A stretch of 64,000 nt of DNA, taken from NCBI RefSeq assembly GCF_963921235.1, contig NC_086110.1, positions 558,001 to 622,000 on the forward strand, in the 5' to 3' direction. How positions within the stretch are numbered: the stretch's first letter is position 1; each line of letters starts with the position of its first letter. Shown here one piece after another: positions 1 to 64,000 of this stretch. The position numbers were made by a program, and so were the translations under genes. The stretch comes from Mobula hypostoma. Lineage: Eukaryota. The notes beneath the pieces were generated by a model that saw only the letters and a list, made by a program, of their open reading frames with translations, did not search any database and was not told the origin of the DNA.

Positions 1-39
1 AGTTTTGCTTTGACCCCAGCATCGGCAGATTATTTTGTG

Positions 40-1400
40 TTTATAGTTTTAAGGTGCTTGGAAGTAGGTACAGAGAGATGTCAGGGGTAAGTTTTTTTAC
101 ACAGAGAATGGTGCGTGCGTAGAATGGGCTGCTGGCGGTGGTGGTGGAGGCGGAAACGACAGGGTCTTTTAAGAGACTGCTGGATAGCAGCATGGAGCTT
201 AGAAAAATAGAGGGCTATTGGTAAACCCTAGGTCTTTCTAAGGTAAGGACATGTTCGGCACAGCTTTGTGCTGTATGTCTCCAATATTTCTATGTTAATA
301 TCGAATTTGACACAGTTTCTGTGATGCCGCGAGTAATTTGGAGGATTTCATAGAGTCATTGGGTCGGAGAGTTACAGAAAACTACAGCACAGAAACGAAC
401 CCTTCGGCCCATCCAGATCACTCAAACGATTTAAACTGCCTCGTCCCAATTGACCCGACCTCCTGATAATAGCCCTCCACAGTTCTCTCATCAATATACC
501 TGTGCAAACTTCTCTTTAACGTTGAAGTCCATGTGGATAACATCTACTGCCTGGCGTTAATTAACGTTCCTGGGAACATCCTCGAAAAACTCTGTAGGAT
601 TATTTAGGCACGACCTGCCAAGGACAAAGGCATGCTGATTACTCCTAATCAGTCGCTGTCTATACAAATACTTATATATCCAGTCTAATAGAATGCCTTC
701 AGATAGATATCTCTCTATTGGTGTTAAGCTCACCAGCCTAAAATTTTCTGTTTTATTTTCGATCCTTTCTTAAACATGGAACGACATTAGCTGTTCTCCA
801 ATTCTCCAATATCTCGCCTGTTCCTAAGGATGATTTAAATATCTCTGCGAAGACCTCTGGAGATTCTAGACTTGACAAGGGAAAACTTTGCATACCCTGG
901 TGGTTTTTCCTTTCTAATTTGCCTCAAGACGGCAAACACTTCCTCTTTCTTTGTAAGGTGCACAGGATTCATAACCTCGCTGGTGCTTCGCGTCACTTCT
1001 ATAGACGCCGTATTCGTCTCCCGAGCTAATAAAGATGTTAAACCTCCATGCAAAGTCTCACACACCCATTTTGGCTACAGGCAATGACTATTATTCTGAT
1101 TTTTCAAAGGACGAATTTTATCCGTTGCAGATATTTTCTCTTAACGTATCTGCAGAAGACCCTGAAATTCTCCTTCACCTTGTCTGCTAGAGCACTCGCG
1201 TCTTCCTTAAGCCATCCTGATCTCTGTCTTGAATATCCCCTTACATTTCTTAGACTTCTCAAGCACTTAATTCACTCCTACCTGCCTATAGTTGCCTTAC
1301 ACTTCATTTAGTGCTCTGCACTTTCTTTATTTTATTTAACTAGGTCCTCAATATCTCTGGAAAACCAAGGTTCTCCAAACCTGTCATCCTTGGCCTTTAT
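40..1400. mobile_element. CR1-type LINE fragments in both orientations
   Basis: 3' end on plus at about 40-280; decayed ORF2 on minus at about 380-1400. Confidence 0.6.
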
Positions 1401-3364
1401 TATGACAGACAATGGAAATTTCAGTTTCGAAGTATTATCACTTACCACGTACAGATTTGCCAGAAAGCAGCGAATCCCAATCCATACTTGTCAGATACAT
1501 TCGGAGTGGCAAAGGCGGCTTTTCTTCTGTTTAAAATTTCAGCCCAAGCAACAGACCCATCCCCTTTCTATAACTGCATTTAAACTAATGTCATTATGAT
1601 CATAGTGTTCCCCGATACAAACTTCTTTCACCTGCCGTGTATCTTTCCCTAATGGGATATCAGGAATTGGACACTATATCACACAAATTTCTAGAGGAAC
1701 TCAGCAGTCGAGGCAGCATCTATGGAAAAGAATACAGTCGATGTTATTGGCCAGCTCTCAGCTCAAAACGTCTACTGTCCTCCAGCATTTTGTCTATATT
1801 GCTTGGATTCCAGCATCTGCAGATTTTCTCTTGTTTCTGACTACACAGCATCTCGTTGGGATTTCCATGCAACGATTGAGGAGACGCCCTTGAGCACATT
1901 TCACAAACTGAATCCAATCTAGTGCTTTTACAGTATGGGCGTCCCAGACAATATGTGGAAATTGAAAATCATTTACTGTCGCAGCCTTATATTTCTGGCA
2001 GCAATCTGCGATGTTTCTACAAATGCGTTCCTCTATATGCCGCGGACTTTTGGGTGGTCTATTATGAAGCCCCAATAACGTACTTATTCAACGCTTCTGT
2101 TCATAGAACCTCACTGGATGAGTTCTCAAACCTGTCCTAACTGAGTAATGTCGTGCGATGCTCCCTGAATATAAAGCCGCCTTCATCCTTTAAACTCCCA
2201 CTCCCTATCACGTCTAAAGCAAAGGAACTCTGGAATATTGAGCTGCCAGTTCTACCCTCCTGCAAACAAATGTCAAGACTGGCTGTAATATCATAAATCT
2301 ATGTGCAGAACCATACCGTGAAAACATCTGCCTTTTCTACAATGCTTTTTGCTCTGAAGTATACGGAACTCAGGGCATTAGTCCCGCCATGCTGAGCCAT
2401 TTGTCTTGACTTTGTCTGAGGTCTTTGCAACCTCTGTGACCACAACCACTCTATTATCTGTTAAAGCACTCTGTTTCCTATCCCCCACTCCCAGAAACCC
2501 GCAACAAGGTTAACATCCCCCTCCCATCGTGCAGTACTAGCGGACCTTACTGCTGGAATATAAATTCCCTTATCCCCCTCCAGTTTAGATGCAGCCTGTC
2601 GTCTGTACAGGTCCCACCTTCACTGTAAGAGGCCCCATGTGCAGATATAGATTAATCTTCTAGGTACATACCAATGCGAATGATGTTCCAATCTAGTGGT
2701 TACAATAAATGTCCAAGTCGAAATTAACTAACAGGATCTAACTCAATGGCCACTTTATCATGTACACCTGTACACATGTTCGCTAACGCAAATCTACAAT
2801 GATCCAGCATACGGTAGCAGCTCAATGCATAAAAGCGTGCAGGCATAGTCAGCAGGTTCAGCTATTGCTCAGACAAACCAGTAGATTGTGGAACAAATGT
2901 GAACTAAGTTATTTTGACTGTGAAATCAATGATAGTGCCATATCGGGTGGTTTAATTATTCTTGGAACTGCTGATCTCCTATGATTTTCACGCACAGCCG
3001 TCTCGGGAGTTTACAGAGAATTGTGAGAAAAAAAAAACAAAAAACAACAAAACGCATCTTTCAATGAGGGCTAGTTTACTTATTGATTGATATACGCGCT
3101 GAATTGACCCGTCGGGCCCTCCCTCCCCGCTGACCAGTAACCCACCATCTAACCCTAACCTGCAGGATGATGTCTTTAGCACACGGGAGATTAACAATTT
3201 CGTTAACGTTTTGAGGAAGAGTTTTTCCCTGGTGTATGTTTACATCTGGAACACATTACCTGTGCGGGTGGTGGAGGAATGGATCTGTAGAACATCTTAG
3301 AAATATTTGAATAAACACCCGACATACAAGGCAAGGACAATTCCCTTGAAAATGGGATTATTTC

Positions 3365-5620
3365 AGAGACACATAATGCTGGAGGAACTCAGCAGGGCAG
3401 GCAGCAGATAGAAAAAAAAAAGAAACGTACACTCGACGTTTCATGTAAAAAACCTTAGGCAGGACTGGAGAAAACAAAAGCTGAGGAGTAGGTTTTTAAA
3501 GCGGAGAAGGAGAGAGGGAAACACAAAGTGATAGGTTAAAGCTGAAGGGGGGAGGGATGAGATGAAGAGTTGGGAAGTTGGTAAAGGAGACACAAGGCCA
3601 TCGTGAACGAAAAAAGAGGGAGGAGTACTAGAGAGAGGGAATGGGTGGAAAATGAGATAGAGTGAGAGAGGAAAAAGGGGATGGGAAATATTGAACGGTG
3701 GCGGGGGTGGGGAGATGGGGCCATTGCCGGAAGTTTGAGAAATGGATGTTCATGCCATCAGGTTGGAGGCTAGTCAAACAGATTATAAGGTTGTTCCTTC
3801 AACCTGAGTGCAGCCTCATCATGACAGTGGAGGAGGCATTAGAGAGATATGTCGGATTGGAAGTAAAGTGGGTGGCCACCGGGTGAACCGGGTTTTCAGA
3901 CGGACGGAGAATAGGAACTTGGCGAAGCGGTCTCTGAATCTACGTTGAGTCTTGCTGATATACAGGAGGCGACACGGGCAACACCGGACACCATGAACCC
4001 AGTAGACTCACAGGTCCACTGTGAAGTGTTGCATCACCTGGAAGGACTGTTTAGCGACTTGAATGATCGTGAGGGAGGAGGTGTAGGGGCAGGTGTAGCA
4101 CTTGTTCCGCTTGCAAGGATGTCCAGGGAGGGAGATAAGTGGGGAAGGACGATTGGACAAGGGAGTCGCGTAGGGAACAATCCCTGTGGAATGCTGAAAG
4201 TGGGAGATAGCGAAAGATGTGATTGATGGTGGGATTTCATTGGAGATGGTGGAAGCTCCGGATAATGTATGTGCTTGGCACGGAGGCTGGAGGTGTGATA
4301 GGTGAGGACAAGAGAAACCCTATCCTTGATAGAGAAGGGGAGGCTGGGGAAAGTGCAGACGGTCGTGAATGGGAAGAGATGCGGTGAGGGCAGAGTTGAT
4401 GGTGGAGGAACGGAAGCCCCGTTCTTTGAAAAAGACAGACATCTCCTTCTTTCTCGGCTGAAAATCCTCCGCCTGATAGCAGAAGAGGTGGAGGCCTGGG
4501 AATTCAGAGAAGTGGTTAGCGTTTTTCACGAGTACCAGGGTGGAAAGAAATATAGACCAGACAGCTGTGAGAGTCTGTGAGTATATGATAGACATGAGTA
4601 GATAACCTGTCTCCAGCGATACAGACTGTGAGATCGAGAAACGGGAGTGAGGTGTCAGAACTGGACGAGGTAAATTTGATTGCAGAGTGGATTAATTCGA
4701 TGAATTCAATGATATAGCGTAGGAAAATTGCGGGATGATCACCAGTGTAGGCGTGGAACATAGACTTGTAGACGCAGCCGACATTCAAGCAGGCATAGCT
4801 GGGACCCAACTTTGCCTCCAACTTCCATGCTCTCCTTAAATTTACTCAGGATAGGGTTCCTATTGCATTCGTAACAGGTGCTACATTTACGCCTTCACCT
4901 CCTCCCTCACTACCATTCAGGGCACTAAACAGTCCTTCTAGGTGAGGCGACACTTCATGTGGGACTCTGTTGGGGTCATATACCGTGTCCGGTGCTGCCC
5001 GCGTGGCCTCCTGTATATCAGCGATACCCGACGTAGACAAAGCGACCATTTCGCCGAGCTGTTACGCTCCGTCCGCCTGAAAAAGCGGGTTCTCCCGGTG
5101 GCCACTCATTTTAATTCCATTTCCCATTCCCGTTCCGATGTGTCTTTCCATGGTCACTTCCACTGTCGTGATGAGGCCACACTTAGGTTGAAGGAAGAAC
5201 ACCTTATATTCCGTTTGGGTAGCCTCCAACCTGATGGCAAGAGCATCGATGACTCAAACTAACGGTAATGCCCCCACCCTCCATCCCCATTTCCCATCCA
5301 CTTTCCCTCTCTCACCTCATCTCCTTGCCCGCCCAGCGCCTCCTTCTAGTGCTGACCCGCTGTTCTTTATCCATGGCCTTCTGTCTCTGTGACCAATTTA
5401 CATCTCCGCTCCTTACTTCATCCACTCCCCTTTCAGTATTTCTCCTATCACCTCTCCGCTCCACCGACTTTATAAACCTACTCCTCAGCTTTTACATATC
5501 TAGTCTTGCGGAAAGATTTCGGCCCGAAACGTCAGCTGTACTCTTTTTGTAGATGCAGACAGGCCTGCTGAGTTCCTCCGGCATTGTGCGTGTGTTGCTC
5601 AGATTTCCAGCAGTTGCAGC
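3365..5620. mobile_element. Penelope-like element with inverted (tail-to-tail) structure
   Basis: Minus arm with RT C-terminal relic (LPFLDL) and GIY-YIG; plus arm with GVIYRVRC..LLYISDTRR GIY-YIG; both arms end in the same terminal repeat. Confidence 0.8.
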
Positions 5621-5919
5621 TGTGAGCATTTCGGAGAGCTGGGGTGTGGTGGTTTCACATGATTGGTTAAATGTCCTGGTACATATTGTATGATTCGTTA
5701 ACTCTACTTCTTGTGGAAATATAATTCAGAAAATGGAAGTCGCCAAGAAGCTGAATTTGTATTATTTTTTTCTTCATGCAATTCTGAACCTGAAAAAAAG
5801 CTAGAAAATGAACGAGATGAAAGGTAATTAGTCAGCAGAAAAAATGTACGTAGTTGTCGGTTTGCAGGATGCAAACTGAACAATCTGTTGACAACAAACA
5901 CGAGATAATATGCAAATGC

Positions 5920-6460
5920 TGGAAATCTAAAGCAACACACACAAAATGCTGGAGGAACTCTGCAAACCAAGTAGCATTTATAGCCAAGAGTAAACAGTCG
6001 AGGTTTTAGGCAAGATCCTCAATCAGGATTGGAAGTGAAGGGAAGAAGTCAGAGTAAGAAGGACAGAGGGACAGGTGAGGATGAAGTAAAAGCTGGCAGG
6101 TGATAGGTGAAACCGGGAAAGGAGGAAGGGCCTGACGTAAAGAACTGGGAAGTTGATTGGTGGAAGAAATAAAGGTCTGGAGGGGGAGTTTGATAGCAGA
6201 AGGCAGTAGATCATGATAGAAAAGGAATGCATGACAGAAGTGATGGGCAGGTAAGAAGAGAAGCTGTGAGAAAGAAACAAGAATGGGGAATAGTGAGGGA
6301 GAGGAGGGTGCCGGGGGGTGGGGGGGGAGCAGGCGGGCGGATGGGAAGCAATTGGCGGAGTTTCGAGAAATCAATGTTCATGCCATCAGGTTGGAGGCTA
6401 CCCTGGCGGAATATGAGGCGTTGCTCCTCCAAATGGAGTGTAACCTCATTGTGGCAGTAG
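5920..6460 (-). mobile_element. Penelope-like 3' fragment
   Basis: EEQRLIFRQGSLQPDGMNIDFS plus terminal repeat. Confidence 0.75.
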
Positions 6461-9131
6461 AGGTACTGTTTAAGTCAGTAGCGAAACACTGCAGTGAAAT
6501 CAGTTGGAAAGTCATGAACATTAATTCGCTGACTTGTCCAAGTTTCGTGGACACATGGTCCACAGAAGATGTTTAACTGTTCCGGTGTTATGTTTTGATC
6601 CCGAAACTGCTATCAGTTGCTGAGATTTCATGGTATAGAACGCTGCTGGTAACCAAAAAATTCTCAGGGAAAATGGAGCAACGCAAAACACGCTGACTGA
6701 TCTCGCCAGGTGAACAGACATTCTACTTTTTCGATCGAGACCTTTCTTCAGGCCGTAACGTCCCCTTTGAATGTTATTTTGATAGATATTTGCATATATT
6801 AAAGAGTTACAATTACAAATCTTCCATAAATAGTCATCCAATTTGTTACATCATTTTCCACTTTAATCATATGTGCTTATTTCATTATTAAATAAATAGT
6901 CTGAATCATGCCTAAAACGGATCTTCACGCAACATTATTACATAGAAACATAGAAACACAGAAAATAGGTGCAGGAGTAGGCCAGTCGGTCCTTCGATCC
7001 TGCACCGCCATTCAGTATGATCATGGCTGATCATCCAACTCAGAACCCTGTACCAGTCTTCCCTCCATACCCCCGATCCCTTTAGTCACCAGGGCCATAT
7101 CTACCTCCCTCTTAAATATAGCCAATGAACTGGTCTCAACTGTTTCCTGTGGTAGAGAATTCCACAGATTCATCACTCTCTGTGTGAAGAATGTTTTCCT
7201 AATCTAGGTCCTAAAAGGCTTTCCCTTTATCCTCAAACTGTGACTATGAATTATTAGTGAAGTTGAACGTTTTGCAGTTGTGATGAACATTACCGACGCT
7301 GGGCAACACGCATTCAGTTAGGTTAACACCAGAAACTCTACAGGAGACATTGATGTAAAAACAGGTGTTTGAAGAACAGCAAATTTGAAATGTGATTTGC
7401 ATCGTAACCAGCATTAAATCGCATTTTTGTTGAAAAAGAATTGCCGATTGGGATTAATTAAAAATATTTCAGTTGCGAAGAGTGACATATCAGTCAAGTG
7501 TCATCGTATTACCGTGTAAGTCTCCGAATTAATAGTGTATCAATAAAAGATGCGTTTTTGTGACGTAATTACAACAAATTAACACCTTAAGTTAAAGAAG
7601 AAATACACTTGATGATGATATTCTGAAACATTTCATTACAGACTATTCACGGATAGCATGAAAGTCAAACTGAAGAAATCAATGTCAACGCGGACTACTC
7701 CATCAAAACATAATCACCCATATACTGCAGCTATATATAATTATTTCAAGCTCCTCTAATTGCAGTTGTTGCTTTTTTAAACCAATAATGCCAAGGTTGG
7801 CCGCAGTCATTGAATTCGGTATCAGAATTCAGATTTCGAGGTCACATTCAACGATAGCAAGGATCAGCGTACAACTGAAGTGGGCATGCTCATTAAGTTC
7901 AGAGGTTGCATCATAACGAACTGCAATTGGATGTATATGGCTATTGAGGTACTATGCAGAAAACAGAGGAAGCGCCGTGAATAATTGATATTTTACGTTT
8001 ATAATTTTAACACCCTAGCTAATTGGTATACTGCAGATACTGCAGATTGTGAATAAGATAAATTTATATTTTCATGACTGAGGTTATAAATGACTTCCCG
8101 GAATATTTATAATTGTTGTGGAATTCAGCCTGTAAAATATTAAAAATATCAAACATTAATGCTCAGTCAATAATATTTTGATCGAGGAGGTGATTATAGT
8201 GTAAAAATGCTGAATGATGAGCCAGCATTTTTAAAATTCTTCAAAACACCTTTGATGTATTTATCACACCTGTGAAAAACGCCATCAATGTGCTAAGGTA
8301 ATTAAGAAAGAGTTTTTAAACATCCATTCAAAAGATGACATTTAATTTTTTTGCACAAAGGCTAAAAACCAGTTGATGCATTTCAATTCTTCAAGGAAGA
8401 TCTTCCATGTTGGTCTTGGATTAATGATTTCAATAATCTTGGTAAACAAGGTACATTATACACATACATTACCTTTTATGGCTAAACTGAGACATGTAAT
8501 GTTTCTCGACAAATAACCGAATCATAGCACGGGAATCACACGATTTGTTCCATTTTTGTTACGTGTGATCTTTTCCCCTCTTCATGTTGACACCTATGTC
8601 ATGGGAGGACGGTTCTGAGCATCTATCCTCATCTGCAACTTTTCTGACATTATTTGCAGCCAGGAAAACAACCTCAGCCTGTCTCATATTTCCCATTAAC
8701 TAAAATCCTCCCAATCTGCCAATATTCTGGTGAACTTCTTACGGAGCAACCACACCCATCGTGTCACTTGGCGACTTGACCGACACACAATATTTTAAAT
8801 CTGCCCTTATTAGTATTGTGTGAATCTACCATGTAACGTTTCAGCACTTGTTTTGGGGTGCTACGGTAGGTTAACAGCTGGCGCGATTCTGTTACAGCTT
8901 GGGGAGATGGATTTCTATTCCAGCGCCATCTATAGGTAGTTGTCACGTGCTCTCCGTGAACCGCATGACGTTGGTCCAGATTCTTCTCACAGTCCAAAGA
9001 CGTACCCTTGCTCCTGTTTCCGTTTCCAGCGATTTACCGGTTAATAGTTTAAATAGTCATTGCAAATTGCCATGTAAGTAGGTTTGTGTTAAAGAGATGT
9101 TTTGCTGGGCCATTGGGAAGTAACGGCCTGT

Positions 9132-9271
9132 NNNNNNNNNNNNNNNNNNNNNNNNNNNNNNNNNNNNNNNNNNNNNNNNNNNNNNNNNNNNNNNNNNNNN
9201 NNNNNNNNNNNNNNNNNNNNNNNNNNNNNNNNNNNNNNNNNNNNNNNNNNNNNNNNNNNNNNNNNNNNNNN
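9132..9271. other. Assembly gap (140 N)
   Basis: run of N. Confidence 1.
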
Positions 9272-11010
9272 ACAATTGAATGCGTTTTCTTCACAATCCT
9301 CTGTACACATGTTGCGTCTTTCAAGGACATATAGCCATGGAGCCCAATGTCTCTCTGTTGAGCCACTTTCCCCCAAATCCTGCCATTTAAGTTGAGAAAC
9401 TGCAACGGTAAAAGAACCATTATGGGGATCGTATGTAGGCCTCCAAACAGTAGCCAATAGGCGAGGTTGAGATACAAAGGGAGCAGCAAAGGCCATGTAA
9501 TAAGGGTAATGACACAATTGCAATAGGGGTCTTCACTATGAAAAGCATTTGGGAAAACAAGGTTGGTGTCAGATCACAAGAAAGCGAATTTGTGGAAAGC
9601 CTACGAGATGGCTTTTCAGAGACGCCTACCAGGGGAAAGGCTACCTTAGATTTGGTGCTGTTTAATAGCTCCGATGTTATTAGTCCGTATAACGTAAAGG
9701 ATCCCTTAGGAGGCAGTCATCACAATATGATTGAATTCGTACTGCAGTTTGAGAGGTAGAAGCAAAAGTCAAGTGTATCAGTTTCCCTATGGAATAAAGG
9801 GAATTCCACAGGCATGAGAGAAGAGCTTTCTCATGTTGATTAGAGGGAGATACTGGCGGGGATGATGGTAGAACAGAGGTGGCTGAAGTTTCTGGGAATA
9901 GTTCACAGGACGTAAGATAGATATGCCGCACAGCAGAAGCTGTTCTCACGTGGAAGGGGTAGGCAACGGTGGTGGAAGAAGTACAGTCAACGTTTTAGGT
10001 CGAGACCCTTCGTCAGGACATGACTGACGGCACTACATCCTACAGATGCTGCCTGACCAGGTGCGTTCCACCAGCATTTTGTGGGAACTTAATAAGTAGC
10101 TTGCTTCGGTCTTCACTGTGGAAGACACTAGCTATGTGATAGAGACTCGTGGGTGTCAGAGGGCAGAAGTGAGTACCATTGCTATTACAAAGTAAAACGT
10201 GCTAGAGATATTGAAAAGGTCCTATGATCGGTAAGTTATCTGGACCAGATGGATAACAACCCAGAGTCGTAAGCTAAGGCCAGTGACCGCAGAATACAGA
10301 TAGTAGAACACAAACAGTCTGTGGTCCATGTCTCTACCCTACAGACCATGATGCTTAGGCCAGAGACCGTTGACCTCAGACCATACAGCTTAGGGCAAGA
10401 GTCGTAAAAAAGGTTACTAAGGAGATAACAGATGCATTGATCATGATCCTTCAAGCATTGTGGCATGAAGCCGGATGATTGGAATACTCTAAGTGTCACG
10501 CCACTCTTTAGGAACAGAGGAAGACTAAAGAGAAGAAATTGTAGGTCAATTAGTCCTACCACGGTGATTGAGAAATTGCTGCATTCCATGATTAAAGACA
10601 ACGTTTCGGGGTACTTGGAGACTAATGACAAAATAGGTAAAGTCAGCATTGTTTCTGTTAAGGGAAGTCCTGCCTAACAAATCTACTAGAAATCGTCGAT
10701 GAAATAACAAGCAAGGTGAGCAAATGAGAGCCAGTGGATGTAGATTACTCAGATTTTTGGAAGGCGTTTAATAAGGTTTTAATATGATATGATATTGTAT
10801 CTTCCTGCATCTAGCTTGTCCAATCCCTTTAGGATCTTATACGTTTCAATCAGATCCCCCCTCAATCTTCTAAATTCCAACGAGTACAAGCACAGTTCAT
10901 CCAGTCTTTCTTCATATGAAAGTCCTGCCATCCCAGGAATCAATCTGGTGAACCTTCTTTGTACTCCCTCTATGGCAAGGATGTCTTTCCTCAGATTAGG
11001 GGACCAAAAC
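9272..11010. mobile_element. CR1-type APE/RT relics (plus) with a Penelope terminal repeat and a minus-strand CR1 end
   Basis: LDLVLFN..GGSHHNMIEF APE relic; VTPLFRNRGR..NCRSISPT RT relic. Confidence 0.65.
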
Positions 11011-13830
11011 GTCAGGAGTGTGGACGTGACGGATACGGATATCCTTTATTTCAGTACCTTTTATAAAAATACGCTGCACGAAATTCTTATAAATCCACAT
11101 TTATGGTTATGAGAGTTTAGAGTTTCTAATTATCTAATTCTGTATAAGGTGGTGATTTGAATACATTTAACCGCCAATTAAACCTTTTTGAACTGAAGGT
11201 GCTTTGCAATAAAGGAAGTGAAGCAAACCGAGTGAACAGAAGTACCTCTACAAGAAAGAAAGAACAAGTAATTGGGGGAAAGTAGAACGAGATCTCCAGA
11301 AAGCAATAAGCGATAGATTTAATTCAAAATTATTAGTCAGCCATTTTGTATATCCTCTGAGATACGGTTCTTAAAGCTGAAAATGTGATGAAATCTTTGT
11401 AATGCAATTTGAAACCTAATGATGAGGGGTAATCAAAAAGGAGTATACATGACACCTTAGAACCTCGACTTTCCAAAACGCTATTCGTCGCACCAGTAAT
11501 CACTTATGACGTGTTATGTAAAAATGAAACTTAAAGAACTGAACATGTCAATATAAACATGTGTTTTTCAATCACAGTTGTTTAGTGCTGGATTTCGAAA
11601 AAGAGTACATTCTTGTGGGTTGACATACAATGATGGACTAATTTCTCTTCCTGGACATAAACTATAACTTAAATATGTTTCTATTATCCATACATAAACG
11701 AGTGTGCCAATGCCACTACAATCACGCTGTAATGGAAATATCGTTTCTATTACAGCGCCTCTGAAGCTTGAGAGAATTCCAGGCATCAAAGTATAAGATG
11801 TGTTTGAGATTGCTTTCAAGATGAATCTGGTTACCTTTAAGCAGCAAGTTGAAAATAAGGAACTACGGTGACTTCTAATGAAACAAAGGTCAAGGACGTG
11901 CTTCCTGAAACAGACAACCTTCTGGACTTGGCTATCTCTCAAGTTTGGGTAATACTCAGAATTAAAAAAAATAACTCAGGGTTTCAAAGGTTTAAAGGTC
12001 TAATGTAATATCAAAGAAATGTATAAATATACATTCTGAAATGTTTTTTTTTCTTCTCAAACATCCACAAAAGCAGAGAAATGCCCCGAAGAATTAACGA
12101 CAGATAAACCTAAGAACCTCAAAGTCCCCACAGCTCCCCTCCTTCCGGCGCGTAAGCGACAGCGTGCAACAATCCCCCCTCCCTACACCGGTACAAAAAC
12201 AGGAGCATTGATACCTCCACCGAGCAGTCAAGCGTAAACAAAGCAATAGCAAAGACACAAACGTGCAGTTACCGCAAAGACGTCGCGTTTTAGCCGGTAT
12301 ACGACATATGACGGGTTCTCTCTCTCCCTAATAAGTTAGGTAGCTTTTTTTTTCGAGCTCTGTGCCTGAAGATCGCAAAGACCTCGGGTCTTCGGGCACA
12401 CAGCTGTAGATTTTCCGACTCCCCCGACGACACACAGGTCTCCTGCAGTGACACCGACCCTCGTTCGGCCCGTTTCCACAGCCCCCAGATCCTAGGCTTT
12501 CGAATCCGAGCCGGACTCATACGCCGAACCCTTGGTGTGCCGAACAACGGCCAATCCTGAAACCCCGAGAACGGGTCCCGGGACCCGACATCTGCGTGTA
12601 ACTCCAGATCAGGGTCTTCAACAGAACCTTGAAAGGGCAAAATAAAGATATTACTTCTCAGATACTGTTCGGGTCAAATTTGACTCGTTTTGACATTTGA
12701 CAGCAGTAAAAACACCTTAAATGTCTTTTTCTGTAGCCGAAATTTGATGAGTTTTCCTAAAGTGACTTAAAATGCGCAAACATGAAAATACTTAAACATT
12801 TTATACTTTTGAACAGGTGCTAGAATTTGTTGTACATAGAGGATATTCCAGATCAAATTTGACACGTATCTACTGAATTTAAAACCTAACGAAGGGTCTC
12901 GGCCCGAAACATCGACTGTACCTCTTCCTGTAGATGCTGCTTGACCTGCTGTGTTCATCAGCATTTTTAGTGTGGGTTGCTGTATATTGAAAGGATTTTA
13001 GATCTCTAAAACATTCATTAAGAATTAATGCACATTGAGGCTGTCCCGGTCAAATTTGACCAGTATCTATTGAAATGGAATGTAGATCTCTGAAACATTA
13101 ATCATCTCTTTATTAATGTCAGATACGCTATTTATATATTGTAAATAGATCTGTAGTTCAAAATTTGGTATAGACACTTGCTAGAAGGGGATTCTTGGGC
13201 CGAGTCAAAATCGAAGGTACAGAATATGAACACGTTGCCTGGGTTAAAAATGGAAATAGAGCTGTTTCCGAAGATGTAAGCAAAGTAGTCGCCGTTTAGC
13301 TGCGATTTAACTTCGCTCAGCCTCCCAGATTTAATGTACAAAAATAGCTGTACACATAAAATATTTCGGAACTTCTTTTATTACAGCGATAACTGTATTG
13401 ATACAGGAGAGATAAAATTATTGATGGTATGAGCAGTCAACCCACTACAGGAGTGAAAAAAAAACTCTACAATATTACACGCAGTTTATTGTAGAGCTGC
13501 TGGACTCGTCGTGCAGTAGAAGGTGCTATAGGGAAAACTGTTCCTGAGAGACTTATATTTAGTACATCTGAGTCGGTGTGTGTTATTTCAGAAAATAATA
13601 TAGAATGACAGCCTACAAAATCATTAAAGACTACTTCAGATCTTTAGCATGCTTTAATTATCTTTTCAAGAATACCCAGATGGATCTGAAATGGCAACTA
13701 ATGAAGACAATTTGTTATCTTGGAGAGAGAAAAAAACATTAAAATAATTAACGTCACAAATAACTAACACCAATAGTTAATTCATGGCTTATTACTTCTA
13801 GTTATTATTGTGAAATGTTTACCTTTTGAA

Positions 13831-13934
13831 TTAGAATGATTGCAAATAATTGACGATGAGCGCGATGCCCACTGTTATTACCAACAGACCCAGCAGAATT
13901 CGACACAGATTAATGCCTTGAGCCCACCGGGCTG
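13831..13934 (-). CDS. Gene A exon 4: transmembrane segment with Arg plus very short tail (activating type)
   Basis: tgtttcctag| acceptor, phase 1; AARWAQGINLCRILLGLLVITVGIALIVNYLQSF*; AAAAG|gtaaac donor 8 nt after the stop; linkage to the C1 exon is inferred from phase and position. Confidence 0.75.
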
Positions 13935-16346
13935 CTAGGAAACATATAAGTTGATAATTATTTTTTAGCAACAGGAAAATTAGGGGAAAAAACACAAAGA
14001 CAAGACAAGAATAGTGTTGTGGATAGAGGAGAAAGACGCATTTCTTTGTGGAGGGGGTAATGATAGTTCAGAAATCGGTAAAAACATAGAGAAGGCATCC
14101 AGAGGAGTCTGGAAGACAGAAAAAAAGCGAGGGGGTGAAAGGACGGTGGGGGGCGGCGGGGAGAGAGCAAGAGAGAGAGAGGGTGGAGATGCGATAACTT
14201 TTCACAGCCGACAAGTCGAATGAATTCAATTATTGTTTTAATGAATGTTATTTCACATATCTTATTATTGGTTTAACGCTATGTAAATATAATATACAAT
14301 ATTGACCAGAAAGTACTGAAATCTACAAATCAACGAACATTAATGAGGAAAGGGCTCTGGAAAGATCCAAATCATAAGTTTGTGTTCTGGTCATGTGCTC
14401 GCGGGGATGGAAACTGCTATTAGAGACGTAGAACATAGAATACCTGAAGCACAATACAGACCTTTCGGCCCACAATGCTGTTCCGAACATGTACGTACTT
14501 TAGAAATTACCTAGGGTTACCCATAGGCCTCTATTTTTCTAAACTCCATGTACCTGTCCAGGGGTCTCTTAAAAGACCCTATCTTTATTTTTTTTTTCCT
14601 TGCAATGTCATTTGCTGAAATGTTCAGTGAACAGTTTTTTCCCCAAAGCAAAGTCGGAGGACTGAATATGGACAGAATGGTTTTTCTGTTGATGACCTGC
14701 TAAACCTGAGACGACTTCCAGAGAAAATGTTCTTAATCATGTAAAAATGCAGCCTTGTTGAAGGAATAGCCTGTGATATGGTCGGCTGGGCCTTGTGTAG
14801 CCTGACCTGGCTGGCCAGGTCTTTGAACGTAGAAATTATTTCGGAAGCAAGTCTGTGGGAAAGAGCCTTAAAGTAACACAGTTTGTAGCCTTGGGCCAAC
14901 ATCCAATGAGAAGTCAGAACCAATCAGTAAGATGAACATTAGCTACTTGGCACTGCTAAAGGACAGTCCCAGGTTAGAAAAAGAAACCAAAAAAATTACA
15001 CGAGGAGTTAGTAGATCTTCAATGTAATCTTATTAGATTGCAGGGCAGAAGATTGTTGACGATGCGTATGTAGAAGTTTCAGCTGCTGTGTGAAAACGGG
15101 TTAAAGAAAAGAGTAAAGAATGAGAAGAAGCCCATGCAGCTTCTTCAAGAGTAAAGTGGAGTGATTGGGCGAACAGTGTAATGATTGAAGGGCCTCGATG
15201 AATGTCATTCAGAACTCAGCAGGAGAGAAAAAATAAACAACGCACATAACAGAAAGAGTCTACAGTAGACAGAGGAGCGACGGTGGCAACTTGCTGCTCT
15301 GAGAGGAATAACGTGCTGTCAGATCTGGAACAGGAGTAATGTAGGTCGTTATGCTGGGAACTGAACAGCATATAGTTCAGAAAATATAATCTGAGTCCGG
15401 TCTTGGATCAAAGTTCGGAGTTACAGAAAGATCAGAAGCTGTTGGAATTTCGGTTGATGAGAGGATGTCATCTTTTAAACTTTTTGAATGTTTATTTGTG
15501 CATGCTGAATAAATTCCTACATTACTTTGTTTAAAAGTACTAATATAACATGTTTCCTCAATTTTGCCTGATTGTAACATAATATTTTTGTAATCTTTAA
15601 AAATGAAAGCAGGTCATATTTTAAGATGATTTAAAGTGTGAATGATTTACACTATATGTTTCAAATGCTGCGTGAGTTCTTACTACATGTGAGTTGACTT
15701 GAGTGAAGGAGAGAAAATGCAGGAATGAGCGAGTACAAAGGCTATAATGCAACTGGTTAGTCGAAATATAAAAATTGTAGCATTATTTAAGCCCAGTTCA
15801 AATCTCAGTTGATTCCTTCATTATTAAGGCAGACATAACATGCAGAAACAAGAGAGCTGCGTCAAACTGTTGTGAGGTGTTCCTTTGCAAGCAGAAAACA
15901 GCACAAATCTAGTAGACTATAACATTAGTACTTTCAAATAGCCTCTGCCTTATTGTTCCCGGTCCAATCTACTCCGTTTGTGAGGAATTCGTAAGCATGA
16001 AACATAAATCTATGATGAGCACAGTCTGAACATAGAGAGACACCCACCACAGCAACCACATTTAGAAGAAGTATGAATTTCTTTAGACAGTGTTTAATGA
16101 ATCTGTGGAATTGATTGGAACCCAAGTCATTTGTATAGTTAAAGCGGATATTGGTAGGTTCTTGGTTAGTCAAGATGTCCAACGTTACGGGGAGAATGGG
16201 ATTGAGAAGGATAGTAAATCGGACTTGAAGGAATGACGCAGTAAATTCGCTGGGATGAATGGCCTAATTTGATCCTTTGTCGAAAGGTGTTACGGTCGAA
16301 TAAAATATAAATACATCTCAGGATGCCGTTCAGACTCTAAAAACCA

Positions 16347-16500
16347 CCAAAATCATGACTTCTATATGTTTCAATGGATGGCGTCTTCATGGATTCATGA
16401 AACAACTGGCAAATATAAGTGGGTCTGCTGACTATTGCATTGACGGAGAACGCAGCTGCAATGTAATATGATATCCCACTATTCTTCTGTGTAGCCAGTA
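16347..16500 (-). pseudogene. Relic of a second C1 domain (3' half) directly downstream of the gene A C1 exon
   Basis: QKNSGISYYIAAAFSV...YICQLFHESMKTPSIETYR aligns with QNKEGLYLVSSSLNV...YTCQVFHESIKAPASESYR; similarity also visible in the DNA. Confidence 0.65.
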
Positions 16501-19313
16501 ACTTACATTTCACTTTACCCTTGAATATGGTACCTTCCCCTCTGGATATGAGAAATTTATAAACACCAGACATAGTACATAGACGCATCTCAAGATGCGG
16601 TTGAGAATATAAGCCTCTTACCTAATCGGAATCTATATGATTCGGATGCTGGCGCCTTGATAGACTCATGAAACACCTGACAAGTATAAACAGACCAGGT
16701 TTCTATTACATTGAGGGAGCTTGAAACAAGATATAATCCCTCCTTGTTCTGCATTTGTGTGGTATGTATTCCAGAAGTGATTTCGATTTCATTTTTATAC
16801 CATATGAGCTCATAGTCCTTCGGGAAAAAAGCGGCAGTTGTGCACGTCAGCGCCACGGAAGGAGCGTTCACTTCGGTGATTTTCAACGGCGCCGGCGGAA
16901 CTGCAAGTGGTTAAAAAAAGAGAGATAAAATCTCTAAACGCGCATTTATCAGAGAAAATCCCAACTCAAGCAGGTTAAATCTTTTTGCATGACGTTTCAT
17001 GTGGCGATATGCATTTCCAGTAGTTTTTTTTTCATTGAATAGAACACTGACATTTCAGGTGAAGTTATCACGCAGAAATTACATGAAATCTTTTAGCGTT
17101 ACTCCATGATTCCGTGACCACTATTTATTTCTCTTTATCCACGTGCAAAAAGCTACAATAAGATTAGTTTGTTTTTGTTAGTTCTTCTAATCTTAAATTC
17201 ACTTTTTTATAAATTTTTGAACGTTCTGCACGTTCTTTAATGTGTAGTGGTGTAAACCATTTCGGCTTCGGTCTTCGTAATTCTTCTTACATTCTATATG
17301 TCGTAAATTGTTATACGCCAAAACAACAGAACCCCACTACCCATTGCACAAACAAATGAATTATTTCTGCAAATACTGAAGTCAGTTTGAATCCCACTAT
17401 ATCTTTCATCGACTCTTCATACCGATTGAAAATATATACACGTTTAGTCAGGTCAATTACCTTACAGCGTATTGCATTAAAATAATTTGATGGTATGGTC
17501 AACATATCTTAGCTAACGTATGGAATTAAATTTACCGTGTATTTTATTGTAATTGAGTTGTTATCAAGTGTTTTTTGTTGTATTGTATCGGATCCTGCGT
17601 AATAATTATTTCATTCTCCTTTATACTTGTGTACAGGAAATTACATGAAGCAATCTTGAACCTTGAATTTGGGACCTTCACTGCAGATACCAGTTCCAAA
17701 ATTCGCATTGGTATTGGTTCCACAGAACCGATCAGGTGGACGAGATTGAGTCAAAACAAAGCGGAAAGAGTTTAAAACAAAACGCAAGTTAACTATTTTC
17801 GGAGAAATTTAATGGAAGGAGATTTTACACGCAAGATGGTCTACACTATCTAGTATGAATACCGGCCAAAATCTTACAATGCAGAAGGACACCCGAGATT
17901 TTGATTACTGACACAGTGATGCAAAATGATGCAGTGAGTAATTCATAATACAATAGATTGTGTTACTATCAACAACAATTTAAGGAAAAAACGTTTAATT
18001 CAGAACATAATTCAGAAGCAACAGCAAAATCCAAGAAGTTGCGAGAACAAATCTCCTACTTGTACAGATTGCAAATCCTACACTAGGTTTTGTGAGAAAA
18101 ACAGATCAATCTGTAAGAAGAAATAAAAATGCCACTTTTAAATCAGGAAAAAAACGTTGTGTGAACTGTTCTGTAACTCGCTTAACATTATGTTAGTATT
18201 TAGAGAGAATGGAATAGAGATACCTGTTTGAATGTAATGGGGGTGAAAATCAGTATATATGGAGAGGATATGGAACTTGTGCGTGTTGCAATGATTAGGT
18301 GAAGTTCTGTATAATCGACAGACGTTGAAATGCCAACTAATCAAATTCCTTTAAGGACAAAAATTAAATCTCTCAGTATTCATCACGCATACAATTGGTT
18401 ATCCAACAATGCTCTAATCTGTGTCGCATTAAGACTCCTTATTCCAACATTTTTTACCCGGAATAAACCTGTTTACAATACGAAAAACATTGGACATATT
18501 TAACAGTGCGATGAGCTCTATTTTCTACATTAAACTAGACCAAGACTTTAATAGGAATTGGGAGTTCCATAGGGAGGGTTGACATAAACAGAACCCTGGT
18601 ACCGTACGTGCCTAATCCCTTAAAGTCATGACACAGATGGGCAATCACAGAAGATGATTGGCGAAGAAGGCGATTTGGCATTCCTGCCTGTGCTGGTAAG
18701 TAATTGGGACGTCAGGCTGAAATTGCACAAGTTGTTGGCGAGAACATACTTGAGGTAGTGTCCGTGGTTCTCTTGGCCTAGCCACAGCATAAATGTGATT
18801 AATCTGGTATGAATGCGTGCAGCACTGGGTCTGGAGGGTTTCATTTACATGGAGAATCTGCGACTCTTTGTCTGTAGAGAAGGAGGTCGAAGCGTGATCT
18901 GATAGATGCTTATAAAGTTATAAGGACCAATATAACGTGGATAGTCAGAGTCTTCTTCCCAGATTCTCGGTGTCTCCAATTGGAGGGATGGGTTTAAAAT
19001 TAATGGGCGTAGGTTTAAATTGAACCTAAAAGGTACATTTTTCAACACACTTGGCAGTAGGTAAATGTAAAGACACGCACAAGAAGCTAAGGATGCGGGA
19101 TAAAACGAAAATGCAAAAAAAAACACAATCATTCAGACATGCACATGATTTGAAAGCAATGTGTTCAGAGATATCGGGGTTTGTTCGGCATGTCAGATTT
19201 GGGTTGAGAAATGTCCGTCTCGGTTATATAAATCTATGACTCGTTTGAAAAAATTCAAACTACCTTCGTGCATTTTAATAACCCTACAGTTGCAGCGGTT
19301 AAAATGTTTCCTG
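16480..19313. repeat. Segmental duplication, copy 1 (V-C1 intron plus C1 exon)
   Basis: Colinear similarity to about 61100-64000 (offset about 44.6 kb), including shared old LINE fragments; similarity runs to the window end. Confidence 0.95.
16622..16900 (-). CDS. Gene A exon 3: C1-set Ig domain
   Basis: ttgcag| acceptor and G|gtaag donor; 279 nt, phase 1-1; VALTCTTAAFFP, LIWYKN, GLYLVSSSL and YTCQVFHES C1-set motifs. Confidence 0.92.
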
Positions 19314-22300
19314 AAGTTTTTCCTCTCTGTCAACATGCAAGATTTTCCTTTTCTTTTTCAGATTGCTTATGTCCGCTGTCTTGGGGCAGTCCTTCAAGTG
19401 TCACAGGTGTATCCCATCATATATCTTCTTAGTGAAGATCTCTCCGATTCAAGGGATTTATATTTTAGCGACACGGCGCGAAGTATATCATTCCGACCCT
19501 TCGAACCACCCTCAGTAGCCCCCGTCAAATCCGATTTACCCTAAACTAATCAAGGACCATTTCCAATGACCAATTAACGTACCCGTAATATCGGTGGACT
19601 GTGGGAAGAAAGCGAAGAACTTGGGGAAAACATACGTTTTACATGCGGAGAACATAGAAAACTCTTACAGACGGCACTGGAACTTAACTCCGAGCTCTTG
19701 CTCGCCCCAAGCTAAATCGCAGCACGCTGAAGCTGCGCGATCGCGGAACCCAGCCTGCTCTCTGGGGCCTCTGGTGATATTTCTAGAACTCTGCAGTTGT
19801 ACGGGTGGATCTGATAGCACTATGCCCAACCCTCCTTTTTTCGCCGGCATTCTAGAGACCGTCCATGGCAGAGTTTCTCTAGATCTAGTTCTGAAGAATA
19901 AAAATATCTGATCTAAGAAGAAGTACGGTCGTTCGTATAGCAAGGTCAGATTCAGCAACAACAAGAAAGAGTGATTGTAATTGGCCATTGTCCTAACTTC
20001 GTTAAGACGGGAATCATTTCAAGGTAAACTTCCAGTTGTCAGTTGCCTATAACAAGAATAAATTACTACATCAATAAAATGAATGATCCAAACACAGCGT
20101 AGCGATTTGTTACGGGGTAAGTTATTTATCGACATTTAATGTCATTCCTTCAATAATGCCTTGGAATATCCTGTAATTTATAATGTTTGGATTTCCATTA
20201 TTTCCTTAATAAACTGCTTCTTCCGTTATTCATTTTGATGCTCTCTGACATTATGCGATTTTCCTCACCGGATGGGGTTCAGATGTAACATTCACATGCA
20301 AGAACAGAACTCAGTGACTACCAAAACCTTGCAACCCCTCACCAGTGACAAAATACTCGACCCCTCTATTTGGATCTATCAGAGTAAATTTCTTCTTATT
20401 TAACACATTATGTTCTACCCCTATGTTCTAATTATCTGAACCCGCTGAAAGTTTTGTGTTGCCTATGCATAACACACCGTCACCCAAGTGCTTGCTTTGT
20501 TTGAAACAAAAGGTTGCGGGAAATTTTGATAAAGGTCTGAAAAATTGTGTTTTGACGAGATCTCAAAATATTCCGTGATATTTCGTCATAACTACAACCC
20601 AAACCTATGTAAAGCAAAGGCTTCCAATTCAAGAAAAAATACCGGTATCTACCCACTGCAAGTCGCAACTCCACCCTTTCTGGGGAATAATTCACCGATC
20701 CTACCCGGCTCTCTGGTCTACATCCTGAATATGCATACCTAGATGTTCGGTGGAAGATATTCATCAGAGGCTCTGTATGGCTCCAGAATTTGCCGTAAAA
20801 GTATATTTCCGGAATAAATAGGATTAGAACAGGTAAAAGAATAAACAAAAAATGTTTGATGGACGCAGTGGATCCAGAGCGCATGATTGTGGAAGTCAGC
20901 ATATTGGACCATGCTGGCATCAGGGGAAACCAGGGGAATGAAAAAGAATAAGTAACAGAAGGAAAATAATAGAAGGGGATTGCAGTAAGAGTGAAAGATA
21001 AAGCTAAAATCTTTGATTCTCTTGTGATCAGAGCAGAGTTTATAAAAGGAAATATGCCAAAGATATTATACCATTTTCCATTATTTCAAATGAATCTGGT
21101 GACATATTCGAGGAGCAGTGTCTCGGGAGGGTTGCGTCCATGATTAAGGACTTCCATTACCCAGGATCCGTCCTTTTCTCATTATTACCATGAAGAAAGA
21201 GGTATAGAAGCGTGAAGACACACACTCAGCGATTCAGAGAACTTTTTCTTCCTCTCTGCCATCCGATTCCTCATGGATAGATGAACCAATGAACATCACC
21301 TCAGTGCATCAGCACTGGACTTCAAGGCGGATGGAACTGAGGTCACACCCAGCTGGGTCCCAGCCTGGACAGCAGGATAGTCTGCGTGGAAGGAATGCCT
21401 GGCAATCTACTTCCGTATCTTGCCATGAAAAAGCTATGGACCCCCTGGTCCATGATGTCACGAAGAACCGGACTCGACTTAACGACAGAACAACACCTCA
21501 CGTATATATGATTCACTGGTGATTTATTTTAAACGATTTAGTTATTTTCTCTTTTCCCTACATTATTATGTTCTATTGTGTTTAACATTGAACTGGTGCC
21601 GGTAAGTTAATACATTTCCCGACGTATGCCGGTGATATTAATCCTGATTCTGGTTCTGTTTAGCGGTTAATGCGTTCTGCATTCGCTAATTATTTAAATA
21701 CACACAATAGTCATTTATTCATTTTTTTTTTTTTTCTATTTGCAAAGGGACAGACAGACTCGAGTTTCCAAATAAACTCTTCTCGGGTTTTTCTAAGAAT
21801 GGCAGAGTATGACATCGAGATATCGGTTACAATTGATGTATGTACCCGGCTGGAAACCCGCGAAGAGTTTATTCGTCGTATAAGCAGGCAAAGCCCACGA
21901 TCTTTTTCCGGAATCCATTTTAATGTTCTGCGGGTAATGTCTGAACTCGTAACTTACGAAGGGCAGGTCATCATCTGTAACTCACAGGTCTCGAATCTGA
22001 TTGAATGATTTCAGTTAGCACATGTAACATTAATTCCATTAACTGCCCATCTACCGACATGAAGTCCTTCATCACATGCACATCACAGGAAATGTATCTT
22101 CAGATATAAAGGAACATTAAATTACATGAAATTAGAGAACAATGTTCTTTCCGAGATTTCACTGTTCCACCAAGAGTAAACAGTGGTTATTCAAACCCGA
22201 AATGAAGAATACTATTGTGGATGGAGAGGTGGTCTCCTATTGTACTTTATCAATATCTAACGCGATCCTTTTAATTTAGTAGTTGCATCTGTCTAAGACA

Positions 22301-22317
22301 CGCCGAGTAGGATTTAC

Positions 22318-22638
22318 CGTGTACAATAACGTTCGTGCCATTGCCTTTGGAAATCTTTCCTGTCCAGTCTCTCACACCGCAATAAAATATTCCAGAGCCC
22401 CAGAATCTCACGTCGAAGATATGGAATTCGGCAGAACCTTGCTCTGTAGTTATAATACTTATCCTTCTGTCTGCAGTAGGATCTATATATCCTTCTTGTC
22501 CCCCTTTCCACCAATAAACAGCCACCGCTGCGTTCTGAGCGAAGATTAGGTAGGTGCAGTAAATTGACACATTTGCACCCTCTGCCTTAGTCTCTTTCAC
22601 AGGAATCTGGCGCACTGTGATCGAGGCCCTGTCAGCAA
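22318..22638 (-). CDS. Gene A exon 2: V-set Ig domain with germline-joined J-like strand (NKp30/SIRP-like)
   Basis: ttctgacag| acceptor and G|gtaaat donor; 321 nt, phase 1-1; VSIYC, VYWWK, AEFHIFDV, GIFYC and KGNGTNVIV motifs; no stop codons. Confidence 0.92.
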
Positions 22639-22882
22639 CTGTCAGAATGAAAAACAATCATTATCAGAGTATAATGGTTGGCTTTATTGACAAAAATATT
22701 AAAATAATATATGCATATGCAATATCACTCTGAAAGAAATAGTTCGATTCGACTGTGAGTAAAGTAAATCAATTTAAAATAACAAAACTGCTGTTTACTT
22801 CTTGGGCAGCTGCTCGTCGCAAACTGTTTCTGAATATCTCACAACTCGTTATTCCAGATCAAAAACGGAATTGTATACATAC

Positions 22883-22937
22883 CTGTGTACACAATCTGCA
22901 GGACGAAGAGATTAAGGAGCTTATGAAATATATGCAT
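22883..22937 (-). CDS. Gene A exon 1: signal peptide (MHIFHKLLNLFVLQIVYT, phase 1)
   Basis: ATG at 22937; 55-nt exon ending G|gtatg; hydrophobic core LLNLFVLQIV; phase 1 matches the V exon; intron of about 240 nt. Confidence 0.8.
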
Positions 22938-23071
22938 TCTGAATAAAAGTGATGAAATCAGACAGTGTTAACTGTATTTCAAAAGTTCAATCACATAGCA
23001 CAGTGATGAGAAGCTGTTCGAGGGTCGTGTGGAAATGGATTTGCAAATAGACTGCACAACCCTTACATCTT

Positions 23072-23099
23072 GGTTTCACTTTGACGTCATTGCGGCAAT
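23072..23099 (-). promoter_or_regulatory. Putative gene A proximal promoter: IRF-E abutting a CRE palindrome
   Basis: GGTTTCACTTT at 23072-23082 (AAAGTGAAACC on minus), TGACGTCA at 23082-23089 and ATTGCGGCAAT at 23089-23099; about 135-160 nt upstream of the ATG. Confidence 0.5.
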
Positions 23100-23289
23100 G
23101 TGCAGAAATTTAAAATAACAGACGACCTAATGGTACAGATGTTATCAGGAGGGTATGAAATGAGTTAGGGCTGGTAACAGTAAATGTGTTTGGGGGGAAT
23201 AAAATGTATCTGACGATAATTCCATTAATTTGATTATAATTAGGCGGAGAGAGAGGTTTTTGTTCCTTGGGATGCATATTTAAATTAGA

Positions 23290-26200
23290 TGTAACCTCCA
23301 GGCTCAATGGGCTGCGTTAGTTCAGGAGAAGACAGTCGTCGCCCCCGCCAGTTGGTGAAATCTCCTTTGTGTGGATGCTGCCTGATGTTTTCACCTGTTA
23401 CAAATCAGTACCACGAAATAACGAACAGTTCACCATATACAATTAAATAATTGAGCTTTATGATCCTTATCTTAACGATAGGGTTATTTTAAGAAAACAA
23501 AAAGATAAAGGGCACATTTTAAGGAAACATTCTAATGCACTCGTTGGACCTCACGATTTTCCCGTCCGTTCGTTCTCCATTGTCGTCGACTCCCGATCCC
23601 ATTCCAAGTCCACGCCATCCTGTAGTCTATGACCTCTCCCTTCTCTCTTCTCTCGACACCCTCCGCCGAACAAAAGCCGAGCCTCCTTATTTCTCAGGAA
23701 CACAAGAAAAAAAAAACTCCCCTCATTGGACGCCGCACATTCCAAAGCTCTCGCTAGTCATAACGCAAACACTGTTGCTACAGAGATACCATTAGATTAT
23801 CAGTGAAACCTTTCCCAGGGCGTTAGACGCGAACCCCATTAAATTTAGTCAAATTTGCCATCTCTTCCGTCGGAACAGAAAGTCGACCCAGGTGTAAAAG
23901 GCAGTGACATAGCTTCCCAAAACAATTTGGGCCACACTCCGTTTCCCCAGTGCTATATAGGCCAGCTTATCCCGTAGCCTTCTGGTGTTTGAGACCTCCA
24001 TATTCCCTCATCTACCTCTTCATGTTTCGACACTACTGGGAGTACTTCTGGTCTATCTGTAAGGCCTCCCCTGGCCTATCACTCGTCCCTACCTACAACT
24101 CAGACTGCACTGTACCTTGTCTGAGCTCCGCTTCATGTTTTTCCAAGGTGGACCTACACACTATGAAGTCATCCAGATACACCAATACTTCAAGAAAGCT
24201 CAAATGCCCCATGATCCGCTGGGAGGTTGCAGGGGGACACGATATGCCCTGGGCAGAGTTTCGAACTTGAAAGATCCCAGTGGACATATAAATGCCTACT
24301 TCCCTTTGTCAGTCTCACTCAATGGGATCAGGTAATATCCACTCCTCAGGTCCAGCACACTAAACCACTTCGCACTACCCGGACAGGCCAGCGCGTCATC
24401 GATCGTTGGGACCGTATATTGGTCGGAGACGATACGCCTGTTCAGAGTCCAATAGTCCACACATATCCGTACCTTCCCATTCCTTTCTGGCCACCACTAT
24501 TCTGTGACGGATAGGGGCTTCTGGACTCGATGATGATCTCAGCTTCCTTCAACTTACAGAATGCAACCGAACATCTTCCACCTCTGCAGGAGCCAGTTGC
24601 TGTGACCTCTCTCTGAACGGGGTGTCCTTGGTCACCCGCATAGTGTGAAGAGAGTTCTTGGAACAGCCCCCATTAAACTAGTCAGTGGAAAAAAAAACAT
24701 CTTCTCTATTAACTTGTTCTTCTCACCCGCAGGTACCTGGGAGTCCCCGAAGTTGAATGACTCAGCGGTCAACATTCCCCCCTTTGCAGATAGTTTCTAC
24801 CCCGCTTGTCTCACAGGGACACTAGCACTATCGATTCCGGGAAAAGATGCCTCAGGGGCAGCCCCCGCTCGAATGTGACTTCTCTCTCAGTAGTTTTTCT
24901 GACAACCACTCCCATTTTGTTCGCCTGTACAACCGAGGACTTCTGCAGTTCGCGCCTCACTAGTACCACAGCAGATATTCCCGACTGCTCTTCGTGGTCT
25001 TCCGGAGCATCCACCAAGAAGGCCTCGCCCTCGGGCATTCCGGGAAATTTGGGGTTTCACATTTCTCTCGCTGGGTCCCCGGGCCGTAACATGATTGGCT
25101 TGGACTGGGGAACCACACAGGTCCTCGTCTACATTCCTTATCCGGCCCAATGCAGTCACGCACTTCCCCAAAAGCAGCTCGAAACACCGAGTGAAAGGAC
25201 AACGTTCTCAGGAAGCTTTCTTCAGCTTTCTCGTTACAGGCTCCCATGAGCCTCATCGCAATAGGAGTGTAGGTCTCCACAAGAATTGAATCACCGCCCT
25301 TCCCAACGGCGTCCGGGCAGCATAGCTGTAATGTATCAAGCCCCTCAGCGACTCCCACGTCGGCCTCCGAAAGCTGTAGTTTTACTGACAAGTAAACATC
25401 ATACGGATAAACAGCCACACTAAGCCCCCAGATACCCAGTGCACTGAATGGCGCAAATGGCTGTAAAATGAACGGTAGAACAGAGTGACTTGCGACTCTG
25501 TGTCAAGTATGGTTCTGGTATAAATGCCTTATATCAGTAGCGATACGCTGGAGCTTGGCACCATTAAGCCTTAAGAAACAGGGTTCTTTGCTTTCGGGTG
25601 TTCCTTAATATATTGCTAGAAATATGCACCCGAACACCCCCCTCCCCCCCCCCCCCCGCCTTCGCTATCCCTCACTGGGCTTCTTTAAAGAATTCCTAAC
25701 GACTCGCTCTGTTTAGGTACACGATGGCTCACTCTCCGCAGTGTTTCCTGTTGTGCAAACCCCCACCTGAGCTGTCCCTCTTCACCGCAGTTGTAATACG
25801 CAATACCGGCCGCTCCTTCAACTCAATCCTCAGAAACGATAGAACCCTGTCTTTGAAATCTCCGACCCTAGCTACAGGAAACTCGTCTTGTGATTTGGCC
25901 CGCTCCGCTGCCGTTACGTCAGAGCTGGTCTGCAAACGAGATCTGTGCCCGCCAGTTTGTCAAGCCTCCGCTCTGCAAAACTTTAACAGTACTTAATAGG
26001 TGAATTAACAGTTCATCCGGAGTACGAATATCTATCCCACTCAACACGCACGCATTAATTACCGGTAGCCCCCGTGGATGAACACCATCACTCCACCTGG
26101 CAGCATCGAAACTAGAACAGACTTAAAACACGCAACCAGCATTCAATGAAATGAATCCCGGAACGACTCCCCGCAATTGTAACCCTCAGTTTCGGCGGGC

Positions 26201-26743
26201 TGCGTTAGTCTAGGAGAAGATAGTCGCTGCCCCCGCGAAAGTGGTGAAATCTCGTTTGTGTGGATGTTGAGTGATAGTTTTCCCTGTTAGAAGTCAATAC
26301 TACGAAATAACGAACAGTACACTATATGCAATGAAACTATTGAGCTTTATAATTCTTAATTTGACTGAAGGGCTAGTAAAGAAAACGAAAAGAAAATGGG
26401 CCCATTTTTAGGAAAGAGTCTAATGCGCACGTTGCAGCTCACGATTTTCCCGTCAGTTTGTTCTCCATCGATTTCCCCCAGGCGTCGTCGACTCCCTGTC
26501 CCAGTCCAAGTGTACCCCGTTTGAAGTTTGGTCCTCTCCGTTCTGCCATCTTCTCTCTCCATGTCCTGACGAACAAAATCCCGCAACTTCTTCACTCTCA
26601 GGCACACGAGAAAGAAAAAAAAAACACTTTACTCATTGGACGCCTCACATTTCAAAGCCCCCGTTATCTCCAGTTATAAACCCAAATACTGCGCCACAGA
26701 GAAACCATTACATTAGCAGTGAAACATTTCCCAGGGTGTTGCA
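23290..26743 (-). mobile_element. Old, internally deleted Gypsy LTR retrotransposon
   Basis: Diverged LTRs at about 23290-23827 and 26178-26743; degenerate tRNA-Pro-like PBS TGCGGGGAGTCGTTCCGGGAT; ILDTESQVT protease relic; VLVYLDD RT relic; flanks taga/caga. Confidence 0.8.
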
Positions 26744-26829
26744 CAGAGAATAGACAATTCTGCCGTTGTCAGGCAGGAGTAGAAAGGGTCTATTGGCTCA
26801 GGTTATTTTCTGGCAAATGAATGGGAGGT

Positions 26830-27790
26830 CTTCAGAAATTTTGGGAGTACAATGTTTGCATGTACCTGTCAGAATAAAAGACAAAGCAAACAGGTTTTCT
26901 GACCCTTTGTTATTGAGAGATATCTGAAGCCTGGTTTAAAATAACAGAGAATTACAGAGCATATATTGCAGGGAGACATTGATAGGATGCAGAAGTGTGC
27001 TGAGAAGTGGCAGGTGGAGTTCAACCAAGAGGTGTGTGAGGTGGTACACTTTGGAAGGACAAATTCCACGGCAGAGTACAAAGTAAATGGCAGTATACCC
27101 GGAAGTGTGGAGGAGCAGAGGGACCTGGGGTGCATGTCCACAGATACCTGAAAGTTGCCGCACAGGTAGATAGTGTAGTTAAGAAAGGCTATGGGGTGTT
27201 AGGTTTCATTAGCCGAGGGATAGAGCTTAAGAGTCGCGAGGTAATGATGCAGCTCTATAAAACTTCTCTAGGGCACAGTTGGATTACTATGCCCAGTTAT
27301 TGTTGCCTCACTATAGGAAGGGTTTGGAGGCATTGGAAAGGGTACAGGGGAGATTTACTAGGATGCTGCCTGGTTTAGAGAGTATGCATCATGATCAGAG
27401 ATAAAGGGAGCTAAGGCTTTACTCTTTGGAGCGATGGAGGTTGAGAGGAGACATGGTAGAGGTATACAAGATATTACGAGGAATAGATAAAGTGGAAAGC
27501 CAGCGCCTGTTCGCCAGGGCACAACTGCTCAATACAAGAGGACATGGATTTAAGGTAAGGGGTGGAAAGTGCAAGGGGGTTATTAGAGGAAGCTTTTTTA
27601 CTCAGAGACTGGTTGGTGCGTGGAATGCACTGCCTGAGTCAGTGGTGAAGGCAGCTACATTAGTGAAATTTAAGAGTCTACTAGACAGGTTTATGGAGGA
27701 ATTTACGGTGGGGGTTTATATGGGAGGCAAGGTTTGAAGGTGGGCACAACATCGCGGGCCAAACGGCCTGTACTGTGCTATACTATTCGA
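26830..27790 (+). mobile_element. CR1-type LINE 3' fragment
   Basis: KWQVEFNQEVCEVVHFG, RLRGDMVEVYKI, TRGH motifs. Confidence 0.85.
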
Positions 27791-28599
27791 TTGTATCTAA
27801 TATACAGACAGTAAAGAACAAATGAGGTACTTGACAAGTGTCTGAAATGGAAGAGACACTAAAGACGAAACCATGAAGCCATAGGTTTGCGCTATCAGAG
27901 ATTGTGAAGGGGAATAGCAACATTTCTACAGGGAGTTACAAAATACACATGGACTAACATGTTAACTGTCCTGTGCTATCACCAGTGGGATTATCAGTTG
28001 ATCTGCCACCTGTCTTCAGGAGTTGCGGTCCGCTTACGATCAAGACTCCCTCGAGGAGGTGGACCAGCAGTGCACCACCTCCCACTGGTGAGCTTAAAAA
28101 CTTGGCATCTGCCTCTATCAGAGTTGTTGGTCACTTCCATCCAACAGATAGTCTGCTCTTCAGGTGTCTATGCAACTACTGAAGGGTTTGCAAGATATGT
28201 ATACACTGCCTGACTATCTGCCCCTCTGGACCTACTTGGTCCACACCCATGCTGATCCTTTCTCTGCTGCCTCAGCTACAGTCCTGCTGGTTGACTTGAT
28301 CTCTCTTCTAGTGAAGCCAAGGTCACGCAGCCACTTCTGGAGAGTGAACCAAGTGCAGTGGACCAAATTGGTCGTCATGATACTCACCGTGGTCATTTTT
28401 ACATGGAAGCGAGAGGGATAAGAAAGATCTTACAAAGCGTTGGTATCGTTGCACTCGTCTAGACAACGATGAGCTCAGTAATTGATAAACAAGGAGGAGA
28501 TCTTGAAATGCTGAGCCAAATTGGGTGGATAAAACCACAGGTCTAACAAGGTGTCTACTTTTACCCAGATAAAGATAAGGTGTTTCCGGTCGATAGTGT

Positions 28600-29600
28600 A
28601 GTTAACAAAGCTTAAGTGATGCTTGTTTTTATTAGTCGAAGTATATTTGATGCTACAGCTATTTTAATGAGAGACGCTGAGATGGCAGAGGAACTGAATG
28701 CGTATTTTGTATCAGTCTTCACAGTGAAAGACATCTGCAGTACACCGGATATTCAAGAGTGTCAGGGAAGTGAAGTATGTGCAGTGAAATGTACGACTGA
28801 GAATGTGCTGAGGAAGCTTAAGGGTCTGAGCGTGGATAAGTCTCCTGGACGTGTTAGAATGCACACTTGGGTTCTGTAGGAAGTAGCTGCAGAGACGGCA
28901 GAATCATTAATAATGATTTTTCAAGAATCGATAGATTCTGGCATAATACCGCATGACTGGATATTTCTGAAAGTTACTCCGCTATTTAAGATAGGTGTGT
29001 GGCAGCAGAAAGGAAATTATAGACCTGTTAGTGTTGGGAAGTTGTTGTAATTGATTGTTGGGGATGAGATTACAGAGTAGCTGGAGGCACATTACAAGAT
29101 AGGACAAAGCCAACATGATTTCCTGAAAGGAATTTCATGCCTGACTAACATACTGCAGTGTTTGAGGAAATTACAAGCAGGGTAGACAAAGGAGATGCAG
29201 TAGACGTGGTTTACTTGGATTTTCAGAAGACCTTTGACAAGCTTCCGCACATGAGGCTGTTCAGTAAGATAGAACCCATCGAATTACAGGACAGTTGCTA
29301 GCATGGGTGGAACATAGGCTGATCGACAGAGAGTGGGAATAATGTGATCTTGTTTTGGCTGTTCCCGGTTTCCAGTGGATTTCCACAGGGGTCGGTGGTG
29401 GGAACGCTGCTTTTCACGATGTATTGCAATTATGTGGACTATGGGTTTATTGGATTTGTGGCTAAATTTGCCGATGATACAAAGATTGGTGGAGGAGCAG
29501 GTAGTGTTGAGGAAACAGGGAGCCTGCAAAGAGACTTAGATAGTTTGGAGGAAAGGGCAAAAAAGTGGCAAATGAAATACAATGGATGGGGAACTAATAC
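28600..29600 (+). mobile_element. CR1-type LINE RT fragment
   Basis: GFPQGSVVG and FADDTK motifs. Confidence 0.8.
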
Positions 29601-29649
29601 AAAGGGACTTGGAGTCCTTGTGCCCAATGTTTTGCTTCGGGACTTTATC

Positions 29650-29835
29650 CTTTTTTTGCTATTTTGAAACTGTAAAATATGGAGATCAAAAAAAAAAAAT
29701 TCTTGCTTAAAATATTAAAGAAATGCGTCATTTTTAACGTTATGCCTTTTGGAAATCAGTTCATCTTTTACTCGCTTACCTATTCACAGTAACAGGAATT
29801 TTGACATTGGATGCCCAAACTTTTGCATGTCACTG
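29650..29835 (+). mobile_element. Tc1 terminal inverted repeat fragment
   Basis: ends ttttgcatgtcactg|ta; matches the TIRs at 51111 and 56890. Confidence 0.7.
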
Positions 29836-29879
29836 TATATTACCTTTGGCTGGAATGTTCCAAGGCATCTTTCGTAACG

Positions 29880-30400
29880 CTACTGTCGCAGGATGGGGAC
29901 CACTTCAAAAGGGCGATGATCTAAAGAGCGCCCAAGAATGGCAGCGTCAGTTGGCTCAACGACTATCTCCCAGTTGCACACAAACCTAACCGGCCGAAGT
30001 ACTATGAGAGTTTCATTATGGCCTGAAGCAATTCTTTCCTTAGCATGGAGAACGACCTGCTGAAATTTGCCAATTGCCACAATGTGCCTACAATTAATCT
30101 ATTATCACTGGTTTGGCCTTGGATCATCTGAACATTAGCAATACCTCCGTTAGCTTGCTGTTTATTGATTACTCCTCAGAATACAACATCATATTCTCAG
30201 TACTAGTCAACAAGTTCTAACACCTGGACCACTGCATGTCCTTCTGCAAGTAGACTCTTCACTTACTCATCAGATTACCGCATTCGGTGCAGATCGAAAA
30301 TACTTATCATTGACTGTTAACACTGGCACACATCAAGGATCCGTGTATAGCCCACTGCTGTACTGTACGTTCTACAATTATGTCCGTGGGACTAAGCACA
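29880..30400 (+). mobile_element. Rex1/Babar- or L2-like RT fragment
   Basis: Degenerate match to the LLFIDYSSAFNTI and QGCVLSPLL region. Confidence 0.45.
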
Positions 30401-30956
30401 GCTATTGTTAGATGGTGAAGAGGAGGTGTACAGTAGTGAGATAGATCAATTTCTTCAGTGGTGTAGCTCCATGAAATGCAATGAGCTCCGTGATTTTCTT
30501 ATTACTTATTCTGAATGAACACTGAACAGAATAGGAAATATGTGTACAGAGCCAGTGTTATGTTCTGCGTCTCATATATGATTTCCAGCAGACTACCAGC
30601 CTCCCCAGTGGCCACGTCTGCACCGGTTGCATCGAGATACAACTCCTTAGCGACCGTGTTAGGGCACTGGAACTGCAGCTCCATGACCTTCGGCTTGTTA
30701 GGGAAAGTGAAGCGGTGATAAATAGGATCTAGAGGGAAGTAGACTCTCCAAGGCTACATGAGACAGATAAATGGGTGACGGTCAGGAATGGGAAGGGAGA
30801 CCGTCAGATAGTGGAGAACACTGCCGTGGCCGTCCCTCTCAGCAATAAGCACTGGATATGGAGTACTGTTGGAGCGGGGAAGCAACAGCTGCAGTGACTC
30901 TGGTACAGATTCTGGCCCCGTAAGTCAAACGTTTATGGAAGTGGAAAGAGTTGTAA

Positions 30957-31144
30957 TGTAGCGATGTGCTACACACAGCGCTAGAATAACCACACGGAGT
31001 CGATGAGTTGGAGTTGCGATGAAAGAGGTTTATTCAAACTTCGCGGCCCGCTTTAAAGCCTTCCCTTTCCCGCCCTTTTTGCTGCCGGGCTGTGCGCGCT
31101 GTTTCGTGAGCCGGTTCGTGGGTGTCAGAAAGTGGGTCGCCACA
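30957..31144 (-). repeat. 3' LTR of the CsRn1-like element
   Basis: 188 bp, TGTAGC...GCCACA; closely similar to 34951-35146. Confidence 0.95.
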
Positions 31145-31352
31145 TAACCCCCCCCCCCCCAGAACCGCCGATACCTCCCCCAATGTCCACAGTCTGGATC
31201 GGCCTCTGTTTGGGAGGTCTGCCCCTGCGCCGCGGTGCCTGAGCCTGGACCGGTTGCGCCAAGTCCACATGGGCCGGTTTGAGTCGGTCCACCGTGAAAA
31301 CCTCCTCTCTCCCCCCCAATGTCCAGCACGAACATGGACCCGTTGTTCATGA

Positions 31353-34299
31353 TCACCTTAAACGGCCCCTCGTAGGGCCGCTGTGGCGGTGCCCGGTGTC
31401 CGCCCCGTCGTACAAAAAGAAACTTACAGTTCTGCAGGTCTTTGGGTACGCAGGTCGGGCTCTGTCCGTGCTGTGAAGTGGGTATGGGGGCCAGGTTACC
31501 GAGCCTCTCCCGTAGTCTGTCCAGGACTGCTGTGGGTTCTTCCTCTTGCCCCTTGGGGCTGGCATGAACTCTCCTGGGACGACCAGGGGCGCGCCGTACA
31601 CCAACTCGGCCGACGAGGTGTGTAGATCCTCTTTGGGCGCCGTGCGGATTTCGAGCAGGACCCAGGGAAGTTCGTCCACCCAGTTAGGCCCCTCCAGGCG
31701 GGCCATGAGAGCCGATGTCAGGTGACGGTGGAAGCGCTCCACTAGTCCGTTCGACTGTGGGTGGTAGGCAGTTGTGTGGTGTAGCTGTGTTCCTAAAAGT
31801 CTGGCCATAGCCGACCACAGGCTGGAGGTCAACTGGGCGCCCCTGTCGGAGGTAATGTGGGCCGGTACCCCAAAGCGTGCTACCCAGGTTGCGATCAGTG
31901 CTCGGGCGCAGGATTCGGAGGTGGTGTCGCTGAGCGGGACTGCCTCTGGCCATCTGGTGAACCGGTCTATCATAGTTAGGAGGTACCGCACTTCTCGTGA
32001 CACTGGCAGGGGCCGCACGATATCCACATGGATGTGGTCGAACCTCCGGCGGGTGGGTTCGAACCGCTGCGGCGGAGCCTTGGTGTGCCGCTGCACCTTG
32101 GCCGTTTGGCACTGCATACACGTTTTGGCCCATTCACTGACCTGTTTACGAAGTCCATGCCACACGAACCTGTTGGAGACCAGCCGGACAGTTGTCCTGA
32201 TGGAAGGGTGTGCTAAGTTGTGAATGGATTCGAACACCCGCCGGCGCCAGGCTGCTGGGACGACGGGGCGGGGTTGGCCATTAGCTACGTCACATAGTAG
32301 GGTCCTCTCACCTGGGCCTACGGGGAGGGCTTAGAGCTGCAAACCGGAGACTGCAGTCCTGTAACTGGGGATCTCAGCGTCTGCCTGCTGTGCCTCTGCC
32401 AGCGCTGCATAGTCCACCCCCTGGGACAGGGCTTGTATGGTAGGTCTGGAAAGTGCGTCTGCCACGACATTGTTCTTTCCAGAGACATGCCGGATGTCCG
32501 TCGTGTACTCGGAGATGTAGGACAGATGTCGCTGCTGGCGGGACGACCGGGGGTCGGACACCTTAGTGAACGCAAAGGTAAGCGGTTTGTGGTCGTTGAA
32601 CGCGGTGAAGGGCCTACCTTCTAAGAAGTACCTGAAATGCCGGATTGCCAGGTACAGTGCCAATAGCTTCCGGTCGAAAGTACTGTATTTGAGTTCGGTG
32701 GTCGTAGGTGTTTGCTGAAAAACGCGAGGGGTTGCCAGCGACCCTCGATGAGTTGTTCCAGCACTCCACCGACTGCTGTGTTGGATGCGTCCACCGTGAG
32801 GGCAGTAGGAACGTCCATTCTGGGATGCACTAGCATCGCGGCGTTCGCCAAGGCTTCTTTGGTTTTAACGAAAGCGGTTGCGGCTTCTTCGTTCCAGGTA
32901 ATGTCCTTGCCCTTACCCAACATTAGAGTGAACAAGGGGCGCATGGTTCGGGCTGCTGAGGGGAGGAAACGGTGGTAGAAATTCACCATACCCACGAATT
33001 CCTGCAAGCCTTTGATTGTGTTAGGTCGGGGGAAGTGGCGGACCGCGTCTACCTTGGCGGGCAGCGGGGTCGCCCCGTCTTTAGTAATCCTGTGGCCCAG
33101 GAAGTCGATGGTGTCGAGTCCGAACTGGCATTTGGCTGGATTGATTGTAAGGCCGAATTCACTCAGGCGGGAGTAGAGCTGGCGGAGGTGGGACAGATGC
33201 TCCTGCCGACTACTGCTGGCTATGAGGATGTCGTCCAAATAGATGAATGCAAAGTCCAGGTCGCGTCCCACCGCGTCCATTAGCCGCTGGAAAGTCTGTG
33301 CGGCGTTCTTTAGACCAAACGGCATTCGGAGGAATTCGAAAAGTCCGAACGGGGTGATAAGTGCTGTTTTGGGGATGTCGTCCGGATGTACAGGGATTTG
33401 ATGGTATCCCCGGACGAGGTCTACCTTGGAAAAGATCCTTGCGCCGTGTAGGTTTGCTGCGAAGTCTTGAATGTGCGGCACAGGGTAGCGGTCTGGCGTT
33501 GTAGCCTCGTTCAGTCTACGGTAGTCACCGCATGGTCTCCAGCCCCCCGTTGCCTTGGGCACCATGTGAAGGGGGGAGGCCCATGGGCTGTCGGACCGTC
33601 GTATGATCCCTAATTCCTCCATCTTCTTGAACTCCTCCTTCGCCAGTCGGAGCTTGTCCGGGGGAAGCCTTCGAGCACGGGCGTGGAGGGGTGGTCCCTG
33701 GGTCGGGATGTGGTGCTGTACTCCGTGTCTGGGCATGGCTGCCGTGAACTGCGGTGTCAGTACTGATGGGAAATCCGCCAGGACCCTGGTGAATTCATCG
33801 TCGGACAGCGTGATGGAGTCCAGGTGTGGGGCTGGCACTGTGCTTCACCCAGGGAGAACGTTTGAAAAGTCTTGGCGTGGACTAATCACTTCCCTTGCAA
33901 GTCGACCAGCAGGCTGTGGGCTCGTAGAAAATCTGCCCCCAGCAGTGGTTGGGCCACGGTGGCCAGTGTGAAGTCCCACGTGAACCGGCTGGAGCTGAAC
34001 TGTAGCCGCACCGTGCGGGTGCCGTAGGTTCGTATTGTGCTGCCATTAGCGGCCCTCAGGGTGGGTCCCGGTTCTCTGTTGCGGGTGTCGTAACTCGTTG
34101 GAGGTAAGACGCTGATCTCCGCACCGGTGTCGACCAAAAGCGGCGTCCCGACTGCTTGTCCCAGACGTACAGGAGGCTGTCCTGATGGCCAGCCGCCGTA
34201 GCGATCGGCAGCGGCTGGGCCTTGGCGTTTCCCGGGAATTTGCAGGGCGGTCTGCAGCGGTGGGCCTCCGTGCCCCACCGCTGGTGGTAGAAACACCAT
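31353..34299 (-). pseudogene. pol: Gypsy pol split over several frames (protease, RT, RNase H, integrase)
   Basis: LLVDTGAEISV protease; MPFGLKNA and YLDD RT; DASN and DHKPL RNase H; HNLAH..CMQC and D,D35E integrase (VDIV, SDRG, VERF). Confidence 0.92.
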
Positions 34300-34910
34300 T
34301 GTACGTTGGGCTCCTCACTCCCGTCGCCGGGTTTTGTAGGCTCTGCTGCCGGGCCTGGTCTGGTCTTTCGTTGGGCACGCGGCTTGGTGATCTGTGTGAC
34401 GGATGCCCCTCTCTCTTTCCTGGCAATCCACAGCACATCTGCTCGGGCCGCCACCTCCCGGGGTTTGCTGAAATCTGCGTTGGACAGCAGCAGGCATACT
34501 TCCTCGGGCAGTTGCTCTAGGAACGCCTGCTCAAACATGAGGCAGGGTTTGTGTCCTTCAGCCAGGGCCAGCATCTCGTTCATTAATGCTGACGGCGGCC
34601 TGTCTCCCAAACCATCCAGGTGCATTAAGCGGCGTGCTCGTTCGCGCCGTGAAAGTCCGAAAGTCCTTATGAGCAGGGTTTTGAATGTTGTGTATTTGCC
34701 GTCCTCCGGGGGCGACTGTATAAACTCCTCAACTTGTGCAGCAGTCTCCTGGTCGAGGGAGCTCAGCACGTAGTAGTAGCGAGTGGATTCCGAGGTTATC
34801 TGCCGAATGTGGAATTGTGCTTCTGCTTGTTCGAACCATAAATGGCTTCGCAGCGTCCAGAAGCTTGGCAGTTTTAACGAAACTGCGTGAACAGATGCAG
34901 CGTCGGTCAT
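34056..34910 (-). pseudogene. gag: Gypsy gag with CHCC knuckle
   Basis: MTDAASVHAVSLKLPSFW...WFEQAEAQF; C-x2-H-x9-C-x3-C motif (CFYHQRWGTEAHRCRPPC). Confidence 0.85.
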
Positions 34911-34950
34911 CTCTGGTCCAAATACCGTTTGGGCCGTCGGGGTCACCAAT

Positions 34951-35146
34951 TGTAGCGATGTGCTACACACAGCGCTAGAATAACCACACGGAGTCGGTGA
35001 GTTGGAGTTGCAATGAAAGAGGTTTATTCAAACTTCGCGGCCCGCTTTTAAAGCCTTCCCGTTCCCGCCCTTTTTGCCGCCGGCCCTCTGCCTGCGCGCG
35101 CTTTTTCGTGAGCCGGTTCGTGGGTGTCAGAAAGTGGGTCGCCACA
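34951..35146 (-). repeat. 5' LTR of the CsRn1-like element
   Basis: 196 bp; followed on minus by AT and a tRNA-Trp-type PBS. Confidence 0.95.
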
Positions 35147-37367
35147 GTAACAGTAATAGGAGAGTCTATAGTCAGGAAGGCAAATAGGCGATTCTGTGGA
35201 GGCGAAAATGAAACACAGATTGCCTCCCAGACAGTAGGGTCCGCAATGTTTTTCCACAGGTCCAAAATATCCTGATAAGGGAAGGCGAACAGCCTGAAGT
35301 CCTTGTACGCGTTGCTACCAACGACGTAGGTAGAAAAAGAGATGAATTGCTGAGAAGCAGGACATCAAATGTCGTAATCTCGGGATTGCTGCCTGTACCA
35401 CGCGACTGTGAGGGTAGGAATAGAATGAAGTGGCCTATAAACGAGTGGCTGAATTATTGGAGCAGGCGATTCAGCTTTCTGGAGAACTGTCACCTCCTCT
35501 AGGAAACGTGGCATCATACAAAAGGGATGGTTTGCACTTGATCCGACGGGGAACAATATCCTACGTGCAGGTTTACTAGCTGTTGGGAGTGGTTTAACTT
35601 AATTAGTCATGAGGATGGGAGCGGATATCATAAAGCCATGGATCACCCAACATGTTTAGAAGCAGACGACGGACAGAACATGGATGCAAGGAAGGACAGG
35701 CCAATGATTGGGTAAAAACTGCAGACGGAGCAAAGAGTTAAATTGTACCACAGAGGGAAAATTCAAAAGGATTAAGAATGCAGGACTGAAGCTCCTGTGT
35801 TTAAATGTGCGTACCATTTGGAATAATGTGGACGAACCTGTGGCGCACTTGATGATTGGTCTGTACAACGTTGTAGGCATCACTGCGACATGGCTGAATG
35901 AAACCCCGAGTTGGGAGCTGAACATCAGAGGATATAATTTACATCGACAAGACAGTCAGGAAGTCATAAGCGGTCGGTGATGTCTGTTGATAAGAGATGG
36001 GATTACATCTTCAGAAAGAGGTGACATCGCATCAGAGACTGATGAATCTTTGTGGTCGGAGTCAAGAGACTGTAAAGGTTAAAACAAAAACATATGGGAA
36101 TCTTATATCGGGCCTCAAATAGTGGATAATATGTGGAGTCGAGATTGCGAAGAGAGATTGAAAAGGTGTGTAATAAGGGGATGACACATTTGTAATAAGA
36201 GACTTCAATATGCAAGGAATTAGGAAAATCATGTTGAACCCAGAACGCAAGAAAGAGAAAATAATGAAAATTTTAAGCCTGCTAGCCTAACCGCAGTTGT
36301 TGGGAAATGTTTAGAGTGTGTTATTAAGTATGACGTTTTAAGATACTTAGAGACTAATGATAAAATACGTCAAAGTTGGTGTGGTTTCTGTCAAGGGGAA
36401 TCTTACCTGACCAATCTGTAATAGTCCTTCAAGGATATAACAAAGCAGGGTGGCGAAAGGAGAGGCAGTGAATGACATTTACTGGGATTTTTAGAAGGCA
36501 TTTGATAAATTGCCACACTTGATACTACGTAACAAGATCCTATGGCGTTACAGGAATGATACTGACATTGGTGGAGGAGTAGCTGAGAGATAGTGGGCAG
36601 GAGTAGAAATAAAAGGGTTTCTTCTGGTTTTCCTTAAGGGTCAGTATTGGGACCACTGCTTCTCACAATATTTATCAGTGATCTAGATAATAGAATTGAT
36701 GGTCTTGTGGCGGGTTTCGAATGATACGAAGATCCATGGAGGGTTAGGTAGTGCTGACGAAGCAATGCGGATGCAGCAAGACTTAGACAAATTAGAAGAA
36801 TGGGCAAACATGGCAGATGGAATATATTGTTGAGAAATGCATGATAATGCATTTTGGTAAAATAAACAATAATGAGGACTATTATCTAAATAGGGAGAAG
36901 GTTTACACATCGGAGGGGCGGAAGGACTTAGAAGATTTCGTGCAAGACTCCCAGAAGGTAAATTTACAGGTAGAGTCCGTGGGAAAGATGATAGTTGCAA
37001 TGTTGACATTTATATCAAGGGAAAACGAATATAAAAGCCAGAAGATAACTCTGAACCTTTGTAAAACATTTGTCAGGTTGCCGGGAATATTGGCTGCAGT
37101 TTTGGCCCCATATCTCGGTAAGAATATGTTGTCATTGGAAAGAGTCCAGAGGATGATTCCAGGAATTAAGAGAGTTAAATATCAGGAGCGTTTGGCAGCT
37201 GGGGCCTGTACTTAGAGGAATGGAAAAGAATGAGTTGGGATCACATTGATACCTACCGAATGGTGAAAGGACGAGGTATGGTGATTATGGAGATAATGTT
37301 TCCCAAGGTGGGGGAAATACAGAGCTAGAGGGCACAGCCTCAAAACTGAGTGGTGAAATTTTAGAGC

Positions 37368-39318
37368 TATCACACTGTGCTGCTGGGAATGGACCCAAAT
37401 GCAAGACACAGACACTGAATTACAAGGAAAAGGACTTGTCTAGAGTAGGGACATGACAGGTTTCAGACCAGGAGCAGGCACAAGAATGCAGACTTGGGCT
37501 AGAGAAAGCTGGACCAGGAGAAGGAACCATGGTCTAGGCGACAAGGCTTGGACTCCGAGGACGAGAATGGACAAGGACCCAGAACCTGAGTCTTGCCTCG
37601 GACTGCTCGGACGTCAGATCCAGGCAAGGACATGACATTGCCCTGGGATCCTCGCGGCTGCGGCTCTTGGACCTTGGCCGCGAGATCCTCGAGGCTGCGG
37701 CTCTTGGAGCTTGGCCGCGAGATCCTCGAGGCTGGGGCTCTTGGAGCTTGGCCGCGGGATCCTCGAGGCTGGGGCTCTTGGAGCTTGGCCGCGGGATCCT
37801 CGAGGCTGGGGCTCTTGGAGCTTGGCCGCGGGATCCTCGAGGCTGGGGCTCTTGGAGCTTGGCCGCGGGATCCTCGAGGCTGGGGCTCTTGGAGCTTGGC
37901 CGCGGGATCCTCGAGGCTGGGGCTCTTGGAGCTTGGCCGCGGGATCCTCGCGGCTGGGGCTCTTGGAGCTTGGCCGCGGGATCCTAGAGGCTGGGGCTCT
38001 TGGAGCTTGGCCGCGGGATCCTCCAGCCTGCGGCTCTTGGAGCTTGGCCGCGGGATCCTCCAGCCTGCGGCTCTTGGAGCTTGGCCGCGGGATCCTCCAG
38101 CCTGCGGCTCTTGGAGCTTGGCCGCGGGATCCTCGAGGCTGGGGCGCTTGGAGCTTGGCCGCGGAATCCTCGAGGCTGGGGCTCTTGGAGCTTGGCCGCA
38201 GAATCCTCGAGGCTGGGGCTCTTGGAGCTTGGCCGCGGTATCCTCGAGGCTGGGGCTCTTGGAGCTTATCCGTGGGATCCTCGAGGCTGGGGTTCTTGGA
38301 GCTTGGCCGAGGGATCCTCGATCCTGCGGCTCTTGGAGCTTGCCCGCGAGATCCTCGAGGCTGCGGCTCTTGGAGCTTAGCCGCGAGATCCTCGAGGCTG
38401 GGTTCCTGGAGCTTGGCCGCGAGTTCCTCCAGGTTGGGGCTCTAGGAGCTTGGCCGCGGGATCCTCGAGGCTGGGGCTCTTGGAGCTTGGCTGCGGGATT
38501 CTCGAGTCCGGGGTGCTTGGAGCTTGGCTGCCGGATCGTCGAGGCCTGGGTTCTCAGAGCTCAGACACAGACTGGGAACTAAACATCAGCCTAGAGTCGG
38601 GGCTTATCCTTCGACAAGGCGGGACTCATCTTTAACACGACACTAACATGAGACAGGATAGAACGTAGACATAGAGCCGGGACTTATCCTAAGACAAGCC
38701 GGGAGTCAACTACTCCACAGCAGGGTGTGACAGGTCCATCTTTTGGGTAATGTCAGGACAGCCAGACTTACCCAACAGAGGCAAAGACAAGACAGGTCAC
38801 CCCGCAGGGCAACGGCAAGACGTCCTGACTTACCCCACGGAGGAGAGCACAAGAAAAGACGAACACCAAAGAACAACTGACGGTTCCATCTCTGCTCTGG
38901 GGTAGCTCCGAGTCTCAGTTTAGCCAGCAACCTCAGCTGGCTACAGAAACAGCCGGATCCCTCCCTAGCTCGGAGTGGCTGGCAGCCACTCAGCTAACCC
39001 GGGAACCAGCCGAATCTATACCGCAAAGACAGCTCCACCATTAGGCAACAAGGCTCCATGAAGCAGTTGTGCTCCAACCAGGCCTAGAGATCACAAATGG
39101 TTTCACTAGCCTTCCATCAGCAGGTTGTTCTCAGGGGGATTGACAAGACAAACCAGCAGCCCACACGCAATCCCAAGGCTGATTATGTTGCCAGCCCAAA
39201 GATGGGAATCAGGTGCCTTTGATTTAGTCAAACAAGGGACAGCTGGAAGACCCGGAGTCCTGAGTCCACGGACCAGACCATGAACGGGAATGCGGACTTC
39301 ACGGACCGGACCATGACA
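37368..39318. mobile_element. Solo LTR-like insertion of 1.95 kb interrupting a CR1
   Basis: TATCA...TGACA termini; flanks AGAGC/AGAAC; the CR1 3' region resumes exactly after it. Confidence 0.6.
37645..38560. repeat. 37-bp GC-rich minisatellite, about 25 units
   Basis: Unit GGCTCTTGGAGCTTGGCCGCGGGATCCTCGAGGCTGG; homogeneous centre and degenerate edges. Confidence 0.95.
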
Positions 39319-40380
39319 AGAACAGAGGTAAGGAAGGATTGTTTTTGCCAAAGATTGGTAAATCTGTGGAATATTCTGCCACAGACTTCAGTGGAGGCCA
39401 ACAGCGTGGGTATACAGTATTTAACGCGGATTGATCGTTTCTTGATCGTTTACGGCATCAAAGAATATGGCGAGGAGGCAGATGTATGAGTATGAGTGGG
39501 AAGTGGGATCAGCCTTGATGGGATGACAGAGCAGACGCGATGGGCTGAATGGCCTGATTCTGTTCCGGTGTCTTATGGTCTATTGTCTGACGGGCACGAG
39601 CATCTCCAGTATCAACACATCTTCAAAAGACGATGTCACAGAGAAACGGAATCGATCATTAAGTACGTGGATCACACAGGCCATGCCAACTACTTATTGT
39701 TAACGTCAACGACGATATTTAAGAGACTGGACAGACACACTTAACGGTTTTGCGGTCCCATATTTCTGAATGGACATGGAAGCCACCTTCACTTTTTCAC
39801 CATTTTTGCACTCTTTTTGCACAGCCTATCTAGTGTTTTTTATTTGTGCATTATCTATTGCAACGCAATGCTGCCGCAAAACAAGAAATTCTCGGCATAT
39901 GCCGGTGATGTTGAACCTAAATATCATTCTTATTCAGATTTTGAAGTGATAATATTTATTGAGTAGCAGGCTGTTTTCCAGCTACTTGTATTCCGAATTG
40001 AGATTCGTATTTGGGTACTGTAGCATGTAGACATTGTGCACCAACGTAAGGAGCATAAATTTCCTACAATGGGAGAAGGACGTTCAGTGTTACATGTCTG
40101 GGATGCATCTTATTTATCCGTTACCAGCCGACGTATTCTGAGAGAATGTGTGACTTCAGTATCAGAGCATATATGAAGAGAGAACGCCACTGTTTAATAC
40201 GGCAGAATACGGAAAAGGGCATGCAACTAATTTAGGTTCTCAACGCAAACACGAGGAAATCTGCAGATGCTGGAATTTCAAGCAACACACATAAAAGTTG
40301 CTGGTGAATGCAGCAGGTCAGGCAGCATCTCTAGGAAGCGGTAGAGTCGATGTTTCGGGTCGAGACACTTCGTTAGGACA

Positions 40381-40408
40381 GAAAGAAAGAAAGAAAGAAA
40401 GAAAGAAA
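40381..40408. repeat. (GAAA)n microsatellite
   Basis: direct reading. Confidence 0.95.
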
Positions 40409-41219
40409 GGGCCTTTCGTGCAATAGCCGAAATTTAAAATCACCATTTACAGAAGTGATTATAATTCATCTTTTGGTTTCTTATTGTCACATGTTCCTAA
40501 ACACGGGAAGAAACTTGCCTGGAATGCTGTTTGTAGAGACTAATTCAATACATTTAAATTAGAATTGTGAAAGAATTTAAGGCGCTTTGGATATGTAGGG
40601 ATTAATCTAAACTGAAACAACTCTCTGAGTCGGCTTGATCTATTCTGTCGGCTGCTGCTTAGAATTTTTCCCCGCCTCAATAATAGTTAAATATACTTGA
40701 AAGCAGCAAATTATGCTCATTACTGGGAAAGACAAAACTGTTAGATTTTCAGGAAAGGAAACCTGTCTATAATGTTTCTTCACCCAGAAGGATTTTAAGT
40801 TCTTCTACAGTTCAGAAGTATTTGTGGTTGGACAATTAATACATTGTCCATGACCCCTATCACTCGTGAACGAATTAAAATGATTACTCAAACAGATTGG
40901 AAATAGCTTTCAATTTACTTTGCACCCTTTTCTGTTGAAATAAATGATATTTCGTTAACGGTGATGCCAGCTATTTTGTTTATTAACAGATGGTCGCCAC
41001 AAAGTGGTGGAATAACACAATACGTACTGTTATGAATTGTAACTGTTCAGAAATAAACCATCAGCAAGACATTTCACACGTAAATTAACGGCAAAATGAT
41101 AAGAGGGGCAAACTGTGGCGTTGCTGCGCGACATTAGACATTAAATAAATATTTTTCTTAATCCCCCAAAGGACAATTAAAGCCAAATCAGTTGTTTCTG
41201 CATGATGGGAAGTATAAAT

Positions 41220-44120
41220 AAATAGCACATACCAAATGTTAGAGGAACTCAGTAAGCGATGCATAAGAGTATAAGATTTAGGAACAGAATTAGGTTATTT
41301 GGCCCATCGAGGCTTCTCCACCATTTCAGTATGGCTGTTCCACTTTTCCTCTCAGCCCCAATCAGCTGCCTCTTCCTGTTTATATTCATCCCTTGACCAA
41401 TAAAAGGCTATCAACCTCTGTCTTAAATATAGGTAAACATTTGTCCTCCAGAACCACCTGTGTCACCGAATTCCATAAGTTCACTACCCTTTGGGTGAAG
41501 AAATTCTTCCTCATATATGTTCTAAAAAGACCCTGTGACCTCTGGTTGTAGGGTTTCTAGCCATCGAATACATACTATCCATCTCCACTCGATCAATGCC
41601 TTTCACCATTCGATCGGTTTCAATGAATTGTAGTGAATGCAGGCCCAGAGGCTGTTCATATGAGGTGAACTTCCTTTGAACCCTTTCCAGTGCTAGCACA
41701 GTATTTCTATGATAACAGGGCCAATCATGCTCATAATACTCCAACAGAGGCCACGCCAGTACTATATAAAGCCTCAACATTACCTCCTGGTATTTTTTTA
41801 TTCCCTCCTCTTGGGATGAATGCCAACATTGAAATTGCATTGCTCACCGCAGACTCAATCCGCGAACTAACTAATAGGGACTCTCAAGTTGCACTACCAC
41901 TCTTTTTTTTTTTAAATTTTACTCTCGATTTAGAAAATAGTCATTCTTTTATTTCTTCTAACCAAGTGCATGACTGTACATTTTCCTGACACTGTATACC
42001 ATCTTACCCTTCTTTGTCCATTCTCGTGATAAGGTTACGTCCTTTTGTAGCTTCTCCAGTTCTTCAAAACAACCTGCCCTTTTACGTATCTTCATATCGT
42101 CGGCAAATCTTGAACCAAAGCCATCAATTCTGTCATCGAAATCATTGACATATAACGTACAAAAGTAACCCCAACAGAGGCCCCTGTGAAACACCAGTAG
42201 TCAACCCATAGTCAACCAGAAATGGCTTCCTTTATTCCCACTCCTTTTTTCCTGACAATTGAAAACTACTTTATCGATCCTAGGATATTTCCTGTATTAA
42301 CATAGGCTCATAATTTGTTAAGCAGCCTCATGTGTGGTGCAGTTAAAGTCATTCTAAAAATCCTAGTACCCAGCGTTAACCGATTCTTCTTTACTATCCA
42401 ACTTGTTATTTCTTCAAAAAATCTCAGCAGATTTGTCAGACAAGTGTTTCCCTTAAAGAAACCATGCTAGCTACAGCATGTTTGATCATATAGTGATTCT
42501 GTTTTACAAATTATGCAACTGAAGAAACTTATACTAACCTCTTTAATAGTATTAGCTTGCTTACCTCTTAGTAGTTTCCTGCTGCTTTTAAAATATTTAC
42601 CAATCTTCCTAATTACCCAGTGATTATTACTTTATTGTTTGTCCTCCATTTGGATTTTATCTCTGACTTCTCTTGTTAGCCACAATTGTGTCATCATGCC
42701 TTCAGAATGATTCTTCCACTTTGGATTGTATATATCCTGTAGCTTTCGATTTGTTTCCAGAACTTGCACCTTTACTGCGCAGCCGTCATTCCTGCCAGTT
42801 TTCATTTCCAGTGATTTTGACCAAGTGCTCCCTCATGCCTCAGTAATTGTCTGGTAATGCCTTTGACTTTAGCCTAGCCTAGCGCGAATTTTGGTATATT
42901 TTAACAGCTGTCCAAGAGGAGTACTTTTACCTTAAGCTCTCTCATCTTTCCGGTTAACTGCGCAACATCCAGAATAGCTAATTTTCCTGCTAGTTGGTCT
43001 AAACAGTTAACAGCTAGTTCCTCTAAAAAGCCACCTCATAGGTTTGCTAGAAATTTTCTTTCATGGATTCCTGCACCAACCTTATTTTCCCGATTTACCT
43101 GCATATCAAAATCCCCCATGACTGTTGCAACATTTAAATTCAGGCTGCATTTTCTGTCTCCCGTTCTGAATTGTAGACCACAACCTTACTACTCCCGAAC
43201 AACTCTTAGCAAACCTATCCGCAAGATCATGGAAACCCTTGGTTTCATGTCCCTTTACCCCAGAAGAGATTCCAATGACCATATGTCTGAACCTATATTC
43301 CATGCACCAGTTCCTTAGCCACAGCATTCACCTGCCAAATCGTCCAATTTTTATTGTAACTTGCATGTGGCACACGCAGCAATTCAGAGATCACTATCTG
43401 CGAGGTCCTGTTTTCAGAGTTCTACCCAATCCGTAAGTTCCCTCTTCCAGACCTCCTTTCTTTGTCGCCTATCTCATTGATACCAATATGCCGCAAGACA
43501 TCTGGGTGTGTACAGTCGTCCTTGAGAATGCCATGGGACCGATCTCAGACATCAATGATCATGGCACTGGAGAGGCAACATGCAGTCCGGGTGTCTCCAA
43601 CACACACACACACACAGAATTTCCTCTCTGCCTCTTTGACTGTGGGATCTCCTATTAGCACTGCAGTCCTGTTCACTTGTCTGTTCTTCTGAGCTACAAC
43701 AGCAAGGTTAATGCCAGAGACACGGTCACTGTGGCTCACTCCTAGCACGATGTTGCCTTTAACGGTATCTGAACTTGTGCACTTATTATTCGGAAAAATG
43801 GCCGCAGGCTTACTATGCACTGGCTGTTCATTTCTCTTCCTCCTCTTAATAGTTATCCAGTTACCGGTCTCCTGAAATACAGAGGTGACTTCCTCCTTGT
43901 AGCTCCTATCTATCAGTTCCTCATTCTTCAGTGTGAGTCGAACGTCACAGAGCTGCAGTTTCAGTTCCTTCATATGTTTTCTCAGCAACTCGGTGCACGT
44001 GGTGCCGGTATGTTTATCCGGGAGAATGTGGGCATCCAAGACTTCTTGCATCCTACACACAGTACAAAACACTGCCCCTGGAGCCATTCTCATTGCACTA
44101 CTGTGTCCTAGCAGGCGAGG
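41220..44120 (-). mobile_element. Decayed CR1-type LINE (ORF1 to 3' end)
   Basis: ORF1-like CTVCRMQEV...AVLIGDP; RT relics FADDMK and LERVQRKFT. Confidence 0.75.
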
Positions 44121-45529
44121 AATGAACAAATAAGAGGAAAGGAAGAGATGAGGAGCGCAGTGATCGTGAATAGCCAAAGCTATTTTTCCAGGGCTGATAT
44201 GGCTAACACGATGAGGCATAGTTTTAAGGTGCTTGGAAATAGGTACCGTGGTGGATGCCCAGGGTAAGTTTTCACAGAAAGTGGTGTGGGTGGAATGCAC
44301 TGCCGGCCACGGTGATGGACGCGAATGCAATAGGACATTTTAACATCATTTTAGTTAGGTGCATGAAGCTTAGAAAGATAGCCAGGGAAGTTCTTGGCAG
44401 TTTCTAGAGTAGGTTTTATGGTCGGCACAACATTGTGGGCCTAAAGTCCTGTAATATGCTGTAAGTTTCTATATTCTCTGTTTCTAAATTCACCAGATAC
44501 GTTAGTTCGGCCAAGACTGATGAGCCAAAGCCTTTTTAAACACTGGCACAATCAATATAATGTCTACTCCTCTTGCACTTGCCTTATTTCTATTGGCTCT
44601 TGCTCATAATATGCTTACAGCCCGAATTATGTACACAAATGTGCATGCAATATGAAAATTCTGAAATTATTTGAAGAAATAACAACGCTATGGGATAAGA
44701 CATTACTGCTGGACGTTTGGCATTTCAAAATCTGCTTGCTAAGTTGCACAAATCATGACTATTAGCAGACCGTAGATAATCAATGGGCAAATTTACAAAT
44801 GCTGGCGATATTGATAAATGGAGGGTGTGAAATGTGCTCAAATTCGGAAAGAAAATATAGAGACTCCTGCAAAACTAGATGTTTCAAATTATTCTCTACA
44901 GTATATGCATACAGCGAGTGAATAAAACATTGTCGACCAGTTATTTTATTTCCTTTTCCCTCGAGAAACAGAAGAATAATTTGAACATCTGCTGATGACA
45001 TGGGTGAACAGTGGCCAATAGAGTAAGCTAGACGAGCCGAATGACTCGGTTCTGTGCAGCAGAGTGTTCACACTGTAATATAAGGAGCTTAGTCAATGGG
45101 ATATAACGACGCAGTAGATTAGTTTACATCAACTCCTGTAATACTTTTGGCAATATTTCAAATTGTACTCCCTTCCGGTATGACAAAGCACAAAGAAAAA
45201 CCGTGTTAGCAAACTGGATCTAAAATTGTTTTCTTGATAGGGGACAAACTTGACAACTGGATGATTTTTATTCTTTCGGGATGTTTGCTATTGACAAGTT
45301 GCGATTGCAACATGGATGCCTAATTATATAACTCGTGGAGAGGTAGTTAGCCATTAAATTCTGACATCTACATTTTGGGTTTATTCCTCTTGTATGAAAA
45401 ATAGAGCAAATGAAAGTTGGAAGGTTGGTCTTATGTTGCAAATCCATACCACGCTAGAACATGTTGAAACTCTAGGACAGCGTGGATAAGAAGGCACTTG
45501 ATAGGTTTGGCTCATAGGACATGGTACTG

Positions 45530-48500
45530 AGATTAGACCAGAAGACCATAAGATATAGGAGCAGATATAGGTCATTAGGGTCATCCAGTCTGCTCCGTCA
45601 TTAAATCATAGACTGATGTAATTCGTCCAGTCATCTCCACTCTCCTGTTTTCACCCCATACCCTTTGATGACTTGGCTAATCAAAGGCCTATCAATCTTT
45701 GCCTTAAATACAGCCAATGACCTGGCTTCCACAGCCGATTATGGCAACAAATTCCATATTTACCACCTTCTGACTAAAGTAATTTCTCCGCAGCTCAGTT
45801 CTAAAAGGACGTCCTTCAATCCTGAAGTCATACCCTCTTGTCCTAGAGTCCTCTACCATTGGAAATAAGTTTGCCATATCTAATCCGTTCAGGCGTTTTA
45901 ACATTCGGAATGTTTCTGTGAGATGCCCCCTCATTCTCCTGAACTCCAGGGAATCCAGCCCTAGAGCTGCCAAAGTTTCCTCATACGGTAAACCTTTCAT
46001 TCCCAGAATCAATGTCGTGAATCTTCTCTGAACCCTCTTCAATGTCAGCATATCCTTTCTAAAATAATCAGCCCAAAAACTGCACAGAATAATACAAGTG
46101 TGGTCTCACGAGTGCATTTTAGAGCCTCAACATCGCGTCCCTGCTCTTATATTCGATACCTCCAGATAGCAATGCCAACGTTGCATTTGCCTTCTTCACA
46201 ACTGACTCGACCTGGAGGTTAACGTTTAGGGTACCTTGCACAAGAGCTCCCAACTCCCTTTGCATCTCTGTATCTTGAAATCTTTACCTCTCTTAATAAT
46301 AGACAACGCGTTTATTTCTTCCAGCAAAGTGCATGACCATACACTTTCCAACATTGTATTTCATTTGTCAGTTCTTTGTTCATTCCTCTAAACTATCTAA
46401 GTCTCTCTGCAGCTCTCTATTTCTTCAAGACTACTCTCTCCTCCACCTACATTTGTTTCATCGGCAAATTTAGCAACAAATCCATTAATACCGCATTCGA
46501 AATCATTGACGAACATCTTAAAAAGCAGCCGTCCCAATACCGACCACCGTAGAACTCCACTGGTACCTGGCTGCCAGCCAGAATAGGATCTCTTTATTCC
46601 CACTCTCTGTTTTCTGCCGACCGGCCAATGCTCCCCCGACGCTATTAACTTCCCTGTAATTCCATGGGCTCTTATCTTGCTGAACAGCCTCACGTGTGGC
46701 ACCTTGTCAAAGGCCTTCTGAAAATCCAAGTAAATCACGTCTACTGCATCTCCTTTGTCTACCCTGCTTGTAATGTACTCAAATAAATGCAGCTGGTTTG
46801 TTGGGTATATTTTTCCTTTTAGCAAACCATGCTGGCTTTGCTTTATATTGTCATGTGCCTCCAGGTGCTGTGTAATCTCATTCCTAACAATTAATTACAA
46901 CAACTTTCCAACCACTGATATCAGGCTAGCAGGTCTATAGTTTCCTTTATACTGCTTCCCATCCTTCTTAAATAGCAGAGTAACATTTGCAATTTTCTGG
47001 TGCACTGCCAGAATCTACCAATTCTTGAAAGATCATTGCTAATGCCTCCACAAACTCTCCAGCTACTTCTTTCAGAACCCAAGGATGCACTCCATCGGGG
47101 TCAGGAGGTCTATCCACCCACAGACCATTACGCATCCTGAGCACCTTCTCATTCGTAATTTTCACTGCACAGACTTCAGTTCCCTGACACTCCTGAATGT
47201 CCGTTTTACTGCAGATGTCTTCCACTTCGGAGACTGATGCAAAATGTGCATTCAGTTCCTCTGTCATCTCTGCATCTCTGATAACAATATCTCCAGCATC
47301 ATTTTATTTTGGTCTCATATCTACCCTCGACTCTCTTTTATTCTTTATATACTTAAAAAAGCTCTTAGTATTTTCTTTAATATTAGTAGCCAGTTTTCTC
47401 TCAGAATTCATGTTTTCCTTCCTAACGACGTTCTTTGTTTACTTCTGCAAGTTTTTAAGAGCTCCCCAATCCTGTATTTTCCCACTAGCGCTGGCTTCCT
47501 TGTATACACTCTCTTTAGCTTTTATTTTGGCTCTGACTGCACTTGTCAGCTAGGGTAGTGTCCTCCTTCCCTTGAAAATTTCTTATTTGGAATGTATATG
47601 TTTTGCACTTCCCTCATTTTCCTCAGATACTCCAACCATTGCTCATCTGTTGTCTTTCCTGCAATTGTCTGTTTCCAGTTAACTTCGGCCAGAACCCCTC
47701 TCATGCCATTGTAATTTCCTTTATTCCACTGAAATACCGACACATTGGATTTCATTTTTCCCTTCAAATTTCAATGTGAACTTCATCATATTGCGATCAC
47801 TTTTCCCTGAGGATTCCTTCACCGTAAGCTCGCTTATCATGTCCGCACCATTGCACAATATCTAGTTCAGCGCAGCCGATCACCTAGTGGGCTCACCGAC
47901 AAGCTATTCTAAAAAGCCATTCTTTAGACATTCTACAGATTCTCTGTCTTGATGTCCAGAGCTGACCTAGTTTCCCAAACCACTTTCATCTTCAAAACCC
48001 TAACGATTATCAACACATTGCCTTTCAGACACGTCTTTTCCAACTCCTGCCGTATTTTGTTATCCATATCCCCACCATAAGACAGAGGAGCAGAATTAGA
48101 CCATAAAGCCCATCGAGTCTGCCCTGCCATTCCAGCATAGCTAATCCCGGATCACACTAAACCGCAATCATCTGCATTCTCACCATATCCATTGTAGCCC
48201 TGTCTGGTCAGGAAACGGTTAACATCCGCCTTAAATGTTTGTCCGAACTTGGCCTCCACCCCATTCTGTGGCAGAGCATTCCACAGATTTACTACTCTCT
48301 GGCTAAAATAAAAATCCGCCTTACCTCTGTTCTATAGTGTCGTCCCTTATCTTTGAGGCTGTGCCCTCTTGTTCCGGACACCCCCACCATAGGAAACATC
48401 CTCTCCATATTACCACACATTCGGTAGATTGCAATGAAATCACCCAACGCCGGCTCCCTCCCCCGCCTCCCGCCACACACACACATTCTTCCAAATTCCA

Positions 48501-48920
48501 GTGAGTACAGGCCCAAAGCTGCCAAATGCTCTTCGTATCTAATCCCCTTAATCCTCGTGAAACCCCTCTAAACTCTCTCCAATTACACCACATGCTTTGG
48601 GAGATATTGGGCAAAAAAACATTGACAATTTTCCAAGTGCGATCTGACTAGTTTCATAAAGGCTCTGCGTTACCTCCTTGTTCTTTTATTCTACTCCGGT
48701 GAAATAAATGACATTGCCTTCTTTACCACAAACTCAACGTGGCAGTCTTGCACGAGTACTCCGAAATCTATTTGCACCTCTCATGTTTGAACCTTCTCTT
48801 CATTTAGATTATAGTCCGCAGTATTGTTCCTTTTACGAAAATGCATTATCAATCATTTCCCAGTACTGTACTGTTTTGCCATTCTCCGAATTTGTCTAAG
48901 TCCTGCTGCAGTCGCATTGC
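45530..48920 (-). mobile_element. Stack of decayed CR1-type LINE fragments
   Basis: YLDFQKAFDKVPH, FADET and LKRVQRRFT motifs; several cataagac-type tails. Confidence 0.8.
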
Positions 48921-49603
48921 TTCCTCAGCACTCCCTACCCCTCCAGCTTAATTTGTGTCGACGTCATTTCGCAGCTGGACAAAATATAAGCTAATGCATT
49001 CTGAAGATTTACGTTCTCTGCAAGACGTGGAAGGGTGGTGAGATATCAGAAGAGAATCATAGATGATGTCTGAAATAGTGAAATGTTGTTGTAAGGAGCA
49101 GTTGGATAGGTTCGGATTACGAAGTTGAGGATGATTTTGTGGAAGTTTATTTACGTATGAGAGACACATGTAATCCAGATAGACAGTGTAATTTTACTAC
49201 GGCAGGGGAGTCCAGAACTTGAGAAGAACTGTTTGAAATGATGGTATTGAATTTCATAAGAAGAGTGTGTATTTAAGTAATAGGGTGTAGTAGGATGAGC
49301 TTCCCGGAAGGTTGTGGAAGCAGATACAGCCAACACTTAAAATCTATTTGAACTATGAATTACATAGGAAAATGTCGTGTGATGCGGGCTCAAGGCTGTT
49401 AATAGGGCTTTCGTTTCTATACAAATGCTGAGCTGAATACAATCTCCGATGCAATGGTCCATTAATTGTAGCTTTTTTTTGTTTTCTTGGACTTGGTGAT
49501 GTCTCATTAAAATCCTATGCTTACTCCACAGTTGTTACGAAACAGTAACAGAGTATGATTGATCTTGGGACACCACGATGGCCCGTAACGTTTAATACAA
49601 TTA

Positions 49604-49771
49604 TCAATGGCTATATGGTGCTCTTTTCGTTTCCAGATGTCTCGCCTCTTCCTTTATCTTTATTCCTGCATACTCGGTCCCATGAGTCTTCTGCACTCTT
49701 CTTGCGTTTTTCTGAGAAGCGGCGACATCCACACATGCATACATCAATTTATCCTCAGTTCCTTGTATGAT
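49604..49771 (-). CDS. Gene B: terminal cytoplasmic exon with ITIM (LMYACV) and ITSM (TEYAGI)
   Basis: tgtttccatag| acceptor after an 88-nt intron; phase 0; IIQGTEDKLMYACVDVAASQKNARRVQKTHGTEYAGIKIKEEARHLETKRAPYSH*; TGA at 49604-49606. Confidence 0.8.
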   Translation of the reverse strand: MIQGTEDKLMYACVDVAASQKNARRVQKTHGTEYAGIKIKEEARHLETKRAPYSH

Positions 49772-49859
49772 CTATGGAAACAATAATTAGAGATAAAGAG
49801 CTGCTGATCCAGTACTTTGAAAAACTGATTTGTGCAGTGAACTCTCTCTTTTATCTTAC

Positions 49860-49967
49860 CAGTGCATTAGTGCGTTCGGCTTCATATCTGACTTTCTTGT
49901 TTTTATTATCCCTTCTAAAATTTAGATCTGCATAGGAAGGACTGCCGATATCCTGGCTTTCTGAAGC
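49860..49967 (-). CDS. Gene B: cytoplasmic exon 2 with YADL motif
   Basis: ttgtttttctcag| acceptor and CTG|gtaag donor; 108 nt, phase 0-0; ASESQDIGSPSYADLNFRRDNKNKKVRYEAERTNAL. Confidence 0.8.
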
Positions 49968-50039
49968 CTGAGAAAAACAATTTTTTATACTTCAATTAAC
50001 TCTGCAATAACCAACACACTGTGGACAGAAAACAAGATT

Positions 50040-50960
50040 AATCGTAAACAACAGGAATTCTGCAGATGCTGGAAATTCAAGCAACACACATCAAAGTTGC
50101 TGGTGAACGCAGCAGGCCAAGCAGCATCTATAGGAAGAGGCGCAGTCGACGTTTCAGGCCGAGACCCTTCGTCAGGACTAACTGAAGGAAGAGTGAGTAA
50201 GGGATTTGAAAGCTGGAGGGGGAGGGGGAGATGCAGAATGATAGGAGAAGACAGGAGGGGGAGGGATGGAGCCGAGAGCTGGACAGGTGATAGGCAGAAG
50301 GGGATACGAGAGGAGCATGGGACAGGAGGTGCGGGAAGAAAGACGGGGGGGGGGGTGACCCAGAGGATGGGCAAGAGGTATATTCAGAGGGACAGAGGGA
50401 GAAAAAGGAGAGTGAGAGAAAGAATGTGTGCATAAAAAAGAGTAACAGATGGGGTACGAGGGGGAGGTGGGGCCTAGCGGAAGTTAGAGAAGTCAATGTT
50501 CATGCCATCAGGTTGGAGGCTACCCATACGGAATATAAGGTGTTGTTCCTTCAAACTGAGTGTGGCTTCATCTTTACAGTAGAGGAGGCCGTAGATAGAC
50601 ATGTCAGAATGGGAATGGAATGTGGAATTAAAATGTGTGGCCACTGGGAGATCCTGCTTTCTCTGGCGGACAGAGCGTAGATGTTCAGCAAAGCGGTCTC
50701 CCAGTCTGCGTCGGGTCTCGCCAATATATAGAAGGCCACATCGGGAGCACCGGACGCAGTATATCACCCCAGTCGACTCACAGGTGAAGTGATGCCTCAC
50801 CTGGAAGGACTGTTTGGGGCCCTGAATGGTGGTAAGGGAGGAAGTGTAAGGGCATGTGTAGCACTTGTTCCGCTTACACGGATAAGTGCCAGGAGGGAGA
50901 TCAGTGGGGAGGGATGGGGGGGGGGGGGGACGAATGGACAAGGGAGTTGTGTAGGGAGCG
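50040..50960 (-). mobile_element. Penelope-like 3' fragment with a well-preserved GIY-YIG endonuclease
   Basis: ORF 50474-50941: GVIYCVRCSRCGLLYIGETRRRLGDRFAEHL...; terminal repeat follows. Confidence 0.88.
50144..50179 (-). ncRNA. Minimal hammerhead ribozyme motif in the Penelope terminal repeat
   Basis: AGTC-CTGACGA-AGGGTCTCGGCCT-GAAAC-GTC-GACT: intact core, stem I AGTC/GACT, short stem II, palindromic ACGT stem III. Confidence 0.65.
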
Positions 50961-51110
50961 ATCCTACCTCCTTTGGGTCCTAGTGCATTGTATCCTTGTA
51001 AAACGCATCATTACTTGACAGATATTGGAAGATATAAATGTATACGGAAAATAAACAGTCCGTCTGATTTTCCTAAACAGTTGGTGAGCTCGTGTATGTG
51101 CCTATATATA

Positions 51111-52370
51111 CAGTGGCATGCAAATGTTTGGGCATCCCTATTCAAAATTTCTGTTACTGTGAATAAGCGAGTAAAAGATGACCTGATTTCGAAAAGACAT
51201 AAAGTTAAAGATGACACATTTCTTTAATATTTTAAGCATGATTACTTTCTTATCTCCATCTTTTACAGAATGAAAATAACAAAAAAAAACAAAGGAAAAG
51301 GGCCCGAAGCAAAAGTTTGGGCCCCCAGCCTGTCAGTACTTAGTACCAACCACTTTGGCAGGTATCTAGCTCTGTGAGATTCTTGGGCCGTCTTGCATGC
51401 ACTGCTCTTTTGAATTTCGATGATGTTTATGTCAGGGGACTGTGAGGGCCATGACGAGATCCTCAGCTGCGCCTCTTGAGGTATTCTATTGAGGACTTTC
51501 AAGTGTGTTTAGGATCATTATCCTGTTGTAGAAGTCATCCTCTTTCCATCTTCAGCTTTTTTAAAGACTGTGTGATGTTTGCTTCCGGAATTTGCTGGTA
51601 TGTAATTGAATTCATTCCTCCCTCTACCAGTGTAATGCTCTCCGTGCCGTTGGCTGCAACACAAGCTCAAATCATGATGAATCCACCCCGTGCTTAACCG
51701 TTGGAGAGATGTTTTTTTTCCAGGAAATTCTTCACCCTTTTTTTTTTACTCCAAATATACCTTTGCTTATTGCGGCGAAAAAGTTTTATTTTAACTTCAT
51801 CAGTCCAGAGGACTTGTTTTCAAAACGCATCAGGCTAGTTTAGATGTTACTTTGCAAACGTCTGATGCTGACTTTTAATGGTGAGGACGCAGGAAACATT
51901 TTCTTCTGATAACTCCTCCATGAAGGTTATATTTGTGCAGATATCGCTGCACAGTAGAACAGTGAACCACCACAGAGTCTGCTAAATCTTCCTGAACGTC
52001 TTTTGAAGTCAAATGTGAGTGTTGATTGCCTTTCTAGCAAACCTACGAGCAGTTCTCTCGGAAAGTTTTCTTGGTCTTCCAGACCTTAATTTGACCTCCA
52101 CTGTACCTGTTAACTGTCATTTCCTAATTACATTACAAGCTGAGGAAACAGCTACCCGAAAACGCTTCGCTATCTTCCTATAGCCTTCCCTTCTCCAGCT
52201 TTGTGGGCGTTATTTAATTTAATTTTCAGAGTGCTAGGTCGCTGCTTATAGGAGCCCATGGATGCTTTTGTAGCGACAGGGATTGAGTAGTCAGGGCATT
52301 TATGAAGCTTTGCAATTTGTATCACCTTGCGTTTGCTAACGATGATTGTGACAAGCCATAGCCCTAACAG
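51111..52370 (-). mobile_element. Tc1-family DNA transposon, decayed
   Basis: TA|CAGTGGCATGCAAA terminus; SSWPSQSPDINIIE motif from the DD34E region on minus. Confidence 0.85.
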
Positions 52371-52490
52371 CCAGTGCACCCCGGTCAAAATTGCTGTTAT
52401 GTGAATAGCAGAGCGAGTAATAGATTACCTGGCTTCCATAAGGGAATAAAATTAAAGATGACACATTTCTTTAATATTTTAAGCAAGATT

Positions 52491-55120
52491 ACATAGAACA
52501 TATAACATAGAATACCACAGACCCTTCGGCCCACAATGTTGTGCCGATCCTCAAACCCTGCCTCCCATATAACCCCCCAACTTAAATTCCTCCATATACC
52601 TGTCTAGTAGTCTCTTAAACTTCACGAGTGTATTTGCCCCCACCACTGACTCAGGGAGTGCATTCCACGCACCAACCACTCGGTGAATAAAAAACCTTCC
52701 TCTAATACCCCCCTTGAACTTCCCGCCCCTTAACTTAAAGCCATGTCCTCATGTATTGAGCAGTGGTGCCCTGGGGAAGAGGCGCTAGCTGTCCACTCTA
52801 TCTATTCCTCTTATTATCTTGTACACCTCTATCATGTCTCCTCTCATCCTCCTTCTCTGCAAAGAGTAAAGTCCTAGCTCCCTCAATCTCTGATCATAAT
52901 GCATACTCTGTAAAACAGGCAGCATCCTGGTAATTCTCCTCTGCACCCTTTCCAATGCTTCCACATCCTTCCTATAGTGAGGCGACCAGAATTGGACACA
53001 GTACTCCAAGTGTGGCCTAACCAGAGTTTTATAGAGCTGCATCATTACATCGCGACTCTTAAACTCTATCCCTCGACTTATGAAAGCTAACACTCCATAA
53101 GCTTTCTTAACTATCCTATCCACCTGTGAGGCAACTTTCAGGAATCTGTGGACATGTGCCCCAGATCTCTCTGCTCCCCCACACTACCATTCATCCTGCC
53201 ACTTACTTTGTACTCTGCATTGGAGTTTATCTTTCCAAAATGTACCACCTCACACTTCTACGGGGTGAATTCCATCTGCTACTTCTCAGCCCACTTCTGC
53301 ATCATGTCAATGTCTGTCTGCAATCTTCGACAATCCTCTACACTATCTACAACACCACCAACCTTTGTGTCGTCTGCAAACTTGCCAACCCACCCTTTCA
53401 ACCCCACATCCAGTTCGTTAATAAAAATCACGAAAAGTACAGATCCAAGAACAGATCCTTGTGGGACACCACTAGTCACAATCCTCCAATCTGAATGCAC
53501 TCCCTCCACCACGACCCTCTACCCTCTGCAGGCAAGCAAATTCTGAATCCACCTGGCCAAACTTCCCTGGATCCCATTCCTTCTGACTTTCTGAAGGTAC
53601 CGTGTGGTACCTTGTCAAATGCCTTACTAAAATCCATAAAGATCAGATCCACTGCACTTCCTTCATCTATATGCCTGGTCACCTCCTCAAAGAACATTAT
53701 CAGGCTTGTTAAACACGATCTGCCCTTCACAACGCAATGCTGACTGTCCCTGATCAGACCATGATTCTCTAAATGCCCATAGACCCTATCTCGAAGAATC
53801 TTTTCCAACAGCTTTCCCACAACAGACGCAAGGCTCACTGGTCTATAATTACCCGGACTATCCCTACTACCTTTTTTGAACAAGGGGACGATATTCGCCT
53901 CCCTCCAATCCTCTGGTACCATTCCTGTGGACAACGAGGACATAAAGATCCTAGCCTGAGACTTAGTAATCTCTTCCCTTGTCTCACGGAGCAGCCTGGG
54001 GGAATATTCCGTCAGGCACCGGGGACCTATCCGTCCTAATGTATTTTAACAGTTCCAACACATCCTCTCCCTTAATATTAGCATGCTCAAGAACATCAAC
54101 CTCACTCATATTGTCCTCTCCATCATCAAATTCCCTCTCATTGGTGAATACCGAAGAGAAGTATTCATTGCGGACCTCGCTCACTTCCAGAGCCTCCAGG
54201 CACATCTTCGCACCTTTATCTCTAATCAGTCCTACATTCACTCATGTCATCCTTTTGTTCTTCACATAATTGAAGAATGTCTTGGGGTTTTCCTTTACCT
54301 TACTCGCCAAGGCCTTCTCATGCCCCCTTCTTGCTCTTCGCAGCCCCTTCCTAAACTCCTTTCTTGCTTCCCTATATTCCTCAATAGACCCATCTGATCC
54401 TTGCTTCCTAAACCTCATGTATGCTGCCTTCTTCCACCTGACTAGATATTCCACCTCACTTGTGACCCATGGTTACTTCACCCTACCATTCTTTATCTTC
54501 CTCACCGGGACAAGTTTATCCCTTACGTCTTCCAAGAGATATCTAAACATCGACCACATGTCCATGGTACATTTCCCTTCAAAAACATCTTCCCAATTCA
54601 CACCCGCAGGTTCTAGCCTACTAGCCTCATAATTTGCCCTTCCCCAATTAAAAAAAAACTGTCCTCTCTGATTCTATCCTTTTGTATGATAATGCTAAAG
54701 GCCAGGGAGTGGTCGTCACTGTCCCCCAAGTGCTCACCCACTGAGAGTTCTGTGACCTGATCCTGTTCATTTCCTAGTAATAGATTTAGTATGGCATTTC
54801 CCATAGTCGTCGTGTCCACATACTGTGACAGGAATTCGTCCTGGACACATTTACCAAACTCTGCCCCATATAAACCCTTGAACCTGATCAGGTGCCAATC
54901 AATATTAGGGAAGTTAAAGTCACCCATGACAACAACACTGATATATTTGCACCTTTCCAAAATCCGCCACCCAATCTGCTCCTCTGTGTCTCTGCTGCTA
55001 CCAGGGGGCCTATACAATACCCCCAATAGAGTAACTGCTTCCTTCCTGTTCCTGACTTCCACCCATACTGACTCAAAAGAAGATCCTGCTTCATTACCCA
55101 TCTTTGCTGTAACTGTAATA
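52491..55120 (-). mobile_element. CR1-type LINE ORF2 (APE plus RT), frameshifted and 5'-truncated
   Basis: VVMGDFNFPNIDW APE; DFSKAFDKVPH, GVPQGSVLG and FADD RT; CATAGAA tail; inserted in the Tc1 TIR with flanking attac repeats. Confidence 0.92.
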
Positions 55121-55553
55121 GTATTACATTTTTATTTCCATCTTTTACAGTTTCCAAATAACAAAAGGGCCTGAAACAAAAGATTGGCCACCCTGCTTGG
55201 TCAGTACTTACTAACAACCCCTTTGGCAAGTATCACAGCTTGTAAACGCTTTTTGCAGACAGCTAAGAGTCTTTCCATTCTTCTTTGGGGGATTTCCACC
55301 CATGACATACCCCGTAACGTGCTTAAAAGAACCAGTAAAATGGAAGACACCTGGAGTGTGGTTTTGCTGTTAACTAACACTATTGTATTAGTAACTACGT
55401 AATAGAGTAACATAAAGCCAGAAAATCAAACAGGTTAGTATTTATTCATATATGGGTGTTTAAATACAAAACCCAAACTTCTTCAAACTTAGATGGTAAT
55501 TGATACAGTCTTACGATAGTGTGGTAAGGATGTTCAGTTCTGTCCACGGGATT

Positions 55554-55555
<2 letters not shown>

Positions 55556-55598
<43 letters not shown>
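55556..55598. repeat. (GA)n microsatellite
   Basis: direct reading. Confidence 0.95.
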
Positions 55599-55600
<2 letters not shown>

Positions 55601-57019
55601 CGTAATCCAAGTAGACAGGTGTCGTCGATCCTCTTCGATGCCCTCCCAAACTTCCAAGTTGGCCAAACGTGACCAACTTCAGAGCGCCGTTTTCAAGTGA
55701 TAATCTACCAAACCAGGCAAGTGTTAGACACACTGGTAGACTTCACAGGGTCGCTCTTTCATGCACTAATAATCACAGATCGATTCCACTTAATCGATCC
55801 TTAGTCCCTGTATCATTGTCCTGTTGTAGAAGCCATCCTCTTTTTATCTTCAGCTTCTTTACAGACGGTGTGATGTTTGCTTCCAGAAATTGCTGGTATT
55901 AATTGAATTCATTCTTCCCCCTACAAGTGAAATGTTCCCCATGTCACTGGCTGTAATACAAAGCCCAAAACATGCTTAGTCCAACCCCGCGCTTAACAGT
56001 TGGAGAGGGGTACTTTTCATCCAATTCTACATCCTTTGTTCTCCAAAACCTTTCCGGCATCCTCACCACAAACGTCAGCGTCACACGTTTGAAAAGTAAC
56101 ATCTAAACAAGCGTGATGCATTTTGAAAACAAGTTCTGTCGACTGATGAAGTTAAAATAGAACTTTATGGCCACAATAAGCAAAGGTATGCTTGGGAAAA
56201 ACGTGTGGAGAATTTCATGAAAAGAACACCTCTCCATCTGTTAAGCACGGGGGTGGATCGATCATGCTTTGAGCTTGTGTTGCAGCCGGGGGCACGGGAA
56301 GGATTTCAATAGTTAGGGAAGAACGAATTCAATTAAATACCAGCAAATAATGGAAGCAAACATCACACCGTCTGCAAAAAAGCAGAAGAGGAAAAGAGGA
56401 TGGTTTCTACAACAGGATAATGATCTTAAACACGCATTAAAATCGAAAACGGACTACCTTAAGAGGCGCAAGCTGAAAGTTTCGCCATTACCCTTACAGT
56501 CTCCCGACCTACACATCATCGAAAATTTATGGATAGACCTCAAAGGAGCAGTGTGTTCAAGATTGCCCAAGAATATCGCAGAACTACAAGCCTTTTGCAT
56601 GGAGGATTGGCGAAAATCTCCCCAACAACGGAAGGACACTTAGCTGGCTACAAAAAGCGATTACGAGCTGTGACACTTGCCAAAGGGGGTGTTTCTATGT
56701 ACTGACCATGTAGGGTGCCCAAACTTTTATTTCGTGACCTTTTATTTTTTTGTTATTTTGAAACTGCAAACGATGGAAATGAAAAAGTAATCCTGTTTAA
56801 ATTTTAAATAAATGTGTCATCTTTAACTCGCTTAGTTATGCACAGTAACATAAATTTTGACTGGGGTGTCAAAACTTTTGCATGGCACTGTATATCTCTA
56901 CAGACTTGCTAGTATCTTTGATAACATGCCGAATCTCTTCAAACTCCAAATCAAATATAGTTTCTGCCATGCCTTCCTTGTAATTGCATCGATATGATGA
57001 TGACATAAAAATATAATAT

Positions 57020-57845
57020 ATATAAAGACCATAAGACCATAAGATAAAGGAGCAGAATTCGTCCATTTGGCCCATCGAGTCTGCTCGGCCATTTTATTAT
57101 GAGTTGATCCATTCTCCAATTTAGTCCCACTCCCCGCCTTCTCACCATAACCTTTCATGCCCTGACTGCTCAGATACATATCAATCTCTGCCTTAAATAC
57201 ACCCAATTACTTGGCTCCACTGCCGCCTGTGGCAACAAATTCCATAGATTCACCACCCTCTGGCTAAAATAAAAATCTTCGCATCTCTGTTCTGAATGGG
57301 CGCCCTTCAATCCTTAAGTCATGCCGTCTCGTTCCAGACTCCCCCATCATGGGAAACAACTTTGCCACATCCACTCTGTCCATGCCTTTCAACATTCAGA
57401 ATGTTTCTATGAGGTCCCCCTCATTCTTCTAAACTCCAAGGAATACAGTCCGAGAGCGGACAAACGCACCTCACATGTTAACCCTCTCATTCCCGGACTC
57501 ATTCTAGTGAATCTTCTCTGTACCCTCCACAACATCAGCACATCCTTTCTTAAAAAAAGAGACCAAAAGTGCCCACAGTACTCCAAGTGAGGTCTTACAA
57601 GCGCCTTATAGAGCCTCAACATCACATTCCTGCGCCTGTACTCTATTCCTCTAGAAATAAATGCCAACATTGCATTCGCCCTCTTCACCACCGAGTCAAC
57701 CTGGAGTTTAACCTTAAGGGTATCCTGCACGAGGACTCCCCTGTCCTGTTGCATCTCAGAAGTTTGAATTCTCTTCCCATTTAAATAATAGTCTGTTCGT
57801 TTATTTCTTCTGCCAATGTGCATAACCATACACTTTGCAAGTGTA
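57020..57845 (-). mobile_element. CR1-type LINE 3' fragment
   Basis: YKALVRPHLEYC...RVQRRFTRM; aagaccataagaccataag tail. Confidence 0.85.
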
Positions 57846-57847
57846 CG

Positions 57848-57867
57848 TGTGTGTGTGTGTGTGTGTG
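57848..57867. repeat. (GT)n microsatellite
   Basis: direct reading. Confidence 0.9.
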
Positions 57868-58389
57868 TATACTAACGAAATAAATAGAAGAGCGTCTAGT
57901 GCTGAATTCTGACAGATTATGATGTCGACACGTTCTAAAGATGATGCCCATGTCGTGGGATCTGACGACGTCGACACCATAGTCTCTCAAATATTAGCAC
58001 CATCGACTGTCCTAAACATTACTTTGTTAGTACGAATGCCCAAATAGAAAATTATGGGCCTCAAGTAAAATGATTCACGCAGGTTCAGTCCGATTAGGTA
58101 AAAATATCAAATGCAACAGGAACTTCAACAGCTCCTGAATAAGACCATAAGACCATAAGACACAGAGTAGAATTAAGCCATCTGGCCCATCGAGTCTGCT
58201 CTGCTTTATTTTCTCCTCCTCAACTCCAGTTCCCGGCCTTGTCCCCGTAACCTTTGATGCCATGCTCAATCAAGAATCAATCCATCTCTGCCTTAAATAC
58301 AACCAATGACCTGGCCTCCACAGCTATAAGTGGCAACAAATTCCACAAAATCGCGACCTTTTGTCTCCTTTCCTTTTTTCACTCTAAAA

Positions 58390-58550
58390 TTGTACAAAAC
58401 AACAATAATACTCTAAACTTAAAATGTTGAAACGAATGTTTCATATTTAACTTTATGACTTTTGGAGATCAGCTCATCTTGTACTCACTTAACTATTCAC
58501 AGTAAAATAAATTTTGACCAGGGGTGTCCAAACAATTACATGCCACTGCA
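58390..58550 (+). mobile_element. Tc1 terminal inverted repeat fragment
   Basis: aattttgaccaggggtgtcc...catgccactg matches the same TIR family. Confidence 0.65.
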
Positions 58551-58689
58551 CTAGCTACTGACCTAACCTTTATTTTGTTAGTATTAATGTCCAATTAGAA
58601 AATGACTGGACTCAAGTAAAATGATTCACGCAGATTCAGCCTGATTAGTTAAAATATCAAATGTAGTGTCTTGGGGGTTCCTGAATAAG

Positions 58690-59190
58690 ACCAGAAGACC
58701 ATAACACATAGGAGCAGAATTAAGCCATCTGGCCCATCGAGTTTGCTCTGCCGTTCAACCATGCCTATCATTTATTTTCTTCTCCTGAACTCCAGTTCCC
58801 GGCCTTCTTCCCGTAACTTTTGATGCCATGTTCAATCAAGAGCCTGTCCATCTCTGCCTTAAATACACCTAATGAATTGGCCTACACAGCGATATGCAGA
58901 AAAAAAAAAAATCCACAAATTCACAACTTTCGGCTATAGAACATTCTCCGGCTCTCGGTCTGGAAGGGCGCCCGTCTATCCTGAGGCTTTGCTGTCTTGT
59001 CCGAGACTCTCCGACCACGGGAAACATCATTTCCACATCAACTTTGTCTAGGCCTTTCAACATTCGAAAGGTTTCAGTGAGATCCCCCTCAGCCTTTTGA
59101 ATTCCAGCAAGTGCAGACCCAGAGCCATCAAACTTCCCTCGTGTGAGACAGCTTTCATTCCTGGAATCGTCCTTGTGAAACTCCTCTGAA
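58690..59190 (-). mobile_element. CR1-type LINE 3' fragment
   Basis: GDLTETFRMLKGLD...SRTR motif and tail. Confidence 0.75.
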
Positions 59191-59383
59191 TAAATATATC
59201 GCTGAAGATGCTGCACTACATAAGCCAGAGATACAAAACAAAAATGAACCATGCGATCCTAGAACATAAGGTGTTACACGCAAAGTGACAGCCATCCTGT
59301 TGCTCTAATTATGTGCTACTGATATTGGATGTATGTACAGAATATGTAAACCCTTGTATATGTCATAATAATATTAATCTTAC

Positions 59384-59430
59384 CTGATTTTCCTGGTAGC
59401 GACTTAAGTTCTCATCATTTTCCGCTGCGA
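59384..59430 (-). CDS. Gene B: cytoplasmic exon 1
   Basis: tttttatttcctctag| acceptor and CAG|gtaaga donor; 47 nt, phase 1-0; VAAENDENLSRYQENQ. Confidence 0.75.
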
Positions 59431-59913
59431 CTAGAGGAAATAAAAAGTGACCAATTTCATCCTCAGCATGTGAACAGGCGCACCGAATCTTATTGAATAT
59501 TCCAGCAGCTACCAGATCCGTTCGAAATAGGCCAGTGATCTGATGCCATTTTGTCATTTTATCAAACCACCCAATGCTGATATTACTGCTGATAAAAATT
59601 CACCTAGTGTACTGGGTAGAATTATTCAGACTCTGTGGCTTACTTATGTTGTCCTGCGGCAAAGAACACGCTAAATTTGTAACACTTCTTGCAGAGTTAA
59701 CAATACCGTTTTTAGTTGTTGCAAAATTCAGTAACATTGAGTAAAATGCGTTTTACATCTTGTTCTGCACACAACACTCAGCTGTCAGATAGACTCTCAA
59801 GCACATCTACCTAAACCTATTTCTCCTCATGGATGCTTTACCCTTCTCACAGCCATTTCAACTCCAATATGCTAGTGAAACTAAATATGGGCCAGGGCGA
59901 TGTAACGTCTTAC

Positions 59914-60024
59914 CTTCAGTCCTGTCTACTCTGAAACGCCTGATAAGTAACAACAGCGCGAGGATAATGACTCCGCAGGCTGCAAGTGCACCCGTCAGGA
60001 TGAAGATGAACTGGTGTCTGCTTT
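59914..60024 (-). CDS. Gene B: uncharged transmembrane exon
   Basis: cacacctcag| acceptor and G|gtaag donor; 111 nt, phase 1-1; ESRHQFIFILTGALAACGVIILALLLLIRRFRVDRTE, with a basic stop-transfer cluster. Confidence 0.85.
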
Positions 60025-61099
60025 CTGAGGTGTGCAATAGAAGTCAAGCATTAGCATTTTACAGAGATTAAACAATTGAATCACGTGCATCACCGTCGTA
60101 AAGAAACCGATCCATATTTTCTTTCACATCTTGACCTCATTGCCTTAGTAATAAATCACAAATTGAAATTAAAAAGTGGATTATACGTAGAACATTAAGT
60201 AATAACATCAACATTTAATTCCTCTTGTTGTCATCTATAATTCTGTACTGTTGAATAAGTTGACAAGGCATGAATTGAAGCGAGGGCTGGAAAATATACA
60301 CAAGCGATCTCAGGTCAAAGAATAAGATGGCGCAAAACAGAATTTCTAGGTCGTGTTGTGAATTGTGCCGGCAAAGTTTAGCAGATACGTACTCTGATAT
60401 AATGAACAGGCAGGCTAACATAAGGTGTAGCAGCTTAGTGTGCAGAACTTGTGATAGCAACATGTTGTTTTAAACCAGATGAAGGGAAAAACTGCTTACG
60501 TTTATTGATAATAACATGTCAGGGTAAGTTGCGAAGTTGATAATAAGGATTATGCCATTCGTCGGTAGAAATATGGAATCTAAAAGAAGTGAAGTGAACC
60601 CTAATGCTGCATTTTCATTAAACTATGGTCTGTGATATTGTAATATTGTGCTCCAGTATAGTGAGAATGTGACGCGTTAGAGAGGATCCAGGAAAGTCTA
60701 TTTCTGTTAGAGATAAAGTCGAAAGTGCATGCATTCTTCACTTTGCTCCGTCGTGGAGGAGATGACTGAAGACCCACGCACACCGATTGTGAAACATTTT
60801 CTTTCCTTACGCGAACATTTTTGTACTACTGATTTATATATGTAACTTGTAGTAGCTCGATGACTGCGTTGTACTGCTGCCAAACAAAAACGCATTTCAG
60901 GTCATATAATTCAGTGATCATATAATTCAGTGAATCTGATTGTGCAAAGTGGAGCTCAGATAAAATAAGATTAAAAAAAAACAAGTCTGCATTGCCGATA
61001 ACAGGGATTTAGAAAACCTTGATCTGCAAAAGTAAAGGAGTTACGCCATTTATTTTTGCATATTATTCCATGAAGCAGGAAACAGCAGCAGGATAATAT

Positions 61100-64000
61100 G
61101 ATATCTCACTCTTCGTTGCATAGCCAGTGCCTTACATTTCCCTTTCCCCCTTTGAATATGTCCCCTTCCTCTCTGTTTGTGATGAATTGATAAATGCCAG
61201 ACATAAAACATGCGGTTGAGAATATAAGCCTCTTACCTAGTCCGATTCTATATGACTCGGAGGCTGGCGCCTTCATAGATTCATGAAACACATGGCAAGT
61301 ATAAACAGACCAGCTTTCTATTACATTAAGGGAGCTTGAAACTAGATATAATCCCTCCTTGTTCTGCATTTGTGTGGTATGTATTCCAGAAGTGATTTCG
61401 ACTTCATTTTTATACCATATGAGCTCATAGCCCTTCGGAAAAAAAGCAGCAGTTGTGCACGTCAGAGCCACGGAAGGAACGTTCACTTCGGTGATTTTCA
61501 ACGGCGCCGGCGGAACTGCAAATGGTTGAAAAAGAGGTAAAATCTCTAAACGCGCCTTTATCAGAGAAAATAATCGCTGACAGAAAAATATACTTCACAA
61601 CTTGGAGTGTTAATTTGAATTTAACTTGAAAACATTCATCCCAAGTCAAGCAGTTTACGTATTTTAGCATGACGTTTTATGTGGCGATATACATTTTCAT
61701 TAGTTTTTATTTTTTCATTGAATAGAACACTGAAGTTTCAGGTGAAGGTATCAAGGATAAATTAAATAAAAGCTTTCTGCGTTACCCCATGACTCCGTGA
61801 CCACTATTTATTTATCTTTATTCCACATGCAAAAAGCTACAATAAGATTAGTTTGTTTCTGTTAGTTTGTCTAATCTTAAATTCACATTTTATAAATTAT
61901 TGAATTTACATTGTGAGAACTTTCTGCTCGTTCTTTAATGTGTTGTGCTGTAAAACATTTCGGCTTAGGTCTTCGTAATTCTTCTAATGTTCCATATGTC
62001 GTAATTGTTATACGTCAAAACAACAGAACCCCACTACCAATTGCACAAACAAATGAATTATTTCTGGAAATACTGAATTCAGTTTGAATCCCATTATATT
62101 TTTCATCGACTTTTCATACCGATTGAAAATATATGCAGGTTTAGTCACGTCAATAACCTTACAACGTGTTACATCGAAAAAATAATTTGATGGTAGAGCA
62201 AACTTCTCTTAGCTAACGTATTTTATAGTAATTGTGTTGTTATCAAGTGTTTATTTGCATTCTATCAGATCCTGCGTAATAATTATTTCATTCTCCTTTA
62301 TAATTGGGTACAGGAATTACATGAAGCAATCTTAAATCTTGAATTTGGGACCTTCACTGCAGATACCAGTTCCACATTTCGGATTAGTATTGGTTCCATA
62401 GAACCAATCAGGTGGGCGAGATTGAGTCAAAACAAAGCGAGGAAAGTTGATAACAAAACGCAGGTTAACTATTTTTGGAGAAACTTAAGGGAAGGAGGCT
62501 TTGGAAGCAAGGTGGGCTACACTATCTAGTATGATTAACGGCCAAAATCTTACAATGCAGAAGGACGTCCGAGATTTTGTTTAATGACATAATGATGCAA
62601 AATGATGCGGTGAGTAATTCATAATACAATAGTTGTGTTACTATCAAAAACCATTTAAGGAAAACAGCGTTCAATTAAGAATGTGATTCAGCAGCGACAG
62701 AATAACCCAAGAAGCTGATGGAACAAATCTCCTTCTTGTACACAGTGTAAATCCTACACTAGGTTTAATGAGAAAACCAGATCAATTTATAAACAGAAAT
62801 AAAAATGCCACTTTTAAATAAGGAAAAAGTGTTGTATCAACTGTTCCGTAACTGGCTTAATAATATGTTACTATTTAGAGGAAACGGAATAAAGGTATCT
62901 ATCTGAATGGACTGGAGGTGGAAATCAGTATATATGGAGAGGATATGGAACTTGTGCTTGTTGCAATGATTGGCTGAAAGTAGTTCGGCACAACATCATT
63001 CTGTATAATCGACAGGCATTGAAATGCTAACTGATCAGATTCCTATAAGGACAATAATTAAATATCTCAGAATTCATCACACATGCGATTGGTTATCCAA
63101 CAACGCTCTAATCTGTGTTGCATTAAGACTCCTTATTCCAACATGTGTACCCGGAACAAACCTGTTTGAAATACGAGAATCATCGGGAAATATTTAACAG
63201 TGCGATGTGTTCTATTTTCTACATTAAATTCGACCAAGGCTTAAACAGTAATTGGGAGTTCCATAGGGAGGGTTGACGTAAACAGAACCCTAGTGCCGCA
63301 CGTGGCTAATCCCTTAAGGTAGTGACACAGATGGGTAATGTGGTGAAGAAGACGATTTGAAATTCCTGCCTGCTGGTCAACAATTCGGACGTCAGAAATT
63401 GCACAAGTCGTTGCTAAGAACACACTAGAGATATTTTCCGCGGTTCCCTTGGCCTAGCCACAGCACAGATGTCATTAATCTGGTATGAATGCGTGCAACA
63501 CTGGGTCTGGAGGGTTTCATTTACATGGAGAATCTACGACTCTTGGTCTGCAGAGAAGGAGGTCGAAGGGTGATCTGATAGATGCTTATAAAGTTATAAG
63601 GACCTAGATAACATGGGTATTCAGAGTCTTCTTCCCAGATTCTCGGTGTCTGCAACTGGAGAGATAGACTTAAAATGAATGGCGTAGGTTTAAATTGAAC
63701 TTAAAACGTACCTTTTTCTACTCACTTGGCAGTTGGTACATGTAAAGGCATGCACAAGGAAGCTGAGGAAGCGTGATAAATGAAAATGCCCCCCCCCCCC
63801 AAAAAAAAAACATTCAGGCATGCGAATGAATTGCAAAAAAATCTGTTCAGGGATATTGTGGTTTGTTCGGCATTTCAGATTTGGGTTGAGAAGTGTCCGT
63901 CTTGGTTGTATACACCTACGAGTCGTGTGAAAAAAAAAATCAAATGATTTTTGTGCATTTTAATAATCTTTGAATTGCAGCGGTTAAAAAGGTTTCCTGC
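61100..64000. repeat. Segmental duplication, copy 2
   Basis: Colinear with about 16480-19313; the last bases (ttgcagcggttaaaa..gtttcctg) match 19290-19313. Confidence 0.95.
61237..61515 (-). CDS. Gene B: C1-set Ig domain exon (paralog of 16622-16900)
   Basis: ttgcag| acceptor and G|gtaag donor; 279 nt; 85 of 93 residues identical to the gene A C1 by manual alignment. Confidence 0.92.

Follow-up and report, generated by a model that had tools for sequence, protein, structure and literature searches.

In our best reading, held with moderate confidence, genes A and B of the devil ray Mobula hypostoma (LOC134356409 and LOC134356411) are a pair that arose by local duplication and belongs to an old family of IgSF receptors in cartilaginous fish that do not rearrange and are shaped like antigen receptors; B would be the inhibitory member, A the activating one, and A a recombinant. 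Direct observation covers the exon structure of both genes, the identity of their domains, the boundaries of the duplication, the pattern of substitutions, the range of the family and the recurrence of both transmembrane (TM) and tail types, and the activating and inhibitory functions are read from motifs only. In what follows, the window is the whole 64,000-nucleotide stretch of DNA that was analyzed.

An earlier note on this DNA had described two tandem minus-strand genes with near-identical C1 exons, and both of its models coincide with independent NCBI predictions. Gene A encodes 252 residues comprising a leader, VJ, C1, an Arg-bearing TM segment and a 6-residue tail, as that note had proposed. 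Its spliced product is identical letter for letter to the NCBI prediction XP_062923413.1 (252 aa, hereafter P0084). The exons are as follows.

22937-22883, minus strand: gene A exon 1, the ATG and a split leader, phase 1 at its end (P0084 residues 1-18)
22638-22318, minus strand: gene A exon 2, the V domain with a germline-joined J-like G strand (..KGNGTNVIVH) and no RSS gap (Pfam V-set, 5.3e-6)
16900-16622, minus strand: gene A exon 3, the C1-set domain (Pfam C1-set, 2.4e-13)
13934-13831, minus strand: gene A exon 4, a short stalk, Cys-Arg, the hydrophobic TM segment, the 6-residue tail and the stop (C-terminus of P0084 and P0085)

Exon 2 thus runs unbroken from the V domain through the J-like strand, with no RSS-separated V and J. 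All exon junctions of gene A are in phase 1. Exon 4 begins at a NAGNAG acceptor (13934 or 13931), which gives rise to the isoforms X1 and X2 that NCBI models as P0084 and P0085. In the TM segment, Cys-Arg is followed by 16 hydrophobic residues and then by the tail, which is free of motifs. An AlphaFold2 model has a pLDDT of 88 and displays V, C1 and a TM helix.

Gene B encodes 362 residues (leader, VJ, C1, an uncharged TM segment and a 116-residue tail), and its product is identical to the NCBI prediction XP_062923415.1 (362 aa, hereafter P0104). The window stops 5.0-5.6 kb short of its leader and VJ exons, and the exons inside the window are listed below.

61515-61237, minus strand: gene B exon 3, the C1-set domain (Pfam C1-set, 9.3e-13; P0104 residues 126-218)
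60024-59914, minus strand: gene B exon 4, the uncharged TM segment and RRFRVDRTE, phase 1 to 1 (exon of P0104)
59430-59384, minus strand: gene B exon 5, a 47-nt mini-exon (VAAENDENLSRYQENQ), phase 1 to 0 (exon of P0104)
49967-49860, minus strand: gene B exon 6, the tail segment with SPSYADLNF (exon of P0104)
49771-49604, minus strand: gene B exon 7, the tail with the ITIM LMYACV and the ITSM TEYAGI, and the stop (exon of P0104)

The C1 exon is skipped in isoform X2 (P0083). The C1 domain, the uncharged TM segment and the tyrosine-bearing tail of about 116 residues claimed in the earlier note all stand, but its single tail exon at 49604-49967 is in fact a pair of exons with an 88-nt intron between them, preceded by the phase-shifting mini-exon. 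A direct splice from the TM exon to 49967 had to be rejected because it results in a premature stop, and the mini-exon was sought for this reason. Every junction in both genes is of the AG...GT kind and phase-compatible, as had been stated, and all exons are on the minus strand. The tail carries YADL, the ITIM and the ITSM; the first of these motifs (PSYADL) is not a canonical ITIM, and a distance of 23 residues separates the tyrosine of the ITIM from that of the ITSM.

The two genes are on the same strand, 27 kb apart. Their C1 exons share 84 of 92 full codons (85 of 93 with the split codon) and differ at 18 of 279 nucleotides, their V exons differ at only 6 of 321, and their introns by 9-19%. 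The TM exons and their surroundings have no similarity (alignment z = 0.26), in line with the earlier statement that the downstream exons are unrelated. The homology ends about 180 nt past the C1 exon, at 16433-16440 in A and 61064 in B. Two features of gene A define this boundary.

16433-36259, minus strand: gene A block paralogous to the gene B upstream region, leader, V, intron and C1, broken by a lineage-specific LTR element (from self-comparison and the M. birostris B orthologue, locus L004)
16448-16360, minus strand: 89-nt relic in the intron, derived from the 3' end of a different C1 exon and located where A-B homology stops (75-80% identical to the C1 3' ends of three inhibitory genes)

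Since the homology breaks off so soon after C1, and a remnant of a different C1 exon lies at the break, gene A looks like a recombinant of a B-like 5' block with the 3' end of an activating-type gene of greater age. Everything from the upstream region to C1, together with some 180 nt of the following intron, would be B-like and would have been joined to the 3' part of the older gene, and the last 89 nt of the older gene's C1 exon would persist as the intronic relic. Recent post-speciation gene conversion of the whole block between A and B was rejected as an explanation of their similarity, because gene A is about equidistant from both B orthologues (M. hypostoma and M. birostris) in every 300-column window of the alignment. 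The unusual similarity is confined to the V and leader exons, and the V exons may have been homogenized later, after the recombination.

If gene B is the inhibitory member, ligand binding would cause Src-family kinases to phosphorylate the tyrosines of YADL, the ITIM and the ITSM, and phosphatases of the SHP-1/SHP-2 type, with their tandem SH2 domains, would fit the ITIM-ITSM spacing. The V-C1 ectodomain of gene A, which is nearly that of gene B, would be carried by a TM helix that bears an Arg at the outer end and is followed by a tail of six residues. This anchor is probably activating and would signal only via an adaptor of the FcR-gamma, DAP12 or CD3-zeta type, which would supply the ITAM and be held through an acidic TM residue. 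As near-identical ectodomains would thus be mounted on opposite modules, one ligand could either damp or trigger the cell. We infer every signaling step, adaptor, ligand and cell type in this scheme.

The same architecture recurs beyond the locus. Receptors with a split leader, VJ in one exon, one C1-set domain and then a TM segment were found in sharks, rays and a chimaera, and in all searches run this VJ-C1 family was restricted to cartilaginous fish. Its automatic names are inconsistent, with at least six unrelated ones in RefSeq. The paralog count proposed in the earlier note gave at least four family genes in tandem on OY992605.1, where the locus occupies 0.56-0.66 Mb. Most family members are of the inhibitory type, and the inhibitory tail motifs are kept from sharks to rays. 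The counterpart of the gene A anchor, consisting of Arg, about 19 hydrophobic residues, Asp/Glu-His and a short tail free of an ITIM, is present in four other family proteins (P0016, P0012, P0009 and P0056), at least two of them from sharks, with Chiloscyllium and Carcharodon among the sources. In the ectodomain tree, three of the four have an inhibitory member as their neighbor, strongly supported in two cases and weakly in one, and the fourth is unplaced. Pairing of the predicted activating and inhibitory forms is hence old and family-wide, and the paired architecture put forward in the earlier note gains support from outside the locus. A profile built from the four segments ranks the gene A TM first, above 500 of 500 shuffles. 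The score is a modest 7.5 bits, one inhibitory member reaching 6.2, and gene A has Asn at the Asp/Glu position of the shark segments.

Two other explanations concern gene A itself. According to one, which we regard as unlikely, gene A is not a working receptor but a recombination by-product in decay, i.e. a truncated B-like copy spliced into an open 34-codon terminal exon and drifting towards a pseudogene; were it pseudogene-bound, only the inhibitory genes would matter. The RNA check of the C1-TM(Arg) junction that the earlier note had suggested fits such a fate, as three small same-species RNA runs contained no gene A transcript and no contig over its TM exon, and its C1 exon was covered only by paralogue-like contigs (92-95% identity), although contigs from small runs show presence and not absence. 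No A-type protein was found among the M. birostris annotations, although a sister-species DNA run contains the gene A region at about 96% identity. The 2-4 changes on the A branch of the V exon are all non-synonymous and hit conserved positions (P30L, where most family members have Pro, and D80G, where the Asp of the DxGxYxC motif is nearly invariant), and the Pfam V-set score is 28.6 bits in gene A vs 32.4 in gene B. Positive selection on the V exon is not claimed: the count over three branches is 10 non-synonymous to 1 synonymous, which is not significant against the neutral 3.4 : 1 (binomial P of about 0.25, hand calculation). However, the open reading frame of gene A is intact across four exons with canonical splice sites, and the duplicate, whose age is 2-3 times that of the species split, has acquired no stop or frameshift. 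The C1 exon is, by its substitution pattern, under purifying selection: its pN/pS between A and B is 0.24, and the A-branch changes, small in number, are 3 non-synonymous to 4 synonymous, a lower ratio than the roughly 3.4 : 1 expected under neutrality. The two modeled isoforms and the fit of the TM exon to the class conserved in sharks likewise argue against decay. That fit also bears on the other explanation, which we consider very improbable, namely that the Arg-TM exon was annotated in error, both the earlier note and the gene predictor having settled on whichever open hydrophobic frame came first after a good acceptor, while the real 3' end of gene A is elsewhere or absent. Besides the silence of the three RNA runs, it could draw on a word-indexed search of 5.8 billion proteins with the gene A TM region, which returned only its own M. 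hypostoma protein. Such a search requires exact 5-residue words, and the negative was a false one, as the local scan then found the related segments in the four family proteins, with the same Arg position, an Asp/Glu-His end and a short tail. The exon has a strong polypyrimidine acceptor, shares phase 1 with all Ig exons of gene A and is single-copy by depth in the sister-species DNA run.

The pair could also be an ordinary member of a family already characterized under another name, either the MHC-linked shark NCR3/NKp30 family or true SIRP orthologues, which we judge to be unlikely as well. The 'NKp30-like ectodomain' of the earlier note has the J-like GNGT strand in its favor, and the C1-skipped isoforms of the family have the V-TM layout of NKp30. 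The match itself is marginal, however (phmmer E = 0.066, confined to residues 66-105, the F-G strands), TCR V-alpha does slightly better (E = 0.013), and the main isoforms have a C1 domain, which NKp30 lacks. 'SIRP-like signaling' is a resemblance between motifs, it is echoed by the NCBI automatic names of several members (SIRP-alpha-like, SIRP-beta-1-like), and the four-tyrosine tail of shark members resembles that of SIRP-alpha. Yet the family has one C1 domain vs two in SIRP, and SIRP was absent among the best 30 Swiss-Prot fold matches. The proteins returned by the fold search (B7, butyrophilin, TCR-beta, IgL and TAPBPR) had identities of 14-21%, with no specific orthologue among them, and the best PDB fold matches were light chains and TCR-beta at 17-22%. 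In family-wide protein searches there was no NKp30/NCR3-named or nurse shark match, despite close orectolobiform relatives being found. Ranking NKp30, SIRP, TCR and tapasin with family V and C1 profiles against PDB sequences was uninformative because such multi-domain proteins as titin, pIgR and antibody heavy chains governed the whole-chain scores. In the ESM Atlas, the tail matched generic signaling adaptors only and the V domain generic V-set clusters only. We found no name for the VJ-C1 family in the papers that were read.

A duplicated, recombinant pair within an old VJ-C1 family, the reading that we favor, still has much in common with known systems. The SIRP genes of mammals and birds (SIRP-alpha, -beta and -gamma) are similarly clustered, combine a J-like G strand in V with C1-set domain(s), and include an inhibitory member with several tyrosine motifs recruiting SHP-1/2 (here the motifs only) and an activating one whose ectodomain is almost the same, whose TM segment has a basic residue and whose tail is very short. 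In gene A, the only piece resembling a second C1 is the 89-nt intronic relic, and its Arg is at the outer end of the TM segment, whereas SIRP-beta couples to DAP12 through a mid-TM Lys; at the identities found in the Swiss-Prot fold search, no orthology is detectable. NKp30 (NCR3) and the shark NCR3 family, which is reported to be MHC-linked (Kinlein et al. 2021, Immunogenetics 73:333), share the non-rearranging VJ-type V with a GNGT G strand and, in the activating form, an Arg-bearing TM segment with a short tail, but most VJ-C1 members are inhibitory. Look-alike ectodomains on opposite modules, clustering, recombination and gene conversion among members, and a fast-evolving ligand-binding domain are also features of KIR, LILR/PIR, CD300, teleost NITR, skate MDIR and hagfish APAR. 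None of these is known to join VJ to a single C1-set domain: NITR and APAR have no C1, and KIR and LILR are built of C2/I-type domains.

The remaining likenesses are to antigen receptors. TCR and Ig light chains share the V(J)-C1 ectodomain, and gene A has the layout of a TCR chain (VJ-C1, a basic TM residue and a tail of few residues), but here V and J are germline-joined and some members have long inhibitory tails. UrIg and UrIg2 (Flajnik et al. 2023; 2025, PMC12227049), which the 2025 paper discusses as relatives of the antigen-receptor precursor, are elasmobranch, non-rearranging and composed of a split leader, a single-exon VJ and C1-set domains. UrIg is a secreted protein with three C domains, and UrIg2, with nine to eleven, forms disulfide-linked homodimers (PMC12227049). 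Both lack ITIM/ITSM tails and any activating partner, unlike the VJ-C1 family with its one C1 and TM segment. The scheme of the Flajnik group postulates a two-domain VJ-C1 ancestor, its named examples, UrIg and UrIg2, having more C domains (PMC12227049, Fig. 2 legend). That the VJ-C1 family is a surviving lineage, membrane-bound and of two domains, that stands near the non-rearranging TCR/Ig precursor is a speculative and quite improbable proposition. If it were true, the activating form would already have the layout of a TCR chain (VJ-C1, then a TM segment with a basic residue, then a minimal, ITAM-adaptor-dependent tail), and the inhibitory form would show that such chains also acted as checkpoint receptors.

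Paired receptors turn up repeatedly as a response to pressure from pathogens, and the families studied to date are mostly from mammals, birds and teleosts. The present pair adds a cartilaginous-fish example in which a VJ + C1 ectodomain is combined with both signaling types, as judged by motif. The recombination scar at gene A would display how an activating member was made, and exon-limited homogenization of the ligand-binding domain can be seen in the A/B pair. Genes A and B may provide a concrete receptor pair for innate lymphoid or myeloid regulation in elasmobranchs, and the VJ-C1 family is a candidate outgroup for the role of V-C1 chains before RAG-mediated rearrangement.

We read the minus strand of the window for genes A (LOC134356409, the putative activating member) and B (LOC134356411, the putative inhibitory member), and all of the exons proposed in the earlier note were borne out. 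The correction concerns the tail of gene B: its tyrosine-motif exons stand, but 49604-49967 is not the single exon that had been proposed, since it consists of two exons separated by an 88-nt intron.

Exons of genes A and B, by sequence reading and, for the V and C1 exons, Pfam
22937-22883, minus strand: gene A exon 1, split leader
22638-22318, minus strand: gene A exon 2, V domain and J-like G strand (..KGNGTNVIVH), uninterrupted
16900-16622, minus strand: gene A exon 3, C1-set
13934-13831, minus strand: gene A terminal exon, stalk, transmembrane (TM) segment and stop
61515-61237, minus strand: gene B C1 exon
60024-59914, minus strand: gene B uncharged TM exon
59430-59384, minus strand: gene B 47-nt mini-exon, phase 1 to 0
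49967-49860 and 49771-49604, minus strand: gene B tail exons, 88-nt intron between them

The junctions of gene A are AG/GT and phase 1 throughout. Its last exon codes for a short stalk, then Cys-Arg, a hydrophobic core of 16 residues and six further residues before the stop. Pfam assigned a V-set domain to the V exon of A (5e-6) and C1-set domains to the C1 exons of A and B (2e-13 and 9e-13). The NCBI models for both genes are predictions, not cDNAs. One of them, P0084 (XP_062923413.1, LOC134356409 isoform X1, 252 aa), is letter-identical to gene A, and isoform X2 (P0085) is one Ala shorter because of a NAGNAG acceptor (tag/cag) at 13931-13937 on the minus strand, at the TM exon. Gene B corresponds to P0104 (XP_062923415.1, LOC134356411 isoform X1, 362 aa), with P0083 as its C1-skipped isoform X2. 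Splicing the TM exon of B straight to 49967 was ruled out as it results in an early stop, and the mini-exon is therefore required.

In the contig index, gene A occupies 571,831-580,937 and gene B 607,604-627,616 of OY992605.1, an 80.6-Mb chromosome, which puts the window at 558,001-622,000 of it. The leader and VJ exons of B lie 5.0-5.6 kb past the window end. By accession order B is followed by two more genes of the family, of which the first, the only one located, spans 647,774-659,910. Intron 5 of gene B (9.4 kb) and the intergenic region contain LINE-type reverse-transcriptase/endonuclease fragments (50474-55101 and 45500-47300) on both strands, some as inverted pairs.

AlphaFold2 with the family alignment gave a confident model (pLDDT 88.3) with a V domain, a C1 domain and a TM helix. 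A Foldseek search of Swiss-Prot with this model returned PD-L1, CD276, B7-H6, butyrophilins, Skint, TCR-beta, TAPBPR and Ig light chains at 14-21% identity, and a search of the PDB returned light chains and TCR-beta. The ectodomain is therefore antigen-receptor-shaped, without a specific orthologue among characterised proteins. The earlier description of it as NKp30-like is weakly founded: by sequence, the best solved relatives of the V exon are TCR V-alpha (0.013) and NKp30 (0.066), the latter over the F-G strands only.

An exhaustive HMMER search with the V exon and word-indexed protein searches gave no matches outside predicted cartilaginous-fish proteins. Members are found in rays (Mobula, Hemitrygon, Narcine), sharks (Heterodontus, Scyliorhinus, Carcharodon, Cetorhinus, Mustelus, Heptranchias, Chiloscyllium, Hemiscyllium, Rhincodon, Stegostoma, Pristiophorus) and a chimaera (Callorhinchus), and their NCBI names are inconsistent (SIRP-alpha-like, SIRP-beta-1-like, tapasin-related-like, NCR3LG1-like, CD276 homologue, Ig lambda-like, uncharacterised). 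They share a plan of leader, VJ, C1, TM and a tail, in which up to four tyrosine motifs occur (..SYAxLNF.., ..TVYAQT.., ..LTYASLD.., ..EYAEIKI..). In Mobula, Heterodontus and Scyliorhinus, some predicted isoforms skip the C1 exon and join VJ directly to TM (exon 61237-61515 of B; relatives P0002, P0005 and P0007). As all these exons are phase 1, such isoforms stay in frame, and they have the single-V layout of NKp30 and PD-1. A 450-aa model from Scyliorhinus canicula (P0008, XP_038661939.1) carries the TM-plus-tail module twice in tandem, which reflects either a genuine internal duplication or the fusion of two adjacent genes by the predictor.

Two other families of cartilaginous fishes invite comparison. 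UrIg and UrIg2, described by the Flajnik group, are non-rearranging VJ-C1 elasmobranch genes with three to eleven C domains and, unlike the A/B family, lack the pairing of ITIM and Arg-TM forms (PMC12227049). The other is the MHC-linked shark NCR3 family of Kinlein et al. (2021), taken here as the Flajnik group cites it (PMC12227049). None of the members retrieved by the word-indexed protein searches has an NCR3 or NKp30 name or comes from nurse shark. Hence, the A/B family is probably separate from the shark NCR3 family.

The near identity of the C1 exons reported for A and B holds at the nucleotide level (84 of 92 codons the same, 18 of 279 nt different; pS 0.16, pN 0.038). The V exons differ at 6 of 321 nt, five of these changes being non-synonymous, and the introns are 9-19% divergent. 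In A, the block paralogous to B covers 36259-16433: it begins about 14 kb upstream of the leader and ends about 180 nt after the C1 donor. Alignment shows no similarity beyond that point, in agreement with the claim that the downstream exons are unrelated. The same breakpoint (A 16433-16440) recurs against three inhibitory genes, namely B, its M. birostris orthologue and the next paralogue. Exactly there, intron 3 of A contains an 89-nt relic of a C1 exon (16448-16360, minus strand; translating as ..YICQLFHESMKTPSIETYR), which matches the 3' ends of C1 exons at 75-80% identity and is probably the mark left by the recombination that produced gene A. The simplest reading is a fusion of a B-like 5' block with the 3' part of an older gene. 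The older gene would have supplied its intron, the Arg-TM exon and the last piece of its C1 exon, now debris within the intron.

Between B and A lies a Gypsy-like LTR retrotransposon (30957-35151, minus strand). Its LTRs, of about 200 bp, share 92% identity, and its open frames encode a DUF7041 gag-like protein, RT-RNase H and integrase; the paralogous stretch upstream of the gene B orthologue in M. birostris lacks the element (L004 2254/2258). A tandem array at 37645-38550 (24.5 copies of a 37-nt G+C-rich unit, 92% matches) creates long spurious plus-strand ORFs.

Colinearity with gene B at 93-96% identity marks the M. birostris locus L004 (P0001 gene) as the B orthologue. Along the block, the distance from A to either B orthologue is about the same, and the A/B duplication is therefore older than the species split; introns diverge by about 12% between A and B and by about 5% between the B orthologues. 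With changes polarised by the next paralogue, the C1 exon shows three non-synonymous to four synonymous changes (plus one ambiguous synonymous) on the A branch and two to four on the B stem. These small counts point to purifying selection. The V exon branches are star-like (six differences between A and M. hypostoma B, nine between A and M. birostris B, seven between the two B genes), whereas intron 1, between leader and V, keeps the old divergence (21, 22 and 7, respectively). The V exon was therefore homogenised by short-tract conversion at about the time when the species split, as the leader exon probably was too. Ten of the 11 V changes since then are non-synonymous, an excess that is suggestive but not significant against the neutral 3.4 : 1. 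Among those specific to A are Pro30 to Leu and Gly79-Asp80 to Trp-Gly; position 30 is Pro in most members, and Asp80 belongs to the DxGxYxC motif, nearly invariant across the family. The altered framework could mean lower affinity, as in many activating partners, or be a mark of decay.

Expression of gene A was examined in three small M. hypostoma RNA runs. Sampled words from its TM exon occurred in none of the three, and mapping the runs to 11500-17400 gave no contig on that exon. Contigs on the C1 exon came from one run only and, at 92-95% identity, derive from paralogues. In a DNA run from a related species, the A-specific region with its TM exon is covered at single-copy depth and about 96% identity, so that this region is conserved at a roughly neutral level. 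At 12879-13075 and 14455-14651 the contig depth reaches tens of thousands in RNA and DNA runs alike; these are high-copy repeats, present in the RNA libraries too.

As to signalling, we infer every step of the following scheme for B and A. Ligand engagement of B would lead to phosphorylation of its ITIM (LMYACV) and ITSM (TEYAGI), and the phosphorylated tail would recruit tandem-SH2 phosphatases, resulting in inhibition. The spacing of the two tyrosines, 23 residues, is close to that of PD-1 and SIRP-alpha. In A, the Arg at the outer TM boundary would pair with the Asp of an ITAM adaptor dimer; its N-L-x-R context appears similar to that of FcR-gamma-coupled receptors such as GPVI and LILRA.

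The paired-receptor interpretation put forward for A and B is supported, and it extends to other family members. When all retrieved proteins were scanned locally, a second type of TM and tail emerged in P0016 (Chiloscyllium), P0012 (Carcharodon), P0009 and P0056: Arg directly precedes the hydrophobic core, Asp/Glu followed by His closes it, and the short tail lacks an ITIM. The TM segment of gene A is 44% identical to that of P0016 over 25 residues. A profile built from these four sequences places gene A top among all other family C-termini and above 500 of 500 shuffles, with a small margin over the next protein (7.5 versus 6.2 bits). The Arg-TM members are scattered in a maximum-likelihood ectodomain tree and do not form one group: A pairs with B (98/77), P0012 with P0028 (100/94), P0009 with P0014 (100/99) and, weakly, P0016 with P0003 (82/39), while P0056 is unplaced. 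Pairing of the two putative signalling types is therefore old and family-wide, and recombination has renewed it repeatedly.

What the first reader, a model, noticed from the sequence alone, without database searches (positions are those of the whole stretch)
49604..49967. SIRP-alpha-like Tyr-motif tail located 9.4 kb from the preceding exon
Seen: two phase-0 exons, not called by the ORF track on this strand, encoding PSYADL, LMYACV and TEYAGI. Established: (I/L/V/S)xYxx(L/V/I) is the ITIM consensus and TxYxx(V/I) the ITSM; human SIRP-alpha uses YADL and TEYASI motifs to recruit SHP-1/2. Inference: gene B is inhibitory and its tail is related to, or convergent with, SIRP-alpha.
Basis: partly seen in the sequence, partly recalled or inferred. 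Interest (0 to 1): 0.7.

Follow-up and report, generated by a model that had tools for sequence, protein, structure and literature searches.

The report
Inhibitory tail exons of ray receptor
These are the last two coding exons of a devil-ray immune-receptor gene, separated from the rest of the gene by a 9.4 kb intron full of transposons; they encode an inhibitory-type tyrosine tail that NCBI's automatic annotation already predicts, so the finding is correct but largely ordinary.

Summary

NCBI already joins them to the exon ending at 59384. RefSeq XP_062923416.1 (LOC134356411 isoform X2, Mobula hypostoma) matches the window's transmembrane (TM), juxtamembrane and both tail exons at 100%. Contigs from RNA-like public runs cover only the two exons, show the 49860|49771 junction, and stop 4 nt past the 49967 acceptor. 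That is the result expected if the upstream exon ends in TCAG, as the 59384 exon does.

The 9,416-nt intron is mostly transposons.

One correction: PSYADL has Pro at position -2, so it is not a canonical ITIM. Only LMYACV (ITIM) and TEYAGI (ITSM), 23 residues apart, fit the consensus motifs.

The gene belongs to a V(J)-C1 receptor family that my searches found only in sharks, rays and a chimaera. NCBI names its members inconsistently. The scan has already reported this family elsewhere in this genome.

Shark members carry four tail tyrosines spaced 23/13/23, in the same motif order as SIRP-alpha. Rays have lost the second tyrosine. Whether the tail is homologous to SIRP-alpha's or convergent with it remains open, and the ectodomain is not SIRP-like.

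The neighbouring gene A is the activating partner.

The parts
61237..61515 (-). C1-set Ig exon of gene B (LOC134356411), 279 nt, phase 1/1; skipped in RefSeq isoform X2
   Evidence: Splice sites read. Pfam C1-set E=2.8e-12. 92% identical to P0002 residues 126-224. dN/dS 0.22 against the gene A C1 exon.
59914..60024 (-). Transmembrane exon, 111 nt, phase 1/1. Encodes (E)SRHQFIFILTGALAACGVIILALLLLIRRFRVDRTE, with no charged residue in the membrane span.
   Evidence: Sequence and splice sites. 100% match to P0007 residues 126-162.
59384..59430 (-). Juxtamembrane exon, 47 nt, phase 1 in and 0 out. Encodes VAAENDENLSRYQENQ; donor CAG|gtaagat.
   Evidence: 100% match to P0007 residues 163-178.
49968..59383 (-). 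Intron of 9,416 nt, mostly transposon-derived. It holds a very abundant short repeat (50044-50400), a Penelope-like GIY-YIG element (50461-51007), a sense-oriented LINE with endonuclease and RT (about 52517-55131), a Tc1/mariner-like DDE remnant (about 55950-56700, + strand) and LINE 3' fragments (57026-57871, 58681-59258).
   Evidence: Pfam hits GIY-YIG, RVT_1, Exo_endo_phos_2 and DDE_3. 37% of the intron is repeated elsewhere in the window, and about two thirds when the TE ORFs are added (my estimate). No other Ig, TM or tail exon lies in it by tblastn.
49860..49967 (-). Tail exon 1, 108 nt, phase 0/0. Encodes ASESQDIGSPSYADLNFRRDNKNKKVRYEAERTNAL (YADL motif, Pro at -2).
   Evidence: 100% match to P0007. 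Contig X1 record 1 covers 49860-49971 with 0 differences and has 15-17 unaligned letters on each side.
49772..49859 (-). 88-nt intron, GT..AG on the minus strand
   Evidence: Joint 49771|49860 'skips 88, CT..AC' in contigs of runs X3 and X5; zero depth inside it.
49604..49771 (-). Tail exon 2 coding part: 55 codons plus TGA. Carries ITIM LMYACV and ITSM TEYAGI, 23 residues apart.
   Evidence: 100% match to P0007 residues 215-269. 93% identical to two Mobula birostris proteins.
49130..49603 (-). Probable 3' UTR, with AATAAA at 49151-49146
   Evidence: X3 contig record 17 runs on from the stop codon to 49258 and has 137 further letters. Poly(A) signal scan. The 3' end itself is inferred.

Best explanation
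Window 49604-49967 (minus strand) holds the two terminal coding exons of Mobula hypostoma LOC134356411 ('gene B'). This is a type I membrane receptor with the layout leader - germline-joined V(J) domain - one C1-set domain - uncharged TM - cytoplasmic tail. The exons are spliced to the juxtamembrane exon ending at 59384 across a 9.4 kb intron that transposon insertions have inflated. The tail carries a canonical ITIM (LMYACV) and ITSM (TEYAGI) 23 residues apart, preceded by a YADL motif. The likely mechanism is inferred, not shown: after ligand engagement, Src-family kinases phosphorylate the two tyrosines; the pair then docks the tandem SH2 domains of SHP-1/SHP-2; these phosphatases damp activating signals. 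Those activating signals would include ones from the neighbouring gene A (LOC134356409), which has a 95%-identical V domain but an Arg-containing TM and no signalling tail. The receptor thus works like SIRP-alpha, PD-1 or BTLA, but it belongs to a family seen only in cartilaginous fish and is not a demonstrable SIRP orthologue.
For: Shown:
- Exon borders, phases and splice sites are read directly from the sequence.
- A search with exon 2 alone against 1.84 billion representative proteins found two Mobula birostris proteins in which this tail follows V-(C1)-TM.
- RefSeq XP_062923416.1 (P0007) is 100% identical to the window's TM, juxtamembrane and both tail exons, including the junction ...YQENQ|ASESQ....
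- No other receptor exon lies between 59384 and 49967.
- RNA-like contigs cover only the exons. The 49860|49771 junction appears in two runs. All four contigs over tail exon 1 stop at 49971, 4 nt (TCAG) past the acceptor, as expected if the upstream exon ends ...ATCAG like the 59384 exon. One contig is identical to the window over 112 nt.
- The same runs X1 and X3 also hold words from the TM/juxtamembrane stretch.
- Tail motifs and their spacing are conserved across Mobula, Hemitrygon, Heptranchias, Heterodontus, Scyliorhinus, Hemiscyllium and Carcharodon.
- Gene A is P0008/P0009: the same ectodomain, a TM reading INLCRILLGL and a stop soon after.
Inferred from established knowledge: an ITIM-ITSM pair 23-26 residues apart binds the tandem SH2 domains of SHP-1/2, as in the SIRP-alpha 'BTAM' peptide quoted in PMC5589908.
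Against: - The 59384->49967 junction was not read letter by letter in RNA. The loose-end letters were not listed, and the stretch limit prevented laying both sides together.
- The runs are only guessed to be RNA, and several contigs are 92-96% identical, so they come from a relative or a paralogue.
- Near-identical paralogues exist in the cluster, so a contig could come from another copy.
- The RefSeq model is an automatic prediction.
- No biochemical evidence exists for phosphorylation or SHP binding.
- PSYADL is not a canonical ITIM.
Confidence: 0.85

Rival explanations
1. The tail is truly homologous to the SIRP-alpha tail. Both would descend from one ancestral 'double ITIM/EYAxI' cytoplasmic cassette that existed before cartilaginous and bony vertebrates split, making this family the chondrichthyan counterpart of SIRPs.
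For: Shark members have four tyrosines in the order xxYA(A/D)(I/L)NF, T(V/L/E)YAQ(T/I), L(T/I)YASLD, (A/V)EYAxI, spaced 23/13/23. SIRP-alpha has ITYADLNL, then TEYASI 24 residues later (PMC5589908), then LTYADL (PMC5413580), then SEYASVQV (PMC13131406). Alignment scores to the SIRP-alpha Y1-Y2 peptide exceed shuffles: z=7.3 for Hemitrygon, 4.8 for Heptranchias, and p about 0.016 for gene B. Both families have V(J) plus C1-set ectodomains and an activating partner with a basic TM residue. NCBI's naming pipeline picked SHPS-1 (SIRP-alpha) as the name for several members.
Against: Shuffling destroys the short motifs, so the statistic cannot separate homology from convergence on SH2 binding. No SIRP from bony vertebrates was found by the tail-only or profile searches, though both are limited by the word index. 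There is one C1 domain, not two. The V profile's best 60 PDB matches are pIgR, TCR-alpha, VNAR and PD-L1, not SIRP, and the single gene B C1 sequence matches antibody heavy chains and CD276 best. An unrelated multi-V shark receptor (P0035) carries YADIQF-24-TEYAAI as well, so the cassette either moves between families or arises repeatedly. Other NCBI names for members (tapasin-related, CD276, NCR3LG1, H-2, Ig lambda) show that the labels are only generic Ig hits.
Confidence: 0.3
2. The resemblance to SIRP-alpha is convergent. Any receptor that recruits SHP-1/2 through tandem SH2 domains ends up with hydrophobic-x-Y-A-x-(L/V) and (T)-E-Y-A-x-I motifs about 23-26 residues apart.
For: From my own knowledge, the same TEYA(S/T)I ITSM and spacing occur in PD-1 and BTLA, which are not SIRP relatives. 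Similarity outside the motifs is negligible (alignment). The ectodomain is not SIRP-like. No SIRP was recovered.
Against: Matching order and spacing across four motifs in shark members is more than a single ITIM/ITSM pair would require.
Confidence: 0.55
3. The two exons are not part of gene B's usual mRNA. They could be relic exons of a decayed paralogue, or be used mainly by read-through or chimeric transcripts from another copy in the tandem cluster, with the RefSeq model being a prediction artefact.
For: The junction to 59384 was not read directly in RNA. The intron is unusually long compared with a paralogue whose three small tail exons reportedly lie within about 2.1 kb (scan note s1-144707, not checked). 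The cluster has many similar copies on the same strand.
Against: The reading frame is intact, the splice sites are consensus and the phases fit. A contig with 0 differences over exon 1 has non-genomic letters on both sides exactly at the predicted borders, and all contigs show the TCAG overhang. No other upstream exon lies in the 9.4 kb. The orthologous-looking M. birostris gene spans 18.9 kb, so a long intron is likely there too.
Confidence: 0.07
4. The tail is not purely inhibitory. The ITSM could recruit SAP/EAT-2-type adaptors (a switch function), and YADL could serve as a YxxPhi endocytosis signal.
For: TxYxx(V/I) is by definition a switch motif. PSYADL lacks the hydrophobic -2 residue that SHP SH2 domains prefer, but it does fit YxxPhi (established knowledge).
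Against: The ITIM-23-ITSM arrangement and the pairing with an activating neighbour favour inhibition. Nothing here tests adaptor binding.
Confidence: 0.15

Closest known systems
SIRP-alpha (SHPS-1, PTPNS1) and the SIRP alpha/beta paired receptors
   Same: Type I IgSF receptor with a J-like motif at the end of the V domain and a C1-set domain. The tail has YADL(N) and TEYAxI motifs 23-24 residues apart, and shark relatives have four tyrosines in the same order. A neighbouring activating partner has a near-identical ectodomain and a basic residue in the TM. NCBI names several members 'tyrosine-protein phosphatase non-receptor type substrate 1-like'.
   Different: One C1 domain instead of two. 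The V profile is closest to pIgR, TCR-alpha and VNAR, not SIRP. No significant tail similarity outside the motifs. The ray tail has lost the second tyrosine, and YADL has Pro at -2. The partner's TM residue is Arg in an NxxR context rather than the Lys of SIRP-beta. Orthology, synteny and CD47 binding are untested.
PD-1 / BTLA type ITIM + ITSM co-inhibitory receptors (CD28 family, PMC11599192)
   Same: One ITIM followed about 23-25 residues later by a TEYAxI-type ITSM. The V domain ends in a GNGT motif resembling the GxG G-strand motif noted for CTLA4.
   Different: CD28-family members have a single V domain and no C1 domain. This family has V plus C1 and an activating paired partner.
UrIg / UrIg2, non-rearranging VJ-C1 genes of elasmobranchs (PMC12227049)
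   Same: A germline-joined VJ exon followed by C1-set domains, non-rearranging, and restricted to cartilaginous fish.
   Different: Per the paper, nurse shark UrIg2 has nine C1-type domains, and the paper does not mention ITIM, ITSM or SIRP anywhere. This family has a single C1 and an ITIM/ITSM tail.
Other paired ITIM / charged-TM IgSF families (KIR, LILR, PIR, CEACAM; teleost NITR)
   Same: The logic of inhibitory and activating genes with nearly identical ectodomains lying side by side in a multigene cluster.
   Different: Those families use C2/I-set or V-only ectodomains. A V(J)-C1 ectodomain is otherwise typical of antigen receptors, SIRP and tapasin. This comparison rests on my own knowledge, not on a test here.

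Membership tests
ITIM/ITSM inhibitory IgSF receptor (functional class) | At least one (S/I/V/L)xYxx(I/V/L) motif in the cytoplasmic tail | tested here: met
   LMYACV fits. PSYADL does not, because of Pro at -2 (regex scan).
ITIM/ITSM inhibitory IgSF receptor (functional class) | TxYxx(V/I) ITSM placed about 20-30 residues after the ITIM, to fit tandem SH2 domains | tested here: met
   TEYAGI lies 23 residues after the ITIM tyrosine. The spacing of 23 is conserved in all ray and shark members that keep both motifs.
ITIM/ITSM inhibitory IgSF receptor (functional class) | Uncharged transmembrane segment (no adaptor-coupling residue) | tested here: met
   The TM reads FIFILTGALAACGVIILALLLLI with no charged residue. 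By contrast, gene A's TM reads INLCRILLGL.
ITIM/ITSM inhibitory IgSF receptor (functional class) | Phosphotyrosine-dependent binding of SHP-1/SHP-2 and inhibition of signalling | not testable with these tools
   Needs biochemistry.
SIRP family | Ectodomain of one V and two C1-set domains | tested here: not met
   The full-length models are 361 aa with V, one C1, then TM. In gene B a single C1 exon lies upstream of the TM exon in the window, and in gene A a single intact C1 exon lies between the V and TM exons.
SIRP family | V and C1 domains closest to SIRP among known proteins | tested here: not met
   For the V profile against the PDB, the best 60 matches are pIgR, TCR-alpha, VNAR and PD-L1. 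For the single gene B C1 sequence, the best 60 are antibody heavy chains and CD276. SIRP is absent from both lists, although antibodies crowd them.
SIRP family | Tail with four tyrosines in two ITIM-type pairs (YADL...EYASI, YADL...EYASV) | tested here: inconclusive
   Shark members have four motifs in the same order, spaced 23/13/23. Gene B keeps YADL, ITIM and ITSM but lacks the second tyrosine. The similarity is at motif level only.
SIRP family | Detectable sequence homology to SIRPs of bony vertebrates | tested here: not met
   The tail-only search gave 7 hits, all batoid. The family-profile search gave 36 hits, all chondrichthyan. Both searches depend on shared 5-residue words, so distant kin may have been missed.
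SIRP family | Orthologous genomic location; binding of CD47 | not tested
   The window holds only the receptor genes and transposons. No flanking marker genes were examined.
UrIg / UrIg2 | VJ followed by several C1 domains; the paper reports no ITIM tail | tested here: not met
   This family has a single C1 and an ITIM/ITSM tail. The paper has no occurrence of ITIM, ITSM or SIRP.
CD28 / PD-1 family | A single extracellular V domain | tested here: not met
   A C1-set domain is present. The family definition is taken from PMC11599192.

The most novel reading that the evidence does not exclude
The chondrichthyan V(J)-C1 receptors would be the cartilaginous-fish counterpart of the SIRP family. Their ancestral tail, still intact in sharks, is a double ITIM/EYAxI cassette (spacing 23/13/23) homologous to the four-tyrosine SIRP-alpha tail. 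If so, the SIRP-type SHP-recruiting module and the inhibitory/activating pairing would predate the split of cartilaginous and bony vertebrates. Rays, including gene B here, would have secondarily lost the second tyrosine at the tail exon 1 / exon 2 border.
Probability: 0.3. Interest if true: 0.55.

Novelty: new member of a known kind. Interest (0 to 1): 0.33.

Why it matters
For the genome, it confirms that a gene model spanning a 9.4 kb transposon-filled intron is right, and that LOC134356411, labelled 'uncharacterized', is very probably an inhibitory receptor paired with its activating neighbour LOC134356409.

More broadly, this V(J)-C1 paired-receptor family of sharks, rays and chimaeras is absent from the papers I could search and carries contradictory automatic names. 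A non-rearranging, antigen-receptor-like ectodomain on a SIRP/PD-1-like tail bears on how inhibitory signalling cassettes and antigen-receptor domains were combined in early jawed vertebrates.

The finding itself adds little beyond existing annotation and earlier reports of this scan.

Tried and rejected
- Pfam on the tail exons gave nothing meaningful. ESM Atlas on the tail gave only a 0.81 hit to an unnamed cluster, which is uninformative.
- The tail-only protein search at E<=10 returned only batoid family members.
- The look-up of encoding contigs returned no DNA for P0002 because the sample's file is too large, giving only the gene span of 18.9 kb. It found no record for P0007, because only the longest isoform of a gene is indexed.
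- I did not build isoform X1 for a look-up, because that would have meant typing a long sequence.
- Read laying could not cover both 59384 and 49967, which are 9.4 kb apart against a 6 kb limit. The loose-end letters at 49971 were not among those listed, so the key junction was tested only through the 4-nt overhang.
- UrIg/UrIg2 and the CD28 family were considered as identities and rejected on domain architecture.
- Complex prediction with SHP-2 was not attempted.
- Gene A has no relic of the inhibitory TM or tail exons, and gene B has no relic of the activating TM exon.

Full report
**What is in the sequence**

On the minus strand, the stretch 49967-49860 is an exon of 36 codons. It follows a strong pyrimidine tract and AG (…ttgtttttctcag|GCTTCAG) and ends at CTG|gtaagat. 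An 88-nt intron follows. Then 49771-49607 gives 55 codons, ending in TGA at 49606-49604. Both exons are in phase 0.

Upstream on the same strand lie three more exons:
- a C1-set Ig exon, 61515-61237, phase 1/1 (Pfam C1-set E=2.8e-12);
- a transmembrane (TM) exon, 60024-59914, phase 1/1;
- a 47-nt juxtamembrane exon, 59430-59384, phase 1 in and 0 out, with donor CAG|gtaagat.

The phases therefore fit a 59384->49967 splice across 9,416 nt.

**Do the exons belong to gene B?**

I searched exon 2 alone (55 aa) against 1.84 billion representative proteins. It found only two proteins, both from Mobula birostris and 93% identical to the query. In both, the tail follows V-(C1)-TM-juxtamembrane sequence.

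A homologue search with one of them returned Mobula hypostoma proteins. One is P0007 = XP_062923416.1, 'uncharacterized protein LOC134356411 isoform X2'. tblastn shows that P0007 residues 126-269 map at 100% identity onto the window's TM, juxtamembrane and two tail exons, in order. Its V domain is only 92% identical to the V exon at 22.3-22.6 kb. Its own V exon must therefore lie beyond the window's end, as scan note s1-144111 also says.

Isoform X2 skips the C1 exon, which keeps the frame because the exon is phase 1/1. tblastn with four family proteins finds no other Ig, TM or tail exon between 59384 and 49967, so no hidden gene could own the tail exons.

**RNA evidence**

I laid contigs of four RNA-like public runs on 49200-50400. 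Depth falls only on 49575-49773 and 49860-49971. It is zero in the 88-nt intron and zero in 49979-50019.

- A 793-nt contig (X3, record 17) joins 49771 to 49860. The skipped piece reads CT..AC on the plus strand, which is GT..AG on the gene strand. The contig continues through the stop codon to 49258, with 137 further letters. This fits use of the AATAAA at 49151.
- A second run (X5) shows the same joint.
- In run X1 (organism A), a 144-nt contig matches 49860-49971 with no difference. It has 17 and 15 unaligned letters at its two ends, so it is spliced on both sides.
- All four contigs over this exon stop at 49971, 4 nt beyond the acceptor. The intron ends …CTCAG and the 59384 exon ends …ATCAG. 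A transcript joined 59384|49967 would therefore match the genome for exactly those four letters (TCAG) and no further.

This is indirect. I could not read the junction itself, because the two sides are 9.4 kb apart, the stretch limit is 6 kb, and the relevant loose ends were not listed.

Runs X1 and X3 also hold words from the TM/juxtamembrane stretch.

Caveats: the runs are only guessed to be RNA, though exon-only coverage and spliced contigs argue that they are. Organism B's contigs are 92-96% identical, so they come from a relative or a paralogue.

**Why the intron is long**

The intron contains:
- a short repeat at 50044-50400 that attracts a summed contig depth of 10^5-10^6;
- a Penelope-like GIY-YIG ORF at 50477-51007;
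- a sense-oriented LINE with an endonuclease ORF (54616-55131) and a reverse transcriptase ORF (53479-54045);
- a Tc1/mariner-like DDE remnant on the other strand;
- two LINE 3' fragments.

Of the intron, 37% is repeated elsewhere in the window. With the TE ORFs added, I estimate about two thirds is transposon-derived. The similar M. birostris gene spans 18.9 kb.

**The motifs**

LMYACV fits the ITIM consensus and TEYAGI fits the ITSM consensus. Their tyrosines are 23 residues apart.

It is a YxxL motif and could also serve as a YxxPhi sorting signal.

The TM segment has no charged residue.

Background six-frame translations of the window make an ITIM plus an ITSM in 91 aa a roughly 0.4% event. 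Conservation is the stronger argument: the motifs are invariant or nearly so across rays and sharks.

**The family**

A profile of six members found 36 proteins at E<=0.001. All are from cartilaginous fish: Mobula, Hemitrygon, Heptranchias, Heterodontus, Scyliorhinus, Hemiscyllium, Chiloscyllium, Carcharodon, Cetorhinus, Mustelus, Stegostoma and Callorhinchus.

Their automatic names disagree: SHPS-1-like, tapasin-related, CD276 homolog, NCR3LG1-like, H-2 class I-like and Ig lambda-like.

- The V domain ends in a J-like GNGT-x-(V/L)-IV motif. Its profile matches pIgR D1, TCR-alpha V-J, VNAR and PD-L1 best in the PDB, not SIRP.
- The gene B C1 sequence matches antibody constant domains and CD276 best.
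- The family is not UrIg/UrIg2, which have many C1 domains and no ITIM in the paper (PMC12227049).
- It is not the CD28/PD-1 family, whose members have a single V domain (PMC11599192).
- I found no paper describing it.

Earlier follow-ups of this scan reached the same view for other copies in this genome. My searches agree with those notes independently.

**Relation to SIRP-alpha**

Shark members carry four tail tyrosines: xSYA(A/D)(I/L)NF, T(V/L/E)YAQ(T/I), L(T/I)YASLD and (A/V)EYAxI. The spacing is 23/13/23, and it is strictly conserved across the shark members that keep these motifs (Heptranchias, Heterodontus, Scyliorhinus, Hemiscyllium).

SIRP-alpha has:
- ITYADLNL, then TEYASI 24 residues later (peptide in PMC5589908);
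- then LTYADL (PMC5413580);
- then SEYASVQV at the C-terminus (PMC13131406 and PMC6003199).

The SIRP-alpha inter-pair spacings (17 and 26) are from my memory only.

So the order of motif types and the pair spacing agree. Rays have lost the second tyrosine: RT-NAL against shark RTVYAQ, right at the tail exon 1 / exon 2 border. This leaves one degenerate pair and one intact pair.

Local alignment of the gene B tail to the published SIRP-alpha peptide scores 33, and 77-85 of 5,000 shuffles reach that score. Hemitrygon gives z=7.3 and Heptranchias z=4.8. Shuffling destroys the motifs, however, so this cannot separate common descent from convergence on tandem-SH2 binding.

A tail-only search found no SIRP. 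An unrelated multi-V shark receptor (P0035) also carries YADIQF-24-TEYAAI, so the cassette is either mobile between receptor families or easily re-evolved.

I put homology at about 0.3 and convergence at about 0.55. Membership of the SIRP family fails on domain number and on ectodomain similarity.

**Paired partner**

Gene A in the same window comprises a V exon at 22319-22657, a C1 exon at 16614-16901 and a TM exon at about 13834-13940. It is LOC134356409 (P0008/P0009).

- Its V domain is 95% identical to gene B's.
- Its C1 exon has dS 0.18 and dN/dS 0.22 against gene B's.
- Its TM reads INLCRILLGL…, and the protein stops soon after.
- DNA homology between the two genes runs from the window's end down to about 140 nt past the C1 exon and then stops.

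The two genes therefore share ectodomain exons but have unrelated membrane and tail exons, which is the classic paired inhibitory/activating layout. Activating forms with the same NxxR-type TM exist in Heptranchias and Chiloscyllium, so both forms predate the shark-ray split.

**Verdict**

The exon assignment is right and is already in RefSeq as an automatic model. The inhibitory function is a sound inference. The SIRP-alpha relationship stays open, and the four-motif collinearity in sharks is the most interesting lead. This is a further member of a receptor family that the scan has already reported elsewhere in this genome, so its interest is modest.

Noticed in passing
window 13834-13940, 16614-16901, 22319-22657 (minus strand): Gene A (LOC134356409, P0008/P0009) is the activating partner of gene B. 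Its V domain is 95% identical and its C1 about 90% identical, but its TM carries Arg (INLCRILLGL) and it has almost no tail. DNA homology with gene B ends about 140 nt after the C1 exon (B 61094 / A 16464).
   Followed up: partly
window 16340-16621 (minus strand): A stop-free stretch just downstream of gene A's C1 exon encodes a diverged copy of the C-terminal half of a C1 domain (…YICQLFHESMKTPSIETYR…; 34-41% identical to family C1 by tblastn). It is probably a decayed partial exon duplication.
   Followed up: partly
window 50044-50400: A short interspersed repeat just upstream of the tail exon. Contigs of all four RNA-like runs pile on it with a summed depth of 10^5-10^6 and many 'opposite strand' joints. 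Copies occur elsewhere in the window (5911-6058, 9974-10027, 12885-12981).
   Followed up: no
window 52517-55131 (minus strand): A LINE (endonuclease and reverse transcriptase ORFs, broken by stops) sits in the sense orientation inside the 9.4 kb intron. An 85%-identical copy of its 3' part lies at 26965-27771.
   Followed up: partly
window 37645-38550: A tandem array of 24.5 copies of a 37-nt GC-rich unit (92% matches). It reads as long repetitive ORFs in all three plus-strand frames and lies inside the GC-rich 30-40 kb block, which looks like retroelement sequence.
   Followed up: partly
window 9132-9271: An assembly gap of 140 N. Left untouched.
   Followed up: no
P0016 (Scyliorhinus canicula, 450 aa): The RefSeq model contains the TM-plus-tail block twice in tandem (…PIYADINF…TEYAQI…LIYASLDV… repeated). 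This is either a real internal duplication or two neighbouring genes fused by the predictor.
   Followed up: no
P0035/P0036 (Stegostoma tigrinum): A receptor with three or four tandem V(J)-like domains carries a tail with TVYATV, YADIQF and TEYAAI, the last two exactly 24 residues apart as in the SIRP-alpha peptide. The same tail cassette therefore sits on a different ectodomain.
   Followed up: partly
P0006 (Mobula hypostoma, 326 aa): A paralogue model lacks tail exon 1 (the YADL exon) but keeps the ITIM/ITSM exon. The exon is phase 0/0, so skipping it keeps the frame.
   Followed up: no
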